A DNA stretch of 64,000 nucleotides from Anolis carolinensis. Taxonomy: Eukaryota. A program made the translations under genes and the position numbers. Every line of letters starts with the position of its first letter. Positions within the stretch are counted from its first letter, which is position 1. This document shows positions 1 to 64,000 of the stretch, piece by piece. Location of the stretch: NCBI RefSeq assembly GCF_035594765.1, contig NC_085841.1, positions 45,677,636 to 45,741,635 of the forward strand. Reading direction: 5' to 3'. The notes below the pieces were generated by a model. It was not told the origin of the DNA. It saw only the letters and a list, made by a program, of their open reading frames with translations, and did not search any database.

Positions 1-291
1 TACAAATGGTTTAATGAAGTTATCAAATTTTATTAACCATTTTGACCCAGGAACAAATCTAAAAACAACACTTCAAATTGTAAATACCTCATTAAGTCTT
101 ATGTTGCAGGGGTCATCATCTTACAAATGGTTGTGGCTAGAGGCTGTTTGTACAATGGGAAAAGTATCTAGCGGCAATCATTTGAAACTCTGTGTTCCAT
201 GCTTTCAAGTGGTAAGTTTCATTCATGGGCAGGTTGTGGTTGCAAAGATTTCAAATTGGGTCCATCATTTTGATACATCTTGTACTGTCAT

Positions 292-1702
292 TGTCAAGAG
301 TCAGACGCCAATTTGAGAGCAAAACAGAGTTTATTCAAGATATAGCCCAAAAAATAGGCACAAACACAAAAGATGGCTTTAAACACTTAACTTTCAGTGT
401 TTAAAGGCAGTCCAAACAAAAATGTATCAAAAAGTATACTTTAGCAACCAAACCGGATTTATCCAAGCAAATAGTTCAGATAAAACAAAAGGTGCTTCAA
501 TTCAGCTCTAAACAAACTAAATTGGCTTGGAAAGGCAGCCAAAACAAAACGAAGACTTGGAAACTTCCCAAAAAACTCCCAAGAGTCACAAGCACAAGGC
601 TCTAAACAGAAACTAAAACCGGGCTTGCAAACAGAGTCAGAGCCAGTGCAAAAGGGAAGGGATGGTTCCAAACCCTTTCTGTTGCAAGCAAGCAGGCTTT
701 GGAGATTTAAAGGGGCAGTGCACAAAAGACGTCATCAAACCGGTCCAGAGTCAAAATAGCAGGAACAGCAGGAAACTGCTTCAGGAGTGCAGGTAATGCC
801 AGAAGCTCAAGGGACAAGGTGAAGAGACGTTGTCAGATTGAGCCAGGGTCAGGGCAGGAGACAGCAGCAGGGTCCAGAAGCAAGCCAGAAGTCAAGAGCC
901 GTGGGTAGACTAATCAGAGGGTGAAGGCAGAAACAGGGTCGAATTCCAGTCCAGGGTCAGAGGCTGTAGTCATCAATCCAAGGTCCACGAATTGGCACAA
1001 AGAGCCAAGACAACGAAGGCAACCGCAGCTAAAAATAGTAATAACAGTGCAGTCCAGGAAAACCCACACAGTTCCAGCCCTCCATTGCAGAGCAACCCAG
1101 GTAAACTTACATCTGAAGCAAAGTCCCAGTCCAGTCTTCTTAACACGTACAGGAATCCCAATGGCGCCCAGCAACACCTTGTCACACGCAAAGTGAAGTG
1201 ACCAAACACTCCCAATTTATCCCAATTCTTCCTGGGTGTCCAAACAAACACCCAAAGAGCAGGTGTCCCAAATCCTTAATCAGAATCAGAACTCCACACA
1301 GCTAAGGCTCGTGGATCGGGCGTGCCTAATTCATCAGAATTCCAATCATTCCTCCCACACCCAACACCATGCACACCTGAGGATCCATCCTCCCTCCTCC
1401 AAGCAGACCAAGTGGGATCTGCTTCTGAAGATACCCAAGGTGCAGCAGTATCCATGGGCCCCAATTCCCCAGGCATCTCCGGTGCCCGTGCCCAGTCAGT
1501 GCCCACTTTCTCAGCCACCACCTGTTCACCAGCATCCATTTCTTCCACAAACCCATCTGAATCTTCCTCAGAAGACTCCCCATTGAGTTCCCTAATTCTC
1601 TTCCTGTACAAATCCTCCAAGGAGCCCTCCTCGCGAGGGTTTTTCCTTCCTCTCCTGATCCCACCACCATCATCCACAGTCCCCGAAGGCGCAGTCACAA
1701 CA
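292..1702 (-). mobile_element. Solo Gypsy-type LTR (LTR-A, 1411 bp)
   Basis: TGT...ACA termini; perfect 5-bp TSD GTCAT at 287-291 and 1703-1707; AATAAA on the minus strand near 330; peptide-level similarity to the LTR at 36194-37378. Confidence 0.9.
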
Positions 1703-1707
1703 GTCAT
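1276..1707 (-). CDS. LTR-A U3-encoded ORF (143 aa), putative pol/integrase C-terminal tail; its ATG comes from the TSD
   Basis: Open from the LTR edge in phase T|GTT; RKRIREL..SSEEDSDGF and DPTWSAWR segments align with the LTR-C peptide. Translation not shown. Confidence 0.5.
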   Translation of the reverse strand: MTVVTAPSGTVDDGGGIRRGRKNPREEGSLEDLYRKRIRELNGESSEEDSDGFVEEMDAGEQVVAEKVGTDWARAPEMPGELGPMDTAAPWVSSEADPTWSAWRREDGSSGVHGVGCGRNDWNSDELGTPDPRALAVWSSDSD

Positions 1708-1838
1708 ATTACCATCAGTTTTGAGTCAGCAGCAATTATTTTCAAATTTCAAGTTTTTCACAAAATCCATTGAACTTATGTGCTAATGAAGCTCCCACAC
1801 ACCTGTACTAGAATGGGTGTTTAGCAATAGTATGTATG

Positions 1839-2605
1839 TGTTGTGACTCAGCCACAGTATAGCCAGAGTCAGGATGAAGAAGGGGATTCTGGGTTTCAGA
1901 TACAGGAGCCAGTTGAGCCAGGAGTTGATGGCATGGAAATGCAGGCTGAATCAGAGGCTGGAGAACTGCAGTTTGAGCAGAATGAACTGTTGACCCCAGA
2001 AACCATAGATAACAGCCAGGCTGACATTCCCATGAGAATGAGTGAGAGAGCTCTCAAGTCCCGGTTAATGAGCGAGAGAGCTCGGTCCCAGTTCAGGTGC
2101 AAGATAACGATAACGAAGACCTTTATTTATCTAGGGCGGACTGTCTGTTTTGGAGAGGTTCTCAGGTCCGAAGGAGTGAGAGGCTGGTGGGAAAGAAAGA
2201 GGCCAGTTCTGGGAAAAGAAATGCCTTTCTTGGGTGCTTTTAAAAGTGTCTGTTTGCAGATAGCTCATTGTCAAAGCAAATCCTCACTTCATCTGTGTGG
2301 ATGTTCTTGTTTCATGCTTAGGAAGAGTTTTCCTGGATCTTTGTACTTTTGGGCCTTGTTTTTGGGATCTACTGACTACTGCCTTGCCTTATGGATTATT
2401 AGCTTTGCTATGGTTTATGGACTAATGGATTTTCATGACTTATGAACTATTTGGAATCTTATTGACTCTTTTATTGCAACTTTGAAAACCCTTTCAACTG
2501 CCTGCTTTGATTTATATATTTGTTTTGCTCAATAAAACTTTAAAAGACTTTCTTCTGTGTCTGACTGGGTGTCTATAGCAAGGTGAACTATTCTGAGGTG
2601 CGACA
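1839..2605 (+). mobile_element. Solo Gypsy-type LTR (LTR-B, 767 bp)
   Basis: TGTTGTGAC...GCGACA termini; 5-bp TSD GTATG at 1834-1838 and 2606-2610; TTTTAAAA TATA-like near 2238; AATAAA at 2531. Confidence 0.9.
1840..2445 (+). CDS. LTR-B U3-encoded ORF (~200 aa), putative integrase tail
   Basis: Open from the LTR edge in phase T|GTT; DEEGDSGF (1873-1896) matches DEEGNLGF of LTR-D. The distal half runs past the TATA-like box and may be chance extension. Confidence 0.4.
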   Translation, partial: VVTQPQYSQSQDEEGDSGFQIQEPVEPGVDGMEMQAESEAGELQFEQNELLTPETIDNSQADIPMRMSERALKSRLMSERARSQFRCKITITKTFIYLGRTVCFGEVLRSEGVRGWWERKRPVLGKEMPFLGAFKSVCLQIAHCQSKSSLHLCGCSCFMLRKSFPGSLYFWALFLGSTDYCLALWIISFAMVYGLMDFHDL

Positions 2606-2802
2606 GTATGATAGCAGTGCTCACATGTGGAACACTGCCTTAAAATGCAACTAGTTATGTTTCCAATATTCCCTTGTGGCTGCATATTAAAGAGAAAGAG
2701 CAGTAGTGGAAACTGACTTGTTTATTTGCCAGGCGTCTTAGATTTTATTAGCATAAGATTGCAGCTCAAAGCAGAACTGTTGCATTTTCTGCAGACTGTC
2801 CA

Positions 2803-2955
2803 AGGCTGAATCTACGTTGTCCTACATCCCAGGATCTGATCCCAGATTATCTGCTTTTTTCCAGATTATTTAACAGTGTAGACTCATGTAATCCAGTTCA
2901 AATCATATAACCTGGAATCAGATCTTGGGATATAGGACAGTGTTAATCTACAGAC
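2803..2955. mobile_element. Short palindromic non-autonomous DNA element (MITE-like)
   Basis: Internal inverted repeats atcccaggatctgat / atcagatcttgggat; degenerate termini; ends approximate. Confidence 0.5.
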
Positions 2956-3112
2956 CAGTTCAGTTTGCTCTGTGTGTGTGTGTGGGGGGGGGGGGGGAGG
3001 GCACTGTTTCTCTTTTGCATCCCAACTGATCAGAGACAAGGGAGAAGCCAGTTGGGAAGGGAGGGAGGGGGGCTTTCTCCTCTTCTCCAGCTGGAGAAGA
3101 AGCAAAAATATG

Positions 3113-3681
3113 TGTTAAGTAGATAATGTACTGTTAGATAGAATTGTATTGATTGTAACCCCATTGTGTAATACTGTTGGAAAATACTGTTCTAATGGAC
3201 ATGTAGTCACAAGCCTATTAAGGGTTAAGTAGGTGGTAACATGTAACTGGAGGGACAGGCAAAAGAAGCTGATTCATGATTATGTGACAGGCATGACAAG
3301 GGTTACATCATTCACTTTTATCCCTGGTTAATTATGAGAAGCAATCAGTATAAAAGAGGGCAGCACGCATGTGTTCTTTCTCTTGCCATGATTCTCTTGC
3401 TGCTCACAGTACATCTGTTGCTGATATCTGTCATGAGTATATCTCTGCATATGCCATTGACTGATGGGGCATCAGGGGGTCGTGCTGTGTGTATATAGCT
3501 GTACATAAAGCAGTGTGACAAGATTAAAATTCTTTACTATGAGTTTAGATAAAAACTGAGACAAAGAGTTTTCTTAAACAGTGAGCAGTACAAGATTAGG
3601 CTGTGCAGTAAAATCTCTGCTGACAACTGATAAAGGACTCTGCTATGTTTGGGTCGATTTTCAAAGCTTTCCTCTGAGACA
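3113..3681 (+). mobile_element. Possible solo LTR (Copia-like), boundaries uncertain
   Basis: TG...CA candidate ends, TATAAAAG at ~3349, LTR-like layout; no convincing TSD found. Confidence 0.35.
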
Positions 3682-4851
3682 ATCAGTCCAGTGTGCAGCT
3701 TTTTTAGGGAGGGTGTGATGAAGGAGAAAATTGTAAATCACACCTATCTCTCTGTTTCTCAACAAGCCAGGCTGGAAAAGGGGGAACAGGGCTTTCTAAT
3801 TCTTCTCCAGCTGGAGAAGAATTTATTTCTTTATTTCCAACATTTCTATCCTGCCCTTCTCACCCGAAGGGACTCAGGGCAGCTTACAACAATGGCAGTA
3901 AGTCGATGCCTACACAAGATTAAAATTACACAGTACATAAAATCAATTAAAACTATTAAATACAATATAAAAATTTAAAAACAATTTTAAAACAAAGAAT
4001 TCAGAGCCTGAACGAAGTTATTTGGAAAGCCATCGCTTCTGCACCTGGCAGCTCTACCTTTTGCGCCAATTCTGCTAGGCCAGTAAGAAGGTTTACTTGA
4101 AAGTTAGATGGTGCAGTAGAGGAAGGAATTAAAACATGTATTGGGAACATATTGGCCAAAGTCTGGATTCCTATCAACACAATTCTTTGCAAAATATTTT
4201 AAGCTTGAAGCTTGATTGTTTCTTTGAAATGAAAATAGCTGATCTGTAATCTTAACAATGTGGGACAATTGAATTTAATTATTAATTGGATTACTGTATT
4301 GCACATAGTATGTAAATCAAAATAGTAAGTTACAGAGAAGAAACAAGAAAAATGTGTGCCCTTCTTCCATGAAAATACCAATGGTTTTAAAAATATTTGC
4401 ACTGTTTTGACACTCTGATTTTAATTAAGAAGATACTAATTGCTATTTTTTAAAATAAAGATGCAAAGAATTTGGACTTGTGGATGTTCAAGTGACAAGA
4501 AGCAAAATTAAATCTGTCATTTCAACTATACCACCCAATTAATAAATGGTCTTTTACTTTCTGCAGCATGTAGAATCGAGTTCCTTGTTATAAGACTGGT
4601 TGCTTTATTGATTCTAAAAAAGACAGAAAAGGACTAGAATGGTTCAGATGATATATTTATTGGGTCAGCTCTGTTAATAAGTTAGCAGGCTTTCAGTTCC
4701 ATAAAACTTTTTCCCAGTTAGTCTGAAGCTTTTCACTTATGTAAAAAACTAGTTGATTTGGTAATTATTGAATATATTGAGAAAGTAGTAAAGTAAATTC
4801 TATATCTTGTCATTTCATCTAATGGCTTTATTCTTATTTGTTCTCTGAAAG

Positions 4852-4960
4852 GAGGGAGAGGAGAAATGTCACTTGGATGCCAAGAAGCCTTTGAAATATT
4901 TAGAAGAGATCATGCCGATAGCATAACCATTGACGACAATAAACAGCTTCTTAAAGTAAG
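4852..4960 (+). CDS. KIF6: KIF6 coding exon (GRGEMSLGCQEAFEIFRRDHADSITIDDNKQLLKVR)
   Basis: ctgaaag| acceptor, |gtaaga donor, phase 1-2; peptide matches my recollection of the vertebrate KIF6 tail (MSLGCQEAFEIFKRDHADS). Confidence 0.93.
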
Positions 4961-5090
4961 GTAAGATATATAATGAGCAAAAAAGTCTCTGGGAACACAC
5001 TCTGTGGGTAGGAACCCATGTTTTTGGCTTGGATGCAGAAACTGATTAAATCTAATTTATAGATTTAAATGGCCTGAATGTGTAGACTAT

Positions 5091-5243
5091 GACCCCTTCC
5101 ACACAGCTGAATAAAATCCCACCCACATTATCTCTTTTGACTGGAATATATGGCAGTGTGGACTCAGATAACCAAGTTCAAAGCAGATATTGTGGGGTAT
5201 TCTGCCTTGATAGTCTGGGTTATGTGACTGTGTGGAAGGGCCC
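5091..5243. mobile_element. MITE with TIRs cccttccacacag / ctgtgtggaaggg
   Basis: 13-bp terminal inverted repeats; the same internal module recurs at ~51610-51737. Confidence 0.7.
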
Positions 5244-5387
5244 TTAGTTACAAGGCAAGACATAGGTACAATTAGATATATGGTAAGAACCATTATTTTA
5301 GTACAGCAACTCAGAACATTGTAGCTCCACCATGGAAAGTCTTCCACACACGTGTTAGCAAAATGGAAAATCGGCATAGCGAGAGTT

Positions 5388-5888
5388 GGCCAGGCTGTGA
5401 TGCAGCTGGTTGAGTAGCCAGCTGCAATAAATCACTCTGACCAAGAGGTGGTGAGTTCGAGGTCAGCCCGTGTCGGGGTGAGCACCCAACAATTAAAATA
5501 AAAATGCCCCCTGCTCATTGTTGACCTAAGCAACTGAAAGATAGTTGCATCTATCAAGTAGGAATTTAGGTACTGCTCTGCGGGGAGGCAAATTTAACTA
5601 ATTTACGACACCATAAAAAAACTCGTCCAGCTCCTGTTTGGAATGAGGAAGTATCCATCAAGATGCCACAATGGATGATGAAGCAGCTGCTCCCCCTGTG
5701 ACTGGAATCGAGCATAACCTCAGGAAGCTGGAAGCTGGAGAATGTTAAATTGTCTCTCTCTGTCTCTATGTTTATATGGCATTGAATGTTTGCAATTATA
5801 TGTGCACATTGTGATCCGCCCTGAGTCCCCTTCGGGGTGAGAAGGGCGGAATATAAATGCTATAAATAAATAAATAAATAAATAAATA
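5388..5888 (+). mobile_element. tRNA-derived SINE with L2-like 3' end and (TAAA)n tail
   Basis: A-box/B-box-like head (gagttcga); near-identical copies at 21625-22117 (-) and 39960-40429 (+). Confidence 0.85.
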
Positions 5889-6557
5889 CTAGGAATGTTG
5901 TAGTTGCGTGTGATAAAGTATTTACTCAAAGATGCCAAGTGCCCATAATCGAAAGAGCTTTGAAAATGGGACAAATACCAGAAGCAGGTCATAGAAAAGA
6001 CAGTATTTTGCCATCTTTTAACCATGTAGCACATTGATACAAATGGTACTTCTACGGACCATATTGTCATTCATATTTCCATATTACATACTTCTGATTG
6101 TTTGTATTCTCTTCAGGAGAGCCCCTTTATGTTCTAGGGCCATATGTTGTTCTTGGACATTTTTCAAAAGAGAGGAATTAACTCTGTTCAGCTTCATTTC
6201 TGTGACAGTAATTTCCTTCTTAATGAGTCTTAGGTTTGGCTTTAGATCCTAAGTGTGTTTTGTTTTTAATTCTGTACAGCGCCTAGTAATCCTAAATGCT
6301 TCATAATTATTTTAATAATTCATGAGTAATTAACTTTTTTACATGTTCCTTATGTGACAAGGTGTCACTCATGGAAATTACTCAGCGCAGTCTGTAAACC
6401 AATTTTGTTAAATCATTGAAAACCCACCTATTTTTACTCCAACAATGAACAATATATGGGCTAATTGTGTAGCCATTGCAAAATGCTGCAGCAAAGTCAC
6501 TGACTAAAATATAGAAAACATGTTAAAAGTAACCTAGAAAGACTAAAAGCTTGTTTC

Positions 6558-6558
6558 A

Positions 6559-6595
<37 letters not shown>

Positions 6596-6596
6596 A
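6558..6596. repeat. (GTT)n microsatellite
   Basis: Seen directly. Confidence 0.95.
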
Positions 6597-7404
6597 CTAA
6601 TAATGATAAGCAAACAAACATGGTGAATGTTGGTTATAATTTCTTATAAGCTTTTAGCCTTTCTAGCACCTTTACGTATCAATACGCAATATAGAAATGT
6701 AGCTTAATATGACAATCAGTGTAACTAGTGCTTGAATTAGAATTAAAAAGCTCACAACTGGTTTGGGTCAGTTTCATACATTTTCATTCATTCTTTTCCA
6801 TATTAATGTGGAATTGTTTTTAATTGCAGAATATGTACATGCAATATGTCTTTAAATGCACATTTATTAATGTCTTTTCAACTTTACATTTTAATTGCAA
6901 AGTTTGTGCAAAACCTATTTTTACAATTTAAACTCTATATTGGATTGAAATTGTAAAGATAGTTTTCAGCACCATGTATTTTGGATTAATCCACACATTG
7001 CTAAACATATTGTACAAACAATTATGCACTCTACATTTTAAATGTTTCTTTAGCTAAAATAACTATTGCAAAATAACAATTTAAGAGATACTTGTATTAC
7101 AGTCCACCCATTAGCTCAGGCAAGTTTGCAATTGATAGTGGTACAAGTGGTACAAGTTTGACGTTCCTAACAAACATGATAGTTGAAAAGAATTTCCAGT
7201 CTTAATGAGCATTTTAACTTAAAGTGACTATTCCCTTGCAGTCAGTTAATATTCTCAGGTCAAATAATTTAATCTATAATCTATTTATGAAAAATAGCTA
7301 ATTTTTAAACAGCCTTTTTTCCTTTTCTTTTTTGAAATCAGTATTTTGTCCTTTGGATTGCATTGTAAAAGTTTTATTCTACAAGGCAAACATTATCTTG
7401 TCAT

Positions 7405-7613
7405 CCCCCACTCTTTTAGCCTTCAGGAAAGATTTAAAAACCTGGCTTTTCCGATGTGCTTTCGGAGAGTAACTATTACACACTTCTTTTGTTACTCCCC
7501 CATCATCTACCCTCTAGATTGTTTTTATCTTATGTCCCTGGTCTCCGTGATTATATTCTTATCCTTTTCTCACCCCAAGTTTTAATTAAGTGTCTCATGC
7601 GGCCCGCCCTGTG

Positions 7614-7664
<51 letters not shown>

Positions 7665-7805
7665 TTTGTGTTGCAGTGTATATGATTATTTATTGTATTG
7701 TGATATGTTGTTTTATATTTTGCTATATTGTACTGTTCTGGGCATGGCCCCATGTAAGCCGCCCCGAGTCCCCGTTGGGGAGATGGTGGCGGGGTATAAA
7801 TAAAG

Positions 7806-7854
<49 letters not shown>
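7405..7854 (+). mobile_element. 5'-truncated L2 LINE 3' end with internal (TA)n and (TTA)n tail
   Basis: Near-identical to the reverse complement of 47666-48100. Confidence 0.9.
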
Positions 7855-9160
7855 GACTTTTGTCTCTTTAAAATTTATGTTTCAACAATAACAAAAATAT
7901 TTGAGGGAAATATTTCAACATTATATCTTCTTTTGTTTCCATTTAAATATTTCCTCCTTGTAATGTATGGGTATGTGTGTGCTTTCTTTAAAATGTAGAG
8001 CACTTATGCCTCTCTTTTGCAAAGTTTAAGCAAAAGTTTTTCAAAAGATATAATTTCTCATTCCTGGGTTGCAATATATTAATGGTGATGTCTCCAGTTT
8101 TCAAAGCATTTGAGATGAACCCAAGCAAAAAAGTCTGGAAAAAGTAAAATAATTTGAATATATCATATGAATCTAATTGCATGCAGATTATAATCTTATT
8201 ATCTTTTAGGAAACAGACCTCATTACAAATAATAGATAAATTTTTGGATAAATGCCCATGCAATAGTTCTGAATATTTAATCTACCTTGTAGATTTTGTA
8301 TCAAAACAGTCCAAGCAATTTTGTAGCTGTTGCTATTTGCAGAAAACATTAGTGAACAAAGTTTGAAACATCACACTTTTTCAAAAACTCTTCTTAGATC
8401 TACTCTGTAATTTGGAACATAGCTGCTGAACCACCACTTGTCTAGAAACTCAGTGACCCAGCATTCAAATTGCTATGTAAAGATTATATATACAACACAT
8501 TTTAAAGTTAACTTTCTTTTAAATGTATACCTTTCAAATGCCAAAATTACTATATGCAGTGTGATAACCGTTTCCCATGTCATGCTTGACACTTGATTCA
8601 CAATTACTTTTTAAATAGATTTGTATTTTCTTTGGTCCCCATCCTCTTTTTAAAAGTTGGGTGAATTTTATCATAGACCACGAGAGCAATTCATGTCTTG
8701 TAGCACTTGGAAAAATCTGCATTGGTCCTTTTTATAGATTTCCTTCTGCTATTCTGTGGTGCAGAGGCATAGTCTGCTACTCCAAACCTCAGTAGCATTC
8801 CTCAGGCACCTTATCTTCTTTCAAGATTGTATCCAAATGGCTTTCAACTTGTTCGTTTCCTTAATCATAAAATCATAGAATTGGAAAGTCACCTAAGCCA
8901 GCCTTCTGCAATAAAATTTCACTCATCAACTGACACCTCCCACGATCCTCTTGCCTGATCCAGACCAAGTATACCACAAGTAACTGCTCTGCAGAAGGTG
9001 CCTGAAGAAAGCCATCATTATTTTATGAGTGTATAGTGGACAAAACCTCATACTAAAATAAAACCCACCCTTTGAAATCTTGTCAGCTAAGTGCTATTTC
9101 TAACTCCTTAACAAACTCCAGAGAGGCAGCCATATTAACTGTGTTGCAACAATTCCAATA

Positions 9161-9450
9161 ATCATAGAATTATAGAGTTGGAAGAGACCACAAGCACCAT
9201 CCAGTATAACCCCCTGTCATGCAGGAACGCAGAATCCAAGCATCTCTGACAGATGGCCAACTAGCCTCCAACTAAAAACCTCCAGAAAAGGAGATTCTAC
9301 CACACTCCAAAGTAGCATATTCCACTGCTGAAAAGCTCTTACCATCAGGAAGTTCTTCCTAATATTTAGGTGGAATCTTTGTTACTGCAATTTGAATCTA
9401 TTACTCTATTTCCTAGTCTCCAGATTATCAGAAAACAAGCTTGCCCCCTC
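9161..9450 (-). mobile_element. CR1 LINE 3' fragment (degraded)
   Basis: atcatagaat tail repeat and similarity to the 3' end of the CR1 at 22191-23527. Confidence 0.75.
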
Positions 9451-11154
9451 CTCAACGTGGCATTCTTTCCAGTATTTACATGACTATCATGTGCCCTTTC
9501 ATCTGTCTTTTCTTTTCCACAGAGTCCACTATAAACACTGCACATTGTTGATTTGTGTAAATGAGCAGTGTTCAGAAACCTTTCATTGTTCCCAATTTTT
9601 TGTGATCCCAACATAGAGCTAAAAGGAATCTTATTTGGGGTCAGGACCCACAGTTTAATAAGCAGTGGTCTAGAGCACATTTTCACAAATAAAAAAAAAT
9701 ATTTGGGATATATCTCAACTGAAGAAGATTGGAATGAATTACCTGCTGTCTGAGTTCCATGAGACCCTTTGGTGACAAGTGTACACCTTTGATCTTCCAT
9801 ATCCCCCATGCCTCCCCCATGCCTCCCCCTTCCATTTTGGCTGTGGGAAAAAAGAACTCTTCTTAAAAAGGTGTAAACATCCTTACTCCAGTCTTAACAA
9901 CCTACTCCAGTCTTTCTGAAATTCAACCGCAGAATTGACCATGTATGATGCAATGGCACTTTCACTTGCCGAAAACAATAGCTGTTATAACACATTGGTC
10001 TTCGATATGCCCAATGGAGCTGATTATAGTAAGAGAGTTCCCACACAGCACTTTGCATTGAGGAAAGACTGCAAAAGATTTAAAAAAGTTAACAGAGAAC
10101 AATATATAGTCTAATCTTGTTAATTTTCTCTCTTAATCGTGTGTTGAATAAACTTCCTTCTTTTCATGGCTTGCAAGGAATCCCTTTCAAGGTCCCCCAT
10201 CAGCCACAGAAATCAAGTATTTTTAAAAGGGAGAACAAATGTTCTCCCTTTGTCTTCAGTGTGGGAAGATTTCCATGTCCTCTGTTTGAAATGCAAGGAA
10301 ATGAGAAGTCCTTTCCCTTTCCTTGCATTTCAAATAGGGTGCATGGAAATCTCTCCGGAATAGCCCAATTATGCATGTTGAGTTCATCTGGTAAAGCAAG
10401 TAGGCATCAGGAAATAAGGGCGTGGAGACCTAAAATGCTAGCTGTGTAGAGCTTGAAAGAAAAACTGACTAATTGAAAGAAGACACCCAATGTGTGCCTC
10501 TCATTGGAAAAGTGCTATTTTCCACTTTTTTCCATTGCTAGTCTTGTTAGACAAAAATGGAACTTGCGGGTTTTTCCAGTTTCTTCTCTTAGTCCAAATC
10601 TTGCCAAATCTGATTTGGTTCCAGGTCTGCTAGCAAGGATGTTTATACATGACTGGATACTCAGTCAGAATTTCATGACAAGGATACTGTCCTAGCCACA
10701 AAAACCATAATAGAATGTGTCATCCTGCAGATATCTGTGATTTGTTGCAGAAGAGTTATTTTCTCCTTTTGTCTACCTATATCAAATTAACTCTTGATTG
10801 TGTTAACATTTTAAGATATTTAAGTAAACTGACTCAGTTATCACTGCAAACTGAAGTAATAGAGACTGGCAGGATTACTCTGCCAGCTTCCAACCATCAT
10901 GGGTTCAAATAAAAATGGAATCTGCCATCTTCTGCTGGAAATGTGTTTTTATTGGCTTTTCTTTGTGCAGCCATGAAATAACTAGATCATTTTCTTCTGC
11001 CTTGCCACAAGAATTATATTTTAGGATTTTTCTGAAAGTTTGGAGATGTAAAAATATGAAGATTAGAACCTCTTGTATCAGCAGAAAATGTATAGATTAT
11101 ATTTTAGAAATAGTTTTCCATATCTGCATTGTGTATTCCAGTGGTTTTTATATT

Positions 11155-11917
11155 CAGTGATACCTTGACATACGAGTTTAATTTGTTTTATGACCAAGCT
11201 CATTACTCAAATTGCTTATATGTCAAATCAAATTTCCCCATTGAAATTAATTGAAATGGTGTTAATCCGTTCCAGCTACCCACCCAAAAAAGCCACACCA
11301 ATTTTTATTATGTGTATTCCCCTTCAAGATCAGAGAAGATGCTACTGGAGACCACTCTACCTTGCTCCCCTCCCCCCCATCCCAGCTCTGCTTATGATTG
11401 GTGATCTGGGAGCAGCTCCAAAGGCATGTGCAGCAGAGGTTGCACGGTGGAACTGAGGTGTTGCAGCCACTGCCTGTTGTCTGTTGGTGTCTGGGGTCAG
11501 CCCAGTGGGCTGCATGTGAGCGGAAGGGGTATGTAAGCTTCCCTATCATTCACGGCCTCCTGCATGCGAGGGGGTCACACTCAGGTTTCAGGGTGTGTAA
11601 TTTCCCCTGTCAATCAAGGACTCCTGCCAATAAAATGGGCTCTTCCCAGCCAGTTGGGTTTCTTTGGGGTTTTTCTGCAGGATTTTAAAATTAGAATACG
11701 TGTTCAAGTTGTGGGGAGGACTGTATGCACACATGTTCTGGATGCCTCTTATGCCTTGTCTTTGCAAAAAGGAGGCAGCAGAGGCAACAGTGGCCTTTTA
11801 GGCATCTCTGGAGGGCTTTGTTAAGGGAGCTCGTAACTCAGATCTCAGTTCGCATTTCAAAGCCAAAAATTGATGGAGTGACAACTTGTATCATAGAAAA
11901 CTCATAAATTAGTGCTG
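11155..11917. mobile_element. Degraded Tc1/mariner (Tigger-like) non-autonomous element
   Basis: cagtgataccttgacatacgag-type left end with ctcgtaactca counterpart at right; ends approximate. Confidence 0.4.
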
Positions 11918-13879
11918 AATATTTCAGAAGATGGATTTCAGAATAAAGAGAATAAAAGATTTCCGAACATTTATCTTGCCTTTAGAATACATGCATGTAA
12001 ATATACATGTATAAACAAACTGGTCGCAGAAATAGGGTTAATATCCCTAATATCCATGCAAAACAAGCCATGATCCATTCATTTAAGTGGTCAGAAGATG
12101 CCTCTCTTTTCTTTCCAGCATTCTTCAGGAACATTAGGGTTAACTGGGTGTGTTCAAGCATAGAAGGAAATACCAACTTACAAAATCACAGATATTTTCT
12201 CCCAGAGCATCCAGAGTTACCATTTTATTTTTCCATTAAGAACACTAGTGTGTCCACTCGTTGCTATTGTTAGCAAGAATACCAAAACTGAAATCATGTG
12301 AAAAACTTTATTTTTCATTAATAATCCAATAAACAAAATAATATGTGGTTTTCATCCTTTTATCTGTTTAGAATGATTTTGGAAATGAAAAGATGAAGCA
12401 TGCTTGGAAATAAATGTCTATGTACTAGTTCTTTATTTTAAACAAACTTTATCCTGTATTTCCTCATCAAAAATTACCCAAGAAAGCATACTGGACTGTT
12501 TCTTAGGGTTGGGGATGATTCTGGTGTCTGTTGTCTTTCCCCACTAGTAAATAAAAGAGGGATGTTCTGCTTTTCTATTAAAATGTTTGTAGAAGTAATA
12601 TAAGATTTGCTAGACTGTTCTTTAAAAGAAGAAAAAGCAATGACAAGCAAGACTAAAGTGGGCCCTTGATGTAGGCCCTTGATGTCCCTATGGACACAAA
12701 ATCATTGGATGGTCAAATCCCATTATATACGATGCATAAAAAGACAAAGTCAGTGATCTGTTTGGAGGGAGGCAGGGGCAATATTTTCAAGCTTTGTTTG
12801 GTTGAGTGTTTTGTATAGAATCAGTTGATACAGAGAACCAACTGTATGGGGTTGGCTTGTGCAATTTGGCTGAACTGCTATTTTAACTGTATTTGTTTTT
12901 TAAAAGTTTATTTTTAGATTAACCCAGTTTATTATTCTTGTACCTTGTCGTCCCTATTAACAACATAAAAATCAAAGTGGTCCCTGGTCAAAAAAAAGTT
13001 GGGAACCACTTCTCTATAGTCAGGATGTAACTGAAAAATGGAGGTGCACCCCCCATTTAATAGACCTAGCTTGTGTAAGACACACCATGGCTTTCTTCTA
13101 TTCTGATTGGCCCAACAGGCAGGGCTCACAGAGAAACGCCTTGTGAGAACAAAACATCCTCTCTGTGTGCTGTATGTTCCCGAATAGAAACTGAAAGTAG
13201 CCGTAATTGGCAGCCGTGTGGTCCATTTCAGACAAAAAAATGGCTATGGGATCCTTTCAATTACGGATTTCTGAATAAGCCGAACAAGCCGAAACAGCCA
13301 AAGGCAAACATCTAAAATAAATCCATACACAAGTCTAATATGGGGTTTAAAACATAATTAATTCTGATGAGGGAAGTGAAGGATTTCAGTTATAAGACTA
13401 TCACAGTACTCAAATAGTCTGTTCTGATGGCATGCTACAAGGGTGAAATGATATCTTACCATACAATCCTAAATCTGAAGCAGAAGGAAATGGTTGCCTA
13501 AAACAAAATAAGGAAAAAGAACCACAGAACAGTTGATTCTGCTAACATAACAAAATGTGTGATGAAATGTGTGTGATAAAATAAAATTATACTTTTTTAA
13601 GCTTCCAGTAGGCAATGTATGGTTATCAGTATAAGAGTGTTAAGAAATGTTGTTCAGTTATAAAGTTTTGTTTTTCCAAAAAAAAGTCTTCATGAATCAC
13701 GATTGAAATAACGGGCAACTTGCAGTTATTTCTGTTTAAATGTTTCATATTCTTATTAATCAATAAACCCAGATTCATTTTCACTTAAAGGAAAAATTCA
13801 CCTAATAAACAGCGTTAATCTCTAGAACACAACTTCTAGATTTCAATAATCCTAATTATTCTACTGCTCTTATTGCTAG

Positions 13880-13935
13880 GTTTGCTGAAGCCAAATCACT
13901 CGGAGAAAAAGTAAACGAAATACGAAATAAGATCA
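13880..13935 (+). CDS. KIF6: KIF6 coding exon (FAEAKSLGEKVNEIRNKI)
   Basis: ttgctag| acceptor, |gtaagt donor, phase 2-1, continues the frame of the previous exon. Confidence 0.92.
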
Positions 13936-16900
13936 GTAAGTAACTGTGTTCAACTTTATTTTTCTTCTTTAAAATGCTAGAATTGCAATTATTGCATACT
14001 TTAAAGCTAAAGCAACACTAAAATTGCTGAAATGGATGGTATGAACAAAGCAAAACAAAAAAAAAACCATACTGGAGTGTTATAGGTTTTAGTGAATAAT
14101 AGAATAGATTCCATTTTTCTTGTATAGGCAATAGAACCTACATATTAGGTTAATTCTCTCTGTGTTTATTAAAACATTTAAATAAATTCCGGTCACAAAA
14201 ATACAGTTATTACTGCCTGTGTTTTCCTCAGTGATTCCACATATTTATCTGAAAGATTTTACATGTTAAGCTCAGTTTCATTTATTTCTTTCAATGCTAA
14301 TGCCATACAACCTATTTTTGTAGTCCCCAAATCTAAAGAAATTGGGTTTTTTTTAGTTTCTTCATCTGAACCAAGACAGATGTACTAGGTGGATAGACAA
14401 CAGGAACCAAGAACATGAGTGTGACTAGTTTTTACTACTGCTCAGAGCATCATTCATTATGCCATGCATGGAACCTAACCTGCCAGAATTATAGTTAACA
14501 ACCCAATTGCAAGAATTATAGGCATCTGTGGCTTACAGCTACATACTTAATATACTTTTATTGTTGTTTTGGTTTTATTCAAACATTCCTGGCTGCCCCA
14601 TTGTGCACAATTAAGGCCAGATAACTTCCACATTAGTTTCTGTTTTTCCAGCCAACACTTAATAATACAAAACTCTGCACCACAAAGGTCATTGGAGGAC
14701 TTTTTTGGTAAGCCACTTAATGCAATGGAGAACCCATTTTACCAGTCTTGATGATTTATAGTGATGCTGACAGACATCGATTGGCTGTAGCTTCAATATC
14801 TGCCACATATATTTTATTTTTACAGTTTTTCATAGTAGTGACCATTATTTTGCAGTACTGCAGCTCCTCCCCAAATGATCCATTGCTGCTTCTTCCCGAG
14901 GAAGTAGGCACAGCTTTCAATGCTATCTTCATTGCTGGATGTTTTTCAAACTAAAGTATCCAAATCTTGCAAAATTGAAGTGAAATCCAGTGTGAGAATT
15001 TACTAATGTACCAAAAGATCTTTTTGACCATTTTGGTCTCACAGATCAGACAGCTCTTCTACACAGACCCTAAAATGAGGAAGTTACCAGGATTTTTACC
15101 CTCCCCCCATTGAAAACCCAGATTTGGCGCTGTCTGAAAGCGCCCAGAGAATCCAGTGGTAATGAATAAATGCATCACTACTGATAATACTTTATAGAGC
15201 AGTTACAATTTGCAAATTGCAGTACCCATTTTAGAAAAAAGGAACTTAGATGTGATGATGGTAAAACTAGAGCAGAGAGGCCCTATACTATAAATCTATT
15301 ACTCTATCCACTAGACTTCCTGGCATGAAAGGACATTTTCTCACTTGTAAATCTTAAACTCCTAGTACTAGAGTTACTGGAGCAGAATCTATATAGTCAG
15401 TGATAAAAGAGAGTTACTCTGTATGTACTGTAGAAGGGAAAGTACACTTCGCTCTATGCCTATGGACCGAATTGGTTTTCAGAGAAATATAGATTTCTTA
15501 CAACCTGATGTCTGACTTAGGCTGGATCTACACTTCCATATAATCCAGTTTCTGAGTACAAATGAACTGCATTCAACTGGCTTATAAAAATCGACACTGC
15601 TATATAATTGAGTTTCAGAGTGCAAATTAACTGCAAATTAACTGGGATCAATTGATATTCCAAAACCTCTTAAGAAGCAGCTGTTCCTCTTATTCAGTTC
15701 AAATCTCAGTGAATAATATAATTGACATTGAGGACAAGATGAAGCAGACTTTCATTTCAAGTAGGCCTTCCCAAAGTAATGCATTTTGAAAATACAATAA
15801 CAACACAGGGCTTGGTCACTTTTATTTATTTAAGAATTGTGACTGGTTCATACAGGATACAAAGGCATTGCTAAAAATTGCTATGATACAACTACAAATT
15901 CCATTTCTGATGGTCATCATACATTGTATTAATAGCAACCTTAGAGAAAATAATGCAGTCACCTCACTGTCTAGAAATGTTGTATATTTGTGCATTAAAC
16001 ACAGATTCTGTACTTTATGTTGTATTAGTCAGATATATTTTCGGTTGCTTTGTATAGTGTGAAATCACTAGAGCAGTGAGAGAATAATTCTTGAATCTGT
16101 GTTAAGAGTCTGATACATTCCTCACTTTGCAGTAGTTTCTATACTTAACATTTCAAAACCACCTCTCATATCTCCCGTTATTCTTCATTTTGACTCCCTT
16201 GCTTCAAGAAGGTGCATTTACTTCAATCATCTTTGGTCCATTGCTAGCTTTACTCTCATCCTTCATATATGCATTGAAGAAGAGATTTGGAGTCACAAGA
16301 AAGAAATCATATGGAATAAATCGCAGGTGTTCCCACCTGCTATTAATATCCTGTTTGGAGTTTAGATGCCTCTAGTCTTTTTATTTATTCATTATTTGTA
16401 AATCCACGTGGTATGTGAAGAATTCAGAAGTATTTTTTCCTAAAATCTGTGGTTGGTGATCTTGTCTCTGTAGGATAAGTAAACCCAAATTGAAAGATGA
16501 TGTGAAAGGAAGTGAAATAAAGTCAGGATCATGAATATATGATGAAGCTGTCCTGGTAAATTAGAAGATAAGAGGAAAAAGTGAATGGTCTAGATAGGGC
16601 AAAAGATTTGCATATTACATCAAGGCAATCATAGCTCTATATGGAAATGTTTGTTGGAAAACTTAACAGTGCCATTGGGGAATTTTTAATATATTGGGGC
16701 ATTTGTTACATTCATCCTGAATTATTTGCCTCAAAATGAAGTCCTAGAATATTACAGTGTCTGACATCTTTAATCCAAAGTAGAACAATTTCTTATTTGC
16801 ACCATTAAATTGACTCTTTCTGTATGCTAAATTGCTTTCCCCAAACTCAAGAGTTTCAAGACAGCGTGTATTACAAACCCCACAGTTTAATTTGAGGGTT

Positions 16901-17010
16901 GGAGGAGTAGGATTTGGAATCTAACAAATCTAGAAACTGCCAGGTTAGGGGAGGCTGCTCCAAAGCAAGATGTCTATGAATTTATCAACTATGATTTCCC
17001 ATTAACTTAC

Positions 17011-17012
<2 letters not shown>

Positions 17013-17070
<58 letters not shown>
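17013..17070. repeat. (TTTC)n microsatellite
   Basis: Seen directly. Confidence 0.95.
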
Positions 17071-17071
<1 letters not shown>

Positions 17072-18906
17072 TTCTTTTTGTTTGTTTTTACCAACATATA
17101 AATGGGCAGTAAAATGCAGAAAAACCCTTCTAGATCAGCAGATAGCTGCAACACATTTAGCTAAAGAGAGATGGAAGAAAATATTCCTGATAAGTGAATT
17201 TGTCTTCATTGTCACATCTAGCTATCTCTGTACCAATCTTCTACCTTCTTTTTTGCAGCATTTATCCAGGACTGGTTTCTATAATTTTTACTTGCCTTTA
17301 CTGACAGTTATACCCTAATATGTATCCCTTTGCCATACATTATAATTCTGTATTGATATTTGATTTTGTAAAGAAGCTTCCCCCTCAGGGTCAGCATATT
17401 TCAAAATACTAGTGTAAATCGTATTGTAATGGGTTTCTACTTTCTTGCAAGAGCTCTGGGCTTTCATTGGAAACATACATCATGAACAGGACAGATTCTT
17501 ATAACGTATGGCAACATTTAAGAAAATGACTTCATGTGATCTATGAACATGCCTAGGCAGAATTCACAAAATTGTTTTAATAAAATACAAAGGCAGCATT
17601 TTCCTACTTAATTAAACCTTAACTCATGCAGAATTAGCGCTGTCAACACAGCTTTGTTGGGGCCTATTATATTAGGAAAATGACCCATGACAGAATATTC
17701 TTATAGTATAAGTTCATCATTTCAGAATCTTAGATAAGAGTGAGTCAAAATAGATTTGTTTAATTTCAATGTTGCACTGTACTGAAGTATTAAAATGACT
17801 TAAAATCCATGTGTAGTCAGTTAGCTTTGAAACATCTCCAGGAGTTACACGAAGGTTTCACAAGGAATGTAGGTAGTTTAGAAGAGACGCTGTCTTTAAA
17901 ATTCATTACAATGGGTTAAATGTAGGAGTGACATTATATTATAGAATAATAAGGAGGATCCCATAAAAATTCTTGCTGAGATAATTAAATGACTCAGAAT
18001 GTGATTGTCTTATCTGATGTTTATACTGCCCTTTCTCTAAGAAGTTCAGAATGATTTACATCCACCCCTTTTGTTCTCTGTGTCTTTATCAATATATTGC
18101 ACTCATGTATGTTTACACCAAAAACAAACAAACATTTGGATCTTTAGTCTAGAACTTCTTCAGCTTTAATTCAGGATGGGCTTCACAGAGTTCTTTAAAG
18201 GTGCTGTCATTCAGGATACTTTGAAAACTGTGTTTTGAATCTACTTTTCTGGAGAAAAGGTCCATACATTATATCAAATTCTGAAGTGATCCATGTCTCC
18301 AAAAAGGTTAAGAGCCACTGGCCTAGTAACAGTACAATTTTGTGCTAGGCAGGAGGGAAATAATTTTAGTCATTCAGAGGTAAAGCATGTCATTTGGGAC
18401 TTTTTTCTCTTACTCCTATGACTCTCTTGAGCACCAAAACCTGCACCAAAAGGTTTTAGAATGCACAGGACTACAAAAAAAGAGGGAAGGTTACTGATTC
18501 TGACAACAGTAGTGGGATCCAGCAAACATACAACACTGGATCATTGCTTGAATGTTTGCTTATTTACTTAATACATTTATATCTACTTGTACTTAGAAAT
18601 AAGTAACACACACACAAATAAAAGCTAAAGCAGTGGGTACAAAGTAACAATCTAAAGTAAACAGGGATAAAACATGTTTTGAAAAACTTGTGGGGGCGAG
18701 AATTTACATACACTACGTAAGCATCAGAGAACCAACTCTGAGGGCAGCAGTCCCCAAATCCATTTCAAGATATTCTAAAATTATTGAAGAGCTTGTGGTT
18801 GAAATCTGTACAACAATCTCATACAGAACAGTACTGTTCTGTAAGAGGCTCATTATGTGGTTCTTTGGAGGTAAGCTCCATTGTATTTAATGGAGTCTAC
18901 TGTTAA

Positions 18907-19025
18907 GTAGACTGGCTTAACCTCGAAGGAGCTGGGGGTGGTGATGGCCAACAGGGAGCTCTGGCATGGGCTGGTCCATGAGGTCACGAAGAGTCAGAAG
19001 TGATTGAATGAATAAATAACAACAG
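18907..19025 (+). mobile_element. RTE/BovB LINE 3' fragment
   Basis: Matches the reverse complement of the copies at 31685 and 38872 (LKELG..ADRELW.GLVHEVT). Confidence 0.75.
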
Positions 19026-19937
19026 CAACTCTTGAGTAAATATGCATAGGGTTGTACTTCTGCATGGACAGATTATGGTAGAGATGGAATCTGAATGAAA
19101 GATGAATGCTTAATTTGCCACAAATAATGCTTAGCCTTAACCCTACACTAGCCATGCTATTTCACTAATCATCCAGTTTGGATTAAAAAACTTCCACTTA
19201 AAGTCTCTTCATTATGTTAACATTATACAATATATTGTTATAGTAATTATTAGTACTGTAACTGTCAATGGCCCACATAAATATTTTTAGCTATGAGGCT
19301 TGCCACTTCTTGAAGCATTCAATCCATTTGTATATCTTCTTGTTAATTTTGATCCCATGCCACTTTATACAGATGGAATGATTCAAACAGGAAGCTAAAC
19401 CCAAACAAAATGGGAGGGGGGAGCTTGTTTTTCTACCAATTGCTAATTAGGAACTTGTAATCTGAAATTATAACTATAAATGGAAATCAGTGGCCTTGCT
19501 AAGTAAATTTTCAGTGGAGAATAGATCTTTTCTCATCCATGTTTCTTCCTCTTATTTTTTATTGTAATCTTTATAATGTTACATCTTTAATCAAAATGTG
19601 TTCACATTTTGTTAGTTTCATTTCTTTTCCATATCTTTGTATGGAATATGTGTCCAGAATGGTCAGATTTATCACAGGTCTAATGACAGGCAACTGCATG
19701 CAGAATGAATTCCTTAATTTTCCCAAAGAACCTTTTTCCAGAACATATGGAGATTGAGCATTCAAATTTTTATGGGCACTTATCTCTAAATGAATAATAA
19801 AAAATTTGGAATAAAATAAAGTATCAACTGGGGGAATATTTTAGCAGTCTCTTTAGTGAGGCATCAGAACATCATAATTGGCTAGGGAAAGAGATGTTCC
19901 AAGTTATAATTTCAGTTTTATTTGAGCTTTACTGAGT

Positions 19938-20160
19938 ATCATAGAATTATAGTGTTGAAAGCGACTCCATAAGTCCCCTGTTTACTATAGGATCTCCATT
20001 TACAGCAATCTCAGCAAGTAAATGTCCAGCCTCTTTTTGAAGACAACTGGAGAAGAAGACCCCACCACCCCTCTGGGCAATTCATTCCATTGTCAAATCA
20101 CCCTTACTGTCAAGAAGTTCTTTCTGCTGTTTATTTGAAATATACTCTACTGTAATTTAG
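19938..20160 (-). mobile_element. CR1 LINE 3' fragment (degraded)
   Basis: atcatagaat tail and cttactgtcaagaagttc segment shared with the other CR1 copies. Confidence 0.6.
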
Positions 20161-21624
20161 ACTCCATCTACTGTAATTTAGGCTCCAATTTAGACTCCAT
20201 CTGTAATGCAGTTTATACTGGATTATATGGTAAGGGTAGACTGATATAATGCAGATTGAACTGCATTGAACTGGATTATATGAGTCTGCACTGCCATATA
20301 ATTCAATTCAATGCAGTTAATCTGCATTCTGAAACTGGATTATATATGGCAGTTTAGATGAGGACATAGAACCATTAGTGCCACCTAGAAGTGAGGGCCC
20401 TACTGTAGATAAAGCCTGACCTGGATAAACTATAGTGGGGCTACTTTATCTGCACATCAAATTGTTGGGATCAAAACAAAATATATACAGTATATAAACT
20501 TTATTACGGTCTATAGATCCGCAGCTATTAAGTGGATAAGGATCAAAACATATATTTCCTACAAAAACAGTTTTACTTGAACAAATACTTGTGTTTGTTC
20601 ATATCTTTCTTTTGTTTACATAAAAAGCTGTGTGCATGCATGGTATTGAAATCAACTCCTAATTTTATTACAGATTTGTTGTGATAGCTTTTTTGTGTTT
20701 TATCATCCACATTACCTCCAACTTTGTCTCTGTTAATCACTGTATCATTTCTGAAGTGTTCTGTTGCCTGGGCTAGTAGTTTGGGCTCCACCACAAGCAA
20801 TCCCATATTTATTTATGACAACAGGAGTATTGTGTCCAGAGCTTTAAAAAAAGTTGTCCTTGTTGTCTGGGAAATAAATCCATGATTATTTAATCATTAT
20901 TTGCAATGACAAATAAAGTTTGCAGGAGAAAAAAACATTCCTTCTCAGTATTCCCCCTATGTTCAATCATCCAGAAGTGTTGTACAGGATTATTTCCGCA
21001 GCTATTCTTGCACAAAAAAACTCTACAGAGGTAGGTTTTCTGTGCAGAAAATTGTGTATTCTATGTAGAAAACATTTTTCTCTGCAGAAAGCATGGTTCT
21101 CCCATGCAACAAACACATATTTCCTCTATAAAACATTCCTGTGAAATCCTTCAGGGTATTCAGTACCAGAAGAAAACTGTGCAAATTTCTTCCCAATGAC
21201 TTCTGATCGGTTGGGAAGGAAATAGCTGTATAATTCAGCAATAGGCATGCATTAGGAAGCTATGGTTCAAGATTAGATCTCCTATTCTCTCTAACTGACA
21301 TCACAGCTCATTAGCACTATAAAGGCATCACAGAGGGATGTGAAGTTGAGATACCACTCTTATTTAATAGTAGGTTTTTATATCTGTACTTGGATGTGCT
21401 CATATTGATTAACCTGTAATGGAAATTGTAGTCCATCTTCTATACTCTAAGTATGTGCATTGGAGGACATAGTATTTTAATTAATTATCTACACATCATT
21501 TTGTAATGGAATTATACCAGCCCAAAAACAAATGTGAAAATACTGATGCATCTCTCGAGAAGGTGATACAAATTTCCTTTGTTTGCTTGGCAGTTATTGG
21601 ACCCTAGGGGAAAATAATATTCAG

Positions 21625-22117
21625 TTTATTTATTTATTTATTTATTTAGTCTTTATATTCCACCCTTCTCACCCCGAAGGGGGCTCAGGGCAGATCACAA
21701 TGTGCACATATAATAGCAAACATTCAATGCCATATAAACATCAAGACAGAGACAGAGACGCAGAAGCGATTTAACATTCTCCAGTTTCCAGCTTCCTGAG
21801 GGTATACTCGATTCCGGTCACAGGGGGAGCAGCTGCTTCATCGTCCATTGTGGCATCTTGATGGATACTTCCTCATTCCAAACGGGAGCTGGACTAGTTT
21901 TATGGTGTCGTAAATTAGTTAAATTTGCCTCCCTGCAGAGCAGTACCTAAATTCCTACATGATAGATGCAACTATCTTTCGGTTGCTTAGGTCAACAACG
22001 AGCAGGGGCTATTTTTCATTTTAATTGTCGGGTGCTCACCCTGACACGGGCTTACCTCGAAGTCACGACCTCTTAGTCAGAGTGATTTATTGCAGCTGGC
22101 TACTTAACCAGCTGCTC
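21625..22117 (-). mobile_element. tRNA-derived SINE (same family as 5388-5888)
   Basis: Reverse-complement match over ~490 bp, (TTTA)n at left. Confidence 0.85.
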
Positions 22118-22190
22118 CAGAAGTGGTCAGAAGTGTTTATTTCATTCCTGTGATCTACAATTGTCCAAAGGTGTAACCTTTAATGTGAGG

Positions 22191-23527
22191 TAAGATTCTG
22201 GAAAAGATCATTAAGGAAGTGGTCTGCAAACACTTAGAAACAAATGCGGTCATTGCTAATAGTCAACACGGATTTACCAAAAACAAGTCATGCCAGACTA
22301 ATCTGATCTCTTTTTTCGATAGAGTTACGAGCTGGGTCGATACAGGGAATGCTGTGGATGTAGCCTACCTGGATTTCAGTAAAGCCTTCGACAAAGTCCC
22401 CCATGACCTTCTGGCAAACAAACTAGTTAAATGTGGGCTAGACAAAACTACGGTTAGGTGGATCTGTAATTGGCTAAGCGAACGAACCCAAAGGGTGCTC
22501 ACCAATGCGTCGTCTTCATCATGGAAAGAAGTGACAAGTGGAGTGCCGCAGGGTTCCGTCCTGGGCCCAGTTCTGTTCAACACCTTTATTAACGACTTAG
22601 ACGAAGGGTTAGAAGGCACGATCATCAAGTTTGCAGACGACACCAAACTGGGAGGGATAGCTAACACTCCAGAAGACAGGAGCAGAATTCAAAACGATCT
22701 TGACAGACTAGAGAGATGGGCCGAAACTAACAAAATGAAGTTCAACAGGGAAAAATGCAAGATACTTCACTTCGGCAGAAAAAATGGAAATCAAAGATAC
22801 AGAATGGGGGACGCCTGGCTTGACAGCAGTGTGTGCGAAAAAGACCTTGGAGTCCTCGTGGACAACAAGTTAAACATGAGCCTACAATGTGATGCGGCAG
22901 CTAAAAAAGCCAATGGGATTTTGGCCTGCATCAATAGGGGAATAGCGTCTAGATCCAGGGAAGTCATGCTCCCCCTCTATTCTGCCTTGGTCAGACCACA
23001 CCTGGAATACTGTGTCCAATTTTGGGCACCGCAGATGAAGGGAGATGTTGACAAGCTGGAAAGCGTCCAGAGGAGGGCGACTAAAATGATTAAGGGTCTG
23101 GAGAACAAGCCCTATGAGGAGAGGCTTAAAGAGCTGGGCATGTTTAGCCTGCAGAAGAGAAGGCTGAGAGGAGACATGATAGCCATGTACAAATACGTGA
23201 GGGGAAGTCATAGGGAGGAGGGAGCAAGCTTATTTTCTGCTGCCCTGCAGACTAGGACACGGAACAATGGCTTCAAACTACAGGAAAGGAGATTCCACCT
23301 GAACATCAGGAAGAACTTCCTCACTGTGAGGGCTGTTCGGCAGTGGAACTCTCTCCCCCAGACTGTGGTGGAGGCTCCTTCTTTGGAAGCTTTTAAGCAG
23401 AGGCTGGATGGCCATCTGTCGGGGGTGCTTTGAATGAGATTTCCTGCTTCTTAGCGGGGGTTTGGACTAGATGGCCCATGAGGTCTCTTCCAACACTACT
23501 ATTCTATGATTCTATGATTCTATGATT
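22191..23527 (+). mobile_element. 5'-truncated CR1 LINE
   Basis: Uninterrupted RT frame, 3' UTR and (TTCTATGA)n tail. Confidence 0.95.
22219..23433 (+). CDS. CR1 ORF2 C-terminal part (reverse transcriptase), stop-free but lacking the endonuclease
   Basis: [38 protein letters not shown] motifs. Confidence 0.85.
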
Positions 23528-25117
23528 TTGTGGCTGAATGTCATATTTAAAGAGATAATGAATCTAAATGGTCTCTACAAAGTTTCTGTCAGTGCCTTTG
23601 AACAAGGGAAAAAATGAATACAGTCCATCTACACTATCACTTTCTCAAGCATAATTGGAATTGATGGAATTTCACAAAAGTGCAGCTGTAAAACAAGTTT
23701 GATGAATAAAGAAGCACTTCTTGCTTTTATATAAAACAGCTATAGAGATACAGAGATGGAGCAAATCATCTCCTTTTTGGTGATATAAATTCAAAAGAAA
23801 GAATAAGCTTAGATGCAACCACACCAAAATCTTTTAATCTGCAAATTTGCCCATGTCTGTAAAGAGATACATCAAATAGAGGAAAGGCACATTGGGGAAA
23901 TTTTGAATGTATTAAAACATCCACAATGGCAGTGCTTCTGTGTAGTAATTAACATATGAGTTGCTCTATTTATAGATGCGTTAACAGCTAATAAAATATA
24001 TGGAATTACTGGACTGCAGTTAGATTTATCCAAGCAAGAGTATGCCATCAGAAAAGTTTCTATATTTAGCTAGAAATTACTCTGTTTCCACAACTGAAAA
24101 TGTTCTTGGAACAGCAAGGGTTGAGCCCTTTGGCAATAATCATTCAGAAACACATTTACTGAGTACTTGCGTTCCCATTTATTTGTATTGATTATAAGCT
24201 TTTTTTTCCTGACTGTCTCTTTATTTTCCTTGTTAATTTTTCCATAGACATCATTTTGCAGTTAGACATGATTTTGGAGACTATTTCCATTCCTTTGCAG
24301 CTTCAAATTGTAGCTGGTGGCACAAACATCTGAAAAATGGACCTTCAGAAACAAAGCCAGAAAATTAATGTAGCTTTGTTAACATTAGATAAGAGAGCAA
24401 GAGAGAACAAAAAGCTCTTCTAACCCTTTTATCAATCTAGCTAGTAGCTACCACTTTTTGATTATTCATGTGGAAGTAGTTCAGACAGTTATTAGCTGAT
24501 TGAAGCACTGACCATTTAAAACTTCCTCTGTTTCTATTTTTTATTAATGCTTAAAACATTTCATAGAAACAGTTGTCTTCTCAGCCCACGTGGGCATGCA
24601 GTCCTTTCCCTACACCCCTAAGGATAGTGGCTTCCTTTATTAAAACAAAAGTTGATATTCTCCAGATGCTGACTTCTGTGTGTACAAAATCAAGAGTGAT
24701 TGTGTAATATACAGAGACTTTCCTGTGTGGCTGACAGTGATAGAAGTAAGAACAAAATGAGAATTTAATGTGCCACATCAAACCTTTATAGAAATCTTCC
24801 TCTTTCTTCTAATTTAATGTCAAGTGTCAAGGCAAGAGCATGTTGTTCATGTCAAAGCAATGACTGAGTCATTTCAATGTCTAGTTATTGTAGGTATTAA
24901 AGTATTGTCCAGAAATACTAATCTGTTTCCAGCATATTCAAATCACAAAGAAATAATAAAATCATCAATTTAAAATGACATACAAATCCCTACTTTACTG
25001 TCATTGTCAGCAATGTATAATAATTATGCAGAACCTTTAATTAATAATCTGTTAAATGTCTCAAGAGAGTCTATACTCACAGCAACAACTCAGTCTTCAC
25101 AAGTCTTCTGGTAAAGC

Positions 25118-25231
25118 AGTGGTTCTCAACCTGTGAGTCCCCAGGTGTTTTGGCCTACAACTCCCAGAAATCCCAGCCAGATTCCCAGCTGTTTAGCTGT
25201 TAGGCCAAAACATCTGGGAACCCACAGGTTG
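25118..25231. mobile_element. hAT-type MITE, internally deleted
   Basis: cagtggttctcaacctgtg left TIR and partial right TIR; same family as 25430 and 33260. Confidence 0.75.
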
Positions 25232-25429
25232 ATGTAGCATAGCACTGCTTCAGATTTAGCATTACTGCTAAAAGCAAATGATACTCTGAAGTTGTTTGGC
25301 TAGCTGCTTCTTCAGAAATATAGCCTAGAGCACCTGGTAACCATTGGTTGGTCTCCCACCGAACTCTTAACTAGGGCTGGTGCTTTTTAGCTTCCACAAT
25401 CAGATGAGATCTGGTTCCTTTATTTAGGC

Positions 25430-25564
25430 CAGTGGTTCTCAACCTGTGGGTCCCCAGGTGTTTTGGCCTACAACTCCCAGAAATCCCAGACAGTTCACCA
25501 GTTCTTAGGATTTCTGGGAGTTGAAGACCAAAATATGTTGGGACCCAAAGGTTGAGAACCACTA
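25430..25564. mobile_element. hAT-type MITE (135 bp)
   Basis: TIR cagtggttctcaacct; 8-bp TSD ATTTAGGC at 25422-25429 and 25565-25572. Confidence 0.9.
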
Positions 25565-26089
25565 ATTTAGGCTGAGTCATAGCTGAATATAAAAGTTCAC
25601 TTGGCTCAAGAATTCTTACGAAACTCGGTTCATCTCAATGTCTCTTGTCTTCCATTGGCTTAAGAAGATTCCTTAGATTTTAACATGCCTCACAATCGTA
25701 GGATAGAACTTGATGAAGTAAACTAAAACCAAACTTAGCAGAAATCATGTGATCTGTGCCCTTTCTCAGAAGTAAGGGATACCCGTTGGATACTTAGTTA
25801 GATTAAACCAAATTAGGTCAATATTCAGTACAATATTCAGTATTTCATTCTTTCCTGCAACTGCCATATAGAGCTGCTACTACTAGATTATACATGAGAG
25901 GAAGTGTCAAACAGAGCAAATACATGTAACATGCTAGCTAAAAAATCTCTGGTCTTTGTAGACAAGTTACATAAAATGTTTTGTAAAGAAACTTTGCTTC
26001 TCCTTCGTGATGTCTGTGGAATGCATCCCTCAGCATTTTCTGGAAAAATCAAGTTTCTAGAGGCACATGTTTCTTTTGAGCCAATATCT

Positions 26090-26400
26090 TTTTTGATACT
26101 GTTTTATTATCCGGGCAGAGGTTACTAGGGGGTGCTAGAGAGAGAAGGATAGTTCCTTTTACAGGGTGGGAGTTGAAAGAGGAAAACAATTTCCCTTTAT
26201 TTTTTGCTAGTTATTCCTCCTCACCACTTCCCATGTCATAAACGAGGGTTGTTTCCACAACAGGGGCATGGCTGGAGGAGAGGAAAACAGGGGGAAATGG
26301 TTTTACTCCTTCAACCCACCCTTCTCCTCCTAAAATAGACTATCCTCTCTCCAGCTCTCCCTTGTGGCCTCTGCCTGAATAATGGAACAGTACCAAAACA
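26090..26400. repeat. Long imperfect inverted repeat (fold-back/MITE-like)
   Basis: ttttgatactgttttattatccgggcagagg pairs with cctctgcctgaataatggaacagtaccaaaa; inner arms also pair; centre ~26245. Confidence 0.7.
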
Positions 26401-28122
26401 GTTTTATGCATAACAACACCCCAGGTGCACTATTGTAAAAATAACAAAGAAATGGGGTTGCAAAAAAGTGCTTTAGCAGAAAAAATTCAAACCAAAAACA
26501 AACAAACTTGAAGTGTATTTCTGCACATTATAATTTCCCAAAACACTTTGGGATGTGTGAATATTGGGTGAAAGCTCTACAGAATTCTGGCCTTTGTCTT
26601 ATTCTTCCTGATTTATTTCCAAATGTCAGGAAACCCATTTTTCAGACAGGAAATGAATAGCAGAAAATATTCCTTCCAGTACTATATCAACCTACGAGAG
26701 TCATTGGGATTTGCACAATGCACAATTGTTGGCAGAATAGCATCTTCAGTGTTTTTTTAAAGTGACTAACTCTTGTGAATGTATTACATAAATCTCTATA
26801 TTGAATACCATTTTATAAGATGCTTAAGGGGAGTATTCATTTCATACTTGTTCTGGGGTCTTTTTTTCTGCCCAGATATAGCACAATGACTCCACTTTAA
26901 CTGCTATGTCTACATTCTATTTGCATTTAGAGAGAGAGAGAGCTAGGGAATTGGTAGAGAGCTCTGATTCTTGTAACAAAGCTACAAACCCAGGTTCCAG
27001 GGGATCCAGCCATGGCAACTAAAGTAAAATCGGTGTGTTATGTAATATGAAAGGACTGTTGGTTAACTCATTATTGGACCTTAGAGAATTCTTTGCTTAA
27101 TAGCTTTTCAGGTAATACTTTTATTTCTGCTTCTTCTTCAAGGCAGTGCATTTAGTCCAATAGCTAGCTACTGTAATAACATCCATACTCATGTTGCTGT
27201 AGCAATATAACATATATACACACAGACACATTGCATAACAACAACTTGTATTTATAAAAGTCTTTCCACCAGAGCTAAAGGTTATGTTTTCATAATTTTT
27301 CATACTTGAGAATGGGTTCATTTGTGGAATACTAATAGTTTTACTAATTTCTTACAAACTCACTAAGTTTAATTTCAGCTACTCTTTCGTATCCTGATGT
27401 GAAGGTTTTTTACTATCCCATGTTGCCACGTATGCTGTAGCTTTTCAGACTACTCATTTTGGCATCCTTTCTTCCTCTTGTATATATAGATTCTCGTGAA
27501 ATTATTCCCATGTGTACATTATTATGAAATATGTTCATTCTCGTGTAACATATAAAATAAAAGTTAGAGCTAGTCAAAGATTTCTTTTCAGGAGGGCAGC
27601 CATAGTTAAAATCTATTCTGGAATCCTTTGTGTTCTCACATCTATCATGAATTTCCCTGAGGAAGCTTGAAGCTAGTCTGGATCTTCCAGCACTAACAAA
27701 AATTGATTTAAAATAGAATTACCAAGGTATGATTTTGACCCTTCTCATGATATAAAATAATCTCATCCAACAACAATCCAGGATAGAGTGCAGTGGAGGC
27801 ACCCAGAAATGTAACTGAATTCTGTATAAAACAACCAAATCCCTTGATGTTTTTCTGAGGTATAACCTGGCTAAAATCTACTCCCTCCCCCTTGTATATA
27901 GCTCAGGTTTTTTTTTTAGAAATTACATGGCAATTATTTTCATAGTTATTTGTAAACTAAAACAGTGCCATAAATGGATAATTGGTGAGTGTTTACAAAT
28001 ATTAGATGTGTGGTGAATATGCAATAATTCAAGTTGATAGAAAAATCTGTTTAGGAAAAATGATGTAATCGGCTAGAAAGGGGTGAGGAACTTATGGCAC
28101 TTCTGGTGTCTCACCTCCTGCT

Positions 28123-28409
28123 TGGAGCCTCCGGTGGCCTAGGGGATAAAAGCCTTGTGACTTGAAGGTTGGGTTGCTGACCTGAAGACTGCCAGGTTCG
28201 AATCCCACCCGGGGAGAGCGTGGATGAGCTCCCTCTATCAGCTCCAGCTCCATGCGAGGACATGAGAGAAGCCTCCCACAAGGATGGTAAAACATCAAAA
28301 CATCCGGGCGTCCCCTGGGCAACGTCCTTGCGGACGGCCAGTTCTCTCACTCCAGAAGCAACTCCGGTTGCTCCTGACACGAAAAAACAAAACAAAACAA
28401 AACAAAAAC
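28123..28409 (+). mobile_element. tRNA-derived SINE with A-rich tail (second family)
   Basis: A box ggtggcctagggg, B box ggttcgaatcc, (CAAAA)n tail, 9-bp TSD CCTCCTGCT at 28114-28122 and 28410-28418. Confidence 0.9.
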
Positions 28410-29648
28410 CCTCCTGCTCGGGAATCGTGGGGACTGCAATCAAGCAATATCTTCCCCTTTACCAATTTGCTAAAATTGAAAAATTAGATTTTGGGTGTCT
28501 TTTAAGAGCATGTGTGGCTTGTCATAGACTCACAGCCTAACCAGGCTCATAGGGACATGCTTCTTGGGAAAGGAAGGCACATATTTCAGAGTTGTAAGGC
28601 ACATGTTTTGTAATCACAAGAATCCAGGTACAGGCCTTGATAGCACCATTTGAAACTAACAGATGATGACACCTTGTATTAACACAGCCAAAATAGATAA
28701 TACCGGGCTATATGGCCAGATTGTTCCATCTAGCATGAGGCAACTTCCTATGTATCTATGAAGCAATGTCCCATAACAGATGATGAATATGTAGTTAACC
28801 TAATTTTTAATGATTATTTGTATTATTTGGAGGAAGATGCTGTTCATTAATAGAATTTGTTTTAGGTGTATTTGTGCCACTCTTGGAGAAAACTTTTAGA
28901 GCAATAGCTAAGAGACACATTTTTTTACAAATACAGTGTACCTGGCAAAATAATCTAGCTTCCACATTTCACAGTACATTTCTGGTCCCATCTAAAGCAT
29001 CTTTCATCCACATAGATCAAACTTCTATCTGTCAGAAATACGTAGGAAATTTCTTCCAAGCATAACATTTTATTTTCACTTTCTTGATTGCTAAAGATAC
29101 CAGTGGCAGGTCTCCCTAAACATTCATGTGGACCTCACATTGACCATTGCATGTCTTCAGTATAAAACTGTACCCAAGCTCATACTTGGTATGGATCCAG
29201 CTACTGTGTCAAACTGAGTTCCCTTCAGGGTGAGAAGGGCGGAATATAACTACTGTAAATAAATAAATAAATAATTCCATATGTATCCATCCCTAATCTC
29301 GATAAAGCTTCTTAATTTGGAACCTCCAGTTAACTATATACTTTGATGACTAAATACTTTTTCCCTTGTTTAGTTTCATGTTACATTCTTTGACCAAGGG
29401 GATATACAGAGCCAGCCCCTACTGAATTAAAATGATTTGGTGTGTATTAAACACTGGATGCCTTTGAGCTTATGTTATATGAAATACTTACAACTTCCAC
29501 CACTACTTTTAAATATTTGTGGGAAACCTTTTAAAATGCTGGTAGCAACTCTGAATGAATTATTAAAAGCTTTTTTCCATTACTAAATTTATGAATGGGC
29601 TTCTGGAACTTGCTTTTTCTTCCACTCTGCTTGGCTTGCAGATTTTCA

Positions 29649-29655
<7 letters not shown>

Positions 29656-29693
<38 letters not shown>
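29656..29693. repeat. (GT)n microsatellite
   Basis: Seen directly. Confidence 0.95.
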
Positions 29694-29697
<4 letters not shown>

Positions 29698-29995
29698 GGC
29701 ACAAAATTGCATTTCCATGGCAGCAACTATGGCACTATTCTGTGATTTTTTTTTTCCAAAACTGTTTACTAAATGAAGTAATGCTTTGAGATACATAAGG
29801 AATAAATTACTTCTCATGGAATTGGCACTGACAAGGAAGTTTGGCAGATCTCTTCTGTAATGCCATAGAATATGTAGCAATATTAAGTGTATTTGCGGGT
29901 AAAGTTAAAAAAAATTGAGGAAGTTCTTAGTTAAATTATTGATTTTTGGGATCCTGAATAGTTTTTAACTCAACTGTATTTTGCCTCTTCTACAG

Positions 29996-30046
29996 ACCAT
30001 CTGAAGGAAGAGATAATTCAGAGACACATGCAAAAAGCAGCTCAAG
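29996..30046 (+). CDS. KIF6: KIF6 coding exon (HLKEEIIQRHMQKAAQ)
   Basis: ttctacag| acceptor, |gtaggt donor, phase 1-1. Confidence 0.92.
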
Positions 30047-31684
30047 GTAGGTATATTGCAGTAGTACTCAAAACTTTTCCAGACAGGAGTTTTGCTACTG
30101 GCAAATGTAGACTAACTTTCTGCCTACAGACGCCATGATATCAACTACAAACTCTCACTCTAATGTTATTTGAACAATCTTCTTCATATTCTTCAACAGC
30201 AGATAATGAAATAACGTTTTCTCACCATACACAAATTTATCTGCCTTTTTAGTAGTAGCCACAGAATACCTCGCTGAAAATACTGTTCTCCACGAACCCA
30301 AAAGCTAACTTCATTTGAGCCATATTGATTTATGCCTGGGGTTTCAGTTATCCTGAAATGAACTGGGAAACCATAGCTTATCTGAACAGATAGAAAAACA
30401 TGTGTGCTCTCTGTATTTACAAACTTCTTCATGTGGACTCTTCCCAAATGTTTAATTATTCTTCATTAATCATAGAAAATGATGCAGGGATGCTTGCAAT
30501 AAATAATTCATTTGGATTATATCAAGGTAAATAAATAACACATTCCATTGGGAAAACATAAGAGACTGACTGTAGAAACTAAATAACACTGCAATTCCCA
30601 ATAGTTTCCCTCTGTATAAAGAAGAGGCCATAGATTTTCATATACTATGTTTAAGTAAATAATGTGTTTTGGGACTTTTGTCTTCCCCCTGCTTCTGTTA
30701 AGGGTTAGAAACATCACCAAAAACAACAAGCTAACATTGTAGAACTCATGGCACAAAATGCTCAGAATCATACCAGGATTATTACCAAGAGCTTTATTTG
30801 TCCCCTTTTAAATCCCTCTGAATGTTTTTGCGTCCTACTTCCTGTAGTTTACTATGTTGAGCTCTATTAGGTTCCAGCTAGAAGAAGTAACATGAAGTAG
30901 GCAATTCAGTTTTGAAAGTGCTGCTTTAACTACTTCAAAATTCTAGACTGCTTTCATAAAAATGTTTTTATCTCTGTATTGTTTTTAATTGATTTTATTT
31001 GTTTTTCATCTTGGGAGCCTTTGTGGTTTGAATAGAATAGAACTTGATTTATATCCTGCCCCCTCTCCAAAAGGACTCAGTGTGGCTTACAACAAATTAA
31101 TATAGACCAAGCAGAATAAAAACATAATACATAATGACAAAATCAAAAAAACATCGCAACTAACTAATAATATCATAATAAAACACACAGATTAAAATTG
31201 GCAGGATTTAAAACACATTGTGCACCAGGGCAAAACTAGTCCAAACCAGTTGGTGTTTGTACAACTATAAAAGACACCATCATAATAAGTTATAGTTTCA
31301 AAAGCAATACAGAAATATTTTAAGTAAATAAATGACATACATTCAAAAATAAAAAATAAGCAGCTGATTAATAGTTTTACAATCAGAAGACCTTGTAGAA
31401 TATCTTATTCTACTACTTTGGTCATTTGTTCTTTTAAATGTATTTAATGTTTTGACCCAATTATTACTGTGTTGGTTGTGGATCCTTATTTCTTGCTTTA
31501 TTATATTCTGTCAGATGGAAACACCTGTCAGTTTTCCTAGGAACTGTCTTGATAGCCATAAAGACATCAAGGCATTCATGAAAGAAAACAGCTTGGTAAC
31601 AAGCCTAATTAAAGTTTTGAACGCATTGTGTCTGTTTGAAATCTTGATATTAAATTTTTCTAGTTGGCTGTTTGGAGATTGTTT

Positions 31685-31873
31685 TGTTGTTTATTCATTC
31701 AGTCACCTCCGACTATTTGTAACCTCATGGACCAGCCCACGCCAGAACTCCCTGTCAGCCGTCGCCACCCCCAGCTCCTTCAAAGTCAAGCCAGTCACTT
31801 CAAAACTACCATCCATCCATCTTGCTCTTGTTCGGCCCCTCTTCCTTTTTCCTTCCATTTTCCCCAGCATCAT
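31685..31873 (-). mobile_element. RTE/BovB LINE 3' fragment
   Basis: Translates to MLGKMEGKRKRGR.RARWMD..., the RTE ORF C-terminus; (CAA)n-like tail. Confidence 0.85.
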
Positions 31874-33033
31874 TACACTTCTGACTGGTGTGAATGAAAC
31901 TAGAACTGAATTAAACATTGGGTTGTTGTGCACTTTCCGGGCTGTATGGCCATGTTCCAGAAGGATTAAACATTTCTAAATATTTTATTATTATTTTACT
32001 ATTTTTATTTATGTTGGATTCAGTGATACAGTACATTCTCCTCTTTTGAATATTTATGTTTTAAATCTGAAATACTAATAATTCACAGCTGTCTTTATGA
32101 ATTGACATTTACAGCTACCACATGCAGTGCTGTGGACACACTTCCTGGAGTGACCTCTAGTGGTATTTTAGGCAATTTCACTTATCTATGGCTATGGAGA
32201 AAATTAATTTCCAAGACTTTCATGAAAATATTATTATTATTGCTACCTTTTCCTTTGAAATTGCAAAGGAATTTATTGTAGCTCACACCAAATAATATAT
32301 TTATTATAAAGGTGTTCCCAAAGTCTCTAACATAGGAACAATTAACAAAATCATATTGACTACAACTTCCCATGTCCCTATGTATGGCAACTTTTGGGAC
32401 ATCCTGTAGAATGATATATAATAGAGATTAATCCAGAATATAAACAATGAGATATTAATTAAAAGTGTGCATTTCCATCCCCTAGCAGCATCCCTATTTT
32501 CTCTCTTTGGCCCAATACAAGGTACATCCCAAACTGATGACTTGAGGATTCTCATGAATTATAGCAATGCCTCTGTTCTCGCCCCAAACCTCCAACTTTT
32601 CTTGGTGCAGCACTGAGTCTATAGATGGGCAAAGCTGACAGGGATCAGCTTCTCCAAGCTCATCCACACAATTATCTGTGATACATTTTATCATGAATAA
32701 TCAAAAGACCTGCTTTACTTTGTTTAATGAAAGAAAATTAAGTAAAAATAGTACAACAGTAAAGATCTAAAGAAATGAGTACAATTATAACTACATTGGA
32801 TTTTTCTGGATCGAACCTCTCAAAATGTATGTTTGACATTCATTTGGATTATATCAAGGTAAATAAATGACACTTGCATTCCATTGGAAAAACATAAGAT
32901 TAGATCATTATTCCGGATTCAGTTTGCTTTGTTAATGTAGTACTGAAATGCAACTTTGGCTTGATACTTATTTTCAATACTTTTTGGAAAGCCAGAATAA
33001 AGTTGTCCAGGACCCTTCCAGCAGAAGTCTTGC

Positions 33034-33420
33034 TTTTTTATTGTGTCAGAAGCGACTTGAGAACATACTGCAAGTTGCTTCTGGTGTGAGAGAACTGGCG
33101 TCTACAGAGACATTGCCCAGGGAACGCCCAGATGTGTAAGCTGGGAGGCTTCTCTCATGTCCCCACAAGCTAGAGCTGACAGACAAGAGCCCACCCCATC
33201 TCGCAGATTTGAACCGGCAACCTTCAGGTCAGCAGTTCAGTCAGCACAAGGGTTTAACCCAGTGGTTCTCAATCTGTGGGTCCCCAGGTGTTTTGGCTTC
33301 CAACTCCCAGAAATTCCAGCCAGTTTACCAGCTGTTAGTATTTCTTGGAGTTGAAGGCCACAACATCTGGGGACCTACAGGTGGAGAACCTCTGGTTTAA
33401 CCCATTGCACCATTGCGGCT
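33034..33420 (-). mobile_element. SINE (family of 28123-28409) interrupted by a hAT MITE
   Basis: Reverse-complement similarity on both sides of the MITE. Confidence 0.8.
33260..33394. mobile_element. hAT-type MITE nested in a SINE
   Basis: TIRs plus 8-bp TSD GTTTAACC at 33252-33259 and 33395-33402. Confidence 0.9.
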
Positions 33421-33442
33421 TTTAGAACTCATGCTGTAACTA

Positions 33443-33785
33443 CAGTGTTCCCTCACTTATCGCTGGGGTTAGGTTCCAGGACCACCCGCAATAAGTGAAA
33501 ATCTGCGAAGTAGGGATGCTATATTTATTTTAATATTTATACATTATTTTAGTAGTTATACACTATTTTAAGTCTTTATCAACCAATCGTATGTTGATAA
33601 ATCACCACCTTCACTTCCAGTTGCTGCCTGGGCTCCTTTTCTCTCCCTTTGGCCTCTCCTTCCTCCCTTCCATAGGCTGTAAATTGTAATTTTTTATGAT
33701 TTATAATAGTCCTTTAGAATTTATAGAAAAACCGCAAAACAGCGAATTCATGAAAAGTGAACCGCAAAGTAGTGAGGGAACAGTG
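33443..33785. mobile_element. Tc1/mariner-superfamily MITE
   Basis: TIR cagtgttccctcact / agtgagggaacagtg with TA on both flanks. Confidence 0.85.
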
Positions 33786-36193
33786 TAATTCTAAATTGTC
33801 TCACTTTTCCTATTTTTTAAATATCTTTTGTCCAGTACAATGCTTAGTCCTAATAATGTCAATAATAATTCGAAATCTATGCTTTCATCAGTTTAGAAGC
33901 TTCACAAGGTCTGAAAGTCCAAGCACATATTCCACCAGAACAATCTACTCATGTCCCATTTGAACCACTGCCACCTTTGCTTCTTATGTATAGTAAAAAA
34001 AGAAAAAAAAGAAATGTGTTTTAATATATTGCATGTAAGAGCTTCTACTTGCGTTTTTGGCAAATGTATTCTAGGTATTATCTGATTCCATGCAGTTATT
34101 GCTCTACTTTGGCAAGGATTTGTCTCATGAACATTTTTCATTTTGACTTGTTGAAGTATACAGTGTCAGTTACATGAAGTCTGTATTTGTATGCAACTCG
34201 CAGTACCAAGTAGATTGAGGTGGGGAGGCCTGAAGCTGATTCTGGCCACACACATTCAGTCAAATACACAGCTAGCCAACACATAGGAAATGTTTATAGA
34301 ATGTGTAGGATTGTATCAGCTGCCTTTCTAGAAAAACCATTTGGGTTTGAGTAGAAACCAGGATTCGTGTTACATACTCGTATCTGTCTATATCAATCTC
34401 TACCTCCTTCTTACTGTGATTGCTTCTCTCCTAAATTTTTGTTTTTCAAGCTCTGTTCTCAGTAAATGTGCTTTTGAAGCAACAATTTCTTAGATTCCAT
34501 CTACCTATTTGCACGATAAACCAGCTGCTCATCTATCATACCAGGTAACTGACTAAAATAATTTCAAGGTGGCATAAACTTCTGTTTTTAAAGGAAAACA
34601 GACTTCTGACTGCACCTGTAGTTCATTGACCAACTGTTAGGGATTGAACAAGGGGTTTAAAAGCAAGAGATTATAAGCATCAATCAAAGGCAAATGCAAA
34701 GAGGTGTTGATCTTTCTGAGCGGCTCAACAGCCATGTTGTTTCTTTGTTATGGTTTGAACTCTGCTCTAAATTTGGGAAAAGCCAGAGACAAATCCAATC
34801 TAAGCTGTGAAGCTCACTGGGTGGTCTCAATACATCACTGTATTTCAGCAAACCTACCTCACAGAATTGTGTGGTTCAAAGGATACTATATATCACCAAT
34901 GACAAAGCAGATATATTTCTTTTACATTATGGGACACTATAAGTGAAAATCCAACTATTAGTGGATTTGCTGAATCAATGGGACTGTAAAAGTTTACTTA
35001 AGATGTCTTTATTCAAGAAATCTGCTTTAGCCAGGATTTAGCCCTAAAATCTTCTTGTTTAAAGTTTCAGGGACTACTGTGGCTGCAAAATAGAGACAGT
35101 CAGGAATGGCCAATTAGCACATATTTTGAATCTGTACATACTATAATTAGATTTTTGAAAACCAATTTACTCACCTAGTTTTTTTAAAAAATCATCTTTT
35201 CAAGAATCATATACACATTTCCAAATAAATAATTTAGGACATAAAATAACATAAAATGATACTTATTGTTCTCAAATGAGAAGTAATGTAAAAAGCAATA
35301 ATGTGGAAGAGGAACAAATTCAGAACCCACCATGCTTTAAAAGCCTGCTGGGAGAGAGGGTCTTGGCCGACTACTAAAAGCAAGCCACAAGTATGCCAGA
35401 TATCCTGTTTGGCAGTGCTTTCCAACATCTTGATGTGACTACACATTACCAAAGGTCCTACACTTCTGGTAAACTACTGTTTTATGAGGAAATGGATCAG
35501 AATAGGTATATGCTTACAGTTAGTTCTTACGCAGATTAGAGAAAATATGTGAAAATTACAAGTATATAAAGCAGTTTTAGTTCAGAATATCACCTGTTAA
35601 TTTCTGAAGCTGTATGCATACCTTCTACATTTTCCTCCATCATCCATCAAACTTTTTTAGTTGTGCAAGGTTTTTTAGTTTTTCTTTTGTCTTCCCACTT
35701 GCCCCCTTTCTCTACAGCTTCCTTTACTTGTTTTTTTTTATTCAGTCACTAAAAATGGAATGGTCCCGGATTCCATCGAAAGTACTTTGGCACCAGCTTC
35801 CTAATTGTCTGTCTATTCAGTTTTGCTACTTTCACAAATTCATCTTAGAGCTTTCAAACCCTCTGGGTTGCCCTGTTGATTTTAGTCTGAGCACTAAATT
35901 CAGAGAAGTTTGCTATCATCCAGAAACTTACTACCTTTTAAATGATAGGGACCTTTATCAGTCAGTCATCTATTCCCATTTTTATGGATGGTGTAATATC
36001 TAGTAAAGATATGGCCAGGATATAGGAAAGCATGAGAATTCTAGCCAGCATGCAAATTATATTATACTGAAAACTAAAATTAAGGTTGGGAAGAGGAGAC
36101 AACAGTTGAATATTGGAATTATTGTCATGAACCAGCAATTAAACTGGCTAGAGAAAGACCATGGGAGCATATCATGTAAGGTGGTAGTGGTGG

Positions 36194-37378
36194 TGTTGAG
36201 ACACAGAGGCCTTAAAGAGCCACATACACTATTTAGTCCAACAAAAAGTTTATTGCAAAAAGCTCAGAGAAATTTAACCTCAGTGTCTCTGGCCAAAACT
36301 CAAAGAATTTACCCAAACTGGGCTCCAAAAGGCAAACGGAAAATAATCTGGGTTACACAGAAGGGAAAACCGGATTAAAAAGCAGTCAAAGTAACCAGCA
36401 AACAAGCAGCGCTGTACACAAGAGTTCTAACAGACAGCGCTGCTCCCAAAGAGTTAACTGCAAGAAGGAGTTGCCAAAGACAGCCGTAGTCCAAGAGTCA
36501 TTGCTGAAGAAAGCCAAAGGATACGTCGTTTTCAAGTTGTCAAATAAAGTCGTCGACAAGTCAGTCCACAATCCAGGGAGGGAGAAAGCCACACTCACGA
36601 GAAGTCAGTCCAAGTTGAAGATTCTCAGGTAACACGAACTCCAGGCTGCAGAACCCGAACCCAAAACCCAACACAAGAACAGGCAGCGACAAATACACAC
36701 TATACGTAACCGACACTTTGCCTTCTGCAAAGATTCCCACTGCAGAGACTACTTTTAACTTACACATCATTATCTGATGATGAGCTGGCCTCCACCCCAT
36801 CATCATCTCTTACAGCTGTCCTTGTCTTCACACATGAACCCCTGTTTCCATCCCTCCAGTTCCTCCATCTCTTGTCAAGACTTAGGCTTCCCCATGATTC
36901 TGATGTATCTCCCCTTTGCCAATCCTCATGTACCAAAACCCCCACAAACGTGTCACTAGAGGTTGGGTCTCCACATATATCCCTTATCTCTTGTACCTTA
37001 GTCCAATCCATCGTGTTCTCCCCATCCTAATCACTCCCAGACCCATCATTCCCAGAGAAACCCATAAACGACTCATCATCTGTGGGAGCAGTAAGTATAT
37101 CCCGGATCTTCTTCCTCTCTCGTTCTTCATCTGATTCCTGCTCCCGAGTAACCCTCTTTGTGCCTCTATTCCCATCCACCACATCTCCTTCCTCGCTCAT
37201 TGACTCCCCGCCACTTGAAAACCCTTCGAATGTGTCTTCATCAGTAGGTGCCATAAGTATATCCCGGATCCTTTTCCTTTGCTGTTCTTTTTCTGACACC
37301 TGCTCGCGAGTAGCCCTTTTCCCCCTTCTGGTACTCATATTACTGCTTGCAACATTACTTACTGGCTCTACTACAACA
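36194..37378 (-). mobile_element. Solo Gypsy-type LTR (LTR-C, 1185 bp)
   Basis: TGT...ACA termini; 5-bp TSD GGTGG at 36189-36193 and 37379-37383; minus-strand AATAAA near 36250. Confidence 0.9.
36760..37377 (-). pseudogene. LTR-C U3-encoded frame (~205 codons, one internal TAG at 37027-37029) with three IRDI..PT..[ST]FxG repeats
   Basis: ORFs 37027..37413 and 36760..37011 are in the same frame; 54-aa repeat period; synonymous differences between repeats. Confidence 0.65.
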
Positions 37379-38111
37379 GGTGGTGATGGGGGGGATCCTA
37401 GATTGAACCCCATTTATCAGTACATGTAGGATAACTGTACTGGCCTAAGTAGTTCAAATGACTTTTCTTTCCGAAATAAAAGCAAACCAACATGGGTTCA
37501 TATAATGATGGAAACTAATTGTCCATTGTTTATAGTAAGCAAAATGGAGCATTTCATACAATTAGTGTGTGGAATGTGTCTTAAAAACAGATTGCACGTT
37601 CAGAGAAGAAAAGGGGCTACTGGCTGAAAAAAAATAAAAATGTGCACATGATGCACACAAGTTAAAACATAATAGCAGTATTACATAGACATTCCAGATG
37701 AATGTGTCCAGAAAAAAATACCAACCTCTCTATTCTGTGCAAGAATTATTCTAACCTAAATACCCATGTCAGATAACCATATAACTCAACATTTTGTATT
37801 CTCTCCCAGAATGAGATTACTTTGGAAATACTAGAAGAATAAACTTAAAGTTTACAAACTTTAAACTCATCTAGCAAATTCATTCTTTTCCCCTAATGCC
37901 AACAGAGAGTTGGGCATACTTAGGACCATCAAAATCAGTGGACTTCAATACATGTAATTCTGTGTTGTCTGTAAAAGCCTTCACTAGAAACTGGCCTCTC
38001 TAGATAAATCAGTTGTGCCATACTTGTAAGATAACTGTCTTTCTGGTGCAGAAACATGTACCTTTAGCCCTACATTTGACAGTAATTGCTAACATGCATT
38101 ATATCTTCCAG

Positions 38112-38193
38112 CTGTTGTCAGTCCTCGAGAAATGAATGAACCTGATCCAGTAGAAGAAGCACTTCGGGCACAAATTGAAAAAGAGAAGATAAG
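38112..38193 (+). CDS. KIF6: KIF6 coding exon (VVSPREMNEPDPVEEALRAQIEKEKI)
   Basis: cttccag| acceptor, |gttatt donor (weak), phase 1-2, frame continuous with neighbours. Confidence 0.88.
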
Positions 38194-38624
38194 GTTATTT
38201 TAGTTTAGTTTTTACATTTTAAAAGGTTAGCTTTTATATGTATATGTTACCCATCTGCTATTACGACTTAGGTTACATGTATATGTTTCATATGTGCTAT
38301 TAAATTGGCTTGAGTGCACTATCTATGGTGTATACATCAACACTGAAGAAAAGGTACATCTGGTTAGATAGTCAAACAGTTGTAAGAGGTTATAATTCTC
38401 TTTCCCCCCTTAACTGAACTACTTAACATCTCCAGTTAAGTTTTCAGCATACCTATTAAGCATCAAATAAGGTGGAGAATTATGTGTGTGTTTGTGCACA
38501 TATACCATAGTACAGAAAGAGATGCATGCAAAAGATTTGCTTAAATGTGAATACTGTGTTCACTGAATCTGTCTGTCTATTGGTAGTACTTTGGATTAAC
38601 TTCATCACTTGTTGCAATTGAGAT

Positions 38625-39262
38625 TCAGATTCAGAATTTCTTATCTAGAATTCTGAAATCTAGAATATTCCAAAATCCAAAATTGTCCACATGGCTGGCT
38701 AAGATAGTTCAGCCTTTGCTTTCTGATGAGTCAGTGTAGATAAACTTCATTTTATGTATAAAATTATTTAAAACATGTCATAAAATTATCTTCAGGATAT
38801 GTGTATAAGATGTGGTGTATCTCTTGTGTTTAGACTTGGGTCCCATCTACAAGATATCTCATTAAATACATGCTGCTGCTGCTGCTCAGTTGTTTAGTCA
38901 TCTCCAACTGTTCGTGACCTCATGGACCAGCCCACACCAGAGCTCCCTGTCAGCCATCACCACCCCCAGTTCCTTCAAGGTCAAGCCAGTCACTTCAAGG
39001 ATACCGTCCATCCATCTTGCCCTTGGTCGGCCTCTCTTCCTTTTTCCTTCAATTTTCCCCAGGATCGTGATCTTTTCCAAGCTTTCCTGTCTCCTCATGA
39101 TGTGGCCAAAATACTTCAGCTTTGCCTCTAATATCGTTCCCTCCAGTGAGCATTAAATATATATATATATGCAAATATGGATATTTCAAAATACCAAATA
39201 ATCTAAAATCCAAAAACACTTCTCATCCCAAGGATTTCAGAAAAGGGATATTCAATCCATAC
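38625..39262. mobile_element. Tigger-like non-autonomous DNA element interrupted by BovB
   Basis: Reverse-complement similarity to 44690-44990; ends approximate. Confidence 0.55.
38872..39150 (-). mobile_element. RTE/BovB LINE 3' fragment
   Basis: YFGHIMRRQESLEK..ILGKIEGKRKRGRPRARWMD; (CAG)n tail; TSD cattaaata(c/t)at at 38860-38871 and 39151-39162. Confidence 0.9.
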
Positions 39263-39959
39263 AAAAAGCTTTCTTCTACTTAGAACGCTATAGCCAAACG
39301 GTTCTCATATTGCCAGCCAAGTTTTATGTGGAAGATGTAATTGAATAAAAGATAGGGGAACATATTTAGGAAATGTTTGGAGAACTGAGATATTTATTCT
39401 AAGGAAATGTTCATCTTCTTGTGTTATAAATATCAGAAATATCTGATGGTGGCAATTAGTTACTTCCTTTTTCCTGAACAGGGATTCAAGGTGGCTTACA
39501 AAGATTTCCTTCTGCTATACCTTTAAGCTTGGAACACACATTTATAGGATTCCTTAGTGATCTGCCCTTCATTCTGGTCTTTACATATGTTCTTTTGATT
39601 GTCATTTCCTCTTTCAGTTTGCTGTCCAGCCACATTAGCTTTTTGGCTTCAAATGTTTCCCATTTGTTTTCTTCCATGAGATTTTTTTTTATTGTGCTTT
39701 TTTCAACTATTTCTTCAAGAACTCCTGTCTTTGGTGGTGTTTTTAAGCATCTCTGGCCATAGAATTCCACTCAGAATTTCCCTGAGCTTATTTATTTATT
39801 TAATTTTTTAAAGTATTGCTATATCATCTCCCAGCCCACTAAGGCTTCCGAGATGAAGAATTTTTAAAAAAAATAAGCTTTCCTGAAAGTTTGTATCTGT
39901 CTATACTCCTCTTTGCTCTGTCTTGCAGTTGTGAATTCACTTCCCCCTGATGTAAATTC

Positions 39960-40429
39960 GGGGCCGGGCTGTGGCGCAGCTGTTGAGCAGCTGCCTTAAA
40001 TCACTCTGACCAAGAGGTCATGAGTTCGAGGCCAGCCCGTGGCGGGGTGAGCACCCGTCAATTAAAAATAAAAAATAGCCCCTGCTCGTTGCTGACCTAG
40101 CAACCCGAAAGATAGTTGCATCTATCAAGTAGGAGATAAGGTACCACTTATAAAAAGTGGGGAGGCAAGATTAACTAATTTACGACCTGGTATGAGGAAG
40201 TGCCGTCAGTGTGGATGATGAAGCAGCTGCTCCCCCCTGTGGCCAGAATCGAACATCCCCTCAGAAGAAGGTTAACTTGCCTCTGCGTGTCTCTCTCTGT
40301 CTCTGTTTGATGTGTTTATGGGCATTGAATGTTTGCCTTATGTGTGTTATAATGTGATCCGCCCTGAGTCCCCTTCGGGGTGAGAAGGGCGGAATATAAA
40401 TACTGTAAATAAATAAATAAATAAATAAA
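39960..40429 (+). mobile_element. tRNA-derived SINE (family of 5388-5888), CpG-rich young copy
   Basis: tgtggcgcagctg A box, gagttcgaggc B box, (TAAA)n tail. Confidence 0.88.
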
Positions 40430-41071
40430 TGTAGTAACTACCTTAATTTAGCTTCCAACCCCTCTCTGTTGGTTAGGATTCAATTCAGGATTTCTGATTC
40501 CTTTGTTCTTTCCTTTAGAAATTGGAAATTATCTGTAAGGCACACCAGAATTTGTTGAACAGTCTCTGCTTAGCAGAGTTAAGCTTCCATCAGATATCAG
40601 GGTAATTCAGGTCTCCCATATTTCTTGTATCTTGGAGATTTCTGAGATTTGTTTCAAAAAAGCATAATTTTTCACTTCCCATCCCTATATCTATGGGACC
40701 CTGTCCCTCTGGGAAGCTGTTAGAAATATCCATATCACAGCAGTAGAAGTATTTGCAAATTGCTTATTTCTCCCATTTTTGCATTTCCTTTTATACTATT
40801 TCAAACTCCTCCTTTCAATTTATCTTTATTGATCAGAAGTAACTGTTCATTGGTCTTCTACTATCAGCCAATTAGCAACAACTTTAACTGGTCTTTTGTC
40901 CTCATCCAATTAGACAGGACTTTCAATGAACTTTTTTTTGCTCAAGGTCATTTATCTGAATATTCTTTATTTAAAAACTCAACAAATCATCATATAAGTT
41001 CAAGACATATCCAACCATTTTAGACTTTAACTAGATGCAATTATTCTGGTTTTCTGCCATCAAGCGATAGC

Positions 41072-41324
41072 TTTTTTATTGTATCAGAAGCAACTTGAGA
41101 ACATACTGCAAGTCACTTCTGGTGTGAGAGAATTGGCCGTCTACAGAGATGTTGCCCTGGGGACGCCCGGATGTGTTAGCTGGGGGCTTCTCTCATGTCC
41201 CCGCAAGCGAGCTAACAGATGGGAGCTCACTCCATCTCCCGGATTTAAACCGGCAGCCTTCAGGTCAGCAACCTAACCTTCAGGTCGGCATAAGGGTTTA
41301 ACCCATTACACCACCACAGCTCCT
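41072..41324 (-). mobile_element. SINE (family of 28123-28409)
   Basis: Reverse-complement similarity; TSD aag(c/t)gatagc at 41062-41071 and 41325-41334. Confidence 0.85.
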
Positions 41325-41359
41325 AAGTGATAGCTGTATGTATGACAGCATGAGCAATC

Positions 41360-41810
41360 TGCATCAATAGGAATCTAGTGTCTAAATCAGGGCAATACCA
41401 CTCTATTCTGTTTTAGTCAGGCCTCAACTGGAATTCCATATTGTGTTTTGGATGCACACTTGGGTAACCAAAATGGTAAAAGATCTAGAAACCATGCACT
41501 ATGTGTGGTGGCTTAGGATGTTTAGCATGGAAAAGAGAGGGTTAAGTGGTAACACGATGGCCATGTTGAAATATTTGAAGAATGAAGATTTTACTAAACC
41601 AGAGAGTAGAACATGGAGAAATGGATTCAAGTTATAGGAAGAGATTTCACCTAAACTTTAGGAAGAAGCTTCTAGTGGTAAGAGCTGTTTGATAGGGGAA
41701 TATATTGCCTCTGAGTGTAGTAGAGTATCCTTCTTCGGAGACTTTTAAACACAGTGTGAATGACCATTTGTCAGGAGTCCTCTGATTCTGAAGTCCTGCA
41801 CAATCTGATT
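41360..41810 (+). mobile_element. Old CR1 3' fragment
   Basis: Degraded match to 22930-23500 (..MFSMEKR.L.G..MA..KYLK..RT..NGFKL). Confidence 0.75.
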
Positions 41811-42645
41811 CTGTAAAGAACTATTCTACTAATCAAGTACATCTCTTCTGTTTTAGCTAGACTCCCTCTTACTCTTTCTAATATGCATGCTTATTCTTGA
41901 TACTTTGGTGATTAAATGCTAATAAATGCCATATTATATTCTGTTTATGAAGGCAGTGATCATAGAATGCACATTATCATTCTTTCTTCCAGTACACAGA
42001 CTTGAGGGCCTTCATTTTACAAAATATAGCATCCAGTCTATAATAAAGTAATTTTTTCCTTCAGACATGATGAAGTGCAGGAAATTAGAAATGTGTTAGT
42101 TAACTTTCTCTTCTGTACTCTTTTGCTCATGCATGAAACAGCCCACAGTGCTGACAATTTAATATTCAGTCATAAGGACCATATTGCCAATGCACCATAT
42201 TATAAATACATCATGCATTAAACTTGTTTATCCAATAAATATGGTGTGGAGCTGTAACAGAGGACTCTTTCTCCCAGTCTTGGAACATGGAAATGTGAAT
42301 TAATTAACATGCCAGAGGGGGAGCAGTTGGGGGAAGAAGAAGAAAAGATGGTACTTTCCAACAAAGGTTGGGAAATTTTAAAATGTAAATGGATGGAAGG
42401 AACCGTGGCATTGCTACTTTTTGCTAAGCTCAGTACCCGCACATATCCAAATGGGTGAATTCATTTGGTCACTCATTGCACAACAAACCAGTTCATCCAA
42501 GCCTACTACTATTCATGATTTGTGTTTGGGAATGGGGGCAAACAGATCAATTCTGACTTACAAAATACTTGATAGTATTCAATTCTATAAACACAAGATT
42601 TACTTTTCCATAGTAATACAGAATTTCCCCCTTTTCCTCTCGCAG

Positions 42646-42781
42646 CTATAAAACTATGTTTACTCGCCTGAAAGGACTGAAGATCGAAATTGAACACTTG
42701 CAGCTACTTATGGAAAAGTCAAAGCTGAAGTTGCAAAAAGACTTTGAAGTATGGTGGTCTGCAAATGCAATAGACGTACAG
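42646..42781 (+). CDS. KIF6: KIF6 coding exon (YKTMFTRLKGLKIEIEHLQLLMEKSKLKLQKDFEVWWSANAIDVQ)
   Basis: ctcgcag| acceptor, |gtatta donor, phase 2-0; matches the recalled conserved KIF6 segment YKTMFTRLKALKVEIEHLQLLM. Confidence 0.95.
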
Positions 42782-42872
42782 GTATTATGGTGTTTTTATC
42801 TTGAAAATCATTTTTACACTTGTTAAAATATGCTCAAAATGTCTGGACATGACATAGAATTTGGGCCAGTTT

Positions 42873-43072
42873 TTTCCCATTTGGCATGCAGTTCGAAAAC
42901 ATGCCAATGTGAGTAGATCAACCTCCAGCAGGAAGGTAATGGCGCTCCATGCAGTCATGCCAGCCACATGACCTTGGAGGTGTCTACGGCTCATCGGCTT
43001 AGAAATGGAGATGAGCACCAACCCCCAGAGTCAGACATGACTGGACTTAACGTCAGGGGAAAACCTTTACCT
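42873..43072 (+). mobile_element. Sauria SINE 3' part
   Basis: gaaatggagatgagcacc...caggggaaaacctttacct end typical of Sauria SINEs (from memory). Confidence 0.75.
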
Positions 43073-43368
43073 ATATATGCACAGGAAGGTGCAACTGCTA
43101 ATCAATATTGTCTGTAAAATCTCTAAAATCTTCAGCCCTTAATGACCCACCTAGTGAGTCTTTCTGAAAACCTGAAACCTGAGTTTGGCTTTTAGAAATT
43201 CATCTTCAGCATTTCGTCATAAATTGCTGACTTTGCAGATATTCTAGGAGAAGGAATAATATAGAAGAGGTTTTTGAAAGTAATCAATACCGGTATTCAA
43301 AAGAGTAGGAGTTAGCTTACTGTTTTTTGTTTTTACTGTTCTCTTTTTCTGTGAAATGTTTCTTTTAG

Positions 43369-43463
43369 AACCAGGAAGAAAAGCCAGTTTTGGTCAATTC
43401 AACTAGTGTCTTAAAGTCTCCGCCTTTAGTCCTTGGAGCCCAAACAGATCCTCCTGCTATCAG
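43369..43463 (+). CDS. KIF6: KIF6 coding exon (NQEEKPVLVNSTSVLKSPPLVLGAQTDPPAI)
   Basis: Long pyrimidine tract, ttttag| acceptor, |gtaaga donor, phase 0-2, open frame; poorly conserved region. Confidence 0.8.
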
Positions 43464-44493
43464 GTAAGATAAGCATCTCTTTGCAAATCTGATGTGTAAC
43501 TGACTTTTTAAAGGTCAAATATTTCAGAATTTGGAAATTTTATTGGTGGGATAAAAAGTGTGTCTGTCTATCTTGATCATCTAGCGAAGAATTTGCAGGA
43601 CAGTATGCAAATTTGGCATTCCGAGGGCCATTCTACTTATTCTTCAATATCTGCAGTGCAGAATCTATCCTCTTCCAAGTCAGTTTCACTGGTAAATAGC
43701 ACTTATCAGCATAATATTTAGCCACAATCTATTCCCCTGCAGATTCCACACATTGGTTCCAACATTTGCCTTCTTCTAAAATAATTCTCATCTAATTTCC
43801 ACATTCTTTATCCAGGGATGTAATATATCTGGTCCTAAAGATCTGAATTGATGTAAAATAGCTAACCATCTCCTTAAGTGAGCTGCATGTCCCTCTTTAT
43901 GTCCTTGTGGATTTAGAAACTGGGTTTAGAAATATTTTCCTGAACATCTGAGTTCCTGAAAATCCAATTCCTTTCTTCCATCTTTCTTTGTTTAAACACA
44001 GAAGAGAGCTTAGGATAGACTATTCAGCAACAGCCAGAGAAACTTAAAGCCAAAATGCTTTTTCTGTAGATAGCTGCTGGATGTTCCACTGCCATTGCCA
44101 GTGAAATTGCTACCAAGTTTTCCCCTTCTCTTAGGCTGATTGTAGTTGCTGTGATACATTAAAGTATGATTCATACTACTAATGCAGTCTGAGAACCTCA
44201 CCTCATCCTCCTAAATATTGTTCATGTCAGTTTTCCCTTAATATCAGTGATTGCCACATTGCCCTCCTATTCCTCTTTCTCATTCTCCATCCTTGAAAAC
44301 AGGAAAATAACAACAACAACAATTTTATTTATAGAACGCCCTCAGGGGAGGTTTCCAACATTTATGGCAAACATTCAGTGCCAGGAAAAAACATCTTAAC
44401 AAATTGCATCAAAACAATACACATCAAAGAAAATAGAACAACTACTACTATAAACTCAATACCAAATAGAAATTGAGCAAAAAATAAAACTTG

Positions 44494-44591
44494 ACAACAA
44501 CCTCTGTATGCCTGCCATAGATGTGAGTGAAACGTCAGGAGAGAATGTTTCTGGAACATGGCCATACAACCCGGAAAACCCACAGCAACCT
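44494..44591 (+). mobile_element. Penelope-like terminal fragment with decayed hammerhead ribozyme
   Basis: gaaacgtcaggagagaatg..ctggaacatggccatac..cccggaaa; inverted partial copy at ~31920-31961. Confidence 0.6.
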
Positions 44592-44689
44592 TGAGCCTTA
44601 ATTCTCCATAGAAACCAAGATAATTAGCTGGGACTGTCTTGTTTGGGGCATACTGTGAAAAAGTCTTGGCTCACTAGAAAAGAAAAATG

Positions 44690-44990
44690 CTTCGGACAAA
44701 AGGTGTTTTGGATAATAGGGTTTTTAAATACCTGTGTTTTTTATATGTACATACTGATATATCTTGGAGATGGATGCAAGTCTAAACATAAAATTCATTT
44801 TCTCCATATACATATAGCCTGAAAGTAATTTTATGCACACTATTTTTAGTAATTTGTGCATGAAAAAATGTTTGTGTGCACTGGCCCATCAGAAAGCAAA
44901 AGTTCCCTATCTCAGCCATCCATGTAGACAGTTTCAAATTTTGGAGAATTTTTTTATTTTGGAATTCCAGATAAGGGACGTTCAACCTGT
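44690..44990. mobile_element. Tigger-like DNA element fragment, followed by a BovB fragment (~44991-45095)
   Basis: Ends in ataagggacgttcaacctgta; similar to 38625-39262. Confidence 0.55.
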
Positions 44991-45505
44991 AATGCTTGGT
45001 AAGGTGAAGGGCAGTAGAAAAAGAGGAAGACTTCACAGGAGACATCCAAGGAAGCCCCAGCACTGACTCTGCAAGGCTAGAACAAGGCTGTTGTTGAAAT
45101 CAATGGCAGTTAAAAACAAAAGAACTTAACTTACCTATTGGCGTGTATTCAGGAATTCCATAAGTTTTAGTATTTATGTTTCTAATCAGCAGTGTTTTAA
45201 AAGACCCTGACACAAACCAAATATCAAGATCTCTCATTAACATATGGAGTTTCCTCATAAGCAAGTACTCTCAAATGGAAAGTAGGTGCTGATTGCTGTA
45301 AATGTTGAAAAAGTTTCCTGTGAATTGATTTTGTATGCATGTAGGAGTTCCTAAGTAGACAAGTAAAAATAGAACCAAAAACAGTATACTCTTATTTCTT
45401 CAGGCATTTGTTCCATTCTTGTGTGACTGTTTTTTATGTGATAACTGCATGGAATGTCTATTGGAGGCCTAGTATTAAGCAACATGCATATAGTTGACCA
45501 TTTTT

Positions 45506-45507
<2 letters not shown>

Positions 45508-45581
<74 letters not shown>
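45508..45581. repeat. Perfect 74-bp palindromic compound microsatellite G(TG)15(TA)6(CA)15C
   Basis: Seen directly. Confidence 0.93.
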
Positions 45582-45586
<5 letters not shown>

Positions 45587-46884
45587 TATGAAGGTTGCTC
45601 TGTTATTGACTTTGGTCCTCATTTTTGGCTGTAAGTTATCAGGTACAATAGAGGTTATTATTATTACTTATATGAAAAATAAAAGCCAAGAGCATGAATA
45701 AAATGTGATATTCTGTGCAGAAGAGAGTGTAAGGTTGTAAATTATTTGCATATTTATGATATCATCTTCTGTGCCATTACACTTGTAATGACCCTTTTAA
45801 GCTTCCTGTGATACTTTTTTTTTCCTTTTTGGACTTTTAAGGTACATTGTGCCTTAAGCCTGTTAAATCCATTTTATGCAGCTATGTTCTCAATGTGATG
45901 GGTAAAATATTTGTAATGGAGCTCTTGACATTGTGAGAAGGAACAGTAAAGTTTATATCCCACTGTCCCAAAAAAATATTCTTGTCCCTTGAAGGCTGTT
46001 TGAGGCATTAGCATTTTAAAGTCAAAGTTTCTAGTTTCTTATATGTAAGAATATAAAATAACCAAATCCTTACTTCCCAAGGATTTCATTGAACCTGAAT
46101 GACACAGTAACCTTATTTATTAATTCCTGTAATTGCTTAGGATGAACCCTTTTAAGCTTATATTTTCCTTTGGCTCCATAGCACTGGAGCACAAAAAGCT
46201 CTTTGTTACTAAAGCCACCCAGAACAAACTGGTAATTTATTTAGAAAAAATAATATAACTACCTTCTTCCATCAGTCAACCAACAGAACAGTGAAAGTCG
46301 ACAGGAATTATGAGGTATGTAGCAATAAATGTGAGTCACAATAACAAAATAGCTGTCCTGAGTTCCTTCGGGGAGAGAGGTGCAGGTTAGAAATAACATT
46401 TTATTATTATTTTATTATTGTGAAAATAATAACAAAATAACCAAAATACTATAGCTATTCACTGCATGTTATATTGTTAGTTTGTGTGTGTCTTCAAGTT
46501 GTTTCCAGCTTATGGCATCCTAAAGTGAACGTATCTTGGGTTTTCTTGGCAAGATTGTTTCTCCTTAATCCTTATGTACTTTTCAAGGCATGGGATTTGT
46601 GTGCATGTTGCAAATTAAGGATGTAAGTGTTTATCTGAAGTTTAAGCATTTACAAATCTACATAGTTATTCATATATTAGTACTTCAATATAATAGTAGC
46701 TGGACTGGATGGTGCTAGAAAAGAAGGAAGGCAGTTTCTTCGTGGCCATCCAAGTAGCCTATTTCCCTAGTGCTGACCTTAAAAGGTTTTCAGAGCTAAA
46801 ATGCTCTGGGAAAAGTGACTTGCCACATAACATGCAGGGGCGGCTCATGCACTATGCAAAGTACGCACTTGTGGAAGGCACGAT

Positions 46885-46898
46885 CCGCTAGAGGGCGC
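46885..46898 (+). promoter_or_regulatory. CTCF core-motif match CCGCTAGAGGGCGC
   Basis: Close match to the CTCF consensus; binding not shown. Confidence 0.45.
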
Positions 46899-47039
46899 CA
46901 CCGGCAGGCTACTGGGGCAGGTTTCTCGAAGTCCCGGGCCTTTGCCGGAGGGAAGAATTTCCTTCCTCCAGCAAAGGCCCGGCCAAGGGAAACCCGGGGC
47001 ATGTTATGGGGACACTCTCCCGCCCCAGCAGCCCCAGGC

Positions 47040-47470
47040 CATGGCCCTCCTCTCGTGGCCCCCTCTCTCTCATGCCCCCTCACGTGCGCCCCCCCTCTCT
47101 CACCCCCCCCTCTCTCGCGTGCCCCTTCTCTCTCATGGCCCCTCTCTCACACACCCCTCATGGCCCTCTCTCTCACAGCCCCCTCTCTCTCGCCCCCTCT
47201 CTCTCTCGCCCCTCGCGGCCTCTCTCACGGCCCTCTCACCCCTCTCATGGCCCTTTCTCTCTTGCGGCCCCCTCTCTCTCTCGCAGCCCCCTCTCTCTTG
47301 CATGACCCCTCCCTCTCTCCCCTCTCTCTCTTGCAGCCCTCTCGCCTCTCATGGCCTTCTCTCACAGCTGTCTCGCCCCTCTCGCGGCCCTCTCGCCTGC
47401 ACGGCCCTCTCACCCCTCTCTCTCTCACGGCTCTCTCGCCCCTCACGGCTTCTCTAATGCCTCTCTTGTG
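47040..47470. repeat. CT-rich degenerate tandem repeat (ggcccctctctcac-like units)
   Basis: Seen directly; strongly pyrimidine-biased on +. Confidence 0.85.
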
Positions 47471-47480
47471 GCCGTCGCAG

Positions 47481-47670
47481 CCCTGGACATGACCTGAGGC
47501 CAGGCCCCCGGCCCCTCCATCCCCCTGCGCCCTTCTTGGACTCCACCCGCAATGCCCGGCACGCCCTCCGTGCCTGGAAGGAGCGCTTCAGACGCACACA
47601 GGTCTGGCAGGTCGAGCGGGCCTGCACCCATGCCATGCACCTCCTCGAGTACCCACACAGCCGCAAATAA
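47481..47670 (+). other. GC-rich exon-like segment of unidentified origin
   Basis: Follows a long pyrimidine tract and cgcag| acceptor; open frame with G/C at 41 of 48 third positions (47521-47664); ends at the L2 tail. Confidence 0.45.
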
Positions 47671-47848
47671 TAATAATAATAATAATAATAAAACTTTATT
47701 TATACCCCGCCACCATCTCCCCAACGGGGACTCGGGGCGGCTTACATGGGGCCATGCCCAGAACAGTACAATATAGCAAAATATAAAACAACATATCATA
47801 ATACAATTAAACAATACAATAAATAATCATGTACAATGCAACACAAAA

Positions 47849-47893
<45 letters not shown>

Positions 47894-50800
47894 CAGGGCG
47901 GGCCGCATGAGACACTTAGTTAAAACTTGGGGTGAGAAAAGGATAAGAATACAACCACAGAGAACAGGGACATAAGATAAAAAAACAATCTAGAGGATAG
48001 ATGTTGGGGGAGTAACAAAAGAAGTGTGTAATAGTTACTCTCCGAAAGCACATCGGAAAAGCCAGGTTTTTAAATCTTTCCTGAAGGCTAAAAGAGTGGG
48101 GGCTTGCCTGATTTCGATGGGCAGTGAGTTCCATAAACGGGGGGCCACAGCAGAAAAGGCCCTCTCCCTTGTTCCCACAAGGCGGGTCTGGGATACAGGC
48201 AGTGGCGACAGGAGGGCCTCCCCTGATGATCGAAGAGATCGGGCAGGTTTATGGTAGGAGATACGGTCACGAAGGTAGGTGGGTCCCAAACCGTTTAGGG
48301 CTTTATAAATGATGGTCTGCACCTTGAATTGGGATCGGAAAGTGAACGGCAGCCAGTGGAGCTCCTTAAACAGGGGAGTAGATCTCTCCCTGTAACTCGC
48401 CCCCATTATTAATCTGGCAGCCGAGCGTTGGACCAGTTGTAATTTCCGAGCCGTCTTCAAGGGAAGCCCCATGTAGAGCGCATTACAGTAGTCCAGTCTA
48501 GAGGTAACTAGGGCATGGACCACCGTGGTCAAGTCAGACTTCACGAGGTATGGTCGCAGTTGGCGCACAAGTTTGAGTTGTGTGAAAGCCCTCCCGGCCA
48601 CCGCCGACACCTGACCCTCAAGCATCAACGCTGAATCCAGGAGGACCCCCAAACTGCGGACCTGTGATTTCAGGGGGAGTGCGACCCCGTCCAGCACAGG
48701 TTGCCACCCGATACCCCGATCAGACGAGCGACTGACCAGGAGAGCCTCTGTCTTGTCAGGATTGATCCTCAACTTGTTCCTCCTCATCCAGTCCGCCACA
48801 GCGGCCAGGCACTGGTTCAGCATCCGAGGGGCTTCCTTGGATTCAGATGGAAACGAGTAGTGGATTTGCGTGTCATCCACGTAGAGATGGCAATGCCCTC
48901 CAAAACTCCGGATGACCTCTCCCAGCGGTTTCATGTAGATGTTAAATAGCATGGGGGATAAGATAGACCCTTGCAGGACCCCACAGGTCAATGGCCAGGG
49001 GTCCGAGCAGGTATCCCCCAGCTTCACCATCTGGGAACGGCCCTCCAGGAAGGACTGGAGCCACTGCAGAACCGTGCCACCGAGCCCCATCCCAGAGAGC
49101 TTCCCCAGAAGGATACCATGGTTGATGGTATCGAAAGCCGCTGAGCTTAACCAGCCAAGAAGGACAAGGATCCAGAGTGCAAGTGGTCGCCCTCACAGAC
49201 CCAAGAATCCCCTCCATGTCATCAGGAAGGACAAGCCGGAAAGAATCCCATAAGATCGAACAGACAGGTGCCTCGGTTACCTCCGCTGGAACCACAGTTA
49301 AGCTGGAGTCCAACTCACGACGTATCTGAGCAACTTTGCCTGCAAAATGATGTGCGAAATCGCTGCACCGAGTTGCCAAGTCATCAGGAAGCCCCTGGGT
49401 CTCAGGGGGCCACAGGAGCTCCCCAACAACTCGGAACAACTCCGATGGCCTGTTGGCTGCAGACGCTATGCGGGCAGTCGTGAAAGCTTTCCTGGCTGCT
49501 CGCAGAGCCACGGAGTAAGCCTTAATAGCGGTTTTAGCCCATGCTTGGTCAGACACATCCTGAGATTTCCTCCAGATGCACTCTAGTCGCCTCCTCGCAC
49601 GCTTCATCACAGCCAGCTCCTCAGTGAACCAAGGAGTCGACGTGACTCTACGCAGCGAAAGGGGACGTTCGGGAGCGATCGTGTCAAGTGCCCTTCCCAA
49701 CTCGCTGTTATAACGATCAGCCAGGACATCAACAGGATCGCCAGTCTCCAGAACAGGAAGATCCCCAAGAGACCTCAGAAGTCCATCCGGATCCATCAGC
49801 CTCCTGGGGCGAACCATCTTAATGGGTCCACCACCCCTGCGGAGGTTAGAAGCCACGGCGAAACTTAAACAGATCAGATGATGGTCAGACCATGACAATG
49901 GAAGAATACTTTGCTCTTCCACTCTGACTGTCCCACCGTCCACAATAAAAACCAGGTCCAACGTGTGTCCCGCCTGATGTGTGGGCCCAGATATAACTTG
50001 AGTCAGCCCTATGGTCGTCATGGCAACCATGAAATCCTGAGCTGCACCTGTCAAAGTGGTCTCGGCATGAATGTTAAAGTCCCCCAAAACTATGTGTTGT
50101 TGGGAGACCAGGGCCGAATTGGAGACCACTTCTGCTAGCTCGGACAGAGAGACTGCTGGGTCGCAGGGTGGACGGTACACCAGCAGAATCCCCAAGCTGT
50201 CTCGGGCTCCCACCTTCAGGAAGACACACTCAAACCTCGAAGACTGCGGAACGGCACATCTGATCAGGGCGATGGACTGCCAAAAGATCACCGCGACTCC
50301 TCCTCCCCGCCCCCCAGCCCTGGCCTGCTGATGCACCCCGAAACCTGGTGGACACAGCTGGGTGAGATTCACACCACCCTGCTCGTCCAACCACGTCTCG
50401 GTGATGCATGCCAGATCCGCCCCCTCATCCAGGATCAAATCCTGGATAACAGCTGTTTTACCGTTGACGGATCTGGCGTTCAAAAGCAGGACCTTAAGGC
50501 TGGGAGGTCTGTCCTGAAGACTACCACACCTATTCCTCTCCAGGGTCACAAAAACTCTGTTGCGCTTCTCCCTGGGTCGAAAGTGACCGTTCTTCCTTCT
50601 CCCCCAAACCACCTCAATGAGACCCTGCCCGTGGAAACCCTCTTCCCCCTGGAGAGTTGACTGATTGAGGTTGCCCTTTAAAGGGGATAGTCAGCTGTCC
50701 TGAGATAGGAAATCACCAGCAATACTTGATTGTTTAAAGGAGGAGCCTATCTCCGCTGGTGTAAGAGGAAAGGAGTCATCTAACAGATCATCATCTAGCG

Positions 50801-51122
50801 TGGGAAGGGGGCTAGGCACTAATGATGTCTGAGAGCGGGACTGAGAGGTAGCATAGACATGGCCTAAAATTGGGGGATCTTGTCTACCAAGATTCAGCCT
50901 GATGTCCAAGGGGCAAAGACAAGGCAGATAGGAGCCCGTCACCATCCCCAGCATTTTGCCAGGTGTGTCTCCAGGGCAGGCCTGGGCCAACTTGGCAGCT
51001 GAGGGGGGAAAGGGCCTGAGTCTGGGTTGAGGCAAGTGAGGTTTACATATCTGTGGAATGATGTCCAGGGTGGGAGAAAGGGAGAACTCTTGTCTGCTGG
51101 AGACAGGTGTGGATTTTGCCAT
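47666..51122 (-). mobile_element. L2-clade LINE, 5'-truncated, with internal deletion in ORF2
   Basis: (TTA)n tail, 3' UTR, RT C-terminus (48035..49090), APE endonuclease (..50612) and probable ORF1 end (50691..51122). Confidence 0.9.
48035..50612 (-). pseudogene. L2 ORF2 (APE endonuclease + RT), frameshifted by deletion at ~49145
   Basis: LLNARS, ITETW, GDFN, SDH (APE); GVLQGSILSP, YVDD, SRLDYCN (RT); DPCPSWLVKL is joined out of frame to SAAFDTINH. Confidence 0.88.
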
Positions 51123-52056
51123 TGGCCACTTTGATTAGCATGTAATGGCCTTGCAGCTTCAAAGCCTGGTTGCTTCCTCCCTGTTATCCTTGGTTGGGAA
51201 GTGTTAGCTGGCCCTGATTGTTTCCTCTCTGGAATTCCCCTCTTTTCAGATAGTTTATTTAGTGTTCTGATTTTAATGTTTTTTAATACTTGGAGCTATA
51301 TTGTGTTCATTTTCATGGTTCACAGCAACACAGTAATAATAATATTAATAATAATACAGTAGTAATAATAATAATGACTCACTTCTCTCCCTCCTCAGCT
51401 TCCTCCCTGGGGGATTCCTTTGTTTGGAGGTGTTAGCTGACCTTGATTGTTTCTTGTCTGGAATTCCCCTGTTTTCAGAGTGTTGTTCTTTATTTACTGT
51501 CCTGATTTTAGAGATTATATTGTTCTGTTTTATTATACCACAGTATATAAATATATATTATATTTATTATCTTATATTATTTGCTTTGATCTGGATTATA
51601 TGAGCCTGCTTCTACACAGCTGTATAGTATCCACAAGGATTATATAACAGTGTGGACTCAAGATAATCCAGTTCAAAGCAGATACTGTGCATTATCTGCC
51701 TTGGCATTCTGGATTATATAGCTGTGTGGAAGGGCCTTGAGTCTACACCGCCATATAATCCAGTTCAAATCAGATAATCTGTATTTTATAGGCAGTGTGG
51801 AAGAGGTCTAAGTGAACCCTGCCTGTCCCCCGGGCACCATTGTGGCTGAGAGGGTTGCTATGACATGAAGGGGGCAGCCAGTGGGAGAATGGATCTTCCT
51901 CATCCTCTGTAATTTGAACTTTATTTTTCTAGGGTTTTTTAATTGAAAGACATAGATTGGATGACTATGTCTTTTGTGGCCAAATTTGGTGTGATTTGGT
52001 TCAGTGGTTTTGTTGTTTACTCCATGGGGAAAACACACATTACATTTATATATAGA
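51123..52056 (-). mobile_element. Helitron-like mosaic non-autonomous element (5' part)
   Basis: Minus-strand A|TCTATATATAAA start at 52056; contains a duplicated Penelope-like segment and MITE modules; no 3' CTAG/hairpin end located. Confidence 0.45.
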
Positions 52057-52321
52057 TTTCAATTCAACCACCTTTCTCCTTTCTTTTGCTCATTCCACTT
52101 TTGTGGGGTTAGAATACTTCCTTCTGGTTTTTGAGATCTACTTACTCTATTTACATGTTTCTTCTACAATAGTAAAAATGTTCTTATTCCTACATTTAGA
52201 GCTACCATATCTAATACTTTAAATTCGATTTAGCATGTGTCCACTTCATGTCTCTCAGAAAACCCTTAGAATTTGAAGAGGAAACACTCTTTCCCTTCCC
52301 ACTGTTGGAAGCGTAATAACA

Positions 52322-52662
52322 CGGCTTCATCACAAAGGCAAATTTGCCAACCTAGGACAGTTTGATCTCACTTCAGAGCCAGCCAGATCCCATGGCACAA
52401 TGTAGATTTACTTCTGGCCAGGCTCTGTGCCTGAAGTGAGATCGAACTGTCGTAGGAACCAGCAATGGCAACATGGGACGCTTTCCATGTTGCATAGAAA
52501 ACAACAAGGGAGTGGGAACCGTGCGGCAACACTTCCTCCCAAGGGATGAGGTCAGGGGTGATACGGGGCACCGAGCGCCAGGTTTCCCATTCCCCATGCC
52601 AGATTCGCCACGATCCATGGCGAATCCCCCCACTATCCCTCGCCATTGTGTGTGATGAACCG
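52322..52662. mobile_element. MITE (Harbinger-like), CpG-rich
   Basis: TIR cgg(c)ttcatcaca / tgtgatgaaccg. Confidence 0.55.
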
Positions 52663-53280
52663 AAGAGTCAAAAATGCCTTAAAGTGGGCAGTAGAAATAG
52701 GATTAATTAGTCTGACCTAAATGTTCTCCCTCCTTGACCTGACTGCCCAACTGTAATGTAGACTGATACTCCCATGGATGTTTTCCACCTTTTCTTCCCC
52801 CCACCTCCTGCCAGTCCTCTCCCAGTAGTTTCCTAGAAAGAAGCTTTCTTAGATTAGTATCTATGTAACTTTCTTATTTTATGATGGAGTTTCTATAACA
52901 AAGTATTTAGTTTGTTTCTCTGAACCATTGGTGTCTTTGCCTCTTCTGTTTTAGTCACATCTGTACTGTTCCTTTGTAAACTAAAAACAAAAACATAGCC
53001 CTCAGTTCCAGTAGAAAGCAGTTGTGGCCAGTGGACCTGAGAAAGAAAGCTGTTGAACCCTGCACAACAAGATCCAAGGGACATTGGCTTATTTATGATT
53101 TTTCAGCTAGGTAGATTGAAAGGACTGTGACCCAGAGATGCTTTCTTGGCTGCTGTGACATATCATTAAAATGGTATTTTCCATTCTCCTCTTCAAACAT
53201 TTTTTGCCAGAAATATGTCTAGAAAACAAAATGAATAAATTTGAAATGGAAGATTCAAAGAGCAAGCACATTTCAAGCTT

Positions 53281-53292
53281 GCCATCTAGTGG
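53281..53292 (-). promoter_or_regulatory. CTCF core-motif match CCACTAGATGGC
   Basis: Consensus match only. Confidence 0.35.
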
Positions 53293-54231
53293 TTAGACTT
53301 TGGCTCAAGATATGATTCCAAGATTTGAATAGAATGTTTGAAATTTTGACCACAGAATCATCTGTCAGTTCGGATGTTGAAGAATTGCAATCAGTTGTAT
53401 CATATTGCAGAATGTAGTACTGTTTCATATCTGTCTGCCCCTATAAAATTATTTGACCAGTTTTAGCAGACTCCTAATTTATAGATCTTTTAAAAACTGG
53501 ACAAAACCCTTCCTTTTGAGCAAGCTTATTCTTGTGGCTTACCTTTATATTTTTTCATTATAGTACTGTATTTGTACTATTCATGGTATGCATTTCACTC
53601 TTTGGAAATTAAGCATACTGTTAGACACCCAGAGAATTATTAATTGTTCTAATGTCCCTTCAGCAAAGATGTGTTCCTAGACACCTGGAAATATCACCAA
53701 TACAATTCCCAGTCAAATAATGATCACAAAAATATTAGTGTAACACTATTTTCTATAAAATCATATATGACGTTATCCCAATCCATGGGTTTCTAGCTGA
53801 TGGCAGTATCCGCAGTGTCCAGACTGTCTTTTGGTAAGAGAAAGCAAATTAAAGATTGGAGAAGAATAATAGACATTGTGAGATAGGATAAGTGAACTGA
53901 TGTGAAAGAAAATAGAAAGCCAAGATACTTTGAATTATAATGCTTGTCTGCTAGAGCCATAGCTTCAAGAGCGTAACATTTAGACATCTGGAACTGGACA
54001 TGCTTACTATGGAGCTTAAGGGTTGGCATTTGTGGATTTTTGATGGTTTGCTAAAAACATAATTTCATATTATTGTTATCACTATCATCATCACTTCCGA
54101 CCTGTTTCTCCATATGGCCCGAGACAAGGAACAATATGAAATAGAATCATAGAATAGTCCCACGAGTCAAGGAAATACATTGTGGGAGGACATGAAAAAT
54201 TGCCTTTTCTGTGGTAGCACCCCGGTTTTGT

Positions 54232-54234
<3 letters not shown>

Positions 54235-54298
<64 letters not shown>
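54235..54298. repeat. (CT)n microsatellite expanded inside an old L2 fragment
   Basis: Flanks read gccttttctgtggtagcaccccgg..aattctct (AFSVVAPR..NSL). Confidence 0.9.
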
Positions 54299-54303
<5 letters not shown>

Positions 54304-54826
54304 GGAGGCCTAGATGTCACCAACTATAGAATCATGTTGGTGCTGAAATAAAACGTGGCTTTTTACTATAGTCTTCAATCCAAACCAATTTTATGCAAGC
54401 TGTATGTGTTTTACAATTATATAATGTAAGATTGTTTTAATTGTTTTTAAACTGTCCTTTTAAATTGAAATGCTATTTCTTGCATTTTAATCTTTTAAAA
54501 TTTCGTAATTATTTATTATTTTAAATATATTTTATTGAGAGCATCCCTGAGATATTTGGATTATTTTAAAGAAAGAAATAATAAATGCATCACACAGTTT
54601 AAAGTGCATATAAAATCACTATATATTAAAAATAATATTAACTTTAGAATTCATAATTTGAAATCAACTTGTATTTAAACGTTTCCATGTTTTTAAGTTT
54701 GGAGTACTGCCTTCATTTATTAAGTTGCAGACTTCCCTAACCTGTACACAGCTTTACAATCAATATACATTGACACTAGGGGGAAGTAGTAATCTGAAAT
54801 GAAGCAAATCTTTTTCTGCTCTCCAG

Positions 54827-54916
54827 GGTTCCAAATAACAGCCGAGCCAGCTCCGATAAAGAGTCTTCTGTGAGAAGCAATACCAGCAGACTCAACAACT
54901 CAGTTTCTACGTCAAG
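54827..54916 (+). CDS. KIF6: KIF6 coding exon (VPNNSRASSDKESSVRSNTSRLNNSVSTSR)
   Basis: ctctccag| acceptor, |gtatga donor, symmetric phase 2-2, 90 nt, open. Confidence 0.75.
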
Positions 54917-55194
54917 GTATGAAATGAGTTTTTTTTTAGGACCCTGCAAATACACTTACAGTAAGTCTTCATCGAAAATTAATTCCATGTGTCCAAAAAA
55001 ATGTTTGGAGCAGAGAGCATGTCTGGATATGATGCCCCTACCTCCAAAGTTGTAATCTATGCCATCTACAACTGCTGCCAAACTCCCACAAATTTTTGTA
55101 TGTGGAGCTGAACGTCTGAAGGGATGTGTAAATGCATTCAATGACTTGGAATTCTTATCATATGGAGGAACCCAAGGGTTTTTATGAGAATTCA

Positions 55195-55375
55195 TGGCTC
55201 ATTAGAAGAAGAAAAAACAATGATGCTTGGTAAGACAGAAGGCAAGAGGAAAAGAGGAAGAACACATTATAGTTGGATAGACTCAGTCAAGGAATCCCCC
55301 TGATTTTTAGGACCTGAGCAGTGCTGCTGATAACAGGGTGTCTTGGACGTCTGTCCTTCACAGGCCTGTCGTAAG
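55195..55375 (+). mobile_element. Old RTE/BovB fragment
   Basis: ..MMLGKTEGKRKRGR....WIDSVKE. Confidence 0.7.
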
Positions 55376-55716
55376 AAACAATTGCTGGGAAATTGGACTT
55401 TTCTGACAATCCATTCTTGGAGGCCAGCAAATGGATTTTCTCTTTAGAATAGTTTTAAGTGAATGAAGGCATGTTATGTTCATTTGAAAAGAAATGTACA
55501 TGTTGCATTTTAATATTATCTCATTTTATGCTGATTCCTGCCAGAAAAGAATAAAATCCACCTAGCACTCTTGTTTGTAATCTCTATACATTTTAGTGAA
55601 GTTTATTCAAATGCTCTTCATAAGCCTAGCTGAAATAAAGACAGGTTGTGAGAATGAAGATGCAAGGAAAGTAACTGATCGCTCATCTAAATCTTGAATA
55701 TACTTCCTTATTGCAG

Positions 55717-55823
55717 AATTTCTCCGAGTTCAATTTCATCCATCCCCTTCACAGGAGATAGTCAAACTGATGCTGATATTCTGGCTTTCGTAAGAGCCAG
55801 ACAAAATCTCCTACTGAAGAAAG
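55717..55823 (+). CDS. KIF6: KIF6 coding exon (ISPSSISSIPFTGDSQTDADILAFVRARQNLLLKK)
   Basis: ttgcag| acceptor, |gtattt donor, phase 2-1; matches the recalled conserved KIF6 C-terminal SIPLTGDSQTD.DI.AF..ARQ. Confidence 0.93.
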
Positions 55824-55825
55824 GT

Positions 55826-56310
55826 ATTTATTTATTATTATTATTTACATTATTTATACCCCGCTTCCTCCCTTTTCAAGGTGGCTAACAATCACACACT
55901 TTGATGAATTTAAAACAAAGCAAATGCAAAATTTAAAAAAAACAATTAAACAATGCTGCTTGTGTTAGGTTAAAAATACAATTAAAATACAATAAATGTA
56001 ATTAAAATGTATTTTAAAACACCCAATCCCCCCCCAAATTCCACCCACAACCTCCTCAGCAACGTGCCCCTTAGCCTTCTCCAAACGCCTGCCAGCAGAA
56101 AAAAGTCTTTACCAGGTTGCGGATGGCCAGCAGGCATGGGGCCATCCTGGTCTCTCTTGGGAGGGAGTTCCACAGTCTGGGAGCAGCCACCAAAAAGGCT
56201 TTCTCATGTGTTCCCACCAAACACACTTGAACAGATGGTGGGACAGAGGAAAGGTCCTCCCCAATCGATGGTAAATTTCTACTAGGTTCATAGAAAGAGA
56301 TATGGCCTTG
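55826..56310 (-). mobile_element. L2 LINE 3' fragment
   Basis: AFLVAAPRLWNSLP...KTFFCWQAF, homologous to the C-terminus of 48035..49090. Confidence 0.85.
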
Positions 56311-58231
56311 CAAAATGCACCATAGAGCTAAATTGTAATCTGTGTTAAAACTTCTTAAATTTAGAGTTAATATGTGGTCTCGCTCTGATTTATAGTAAGG
56401 ATTCTAAGCACTGCATTCTATTAACATGACCAAATGTAGAACATTTTCATATTATTAAATTTTTGTTAATTATTGCACAAATCAGTGTTCTTAACTACAG
56501 GTCTGTCAGTCACATGTTCCTATTAAAGATCCCTGTGATGCAGTTATGATATGTAAGACCAGTATTTCTTATTTATCAAGTCCTTTCCTTGTCCAGTCAG
56601 TCAAGATTGATCAGCAAAAGCTCTTGTCAAACCCATCAATACCAGAGGAATTGGCAAATGTATATTGCATGATAGAGGAAGTTGACTTTACATTCTTTTT
56701 CCAGCATCTCCTCAATATTATTGTAGGGGGAGCCCAGGAGGGACTGAGACAATAGCCCTATGTTGTCTTTGTGGACCAGAACCTTTTGTCTTGCGTTTTT
56801 AAAATATTTGATGTCTGTGAGAAAGCCAACACCTTTCTGAAACATCTGTTGGACATGAAATAGATAGTAACTAAAATATTAATGCATAAAACCACTACAG
56901 TGGCCAAGAAACTGACGAACCCATTGAGGAACATGGGATACCGTGGTTTGAAGATGATGGTTGCGTACATTTTTCCTGCTGGCATACTTGGCTACAGTCA
57001 GCTGGCCATATTGAAAAAGCTCATTCTCAGATAAGGAGAGTGAGGGGGGTGGGTGGCCTCTTTAGTCAAAAAGATATGATACATTGGGTCATGTGCATAT
57101 CTTGAAAACAATGAATAAGATCTCAGAAATAATATTTCTGCTGTCATTCTTGGAGTAGCGGAACCTCAAGTAGGCAGCCTTCTCATTTCTCAGGTACATG
57201 TTCCATGCATTTCCTTATGTATCTTCCTCATGTTTGTTACTGTGAAACTGAGAAACTATTTTAACTATTTTATACAAATCTACATATGTTTTTAATTGTT
57301 AGCTGTTTTGGATAGTTTTAAACAGTCAAGTCTGTTAAAAGAATGTTTCAGATTGGTCAAGTTGATTTTACTGTACACAATCTTATCTTTAGATACAGGT
57401 GGTAGATATTTAAATAAGTATACACATGAAATGCTATTAAACATGCATGAAAAATACAAAATATATATGTATGCTGAGAAAGATAAGTATTCAAGGGCTT
57501 TGGAAATATCACAACATACCTGATCATATGGTAGTGTGTGAGTTATTATAAACATACCCTAGATTCTGTTGAAAAAACTCTAGTTTAGTAATCCCCAGCC
57601 CTCACCTCACTCTATTTGTAATAGCTGTCCATTTCTAATAAGGAAGAGCATTGTATAGATGAGTGCAATATAGTGGAAAGGTCTGTGCCATGTTAGGAAA
57701 AATAAAGCAGCCACATTAGACAGAAAATTTGGCATATCAATAAAGACCAGTAAATTGTTTATACTTGTACTTATTAAATCAAAAATAATATTGGGATTTC
57801 TGCTTTAGATGGCAAGGTGAATTAGGCTACCTCTGGTTGACAAATCTAGGAGAGTAAAACAAAAACCAGTATTTATGATGTAAAAGCTGGTGAACAAATG
57901 CTGTGCATAACAGGTTTGGAAAACAAAAATGCTATTATCTAAACAACACAAAGACTTGAGAAAGCATGAATACACTCTCTTTTTTTCTAAATATACAAAA
58001 GAAACTTGTTGTCCATTATATAAAAGTTCATTTATGCTTGGAATACTTTTCTATGTATATTTTCAGCCTCTGATTGTAATTTCTCTAATGCTGTTCTTTA
58101 TCCTTGCTTTAACATGAAATTGCCCTTCTTCATTCACATAACTATATGTCAGGATCAGCTGTCATCTTACATTTGTAACTCTGCTATGTTTTCTCTTTTC
58201 TTATTTCATTTTTTTCCCTCTTTCCTCAAAG

Positions 58232-58251
58232 GAGAAGAAATGATAGAATAG
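58232..58251 (+). CDS. KIF6: Probable KIF6 terminal coding exon start (GEEMIE*)
   Basis: Very strong pyrimidine tract and caaag| acceptor, phase 1, TAG at 58249-58251, AATAAA at 58625 and 59141; alternative acceptor at 57808. Confidence 0.55.
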
Positions 58252-59469
58252 CTGCATAGTGTCTTCCGACACTGTAGAACTGTTCATTAGAAAGTATCCA
58301 TGCTAATCTACGCCAGTTCACATATAATTCCAAGTTCAAAAATATACACACACAATTGAGGTAGGATTCTGCCATCATATTTTGTATTTACCTATTGATG
58401 GGAACAAGCATCTCTAGATGTAAATGCCCACATAATTATGACATCTGTTGTCTGTTCATTGTGGAAAAGAAGTACAACATTTTTGTGAGTGAAATTTAGA
58501 CATTTGCAGAGATAAGCTCCAGTTTTTTGCAATCCAGTATTCTATGTATTGTGCAAGAGGATGCCTGAACTTGATTCCCAAACATCATCATATTCTTACA
58601 TCAGATGTGTATCAGCCCTTGGGCAATAAATGTATTACATTTCTGTTAAAAAGTTCACAAAAAATGGCAGTTGGCAGAAGCCATTCAGTATAAAGTAGAC
58701 ACCAGTGGCACCTAAAGGTAACAAGGAAGTTATTAATCTAAGTGAGAACGAAAAAGAGATGGATTCTCTTTAGCAGTGTTTCTGTCGGAACAGGAACAAA
58801 TTATACAAAACACATGAAAACGGCTGTGATTAGTGAAGCAATTGCTTTCCATCACCACTCAAGTGCTGATGACAGCATTACTCATCAAGCTATCAGCACC
58901 TGCCAGATGGTGTTAGCATTATCCCATAGTAGAGCTTTAGTCTATCTCTGGTTATCAGCAATAATTGTCGGGTGTAAATATAGAGGCTGCAAAACGAGTC
59001 ACCTTACTGCATCCCAAGCAAACATTCTATACACTTAGGATTTAAGATGTCATGTGTCTCAATTTGGTAAACTCATCATCAAGCTCCTTCTGAACATATA
59101 ATTATGTTAAACTACAGTATATGTTCATTTCCCATCATGGAATAAAATCACTGAGTGTAAGATATATTCCCTTTGGGTTTTTAAATAATCTCATTTATAG
59201 CTGATTAAATGCTATAGCTTAGTGACAAGAGCACACCTTACCTTGAGTCCCTCATCTAATATTGGTATACCAAGAAAGCTAGAAAGAAAAACACATAAAG
59301 GGTAGTTCATGCCCCCCGACCCCCTGTCAAGACCACTGCCCTGATGGGACTGTATGTAAGCCACATTCAGTGAAATGAATGATCTAGACAGATGGTAGTT
59401 AAGCAGAAAAGTTTGATTTACCTGGATTTTTTCTAACATTAAACAGTAACATCTGTTCATCATCTAGAG

Positions 59470-59829
59470 CAGTGGTTCCCAACTTTTTTTGAGTCGCAAC
59501 CCCATTTTATAGAGGTAAAGTAACTTGCAACTCCAGTACATTAAAAACAAGCTTTTTAATAGGGTAAATGAAAATACATCAAAAATAGTTTTTTCGGTAT
59601 AATGTAATTCAAAATACTGTAATGTTAACTGTGCATGAACCTGGATCTCACAGCAAGCTAACCTGACAAACAAAACATCATTACATGTTTATGCATACAA
59701 ATCTCTTTGCAGGACTTGATTACATAATACTTTTTGGTTTTCCCTTTTAAACATTTTCATAGCTCACCACTACTTGGTGACCCCACAGAAAACCCATTTA
59801 GGACGCAACCCATGGGTTAGGAACCATTG
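59470..59829. mobile_element. hAT-type non-autonomous element (360 bp)
   Basis: TIR cagtggttccc / aggaaccattg; 8-bp TSD ATCTAGAG at 59462-59469 and 59830-59837. Confidence 0.85.
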
Positions 59830-60409
59830 ATCTAGAGACTATTTCACCTATTTCCTCCATGGCTAGAGAAAACATCTTAAGTTCTATTAGGGTGTATCAA
59901 CTATACATATTTCCCCCAAAGAAAGCATTTCCATGTAAAGAGATGATGAAAACTGGATATTAAAGAAAGGAAATGAAAGAAAAAAAAAACCAGTTTGGAT
60001 CCTAAAATAAGATATGGAAAAACTTCTCCTTTACAGGATGGGGGAAAGGCTGATGGGAAAGGGAAGAAAATTTGGAGGAGGTAAATAGTGAGTGCAAATG
60101 TGGGAGTTGAGCCACACCTGTTGAGTTTCCTTCTGCATTAATTATGAATTAAAAAGGGAAGGGTACATATTACTAGGTAATTCCAAGTCTTCCTAAAGCT
60201 ACAGTGGATGAATAACAAGAGAGCTGCCTATAGTCCTAAAAATACCTTTGATTGCTTTTGTAGTAGATTTTCTGTTAATTTATTGCTAGTAACTAAAACA
60301 TTTTACAGTGATTAGAATTAGAATAGCTTTATTGTCATTGTGCTATTGCACAACAAAATTAAATGCCTTCCCCAGTACACATCAGTACACATCAGAAAAC
60401 AACACACCC

Positions 60410-60831
60410 ATCCCTGGGCTTAAGGTCCTGCTGATAAACACTAGGTCTGTGAATGGTAAAACAACTGCCATTCAGGATTTAATCCTGGATGAGGGAGCAG
60501 ACCTAGCATGCATCACCGAGACCTGGCTGGATGAGCTGGGGGGGGGGGGGGTAAACCTCACCCAGCTCTGTCCTCCAGGCTTTAGGGTGCATCAGCAAGC
60601 CAGACCCAGGGGGCAGGAAGGTGGTGTTGCGGTGGTCTATTGGGAGTCCATTGCCCTGATCAGGTGCCCTGCTCCTCAATTCTCTGGGTTCGATTGTGTC
60701 CAGCTGAAAGTGGGCAACCAGGACAGTTTGGGGCTTCTGCTTGTGTACCGACCACCCCGCAACACAGCAGTCTCCCTGCCAGAGCTTGCGGGGGTGGTCT
60801 CTGACCTGGCGTTGGGGTCTAACCAGCTAAT
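60410..60831 (+). mobile_element. L2 ORF2 N-terminal (APE) fragment interrupted by Gypsy insertion
   Basis: LKVLLINTRSVNGKT.AIQDLILDEGADLACITETWLDE, homologous to 48942..50612; cut just before GDFN. Confidence 0.9.
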
Positions 60832-61709
60832 TGTGATGTCTCATGGGCCATGTAGTCCCGTTCCTAGTACTATTGTGGCAGACGAAGAGGGAAACTTGGG
60901 TTTCCCACCGGTCCAGCCAGAATCGGAGGCCCCGCACCTGCAAGATGTTTGCCCTCAAGAAGTCAGCCAAACAAGCCTTGAGCAGAATTCTCCCCCGTTC
61001 TCTCGCAAAGATAATTATAATCGAGATAGAGGCGCTAGGGAGGCGAAGCGCCGAAGCGCCAGAATCGCTGCCAGACAATTAGCTGATTAAGCCTGTTTCC
61101 CTTGGGAAATCTTAAGGAGTCATGCATCTGGACACAGTATGGGTTTCACTTCTTGTTCCCCAGGGAAAGTGTTCCTTGGCGGGAAAACAAGATCCTATAT
61201 AGGTGTTTACCCGCAAGGAGATCCTTGCGGAGTCAATTCGTCAGCTTCAGGAGTAAGATCGTGTGTGGACTACGCTACTCCAGTTCCTTGTTTCCAGGAC
61301 CTTGCCACGGACCTTGTTCTAGTTCCAAACCTGCCTTGTTCCTCGGACCTCGCCACGGACCCTGTTCTTGCTTCTTGCCTCTTGTTGCCTCGTATCAAGT
61401 CTTGTTTGCCAAGAATCTAGTTTGTTTTCCAGCCTTGTTGTCAAGCTCCATTGGACTAAAGGACCCTGTCATTTCCCCACACTTGCTCGGCAAGTGTATG
61501 TTTCGGTTATTGGATTATAACTTTGGACTCTAATATCTCATATTGGACATTGATTTCCTGGACTATATTTGACCTTTCCTGAAAGGTCTACTTCTGAACT
61601 ATATTCTTCACTTGTTTTTATTGACTTTATATATTCCTTTAATAAAGATATTAGATAGATTCTGGTCTCTGCGCATGGTTATTGGTGCTCTGCGGCCTGG
61701 GTCTTGACA
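60832..61709 (+). mobile_element. 5' LTR of Gypsy element (LTR-D, 878 bp)
   Basis: TGT...ACA termini, TATATA 61196-61201, AATAAA 61641, followed by PBS and gag. Confidence 0.92.
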
Positions 61710-61711
61710 GT

Positions 61712-61721
61712 TTGACTCCGC
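61712..61721 (+). promoter_or_regulatory. Self-priming primer-binding site (Tf1/sushi type)
   Basis: TTGACTCCGC is the exact reverse complement of GCGGAGTCAA at 61227-61236, ~30 nt after the TATA box. Confidence 0.8.
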
Positions 61722-61752
61722 CACCCTAAGCACCAATTAACCTTAGGCCAGG

Positions 61753-62739
61753 ATGTCTACAGGAACCGGGGCGGAAGCCCAACCACTCAGCTACACCATT
61801 TCCAAGGATGAATTAGACAGAATCCGGGATACACTCCATACGCAGGAGGGAGAAATACGGGGCTTGAAGGAACGAGGTATCCGGCTCCCTGCCCTGGCGC
61901 TTCCAACCAAGTTTTCTGGAGAAGCCTCCAAGGTTCATGTTGTCCGTCGCCAATGCCAGGCGTACATAGAAGCCCGTCAAGCCGAGTTTCCCCAAGAAGA
62001 AATCAAGGTGGCGTGGATTTACAGTCTCCTAGAAGGGCCAGCGGGCAATTGGGCAACGGCGCTATTTGATGCGGGCTCCATGCACCTAAGTTCCGCGCAA
62101 AACTTCCTGAATCACCTTAAGGCGACATGGGGGATCGAGGACAATGTGGAGGCGGCTGGCCATAAACTCCGGCGCCTTTTCCAAGGGGACAGGCCGTTGT
62201 CCCAGTACATAGCCGAGTTCCGGGTGCTGGCCCAAAACACCGGTTGGAACGATATAGCCCTCAGAGGACAGTTTCGCAAGGGTCTCAACTTCGAGATGCA
62301 GGAAGAAATCTCCAAGGTGGAACCTCCAAACTCTCTTGAGAGACTTATCGATCAATGTTTACGAGCCGAAGTCCTGCTTGCCAACAAAAAACAGTGGCTC
62401 CGAGGCCAGAGTGGAAGAGCAGGAGTGAAACCTCCCGCTTCCGCCAGTATTCAGCCACGTCCAGTGTGGAGACCCCCACCACCAGCCCCATACCCCAGAG
62501 GAAGCGAGGAGGAGCCGATGCAGTTGGGCAATGTGCGTCCCAGATTAGATGTTGCCGAGAAGGCCCGCCGCCAACGTTTAAACCTCTGTTGGACCTGCAG
62601 GAACGGGGGCCACTTCGCCAGAGAATGTCCAGCCAAGAGAAAGCCCGCCGCTCGCTTGGCGGCGGCGTCCTCCGCGGAGACGGAGACGGCCGAGGCGGCT
62701 GGCGCAAAGCCGGCGGGGGAAGCCAGCGACCGGGCGTAG
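61753..62739 (+). CDS. Ty3/Gypsy (sushi-like) Gag
   Basis: Intact 328-aa ORF; PTKFSG, QG.RPL..Y..EF, EPMQLG, CCHC knuckle CWTCRNGGHFAREC. Confidence 0.93.
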   Translation: MSTGTGAEAQPLSYTISKDELDRIRDTLHTQEGEIRGLKERGIRLPALALPTKFSGEASKVHVVRRQCQAYIEARQAEFPQEEIKVAWIYSLLEGPAGNWATALFDAGSMHLSSAQNFLNHLKATWGIEDNVEAAGHKLRRLFQGDRPLSQYIAEFRVLAQNTGWNDIALRGQFRKGLNFEMQEEISKVEPPNSLERLIDQCLRAEVLLANKKQWLRGQSGRAGVKPPASASIQPRPVWRPPPPAPYPRGSEEEPMQLGNVRPRLDVAEKARRQRLNLCWTCRNGGHFARECPAKRKPAARLAAASSAETETAEAAGAKPAGEASDRA

Positions 62740-63890
62740 AGAGGCTCGCCAACCCGGTCAAGAACCCCACTCAAGAGCCGCAAACCGGGGTCCTATTTCT
62801 CCTAGTGGTCACGTTGTGGTCAGCGAAAAAGGGACCCGTCATGATCCATGCCATGATAGACTCAGGAGCAACAAACAATTTCATCGATAGAGAGTATGCC
62901 GACTCTCTGGGATTACAATATCACGATTTCAAGAACGCCCGGGTGGTGCAGGCTATCGATGGCCGTCCCCTAAAGATGGGTCCAGTAAGTCAATGGACTG
63001 AACCCACCAGGATGTGGATAAGAGAACACATGGAAGCAATTTCCTTCTTTGTTACCGAGGTGCCCCACTTCCCTGTGATTTTGGGAATTCCATGGCTGAC
63101 GCTCCACGACCCAAACATCTCCTGGACCAACAGAGAACTACAGTTTGCTTCAAAATATTGCCAAAACCATTGTCTAGTAGCCAAGGTCTGCCATGCCACA
63201 GACGCTGAGCCCATCATCACCTTACCCAAGAAATATTCAGACTTTTGGGATGTATTCACTGAAAAGGAAGCCGAGAAACTACCCCCACATAGACCTTATG
63301 ACTGTGCCATTGACTTGGTGGAGGGGGCCCCGATCCCGCGAGGACACCTCTACTCCCTGACTGAACCAGAGCAAGAAGCTCTCAGGGAGTTCATAGAGTC
63401 AAATCTTCGCAAGGGATTCATCAGACCCTCTCAATCCCCAGCTGCCTCCCCGGTGATGTTTGTGAAAAAGAAGTCAGGGGACCTACGCTTGGTTGTGGAC
63501 TATAGAGCATTGAACAATACCACGAAGCGGAACCGCTACCCGCTGCCTTTGATCTCGGACCTATTAGACCGGCTTCGAGGGGCCAAGGTTTACACCAAGC
63601 TGGATCTCCGGGGGGCTTACAATCTAGTTCGCATCAGAGAAGGGGACGAATGGAAAACCGCCTTCCAGACCAAATTCGGATTATTCGAGTCCCTAGTCAT
63701 GAATTTCGGTTTATCCGGAGCTCCCGCAACGTTCCAGCATTTTGTCAACGATATCTTCCAGGATTATCTAGATCGGTTCTTGATCATATACTTGGACGAT
63801 TTTTTGATGTTTTCTAGATCACAATCGGAGCACGAAAAACATGTCAGAATGGTGCTACAACGGTTGCGGGATCATGGACTATATGCCAAG
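62700..63890 (+). CDS. Gypsy Pol (protease + RT N-terminal part) in -1 frame, interrupted at 63890
   Basis: AMIDSGATNNFID protease; LPPHRPYDC, LRLVVDYRALN, DEWKTAF, YLDD (63789-63800); same frame at all points checked. Confidence 0.92.
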
Positions 63891-64000
63891 TGTCACGACC
63901 CAGGCTGCAGAGCACCAATAACCATACACAGAGGCCAGAATCTATCTAATATCTTTATTAAGGAAATATATAAAGTCAATAATAATAAGTGTAGAATGTT
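63891..64000 (-). mobile_element. 3' end of a related LTR inserted antisense into pol (runs off the window)
   Basis: Reverse complement closely matches 61600-61709 with several substitutions; starts with TGT right after ...HGLYAK. Confidence 0.9.

Follow-up and report, generated by a model that had tools for sequence, protein, structure and literature searches.

Where a retroelement integrates determines the harm it does to its host, and the safety of retroviral vectors is likewise governed by the choice of site. To our knowledge, few tethers are known: besides the chromodomain, lentiviruses use LEDGF, gammaretroviruses use BET proteins, and the yeast Ty elements make contact with Pol III or Sir4. 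Short peptides at the integrase C-terminus can set the site preference, as with the ET-binding motif of MLV, which binds BET proteins, and the targeting domain of Ty5, which binds Sir4. The C-terminal segment of Ty1 integrase recruits AC40 and sets site preference (PMC7459421, PMC10050235). An integrase targeting domain encoded by the LTR itself is also already known, from the plant CRM elements. On the host side, JPO2 is tethered to chromatin by LEDGF, and PogZ is derived from a transposase (PMC3185499). The TND-interacting motif (TIM) is defined as a short amphipathic helix within a disordered region, an acidic linker that is 8-16 residues long and has many Asp/Glu and Ser/Thr, and FxGF (PMC9987994), a motif that is, according to the TND review, essential in all known LEDGF/HRP2 partners. 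HIV-1 integrase uses no linear motif of the host type to contact LEDGF, but a folded catalytic-core dimer interface (PMC10854676). In the HMGN motif, Leu-Ser-Ala comes after an RRSAR core that has two arginine anchors (PMC12487698).

The window analysed here is a stretch of 64,000 nucleotides of the Anolis carolinensis genome. It contains four LTRs, A to D, whose boundaries hold as originally drawn from the sequence (Table 1). All four have TG..CA termini, and 5-bp target duplications flank the three solo LTRs A, B and C. LTR-D shares 91% identity with each LTR of an intact element elsewhere in the genome (locus L001). Downstream of it lie a primer-binding site, gag, and protease-reverse transcriptase, the last to about 63890. 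Pfam domains for gag, protease and reverse transcriptase are present in the window's D element, and the Pfam matches of this element, of L001 and of a second intact element (L002) follow the Ty3/Gypsy gene order of gag, protease, reverse transcriptase, RNase H and integrase. The 260-aa ORF at 60308-61090 is a LINE endonuclease frame fused by chance to LTR-D.

The sequence-only reading had pointed out that the four LTRs all start stop-free in the same phase, and this is confirmed. With the first T as codon position 3, no stop occurs from base 2 onward for 141 codons in A, 201 in B, 116 in C and 85 in D, and the remaining two frames of each LTR are closed after 0-10 codons. The chance of such an open length at equal composition is about 5e-4 for A, below 3e-4 for B, 4e-4 for C and 0.02 for D. 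All four peptides carry the acidic patch ending in GF and the Arg-rich patch that had been described. The LTRs had also been presented as four different ones. This is true of the nucleotide sequences, since blastn detects no similarity between any of A to D, but the peptides are not independent: the A and C tails are homologous to each other, and the B tail is weakly homologous to that of D. The tails are of two types: in type 1 (A, C) an acidic linker of 8 residues joins a predicted helix to FxGF, and type 2 (B, D) combines an acidic-GF patch with a C-terminal RRSAR[I/L].

Table 1 Coordinates of the LTRs, their opening frames and motifs, and the neighbouring genes in the window
Feature	Positions	Strand	Description
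LTR-A	292-1702	-	Solo, 1411 nt, TG..CA; duplication ATGAC (element orientation) at 287-291 and 1703-1707
LTR-A tail frame	1279-1701	-	141 codons, type 1; 39% identity over 110 aa to LTR-E tail of L002
LTR-A helix-linker segment	1537-1638	-	Basic helix, acidic linker, GF; TIM-like but lacking first Phe of FxGF
LTR-B	1839-2605	+	Solo, 767 nt; target duplication GTATG
LTR-B opening frame	1840-2442	+	201 codons; acidic-GF patch 1873-1896
LTR-B out-of-frame segment	2103-2207	+	RRSERL motif 2169-2186; aligns with D-type tail C-terminus
LTR-C	36194-37378	-	Solo, 1185 nt; target duplication CCACC
LTR-C tail frame	37030-37377	-	116 codons, in-frame stop 37027-37029
LTR-C TIM-like unit 1	37207-37308	-	Helix, 8-residue acidic linker, FEGF
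LTR-C TIM-like unit 2	37045-37146	-	Helix, acidic linker, FMGF; tandem duplicate of unit 1
LTR-C frame continuation past stop	36763-37026	-	88 codons; degenerate third unit 36925-37026
LTR-D	60832-61709	+	878 nt, 5' LTR of chromovirus-type element
LTR-D tail frame	60833-61087	+	85 codons, type 2, stop 61088-61090
LTR-D motifs	60881-60904; 61049-61075	+	Acidic-GF patch; RRSARIAAR; both within tail frame
D-element gag	61753-62739	+	94% identity to Anolis carolinensis protein
D-element protease and reverse-transcriptase frame	62760-63890	+	Interrupted by nested insertion, then window end
Second D-like LTR, 3' end	63888-64000	-	Inverted insertion in reverse-transcriptase gene; 90% identity to LTR-D end

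The copies in the window are imperfect. In LTR-B the segment resembling the D-type C-terminus lies in another frame than the opening frame, so that this copy is frame-broken between its two motifs; the tail-like part of its long opening frame is only the first 70-90 codons or so, and the remainder is probably a chance open frame. LTR-C has an early stop, beyond the position of which the frame continues in the relatives P0004 and P0005, and the continuation in LTR-C itself encodes W..WRDG and acidic Ser/Asp modules common to A and E, the tail of L002.

It had been predicted that pol would cross the polypurine tract and enter the 3' LTR in this phase. The junction was checked in the two intact Anolis carolinensis elements, both from the public genome. 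In L001, a member of the D family, integrase and a chromodomain (Chromo, E=4e-8) lead through the polypurine tract into the LTR in phase, and the ORF comes to its stop after 260 nt of U3. L002 is an intact element of 6.15 kb on the minus strand, with LTRs about 99% identical and the target duplication ACTCG on both sides; its 897-aa pol ORF extends 138 codons into the 3' LTR, and its tail is homologous to those of A and C. The related element E' is without a chromodomain, its alignment to D ending at the start of D's chromodomain. The junction codons (..GAT AGT / GTN) are identical in L001 and L002. The prediction is thus borne out for the D family and for an A/C-type tail; for families A, B and C themselves we infer the junction from tail homology and the common phase. 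The identical phase in the four LTRs reflects a shared ancestral junction and not convergence, and the LTRs stand for two tail lineages that have this junction in common, rather than for four separate inventions. Beyond these elements, a D-type tail is found on about 40 Anolis integrase proteins in UniRef, and four Podarcis integrase proteins have FxGF tails homologous to the LTR-C tail.

Open reading frames overlapping U3 exist in retroviruses, namely MMTV sag and lentiviral nef, and the U3 frame might in the same manner encode a separate accessory protein, translated from a start codon of its own or by way of a spliced RNA. The Met found as second codon of the D and E tails would suit such a protein. 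However, the A, B and C frames begin with Val-Val and lack an early Met, pol leads into the frame without any stop in both intact elements, its phase relative to the junction of polypurine tract and LTR is constant in all copies, and the U3 of the 5' LTR is not transcribed. We therefore regard an accessory protein as very improbable.

The U3 frame is under purifying selection, and in the pol frame only, with dN/dS values of 0.20-0.33, each figure coming from one pair of copies or repeat units. Between E and E' the tail of 138 codons has no indels at 19% divergence and a dN/dS of 0.20 (p=1e-10), compared to 0.95 and 1.7 in the shifted frames. For the D tail the value is 0.33 (p=0.02), and for repeat units 1 and 2 of LTR-C it is 0.24. 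The motifs DEEENLGF and RRS.RIAA are retained across subfamilies whose linkers vary by indels. The sequence-only reading had named a stop of pol before the 3' LTR, entry in another phase, or a U3 dN/dS near 1 as observations that would speak against it; neither the junctions of L001 and L002 nor the dN/dS values came out that way. The open frames could nevertheless be neutral read-through with no function, with the likeness to known motifs coming from low-complexity acidic and basic composition. The composition of the tails is indeed biased, no motif match is significant by its own E-value, and some Anolis families have short tails only (P0169). Such a view is almost certainly wrong, given open lengths improbable by chance, the frame-specific constraint between E and E', and motifs that stay invariant while linkers vary.

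The type 1 tails resemble the LEDGF-binding motifs of JPO2. Profiles built from 11-12 type 1 segments were compared with 177,635 PDB sequences and matched only 6emo_A and 5yi9_A, in both cases within the JPO2 motif part (M1, M2) of LEDGF/p75 IBD fusion chains. The E-values are weak (0.19-3.1), and the argument is based on the identity of the chains matched, not on the scores. AlphaFold2 predicts the E' tail to be disordered (mean pLDDT 56), with a single helix at residues 24-36 (pLDDT 75-80) immediately followed by the acidic linker of 8 residues and by FEGF, an order that agrees with the TIM definition. The linker has 8 residues in C, E and E'. FxGF occurs twice in C and also in E, E', Podarcis and L003; its first Phe is absent from A, B and D. 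In 221,000 translated positions F.GF has 41 matches, and only five of these have at least three acidic residues just upstream, all in these tails. A Pfam search found no domain in any tail.

In the type 2 tails the likeness is to HMGN. The D-type tails end in RRS[A/L]RIAA[K/R], with RR..R invariant, and LTR-B has RRSERL in its other frame; in the same translated sequence R[RK]S.R[LIVM] is confined to the D-type LTRs and LTR-B. The invariant residues correspond to the arginines by which HMGN2 contacts the acidic patch (comparison with PMC12487698). Profiles of the HMGN-like C-terminus (A2, A3) had no match in the PDB, and the Pfam family HMG14_17 was not found in the tails; the tails are therefore not members of the HMGN family, and the motif alone is alike. 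The proposal that the tails hold host-mimicking chromatin-binding motifs is thus upheld at the level of sequence: for type 1 through the JPO2 motifs as sole PDB match, for type 2 through the RRSAR core.

The elements are lizard Ty3/Gypsy retrotransposons, probably of chromovirus descent. The explanation that we favour, and consider moderately probable, is that U3 encodes a disordered integrase tail whose host-like short linear motifs would tether the integration complex to chromatin. U3 comes after the polypurine tract, at the 3' end of the genomic RNA, and pol is therefore translated on into it; the first 85-140 codons of U3 are the last, exon-like stretch of pol. Integrase thereby acquires an LTR-encoded, mostly disordered C-terminal tail, the motifs of which would imitate host proteins. 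The type 1 architecture would be that of a TND-interacting or LEDGF IBD-binding motif, nearest to JPO2, and may dock integrase on LEDGF/p75 or HRP2, and therefore, we propose, on transcription units marked by H3K36me3. The type 2 tails, in D placed after the chromodomain, may act through the terminal RRSAR[I/L], in the way that the HMGN core inserts its arginine anchors into the nucleosome acidic patch. This specific combination, with a JPO2-like LEDGF/HRP2-binding motif and an HMGN-like acidic-patch anchor on the U3-encoded integrase end of lizard Gypsy elements, and with the lentiviral tethering factor reached by another route, linear-motif mimicry, we put forward tentatively, as possible rather than probable. 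The motifs suggest that the LTR may participate in the choice of insertion site, and since they lie inside the LTR, LTR recombination could re-assign promoter and insertion preference together. On the other side, the element's protease could cut the tail off integrase.

The tail may instead be a genuine, selected extension of pol with a role other than tethering, such as nuclear import (through the basic RRGRK and RRSAR), integrase solubility or multimerisation, CK2-regulated stability, or a peptide released by the protease; taken together we consider these roles rather unlikely. What is established, selection and read-through, would fit them too. The tails have basic clusters and many Ser-Asp/Glu sites, the type 1 tails have further conserved modules (W..WRDG and the acidic C-terminus), and the Pfam and HMGN profile searches of the tails gave no match. 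In favour of tethering, we note that the type 1 profiles match nothing in the PDB except LEDGF-bound JPO2 motifs, that the helix-linker-FxGF geometry agrees with the TIM definition, that the conserved type 2 positions are the acidic-patch contacts of HMGN2, and that other elements bear targeting modules at the integrase C-terminus.

If the tethering explanation is true, these would be vertebrate retrotransposons with a cellular-type LEDGF-binding motif, a retroelement case of HMGN-like motifs, for which the structural paper on HMGN and Dsup expects a wide distribution, and the animal equivalent of plant CRM elements, where the targeting end of integrase is likewise encoded by the LTR. The chromatin-binding sequences of LANA and foamy-virus Gag are comparable to the HMGN/Dsup motif.

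The closest arrangement is that of CRM group A (CR motif), chromovirus-lineage Ty3/Gypsy elements, as the lizard elements probably are, whose polyprotein ORF extends beyond the polypurine tract and into the 3' LTR. In CRM, however, the LTR-encoded part replaces the chromodomain and has no known partner, whereas the lizard elements have a disordered, short-motif tail, after a chromodomain (D) or without one (E'), and a vertebrate host. With the cellular LEDGF/p75 partners (JPO2/CDCA7L, PogZ, MLL1, IWS1) they share the disordered helix, acidic Ser/Thr linker and FxGF, but the lizard motif is encoded by U3, sits on the integrase of an active retroelement, lacks the first Phe in A, B and D, and its binding is putative. 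Under the tethering explanation, the integration machinery of the lizard elements would share its host reader of transcribed chromatin with lentiviral integrase, the contact being a folded interface in HIV-1 and a candidate linear motif in the lizard elements. The D-type tails share with the HMGN/Dsup motif (RRSARLSA) the RRSAR core, after which come a hydrophobic residue and then small ones, and both acidic-patch anchor arginines of HMGN2 are invariant in them (PMC12487698); the likeness extends over about nine residues at the extreme C-terminus, the profile searches bring up no HMGN chains, and LTR-B has Glu at the position of the HMGN Ala. Finally, the tails share with the MLV ET-binding motif, the Ty5 targeting domain and the Ty1 C-terminal segment their position as a C-terminal peptide of integrase.

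The four Gypsy LTRs of the window lie where the sequence-only reading had placed them, and blastn finds no similarity among them. LTR-A, LTR-B and LTR-C are solo LTRs, each with TG..CA ends and a perfect 5-bp target duplication. LTR-D is the 5' LTR of an element whose primer-binding site, gag, protease and reverse transcriptase (RT) come next; a second D-like LTR is nested in the RT, after which the window ends. The window contains no N, and its sequence resembles lizard DNA. An Anolis carolinensis protein matches the gag of the D element at 94% identity, and LTRs located on an A. carolinensis chromosome match LTR-D at 91%. The same-phase open frames are also present: read from base 2, A, B, C and D run for 141, 201, 116 and 85 codons without a stop, and the remaining two frames of each are closed within 10 codons. 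The chance of an equal open length in sequence of the same composition is ~5e-4 for A, <3e-4 for B, ~4e-4 for C and 0.02 for D. Apart from the long frame of LTR-B, the frame encoding the putative integrase tail takes up the first 20-40% of the LTR in each case. There are poly(A)-signal-like hexamers 40-70 nt from the end of the LTR; D has a TATA-like box downstream of the tail stop. All of this fits a location of the frame in U3.

Positions of the LTRs, the tail features and the neighbouring repeats
Feature	Sequence	Position	Strand	Remarks
LTR-A	window	292-1702	-	type 1 tail
LTR-B	window	1839-2605	+	type 2 tail
LTR-C	window	36194-37378	-	type 1 tail
LTR-D	window	60832-61709	+	type 2 tail
In-frame stop of LTR-C	window	37027-37029
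Further type 1 modules	window	1279-1701, 36763-37026	-
Further type 1 modules	L002	10526-10939	+
Further type 1 modules	L002	12238-12651	-
End of E' integrase, no chromodomain	L002	12652-12760	-
gag and integrase ORFs of intronic Gypsy element	L001	10001-14691
LINE endonuclease ORF	window	60308-60831		Exo_endo_phos
Spurious ORF	window	60308-61090		260 aa
End of second D-like LTR	window	63888-64000
G+C-rich LINE	window	46800-50700	-	endonuclease ORF 48942-50612, RT ORF 48035-49090
Pro/Ser/Leu-rich low-complexity frames	window	46815-47492	both	adjoin G+C-rich LINE
404-aa ORF	window	22219-23433		RVT_1, E=2e-27
SINE-like repeats, (AAAT)n tails	window	7405-7833, 47666-48102; also 5400-5890, 21650-22115, 39990-40430		several copies

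In the window copies of D and A the tail region is apparently intact. LTR-C has an in-frame stop, and its relatives P0004 and P0005 continue past the same point through a third unit. In LTR-B the acidic-GF and C-terminal motifs sit in separate frames, and its 201-codon frame is therefore probably accidental in part. The ORF running into LTR-D from upstream was rejected as a gene: the D element landed within the endonuclease ORF of a LINE, and the LINE frame by chance joins that of LTR-D to give a chimera.

It had been predicted that pol continues through the PPT into the 3' LTR in the same phase, and this was seen in two intact elements of the A. carolinensis genome. The first is a D-family element (locus L001), reached via the gag protein of the D element, with two LTRs that do not differ within their first 300 nt. 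In the last pol ORF Pfam finds the zinc, core and SH3-like domains of integrase together with a chromodomain; this ORF then passes a purine-rich tract into the 3' LTR as ..GAT AGT/GTG ATG.., with the first T of the LTR as codon position 3, and stops 260 nt inside U3. Approximately 40 Anolis integrase entries in UniRef share the D-type tail at their end. The second element, E', was found incidentally on the minus strand of L002, a locus chosen for a gene model fusing a LINE with another LTR. It is intact (6.15 kb, LTRs of 1055 nt at ~99% identity, ACTCG duplicated at both ends), and its 897-aa pol ORF, with RT, RNase H and integrase zinc, core and SH3-like domains, crosses into the 3' LTR as ..GAT AGT/GTT ATG.., with 138 codons within the LTR. 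Both junctions were read in intact elements, of the D and E' families; for A, B and C a like junction is presumed from tail homology. The LTR-C peptide, in an exhaustive representative search, matched three sequences, all gene-prediction fusions of the LTR frame to LINE or other sequence and none to integrase (0/3), and a search for longer proteins bearing the C-family tail (query P0004, region 1-160) returned the query alone. The alternative that the U3 frame is a separate accessory protein is poorly supported; in both intact elements it forms one ORF with integrase.

Pfam finds no chromodomain in the E' pol ORF. The alignment of E' with D integrase stops exactly at the start of the D chromodomain and restarts at the common ..GDS junction, and the E' lineage looks to have lost the chromodomain while retaining the LTR tail. 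An FxGF tail C-terminal to a chromodomain is also found with a squamate-type Gypsy pol on a 4.6-kb metagenome-assembly contig (L003; ENA ERZ27260045, k141_42000), which carries a palindromic SINE/MITE-like repeat and is probably host DNA present in the sample; it has a single LTR, whose start cannot be fixed, and both candidate junctions place the T at codon position 2, so that no conclusion on the phase is drawn from this contig. Integrases of Podarcis muralis (P0074, P0127-P0129) have two FxGF units straight after the chromodomain, with a purine-rich stretch only farther downstream. In this case the LTR may begin only after the motifs, and lineages may differ in where the motifs stand with respect to its boundary. 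At L001 the gag and integrase ORFs are annotated by NCBI as isoforms X2 and X1, respectively, of the host gene, calmodulin-lysine N-methyltransferase, which looks like a gene-model artefact.

Several other repeats were noted. LTR-A and LTR-B belong to different families and were inserted independently, in opposite orientations and 136 bp apart, each with its own target duplication; their closeness might point to a site favoured by both families, or be chance. The end of the second D-like LTR, 90% identical, is inverted inside the RT gene of the D element, and E' is nested within an older LTR, LTR-E, making two cases of like-into-like nesting in ~100 kb. The 404-aa ORF probably belongs to another LINE, and its end has an inverted match (71%) to 9210-9477. 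One inverted pair of SINE-like repeats is 94-99% identical across ~400 nt, unusually young given its 40-kb spacing.

Selection on the U3 frame was assessed from dN/dS, which is 0.20-0.33 with one pair for each value. The E and E' tails differ by 19% in nucleotide sequence, yet the 138 codons are free of indels, and this single pair gives 0.20 (40 synonymous and 39 non-synonymous changes, p=1e-10), against 0.95 and 1.7 when this alignment is read in the two shifted frames. The window D and L001 tails give 0.33 (single pair, p=0.02), similar to gag at 0.27, and the two tandem units of LTR-C give 0.24 (single pair). Among D subfamilies linker lengths vary (tail of 114 to 126 aa from the chromodomain end), and the DEEENLGF patch and RRS.RIAA end are retained. 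Neutral read-through, in which the frame would be open without function, is poorly supported. The sequence-only reading had named a pol that ends before the LTR or enters it in another phase, and dN/dS near 1, as results that would count against it; pol continuity and low in-frame dN/dS are the reverse.

The tails fall into two types. The E' tail is 76% identical to the adjoining LTR-E tail, which in turn shares 39% identity with the A tail (over 110 aa) and 38% with the C tail; given these mutual identities, A, C, E and E' are classed by sequence as a single tail type (type 1). B and D share an acidic-GF patch near the start (36% identity over 39 aa) and, given the other frame of B, also match in the C-terminal block, and are likewise classed as a second (type 2). 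Four separate inventions of one phase can be rejected: the codons are identical at the two verified junctions, and the tails sort into two groups of homologues. Tail type does not track integrase similarity, since the FxGF-tailed integrases of Podarcis stand nearer to D (54%) than to E' (45%). This is compatible with modular exchange, though not a demonstration of it. Type 1 tails have three further conserved modules, namely a basic RRGxK..RE patch upstream of the TIM-like unit, a W..WRDG block and an acidic Ser/Asp C-terminus.

The unit of type 1 tails, present one to three times, is a basic helix followed by an acidic Ser/Thr linker of 8 residues and FxGF. AF2 predicts the E' tail to be disordered (mean pLDDT 56), with a sole helix at residues 24-36, then the linker and FEGF (45-48) immediately after. 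The same helix-linker-FxGF architecture is found in the TND-interacting motifs (TIMs), where FxGF is required for the LEDGF and HRP2 domains (PMC9987994). A profile of 12 type 1 segments run against all 177,635 distinct PDB sequences matched two chains only, both fusions of the LEDGF/p75 integrase-binding domain with JPO2, and the matched part in both is the JPO2 motif (M1 and M2). These two chains were also what a narrower profile found. The E-values are weak (0.19-3.1) because the motif is short, and weight is placed instead on the identity of the chains. In 221,000 translated positions of lizard DNA, F.GF preceded closely by at least 3 acidic residues is confined to these tails. JPO2 is tethered to chromatin by LEDGF, another partner of which, PogZ, is transposase-derived (PMC3185499).

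The end of type 2 tails, RRS[A/L]RIAA[K/R], resembles the nucleosome-binding core of HMGN, RRSARLSA, in which cryo-EM places RRSAR in the acidic patch, its main contacts being made by R23 and R26 (PMC12487698). In the tail alignment the equivalent arginines are the invariant columns. Across the translated loci R[RK]S.R[LIVM] occurs only in D-type tails and in LTR-B, there in a frame other than the opening one. Profiles of the type 2 C-terminus matched nothing in the PDB; HMGN chains were not recovered, and the likeness is therefore at motif level only. Pfam gave no meaningful match for eight tails.

On the likeliest reading, integrase receives from the LTR a disordered tail of docking motifs. 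The type 1 tail would dock to LEDGF/HRP2, and so to transcribed chromatin, and the type 2 tail would dock to the nucleosome acidic patch, beside the chromodomain. These docking and targeting roles are suggested by short motif matches, and nuclear import or integrase regulation are alternative roles for the tails.

We found no literature tying LEDGF-type or HMGN-type motifs to the tails of Gypsy or chromovirus integrases, in a search of incomplete coverage that does not prove absence. An integrase targeting domain encoded by the LTR, as proposed here for the anole elements, is known from plant CRM group A elements and some chromoviruses of Beta vulgaris (PMC3059260, PMC3605345), and the anole tails would therefore be a variation on a known arrangement.

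What the first reader, a model, noticed from the sequence alone, without database searches (positions are those of the whole stretch)
36760..37377. LTR-C encodes three tandem helix-acidic-FxGF motifs resembling LEDGF/TFIIS-N-domain interaction motifs
Seen: RKRIRDILMAPTDEDTFEGFS (unit 37216-37320) and RKKIRDILTAPTDDESFMGFS (37054-37158) at a 162-bp period, then past one TAG, in the same frame, QEIRDICGDPTSSDTFVG. Between units 1 and 2 the conserved residues use different codons (A gca/gct, P cct/ccc, T act/aca, G ggg/ggt, F ttt/ttc, S tca/tct, R cgc/cgg), as expected from selection on the peptide rather than the DNA. Established: IBM/TIM motifs (helix + acidic linker + FxGF) in MLL1, JPO2/CDCA7L, POGZ and IWS1 bind the LEDGF IBD and related TND folds, the domain HIV integrase uses for tethering. 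From memory, JPO2 contains VADIFNAPSDDEEFVGF, very close to IRDILTAPTDDESFMGF. Inference: convergent, multivalent use of LEDGF/HRP2 or another TND protein to integrate into transcribed gene bodies; this copy does lie in an intron.
Basis: partly seen in the sequence, partly recalled or inferred. Interest (0 to 1): 0.88.

Follow-up and report, generated by a model that had tools for sequence, protein, structure and literature searches.

The report
Integrase tail mimicking LEDGF partner motifs
This is a dead leftover of a lizard jumping gene whose intact relatives read their integrase on into the terminal repeat, where one to three short motifs resembling those that cellular proteins use to grip the chromatin reader LEDGF stand in place of the usual chromodomain, likely binding LEDGF and possibly steering insertion into active genes as HIV does by another route.

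Summary
Observation confirmed and extended. 36194-37378(-) is a solo LTR (TG...CA, 5-bp target duplication) of a lizard Ty3/Gypsy family. Its first 205 codons are not a free ORF. In copies that keep the internal region, pol reads through the polypurine tract into the 3' LTR, so the motifs form the integrase C-terminal tail. This clade lacks the chromodomain that its sister family carries at that place. The stop codon and the worn third motif are private to this copy. The tail is under purifying selection (shared variants enriched for synonymous changes; omega 0.22-0.51 in 6 of 7 pairs). Sister families carry one, two or three motifs, or one lacking FxGF; a young one-motif family has over 100 open pol frames. 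The best solved-structure match is JPO2 motif 1 bound to LEDGF (E=0.0012). A modelled complex with lizard LEDGF gave only weak support (0.37 versus 0.02). Binding is unmeasured, and gene-body targeting is untested; chromosome-scale counts show no enrichment. Ten literature searches found no report of this. The scan noted a gypsy LTR-encoded gene in another genome, without FxGF. Closest known: plant CRM elements with an LTR-encoded targeting tail.

The parts
36194..37378 (-). Solo LTR (1185 bp) of a Ty3/Gypsy family, TGTTG...CAACA ends
   Evidence: 40 scored of 1604 candidate places in the genome at 88-94% identity; no internal region beside it
37379..37383 (-). 5-bp target-site duplication, upstream copy (CCACC)
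36189..36193 (-). 5-bp target-site duplication, downstream copy (CCACC)
36760..37377 (-). 205-codon frame starting at LTR base 2: the LTR-encoded C-terminal tail of integrase (fossil copy, one private stop)
   Evidence: read-through from integrase GPY/F in relatives; selection
37219..37278 (-). Motif 1: RKRIRDIL - MAPTDEDT - FEGF
37057..37116 (-). Motif 2: RKKIRDIL - TAPTDDES - FMGF; exact D/ExExFxGF match; best match to JPO2 M1
37027..37029 (-). In-frame TAG private to this copy
   Evidence: 34 of 35 copies have a sense codon
36937..36993 (-). Motif 3, weaker acidic linker; FxGF complete in most relatives, worn in this copy
36847..36867 (-). W-x-x-W-R-x-D-G motif seen in the tails of the chromodomain-less sister families; unexplained
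36249..36254 (-). AATAAA near the LTR 3' end (candidate polyA signal; puts the coding part in U3)
   Evidence: sequence; role inferred
29996..30046 (+). Candidate host exon upstream of the insertion (kinesin KIF6/KIF9-like gene)
   Evidence: splice signals and phase match; no RNA support
38112..38193 (+). Candidate host exon downstream of the insertion; LTR lies antisense in the intron between
42646..42781 (+). Host exon with KIF9-type domain
   Evidence: PF23735, E=2.6e-16

Best explanation
The stretch is a dead solo LTR of a lizard Ty3/Gypsy clade whose pol frame runs through the polypurine tract into the 3' LTR, giving integrase a selected tail with one to three helix-acidic-FxGF motifs in place of a chromodomain; these motifs likely bind the integrase-binding domain of host LEDGF/PSIP1 or HRP2/HDGFL2 and would tether the integration complex to H3K36-methylated, transcribed chromatin. 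Shown: the anatomy, the read-through, the absence of the chromodomain, selection on the tail, and the sequence match to JPO2 motif 1. Inferred: that the tail stays on mature integrase (about 0.75), that it binds LEDGF/HRP2 (about 0.7), that CK2-type phosphorylation of the linker tunes binding, that extra copies add avidity, and that binding biases insertion sites (about 0.5 overall). Chromodomain loss rather than gain elsewhere is the parsimonious reading of an unrooted tree. The window's own copy lacks pol, carries a stop and lies antisense in a probable intron, so it probably makes no protein.
For: Read-through: of 61 distinct GPY/F ends examined, 35 run open into the LTR start 37-38 residues after the HPVFH motif (28 of these reach at least one FxGF), 6 do so after 106 residues (the chromodomain family), and 20 end at a locus edge or stop before that point. 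For the window's own family, L173 and L174 (89% and 85% identical over the aligned coding part) have the junction in frame; L172 (93% over 619 nt) has the same junction but is frameshifted just upstream. Pfam finds Chromo on the sister pol L222 (E=1.4e-8) and none on L227, L173 or L195. The chromodomain-less elements form one clade (21 rows at 99/100 in DNA; 10 rows at 100/100 in protein, with a medaka chromodomain integrase outside). Selection in 58 copies: variants shared by 4 or more copies are 35 synonymous, 50 non-synonymous, 0 stop, against 66/232/13 for singletons (p=0.0004). The same test in the non-coding LTR gives p=0.15. Without CpG columns p=0.003 in frame and 0.18-0.88 in five control frames. 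Shared indels: 1 (12 bp) in the frame against 14 outside. Pairwise omega is 0.22-0.51 in 6 of 7 pairs. The best PDB hit of three searches with tail sequences is the JPO2 M1 peptide in 6EMO (E=0.34, 1.6, and 0.0012 with a 20-row profile). A review states that FxGF is specific to recognition of LEDGF and HRP2 (PMC9987994). The host encodes PSIP1 and a second PF11467 gene. Complex model with lizard LEDGF 402-500: score 0.37, best of 3 controls 0.02, contacts agreeing at least 76%, partner pLDDT at least 60. This is weak support only: the mark was reached by 51 of 78 solved and 2 of 108 mismatched pairs, but passes at 0.60 or under include all 4 mismatches that passed, and a like complex is solved, so it may be memory.
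Against: No binding measurement exists. No sign of gene-dense targeting at chromosome scale: 6 of 98 three-motif LTR ends (p=0.008, depleted) and 4 of 41 one-motif junctions (p=0.39) lie outside the six large chromosomes, which hold 15.3% of the genome; the share on C1+C2 does not differ from the chromodomain family (67 of 139 versus 78 of 189, p=0.22). That test is crude and confounded by purging. Several copies are nested in other retroelements. A young sister family with 99% identical LTR pairs has the helix and acidic linker but no FxGF (L180, L182), so FxGF is not needed for activity in this clade. Selection acts on the whole tail, not only the motifs (non-CpG shared variants 10 syn/10 non-syn in motifs, 20/41 outside). 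One close pair gave omega 1.37. Motif 1 has D where the D/ExExFxGF consensus has E, and motif 3 has a weak linker. The PDB E-values for single sequences are not significant. The tail might be cleaved off by the element's protease; this was not tested.
Confidence: 0.52

Rival explanations
1. The tail does bind a TND-fold host protein, but not to choose insertion sites. It may bind another TND (IWS1, TFIIS, Elongin A, MED26, PNUTS), or use LEDGF/HRP2 for chromatin retention, integrase stability or proviral transcription.
For: A thriving sister family has a helix-acidic motif without FxGF, which fits the FxGF-less class of TIMs in PMC9987994. No chromosome-scale bias was seen. The complex tool cannot tell family members apart.
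Against: The tail sits exactly where the sister family has its chromodomain, the position called the putative targeting domain in PMC3059260. FxGF is described as specific for LEDGF/HRP2.
Confidence: 0.27
2. The tail is a real, selected but generic acidic and basic extension (nuclear import signals, phosphorylation sites, particle assembly), and the likeness to JPO2 is coincidence.
For: Selection extends outside the motifs. The chromodomain family also has an LTR-encoded tail, with an acidic xLGF stretch. Single-sequence PDB E-values are 0.34-1.6.
Against: F, G and F are the only invariant columns of the 20-row motif alignment (rows were selected by a regex that requires FxGF, so this is partly circular). 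The helix residues, the proline and the 8-residue spacing also match JPO2 M1 (E=0.0012). The unit was duplicated twice and kept. No motif arises in 20,000 shuffles.
Confidence: 0.15
3. The LTR frame is a stand-alone gene translated from its own ATG (37337), as an accessory protein or a host-co-opted peptide, independent of integrase.
For: An ATG stands at codon 14 in 32 of 37 copies read. 25 of 58 copies have no stop in the first 190 codons. Automated gene models exist for some copies (P0001, P0005, P0006).
Against: The ATG is missing in older subfamilies and the frame is open from LTR base 2, continuous with pol. Singleton variants are neutral. This copy has a private stop. The region lies in U3, upstream of the likely promoter (inferred).
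Confidence: 0.06

Closest known systems
Plant CRM group A centromeric chromoviruses with the CR motif / putative targeting domain (PMC3059260, PMC3605345; passages read)
   Same: [quoted passage not shown]
   Different: Here the module is a recognisable mimic of a host short linear motif with a named candidate receptor, in a vertebrate, predicted to point at transcribed rather than centromeric chromatin. The CR motif's partner was unidentified in that paper. CR sequences were not compared here.
Cellular TND-interacting / IBD-binding motifs (TIM/IBM) of JPO2/CDCA7L, MLL1, PogZ, IWS1 (PDB 6EMO; PMC9987994 part 1 of 6 and passages; PMC8022399 passages)
   Same: Hydrophobic helix-type segment, 8-residue acidic linker with S/T, FxGF. 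JPO2 M1 KEVADIFNAPSDDEEFVGF aligns without gaps to the element's motifs.
   Different: Carried by an active retroelement integrase and encoded inside an LTR, in 1-3 copies; binding not measured. PogZ is transposase-derived (reference title seen in PMC8022399), so a transposon-derived LEDGF partner has precedent, but as a domesticated host gene.
Lentiviral integrase tethering by LEDGF/p75 and HRP2 (PMC9987994 passage 'Viral mimicry')
   Same: Same predicted host tether and the same predicted outcome: insertion into bodies of transcribed genes.
   Different: Lentiviral integrase binds through a pocket of its catalytic-core dimer, not a linear FxGF motif (recalled). The abstract listing of PMC1802576 says non-lentiviral retroviral integrases did not bind LEDGF.
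Short integrase C-terminal tethering motifs: MLV integrase-BET ET domain, Ty5-Sir4, Ty1-AC40 (recalled, no call)
   Same: A short motif in a disordered integrase tail that mimics a host ligand and sets target choice.
   Different: Different host factor and chromatin state; not LTR-encoded as far as I recall.
Vertebrate sushi-like chromoviruses (medaka P0013; Anolis family L222/L228)
   Same: gag (DUF4939/Retrotrans_gag, CCHC), PR-RT-RH-IN order, GPY/F (SH3_Tf2-1) module; the Anolis chromodomain family also reads pol into its 3' LTR.
   Different: The chromodomain stretch (about 68 residues by spacing) is absent and the LTR tail carries FxGF motifs.

Membership tests
Solo LTR of a Ty3/Gypsy retrotransposon | TG...CA ends, short target-site duplication, no internal region | tested here: met
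   exact 5-bp duplication here and in 19 of 30 loci; 6 more differ by one base; 5 have none or are cut
Solo LTR of a Ty3/Gypsy retrotransposon | Parent element with gag and PR-RT-RH-IN order | tested here: met
Chromovirus (chromodomain-bearing Ty3/Gypsy) | GPY/F module after the integrase core | tested here: met
   PF24626 on L227, L173, L195
Chromovirus (chromodomain-bearing Ty3/Gypsy) | Chromodomain at the integrase C-terminus | tested here: not met
   PF00385 found on L222 only, absent from L227, L173, L195; spacing 37-38 versus 106 residues
CRM-like elements with LTR-encoded targeting tail | pol frame extends into the 3' LTR at the chromodomain position | tested here: met
CRM-like elements with LTR-encoded targeting tail | CR motif sequence and membership of the plant CRM RT clade | not tested
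   no CRM sequence was in hand; an analogy of architecture only
TIM/IBM (LEDGF/HRP2 ligands) | Obligate alpha-helix with hydrophobic anchors | tested here: inconclusive
   anchors align with JPO2 M1; helicity itself not measured, and no interface was returned
TIM/IBM (LEDGF/HRP2 ligands) | Acidic linker of 8-16 residues with S/T | tested here: met
   8 residues in motifs 1 and 2, as in JPO2 M1; weak in motif 3
TIM/IBM (LEDGF/HRP2 ligands) | FxGF, consensus D/ExExFxGF | tested here: met
   exact in motif 2 and in the young one-motif family; D for E in motif 1; partial in motif 3
TIM/IBM (LEDGF/HRP2 ligands) | Measured binding to a TND/IBD, dependent on the phenylalanines | not testable with these tools
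   only a weak model (0.37 vs best control 0.02; like complex solved)
Integration-targeting integrase tails | Biased insertion sites that depend on the tail | tested here: inconclusive
   chromosome-scale counts show no bias; no gene annotation available

The most novel reading that the evidence does not exclude
A vertebrate Ty3/Gypsy lineage swapped its heterochromatin-type chromodomain for an LTR-encoded mimic of cellular LEDGF/HRP2 ligands, independently arriving at the HIV tether by the host's own linear-motif route. Sister families in one genome with chromodomain, no-FxGF, one, two and three motifs form a natural series in which integration preference switched and was tuned by motif number.
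Probability: 0.42. Interest if true: 0.9.

Novelty: new variant of a known kind. Interest (0 to 1): 0.76.

Why it matters
LEDGF tethering has been regarded as a lentiviral speciality, reached through a folded integrase surface. A retrotransposon that copies the cellular FxGF ligand would show a second, independent route to the same host factor. It would also name a host partner for an LTR-encoded integrase tail, which the plant CRM tails lacked in the paper read. The claim is cheaply testable: peptide-IBD binding, and an intersection of hundreds of young natural insertions from sister families with and without the motif against existing gene annotation.

Tried and rejected
Pfam on the LTR frame gave nothing (best E=0.079). 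Two Atlas searches gave no usable hit for the tail, only integrase C-terminal families at scores under 0.9. Homologue searches found the tail only in Anolis carolinensis gene models and one unnamed assembly protein. Transposon proteins are poorly annotated and no other vertebrate genome could be searched, so the taxonomic range is open. The single viral-contig hit was a chance match in a Mu-like phage gene. Pattern searches were badly aimed: 122 matches not pursued (control 52), and two blanks. L009 and L027, which lack a target duplication, proved not to be full-length. Expression: no RNA holder listed, and no reads were laid, so neither expression nor the intron has RNA evidence. Gene-body enrichment could not be tested without annotation; I judged flank-composition and exon-proximity proxies too weak for the loci I could still fetch and did not run them. 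The protein tree warns that long branches meet, and no test_one_clade or root was applied, so 'loss' of the chromodomain is a parsimony reading; a third Gypsy lineage (L173 neighbour) also lacks one. Literature: 10 searches listed no paper on a retrotransposon with a TIM/FxGF tail; 'TND-interacting' plus 'retrotransposon' gave 0 papers, and 'transpos' does not occur in PMC9987994. Only the top-listed results were seen. The library lacks most subscription papers (the original TIM and IBM papers were seen only as references), no supplements were read, and Repbase/Dfam descriptions could not be checked.

Full report
Observation. Two units 162 bp apart carry RKRIRDILMAPTDEDTFEGF and RKKIRDILTAPTDDESFMGF. 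After a TAG at 37029-37027 a third, weaker unit follows. Between units 1 and 2, 23 of 35 codons give the same residue and 10 of those differ synonymously. A motif regex written after the fact finds only these two in the window, none in 1.05 Mb of reversed loci and none in 20,000 codon shuffles.

What the element is. The frame starts at base 2 of an 1185-bp sequence (36194-37378) with TGTTG...CAACA ends and a 5-bp target duplication. The genome holds many copies: 40 of 1604 candidates were scored at 88-94%, 98 exact LTR-end matches were found, and 150 of 9073 protein candidates were scored. Of 30 copies inspected, 19 have an exact and 6 a near-exact duplication, so most are solo LTRs. The TAG is private to this copy (34 of 35 readable copies have a sense codon), and the third FxGF is complete in 54-55 of 58 copies. 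Named homologues are all Anolis carolinensis gene models, so the host is an anole lizard.

Parent element and read-through. Copies with an internal region show a Ty3/Gypsy gag and PR-RT-RH-IN pol. In L173 and L174, integrase continues from its GPY/F module through the polypurine tract into the 3' LTR in the frame that holds the motifs. L172, 93% identical to the window's coding part over 619 nt, has the same junction but is frameshifted just upstream. Across all loci, 61 distinct GPY/F ends were examined. 35 reach the LTR start 37-38 residues later in an open frame, and 28 of them reach at least one FxGF. 6 reach it after 106 residues. 20 end at a locus edge or stop first. The 106-residue class has a chromodomain (Pfam Chromo E=1.4e-8 on L222); L227, L173 and L195 have none. 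The chromodomain-less elements form one clade in a DNA tree of 24 rows (21 rows, 99/100) and in an integrase protein tree of 14 rows (10 rows, 100/100), with the Anolis chromodomain family and a medaka chromodomain integrase outside. The trees are midpoint-drawn with long-branch warnings, so loss is a parsimony reading. Within the clade, families carry one motif (L183, L205, L227, L229), two (L176, L193, L195), three (the window's family), one plus an FxGW unit (L179), or a helix-acidic motif without FxGF (L180-182, L186). The one-motif family is very young: L227 has identical LTRs, and over 100 of the 150 listed hits show a 1214-residue open frame.

Selection. Post-insertion changes should be neutral, while changes shared by many copies reflect active parents. 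In 58 copies, singletons are 66 synonymous, 232 non-synonymous and 13 stops; variants shared by four or more are 35, 50 and 0 (p=0.0004). The non-coding LTR gives p=0.15. Without CpG columns (57 copies) p=0.003 in frame and 0.18-0.88 in five control frames. Shared indels number 1 (12 bp) in the frame and 14 outside it. Pairwise omega between natural tails is 0.22-0.51 in 6 of 7 pairs and 1.37 in one close pair. Constraint is strongest in the motifs (10 synonymous/10 non-synonymous shared) but present outside them (20/41, p=0.06).

The motif. In three PDB sequence searches with tail sequences the top hit was the JPO2 M1 peptide fused to the LEDGF IBD in 6EMO (E=0.34 and 1.6 for single tails, each the only hit; 0.0012 for a 20-row profile). 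PMC9987994 (first of six parts and passages read) defines TIMs as an obligate helix, an acidic linker of 8-16 residues and an optional FxGF that is specific to LEDGF and HRP2. PMC8022399 (passages) gives D/ExExFxGF. Motif 2 and the one-motif family match exactly, motif 1 has D for E, and motif 3 is partial. The host has PSIP1 and a second PF11467 gene (the second is HDGFL2-like by recall). A complex of lizard LEDGF 402-500 with motif 2 scored 0.37 against 0.02 for the best of three controls, with contact agreement of at least 76% and partner pLDDT of at least 60. The tool calls this weak support: 51 of 78 solved and 2 of 108 mismatched pairs reached the mark, passes under 0.60 are more often wrong than right unless likely beforehand, peptides are untested, and the like complex is solved.

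Mechanism. Most likely, the genomic RNA's pol frame ends inside U3 of the 3' LTR, integrase carries a disordered tail, and its motifs dock on the LEDGF/HRP2 IBD, whose PWWP domain holds H3K36-methylated nucleosomes, so that insertion would favour transcribed genes. The anatomy and selection are shown. Retention of the tail on integrase, binding, phospho-tuning, avidity and targeting are inferred. Against targeting: three-motif LTR ends are depleted outside the six large chromosomes (6 of 98, p=0.008), one-motif junctions are not enriched there (4 of 41), and the C1+C2 share does not differ from the chromodomain family (p=0.22). These counts are crude and confounded by purging. A thriving family lacks FxGF altogether. 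The window's copy lies antisense between phase-compatible exon candidates of a KIF9-domain kinesin gene, a single case without RNA support.

Comparison and novelty. Short integrase tails that mimic host ligands are known for MLV, Ty1 and Ty5 (recalled). LEDGF tethering is known for lentiviruses, by a different interface (recalled). I found no report of a retrotransposon integrase with a TIM/FxGF tail in ten searches of a library that lacks most subscription papers; Repbase and Dfam were not available. Verdict: a real, selected, apparently undescribed variant of a known kind of targeting module, with a specific and testable candidate receptor. Interest 0.76.

Noticed in passing
window 60834-61710 (+); L222, L223, L228: The window's other Gypsy LTR belongs to the chromodomain family, whose pol also reads into its 3' LTR after the chromodomain. 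That tail holds an acidic xLGF stretch and ends in RRSARIAA, which resembles the HMGN nucleosome acidic-patch anchor (recalled, untested).
   Followed up: partly
L180, L181, L182, L186: Young sister family (LTR pairs 99% identical, 1254-residue open frame in L180) whose LTR tail has a helix and acidic linker (RRKRLRELYGGSSEEDSD) but no FxGF: possibly an FxGF-less TIM for another TND.
   Followed up: partly
L227 and the 150 hits: A very young one-motif family: identical LTR pair in L227 and over 100 listed places with a 1214-residue open pol frame. Its motif KRLRDIFAAPSDEESFEGF is the closest in form to JPO2 M1.
   Followed up: yes
window 36847-36867 (-) and sister tails: A W-x-x-W-R-x-D-G motif recurs in the chromodomain-less tails, and a W-T-[KR]-V helix in the FxGF-bearing ones; no explanation.
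   Followed up: no
L104/L137, L138, L179, L228: Families of this clade and the chromodomain family are often nested inside one another's LTRs or internal regions.
   Followed up: no
L188 (G000:C2:143718346-143718648): Intronless PSIP1-like copy with a stop in the IBD: probably a processed pseudogene.
   Followed up: no
L172 (G000:C19:473000-482999): The closest integrase-joined copy of the three-motif family lies just downstream of a long C2H2 zinc-finger array.
   Followed up: no
P0010: An Anolis glucosidase II alpha gene model includes a piece 92% identical to part of the one-motif family's integrase end or tail, suggesting an insertion in that gene or a mis-annotation; sequence not examined.
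   Followed up: no

What the first reader, a model, noticed from the sequence alone, without database searches (positions are those of the whole stretch)
60833..61090. LTR-D tail ends in RRSARIAA, an HMGN-like nucleosome acidic-patch motif
Seen: the 85-codon frame ends ..EAKRRSARIAARQLAD* (RRSARIAA at 61049-61072) about 100 nt before the TATA box, with DEEGNLGF at 60881-60904. Established: the HMGN nucleosome-binding core is RRSARLSA, and arginine anchors of LANA and foamy-virus Gag dock on the H2A/H2B acidic patch. Inference: a nucleosome tether (or an NLS) at the far C-terminus of integrase. LTR-B shares DEEGDSGF and has a duplicated RMSERA/LMSERA in the comparable place.
Basis: partly seen in the sequence, partly recalled or inferred. 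Interest (0 to 1): 0.7.

Follow-up and report, generated by a model that had tools for sequence, protein, structure and literature searches.

The report
LTR-encoded integrase tail, HMGN-like motif
The open frame at the start of this lizard retrotransposon LTR is a silent copy of the last 85 codons of the element's own integrase; the tail is under purifying selection and ends in the same RRSAR peptide that HMGN, Dsup and yeast Dot5 use to grip the nucleosome, but binding has not been tested.

Summary
Window 60833-61090 is an 85-codon frame ending in RRSARIAA plus five residues, at the 5' edge (U3) of the 5' LTR (60832-61709) of a Ty3/gypsy chromovirus of Anolis.

This copy lies upstream of the element's own TATA box, so it is not translated here. 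In a full-length relative (L001, A. carolinensis), one uninterrupted ORF runs from the integrase SH3 domain through a type I chromodomain and the polypurine tract into the first 250 nt of the 3' LTR. It ends in the same motif. UniProt model P0012 shows this for LTR-D's own subfamily.

The tail is under purifying selection: pN/pS is 0.39 (p = 3e-9), against about 1 or more in the shifted frames. The eight motif codons carry six synonymous and no replacement changes.

RRSxR[LI] also closes LTR-encoded integrase tails in two frog-like chromoviruses. A third, unassigned chromoviral integrase ends the same way, but its LTR boundary was not mapped. That makes 4 of 74 tails, against 0.04 expected.

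Nucleosome acidic-patch docking is therefore plausible (about 0.5) but untested; an NLS is the main rival.

An LTR-encoded integrase targeting tail is already known from plant CRM elements. The scan had reached the same reading on another piece of this genome (s1-519628).

The parts
60832..61709 (+). 5' LTR ('LTR-D'), 878 bp, running TGTGATG...CTTGACA. U3 is about 60832-61226; R starts near 61227.
   Evidence: The ends align with both LTRs of the full-length relative L001 (TGTGATG...GTGTGACA, 906 bp, flanked by a CTTAA target duplication). Upstream is an unrelated non-LTR endonuclease fragment.
60833..61090 (+). U3 copy of the last 85 codons plus stop of Pol (the integrase C-terminal tail). 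It lies upstream of the TATA box, so this copy is silent.
   Evidence: Same phase as the tails of L001, P0012 and P0004, which continue from the chromodomain. pN/pS is 0.39 against L001.
60833..60868 (+). The LTR terminus, read as VMSHGPCSPVPS. It is both the integrase tail start and the probable cis-acting LTR end.
   Evidence: Conserved in all anole copies. It has the lowest synonymous divergence of the tail (pS 0.35 against 0.6-1.0 elsewhere), which fits an added DNA-level constraint.
60881..60904 (+). Acidic DEEGNLGF block.
   Evidence: Conserved as DE[ED][EG]N[LMF]GF in all anole copies. LTR-B has DEEGDSGF. Function unknown.
60989..61000 (+). SPPF block.
   Evidence: Invariant in the six full-length anole tails.
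61049..61072 (+). RRSARIAA, the HMGN-like motif, five residues from the C-terminus.
   Evidence: It is 8/8 identical in P0012, P0002, L001 and P0127. Against L001 the eight codons show six synonymous and no replacement changes. Dot5 has RRSARIAT and HMGN has RRSARLSA (PMC13347269, PMC12487698).
61196..61201 (+). TATA box of the LTR promoter.
   Evidence: LTR position 365; sequence.
61227..61236 (+). GCGGAGTCAA, 31 nt after the TATA box. It is the probable 5' end of R and is complementary to the primer-binding region.
   Evidence: The L001 3' LTR has GCGGAGACAA opposite TTGTCTCCGC, a compensatory change.
61641..61646 (+). AATAAA polyadenylation signal in the LTR.
61712..61721 (+). TTGACTCCGC just after the LTR: a primer-binding region of the self-priming (Tf1-like) type.
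61753..62739 (+). gag ORF (328 aa).
   Evidence: Pfam Retrotrans_gag, DUF4939 and zf-CCHC.
62601..63891 (+). pol frame (protease and reverse transcriptase), -1 relative to gag. It is cut off at 63888-63891, so no integrase or 3' LTR lies in the window.
   Evidence: The PR-RT part is 90% identical in protein to L001.
63888..64000 (-). End of an LTR of a related element, inserted in inverted orientation into the reverse-transcriptase region.
   Evidence: blastn: window 63888-63973 matches L001 11244-11156 at 85%.
60308..60831 (+). Endonuclease fragment of a non-LTR retrotransposon into which the LTR inserted. Its frame runs into the LTR frame by accident.
   Evidence: Pfam Exo_endo_phos at E = 6.5e-4, 20 bits, below the family's 24.5-bit cut-off, so a weak assignment.

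Best explanation
The frame is the U3-encoded C-terminal extension of the Gag-Pol polyprotein of an Anolis chromovirus (Ty3/gypsy).

How it is made. On the genomic RNA, the pol frame does not stop after the integrase chromodomain. It reads through the polypurine tract, which encodes a Gly-rich linker, and about 250 nt into the U3 of the 3' LTR. Reverse transcription copies U3 to the 5' LTR. That copy is what sits at 60833-61090, upstream of the promoter and untranslated.

What it is. The tail is mostly disordered and carries short conserved blocks. The last block, RRSARIAA, lies 2-5 residues from the C-terminus.

Inferred function. The three arginines and the serine dock on the H2A-H2B acidic patch, as the RRSAR residues of HMGN2 do. 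Together with the type I chromodomain, which reads the H3 tail, this would give the intasome a two-point hold on a nucleosome and so tether or bias integration.

Shown here: the ORF architecture, the LTR origin of the tail, purifying selection, and recurrence of the motif. Inferred: nucleosome binding and any effect on integration.
For: Architecture:
- L001 (A. carolinensis) has LTRs at 4938-5843 and 10336-11241, a CTTAA target duplication, and the polypurine tract GAGGGGGGGGATAG next to the LTR start TGTGATG.
- ORF L001:9767-10588 holds SH3_Tf2-1, Chromo and the tail with no stop.
- P0012 (A0A803TWT2) has SH3 + Chromo + a tail 87% identical to LTR-D's, ending in RRSARIAAKQLAD.
- P0004 shows the same junction, GDS|VMSHGPCSPVPS.
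- Rhineura L005 is an unspliced ORF whose tail also starts at the LTR.

Selection, LTR-D against L001:
- pS 0.74, pN 0.29, pN/pS 0.39, Fisher p = 2.6e-9.
- The shifted frames give 1.06 and 1.38.
- For comparison, gag gives 0.26 and PR-RT 0.10.
- The eight motif codons differ at six synonymous positions and at no replacement position.

Recurrence:
- RRSARIAARV closes a 17-residue LTR-encoded tail in L002/P0127.
- RRSQRLAT closes the LTR-encoded tail in L003/P0066.
- RRSLRIQR closes P0072.
- That is 4 of 74 tails against 0.044 expected.

Motif function elsewhere:
- HMGN2 residues 22-26 (RRSAR) sit on the acidic patch in cryo-EM (PMC12487698).
- Dot5 RRSARIAT needs R6, R7 and R10 to bind nucleosomes, and acidic-patch mutations abolish binding (PMC13347269).

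Structure: the tail is predicted disordered, with pLDDT 40-50 over P0012 residues 221-292.
Against: - No binding data exist, and no complex could be modelled because no histone sequence is admissible to the tool.
- The tails do not match Pfam HMG14_17 or any PDB chain, so the resemblance is one short motif.
- AlphaFold2 predicts a helix for the last 23 residues (pLDDT 57-82), whereas HMGN2 and Dsup bind in extended form.
- Close relatives manage without the motif: Rhineura ends in KRGRPVSLRPKR, Podarcis has an acidic FxGF tail, and LTR-B has RMSERA.
- The motif is decayed in P0001 (RRSLSIAA).
- The basic cluster could instead be an NLS.
Confidence: 0.5

Rival explanations
1. The basic C-terminus is a nuclear localisation signal for integrase or the pre-integration complex, as in the Ty1 integrase C-terminus. 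It would not be a nucleosome tether.
For: LTR-D reads RK, then 12 residues, then KRRSA, which fits the classical bipartite pattern. P0127 and P0066 have RRK 11-14 residues before the motif. A C-terminal integrase NLS is established for Ty1 (my own knowledge).
Against: The upstream basic pair is not conserved: P0002 has SHHD in its place. What is conserved is an exact RRSxR[LI] with Arg never replaced by Lys, a fixed Ser and a fixed hydrophobic residue, across synonymous codon turnover. An NLS does not need that, and classical NLSs favour Lys. The two roles are not mutually exclusive.
Confidence: 0.2
2. The conserved tail end has another protein-level role. Candidates are a basophilic-kinase or 14-3-3 site, a contact with viral DNA or RNA, or an intramolecular contact within the intasome.
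For: Purifying selection shows that the peptide matters but not why. AlphaFold2 predicts an amphipathic helix rather than an extended peptide. KRRS resembles a PKA-type site in LTR-D only.
Against: The kinase-site context at -3/-2 is not conserved between copies. The motif matches three experimentally validated acidic-patch binders at five to seven of eight positions.
Confidence: 0.17
3. The conservation is at the DNA level (a U3 enhancer or LTR-terminus function), and the open frame is a by-product.
For: The first 12 codons lie on the LTR end and have low synonymous divergence (pS 0.35). The region is in U3, about 100 nt from the TATA box.
Against: Over the whole tail the synonymous sites are near saturation (pS 0.74) while replacements are held at 0.29; the shifted frames show no such asymmetry. 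The motif is spelled with different Arg and Ser codons in LTR-D, L001, L002 and L003. The frame continues pol in every copy that has an integrase.
Confidence: 0.04
4. It is a chance resemblance: a decaying, functionless read-through that happens to contain RRSAR.
For: In this window alone the motif is within chance (0.57 expected). The whole-library search found the anole tail only in A. carolinensis models.
Against: Selection signal p = 3e-9. The motif recurs in 4 of 74 tails against 0.044 expected, always within 25 residues of the C-terminus.
Confidence: 0.04

Closest known systems
Plant centromeric chromoviruses, CRM group A (the CR motif)
   Same: The polyprotein frame runs across the polypurine tract into the 3' LTR, and the LTR encodes a putative integrase targeting domain (Neumann et al. 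2011, PMC3059260). Similar LTR termini (TGATG...CATCA) are reported there.
   Different: In CRM the LTR-encoded CR motif stands in place of a chromodomain, and its partner is unknown. Here a complete type I chromodomain is kept and the LTR adds a further disordered tail with an HMGN-like motif. The hosts are vertebrates. No sequence similarity to the CR motif was seen or tested.
HMGN nucleosome-binding motif and its mimics (HMGN1-5 RRSARLSA, tardigrade Dsup RRSSRLTS, yeast Dot5 RRSARIAT)
   Same: RRSAR is identical; the tail matches Dot5 at 7 of 8 positions and the HMGN core at 6 of 8. The three Arg and the Ser that contact H2A/H2B in cryo-EM are all present (PMC12487698, PMC13347269).
   Different: There is no homology outside the motif (no Pfam HMG14_17 hit). 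The motif sits at the extreme C-terminus of an enzyme, there is no Lys/Pro-rich flank, and binding is untested.
Retroviral and retrotransposon chromatin tethers: PFV Gag chromatin-binding sequence, KSHV LANA, MLV p12, the MLV integrase tail with BET proteins, the Ty5 integrase targeting domain with Sir4, and chromoviral chromodomains with H3K9me
   Same: A short linear motif on a Gag or integrase product holds the integration complex on chromatin. PFV Gag and LANA use an arginine anchor on the acidic patch (PMC9040877). The MLV and Ty5 motifs sit in the integrase C-terminus (PMC4027182; Ty5 from my own knowledge).
   Different: I found no report of an integrase, retroviral or retrotransposon, with an HMGN-type acidic-patch motif (literature searches). 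Here the motif is encoded in U3 and is paired with a chromodomain.
Tf1/sushi-group chromoviruses of fungi and vertebrates
   Same: Gag-PR-RT-RH-IN order, an SH3_Tf2-1 domain, an integrase chromodomain, and apparent self-priming instead of a tRNA primer.
   Different: To my knowledge the Tf1 integrase ends with its chromodomain. An LTR-encoded extension is not part of the family's usual description.

Membership tests
Chromovirus (Ty3/gypsy, Metaviridae, integrase with chromodomain) | [quoted passage not shown] | tested here: met
   Window: gag (Retrotrans_gag, zf-CCHC) and PR-RT. L001: RVT_1, RT_RNaseH, Integrase_H2C2, rve and SH3_Tf2-1. The window element is cut before the integrase.
Chromovirus (Ty3/gypsy, Metaviridae, integrase with chromodomain) | Chromodomain at the integrase C-terminus; type I means all three aromatic cage residues are present | tested here: met
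   Pfam Chromo in L001:9767-10585, P0012, P0004 and P0010. F, W and an F/Y residue are seen at the cage positions by inspection (EEEF...DWVG[FY]). Shown for relatives and for LTR-D's subfamily (P0012), not for the window copy itself.
LTR-encoded integrase targeting tail (CRM group A type) | The pol ORF crosses the polypurine tract and ends inside the 3' LTR | tested here: met
   L001, L003 (contig ends overlap, inverted LTR termini), L002 (by its polypurine tract and LTR-start sequence), L005.
LTR-encoded integrase targeting tail (CRM group A type) | The CR motif sequence, standing in place of a chromodomain | tested here: not met
   The chromodomain is retained, so the tail is an addition, not a replacement. 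Similarity to the CR motif itself was not tested.
HMGN protein family (Pfam HMG14_17) | Profile-level homology over the nucleosome-binding domain and its flanks | tested here: not met
   No Pfam hit at E up to 10 for six tails. No PDB chain at E up to 10. No usable Atlas neighbour.
HMGN-like acidic-patch motif (HMGN, Dsup, Dot5) | Arg at motif positions 1, 2 and 5, Ser at 3, Leu/Ile at 6 | tested here: met
   RRSARI in LTR-D, P0012, P0002, L001 and P0127; RRSQRL in P0066; RRSLRI in P0072. Definitions come from PMC12487698 and PMC13347269.
HMGN-like acidic-patch motif (HMGN, Dsup, Dot5) | The motif lies in a disordered, accessible segment | tested here: inconclusive
   The tail is disordered up to residue 292 of P0012, but the last 23 residues are predicted helical at pLDDT 57-82, from an alignment that is shallow there.
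HMGN-like acidic-patch motif (HMGN, Dsup, Dot5) | Nucleosome binding that depends on the H2A-H2B acidic patch | not testable with these tools
   No histone sequence can be supplied to complex prediction. PMC12487698 also reports that AlphaFold 3 models HMGN2-nucleosome poorly.
Classical bipartite NLS | Two basic residues, a 10-12 residue spacer, then a basic cluster, conserved among copies | tested here: inconclusive
   Present in LTR-D (RK, 12 residues, KRRSA). Absent in P0002 and weak in L001.

The most novel reading that the evidence does not exclude
Vertebrate chromoviruses carry, in the U3 of their LTR, a mimic of the HMGN nucleosome-binding motif at the very end of integrase. Combined with the chromodomain, this would give bivalent recognition of the nucleosome (H3K9me tail plus H2A-H2B acidic patch) that tethers the intasome and shapes where these elements land. 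It would be the first acidic-patch arginine-anchor motif on any integrase. It would also be one of a set of interchangeable LTR-encoded chromatin-reader motifs in this clade, alongside the AT-hook-like and FxGF-type tails of sister lineages.
Probability: 0.4. Interest if true: 0.8.

Novelty: new variant of a known kind. Interest (0 to 1): 0.62.

Why it matters
How LTR retrotransposons and retroviruses choose integration sites is largely a story of short tethering motifs on integrase or Gag, such as LEDGF, BET, Sir4, TFIIIB, chromodomains and the foamy-virus Gag anchor.

A conserved, selected HMGN-type motif on a chromoviral integrase would add a direct nucleosome-surface tether to that list. 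It would also extend the small set of HMGN-like motifs outside HMGN proteins (Dsup, Dot5) to a mobile element.

The case further shows that U3, usually read as promoter DNA, is under protein-coding constraint in these elements. That matters for LTR annotation, for dating insertions by LTR divergence, and for gene models: several A. carolinensis predicted proteins end in this LTR frame.

The hypothesis can be tested directly with a short peptide and recombinant nucleosomes.

Tried and rejected
- Whole-library HMMER search with the 85-residue tail. Only three true hits, all A. carolinensis models; the other four are bacterial Ig-repeat or fn2 proteins matched through low-complexity stretches and were discarded.
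- Word search with the P0002 tail: only the query itself.
- Pfam on six tails at E up to 10, PDB phmmer and ESM Atlas: nothing. Homology to HMGN is therefore rejected and only a motif-level resemblance is claimed.
- The look-up of encoding contigs for P0004 and P0012: not on record. For P0002 the gene range was too long to return DNA. So LTR-D's own subfamily is supported only by protein models, which could in principle be spliced. Contiguity was shown instead in L001, L003 and L005.
- tblastn of the tails against the window and L001 found no further copies. blastn of LTR-D against the rest of the window found none.
- DEEGNLGF as a LEDGF/TND-binding FxGF motif: considered, not adopted. In all RRSAR-type anole tails the first Phe position is Asn (N[LMF]GF). 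The comparison with the published consensus is from memory.
- LTR-B RMSERA/LMSERA as an equivalent of RRSAR: rejected on sequence. The LTR-B and LTR-D tails are nonetheless distantly alike (local score 53 against 27.8 +/- 5.2 in shuffles).
- The continuity of the frame with the upstream ORF from 60308 is an accident of insertion into a non-LTR endonuclease fragment.

Full report
**What is at the coordinates**

Window 60833-61090 (+) translates without a stop into 85 codons followed by TAA. DEEGNLGF is at 60881-60904 and RRSARIAA is at 61049-61072, five residues before the stop.

The frame starts at the second base of a long terminal repeat:
- The LTR spans 60832-61709 and runs TGTGATG...CTTGACA.
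- TATATA is at 61196 and AATAAA at 61641.
- The LTR is followed by a gag ORF at 61753-62739 (Retrotrans_gag, zf-CCHC).
- A pol frame with protease and reverse transcriptase follows, -1 relative to gag.

Upstream is an endonuclease fragment of a non-LTR element. The long ORF listed from 60308 is an accidental fusion of that fragment with the LTR frame.

The element is interrupted at 63888-63891 by the inverted end of a related LTR. The window therefore contains neither the integrase nor the 3' LTR.

The tail-coding stretch lies in U3, upstream of the TATA box. This particular copy is therefore not part of the element's own transcript.

**Whether it is the end of integrase**

A whole-library HMMER search with the 85 residues found only three true relatives, all gene models of Anolis carolinensis:
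- P0004 has a chromodomain followed directly by GDS|VMSHGPCSPVPS.
- P0012 (A0A803TWT2, 316 aa) has SH3_Tf2-1, Chromo and a tail 87% identical to LTR-D's, ending in RRSARIAAKQLAD.

These are protein models, so contiguity was checked on DNA in three loci.

L001, a locus of the A. carolinensis assembly GCA_035594765.1, holds a full-length relative.
- Its LTRs are at 4938-5843 and 10336-11241, about 98% alike, flanked by a CTTAA target duplication.
- The polypurine tract GAGGGGGGGGATAG abuts the LTR start TGTGATG.
- ORF 9767-10588 runs without a stop through SH3_Tf2-1, Chromo, the polypurine tract and 83 LTR-encoded codons ending in RRSARIAAKQETD.
- That copy is otherwise broken: frameshifts in gag and between RNase H and integrase, and one stop in the integrase region near 9755.

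In Rhineura floridana (L005) the unspliced gene 8001-8843 does the same thing. Its tail begins at the LTR start at 8578-8579.

In L003, a 4960-bp metagenome contig whose two ends overlap, the LTR start (TGTCACGAC, the inverse of the LTR end GTCGTGACA) again follows a polypurine tract inside the ORF.

In all of these the first LTR base is a third codon position, the same phase as in the window. One addition is that the integrase already ends in a type I chromodomain.

**Selection**

LTR-D and the L001 LTR are only 40-75% identical in DNA. A codon comparison of the two tails gives:

| Comparison | pS | pN | pN/pS |
|---|---|---|---|
| Tail, true frame | 0.74 | 0.29 | 0.39 (Fisher p = 2.6e-9) |
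| Tail, frame shifted by 1 | 0.37 | 0.39 | 1.06 |
| Tail, frame shifted by 2 | 0.30 | 0.42 | 1.38 |
| gag, same two elements | 0.58 | 0.15 | 0.26 |
| PR-RT, same two elements | 0.50 | 0.05 | 0.10 |

The tail alignment was guided by the protein in the true frame, which favours that frame a little. The nucleotide-level alignment is essentially the same.

The eight motif codons differ at six synonymous positions and at no replacement position.

The first 12 codons have the lowest synonymous divergence of the tail. That fits an extra DNA-level constraint at the LTR end.

**Recurrence**

Among the 120 listed relatives of the L001 integrase C-terminus, three further proteins end in the same kind of motif:
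- P0127 ends in RRSARIAARV. Its whole LTR-encoded tail is 17 residues.
- P0066 ends in RRSQRLATRDSL.
- P0072 ends in RRSLRIQRRMNA.

The nearest named relatives of P0127 and P0066 are frog chromoviruses, and their tails are LTR-encoded. P0072 is unassigned, and its LTR boundary could not be placed.

With residue shuffling of 74 post-chromodomain tails, 0.044 proteins are expected to carry RRS.R[LI]. Four do, all within 25 residues of the C-terminus, and none of 5000 shuffles reached two.

The motif is spelled with different Arg and Ser codons in the four DNA copies.

Within this window alone, by contrast, one such hexamer is within chance (0.57 expected).

**What the motif does elsewhere**

- The HMGN core is RRSARLSA. 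Cryo-EM shows HMGN2 residues 22-26 (RRSAR) on the H2A-H2B acidic patch, with R23 and R26 as the main contacts. Dsup (RRSSRLTS) binds in the same way (PMC12487698).
- Yeast Dot5 carries RRSARIAT. It needs R6, R7 and R10 to bind nucleosomes, and acidic-patch mutations abolish binding (PMC13347269).
- The anole tail matches Dot5 at seven of eight positions.
- It is not an HMGN homologue: there is no Pfam, PDB or Atlas match.
- AlphaFold2 of P0012 gives confident SH3 and chromodomain folds and a disordered tail (pLDDT 40-50 over residues 221-292). It predicts a helix of moderate confidence for the last 23 residues. That differs from the extended bound form of HMGN2, but it rests on a shallow alignment there.

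**Most likely mechanism**

Pol is translated from the genomic RNA through the polypurine tract into the 3' U3. Integrase then carries, after its chromodomain, a flexible tail whose terminal RRSARIAA docks on the nucleosome acidic patch. The chromodomain and the tail together hold the intasome on a nucleosome.

- The first step is shown.
- The docking and its consequence are inferred; I put them at about 0.5.
- The main rival is an NLS, at about 0.2. LTR-D fits a bipartite pattern, but the upstream basic pair is not conserved, while the exact all-Arg RRSxR[LI] is.
- DNA-level constraint and chance are disfavoured by the codon data.

**Comparison with what is known**

Chromatin tethers on Gag or integrase are well known:
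- PFV Gag and LANA on the acidic patch (PMC9040877).
- The MLV integrase tail with BET proteins (PMC4027182).
- MLV p12 (PMC6021111).

My literature searches found no integrase or retrotransposon with an HMGN-like motif. I therefore class this as a new variant of a known kind.

The scan had already reached the same reading on another piece of this genome (s1-519628). I re-derived it independently here and extended it with:
- the codon statistics,
- the frog-like minimal tails,
- the Rhineura locus,
- the CRM precedent.

**Limits**

- LTR-D's own 3' LTR is outside the window.
- DNA for LTR-D's subfamily could not be fetched.
- Only 120 of 685 integrase relatives were visible.
- The source organisms of L002-L004 are inferred from similarity.
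One step that would require an active element was referred.

Noticed in passing
window 63888-64000 (-): The reverse-transcriptase region of the element is interrupted by the inverted end of a related LTR: 85% identity to L001 11244-11156. This is a nested insertion. The tail-coding start of that LTR would lie beyond the window end.
   Followed up: partly
window 61227-61236 and 61712-61721; L001 3' LTR and 5846-5855: There is no tRNA-type TGG primer-binding site. Instead, 10 nt lying 31 nt after the TATA box (GCGGAGTCAA) are complementary to the sequence just after the LTR (TTGACTCCGC). L001 has a compensatory change (GCGGAGACAA opposite TTGTCTCCGC). This looks like Tf1-type self-priming.
   Followed up: partly
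window 36760-37377 (-): LTR-C encodes a different tail with two acidic FxGF repeats (DEDTFEGF, DDESFMGF) preceded by RKRIRDIL-type helices. Podarcis P0018 has EEEEFIGF in its post-chromodomain tail. This is the subject of another note (s1-519617).
   Followed up: no
window 1843-2445 (+), and 2169-2186 in another frame: LTR-B starts in the same phase (T|GTT GTG ACT...). Its tail is distantly similar to LTR-D's (score 53 against 27.8 +/- 5.2 in shuffles). An RRSERL hexamer lies about 100 nt after the RMSERA repeats but in a different frame. This could be a frameshifted remnant or chance (0.57 such hexamers are expected per window).
   Followed up: partly
L005:8579-8843; proteins P0035, P0044, P0046, P0053, P0056, P0070: Sister chromoviruses carry other basic motifs after the chromodomain. 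The LTR-encoded Rhineura tail ends in KRGRPVSLRPKR (AT-hook-like). Catfish (Hemibagrus) copies, and the unnamed P0046, read RGRGRPPRRRGPR or RPRGRPRRP right after the chromodomain.
   Followed up: no
proteins P0001, P0002, P0009 (A. carolinensis gene models): Several annotated anole proteins end in, or splice from, this LTR frame or the adjacent chromodomain exon. An example is XP_062826559.1, isoform X2 of LOC107983085, a gene spanning 174 kb. They are either annotation chimeras or exonised LTRs.
   Followed up: no
window 48035-50612 (-), 22219-23433 (+): Non-LTR retrotransposon ORFs (Exo_endo_phos + RVT_1). P0001 shows another LTR of the LTR-D family inserted into such an element, as in this window.
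   Followed up: no
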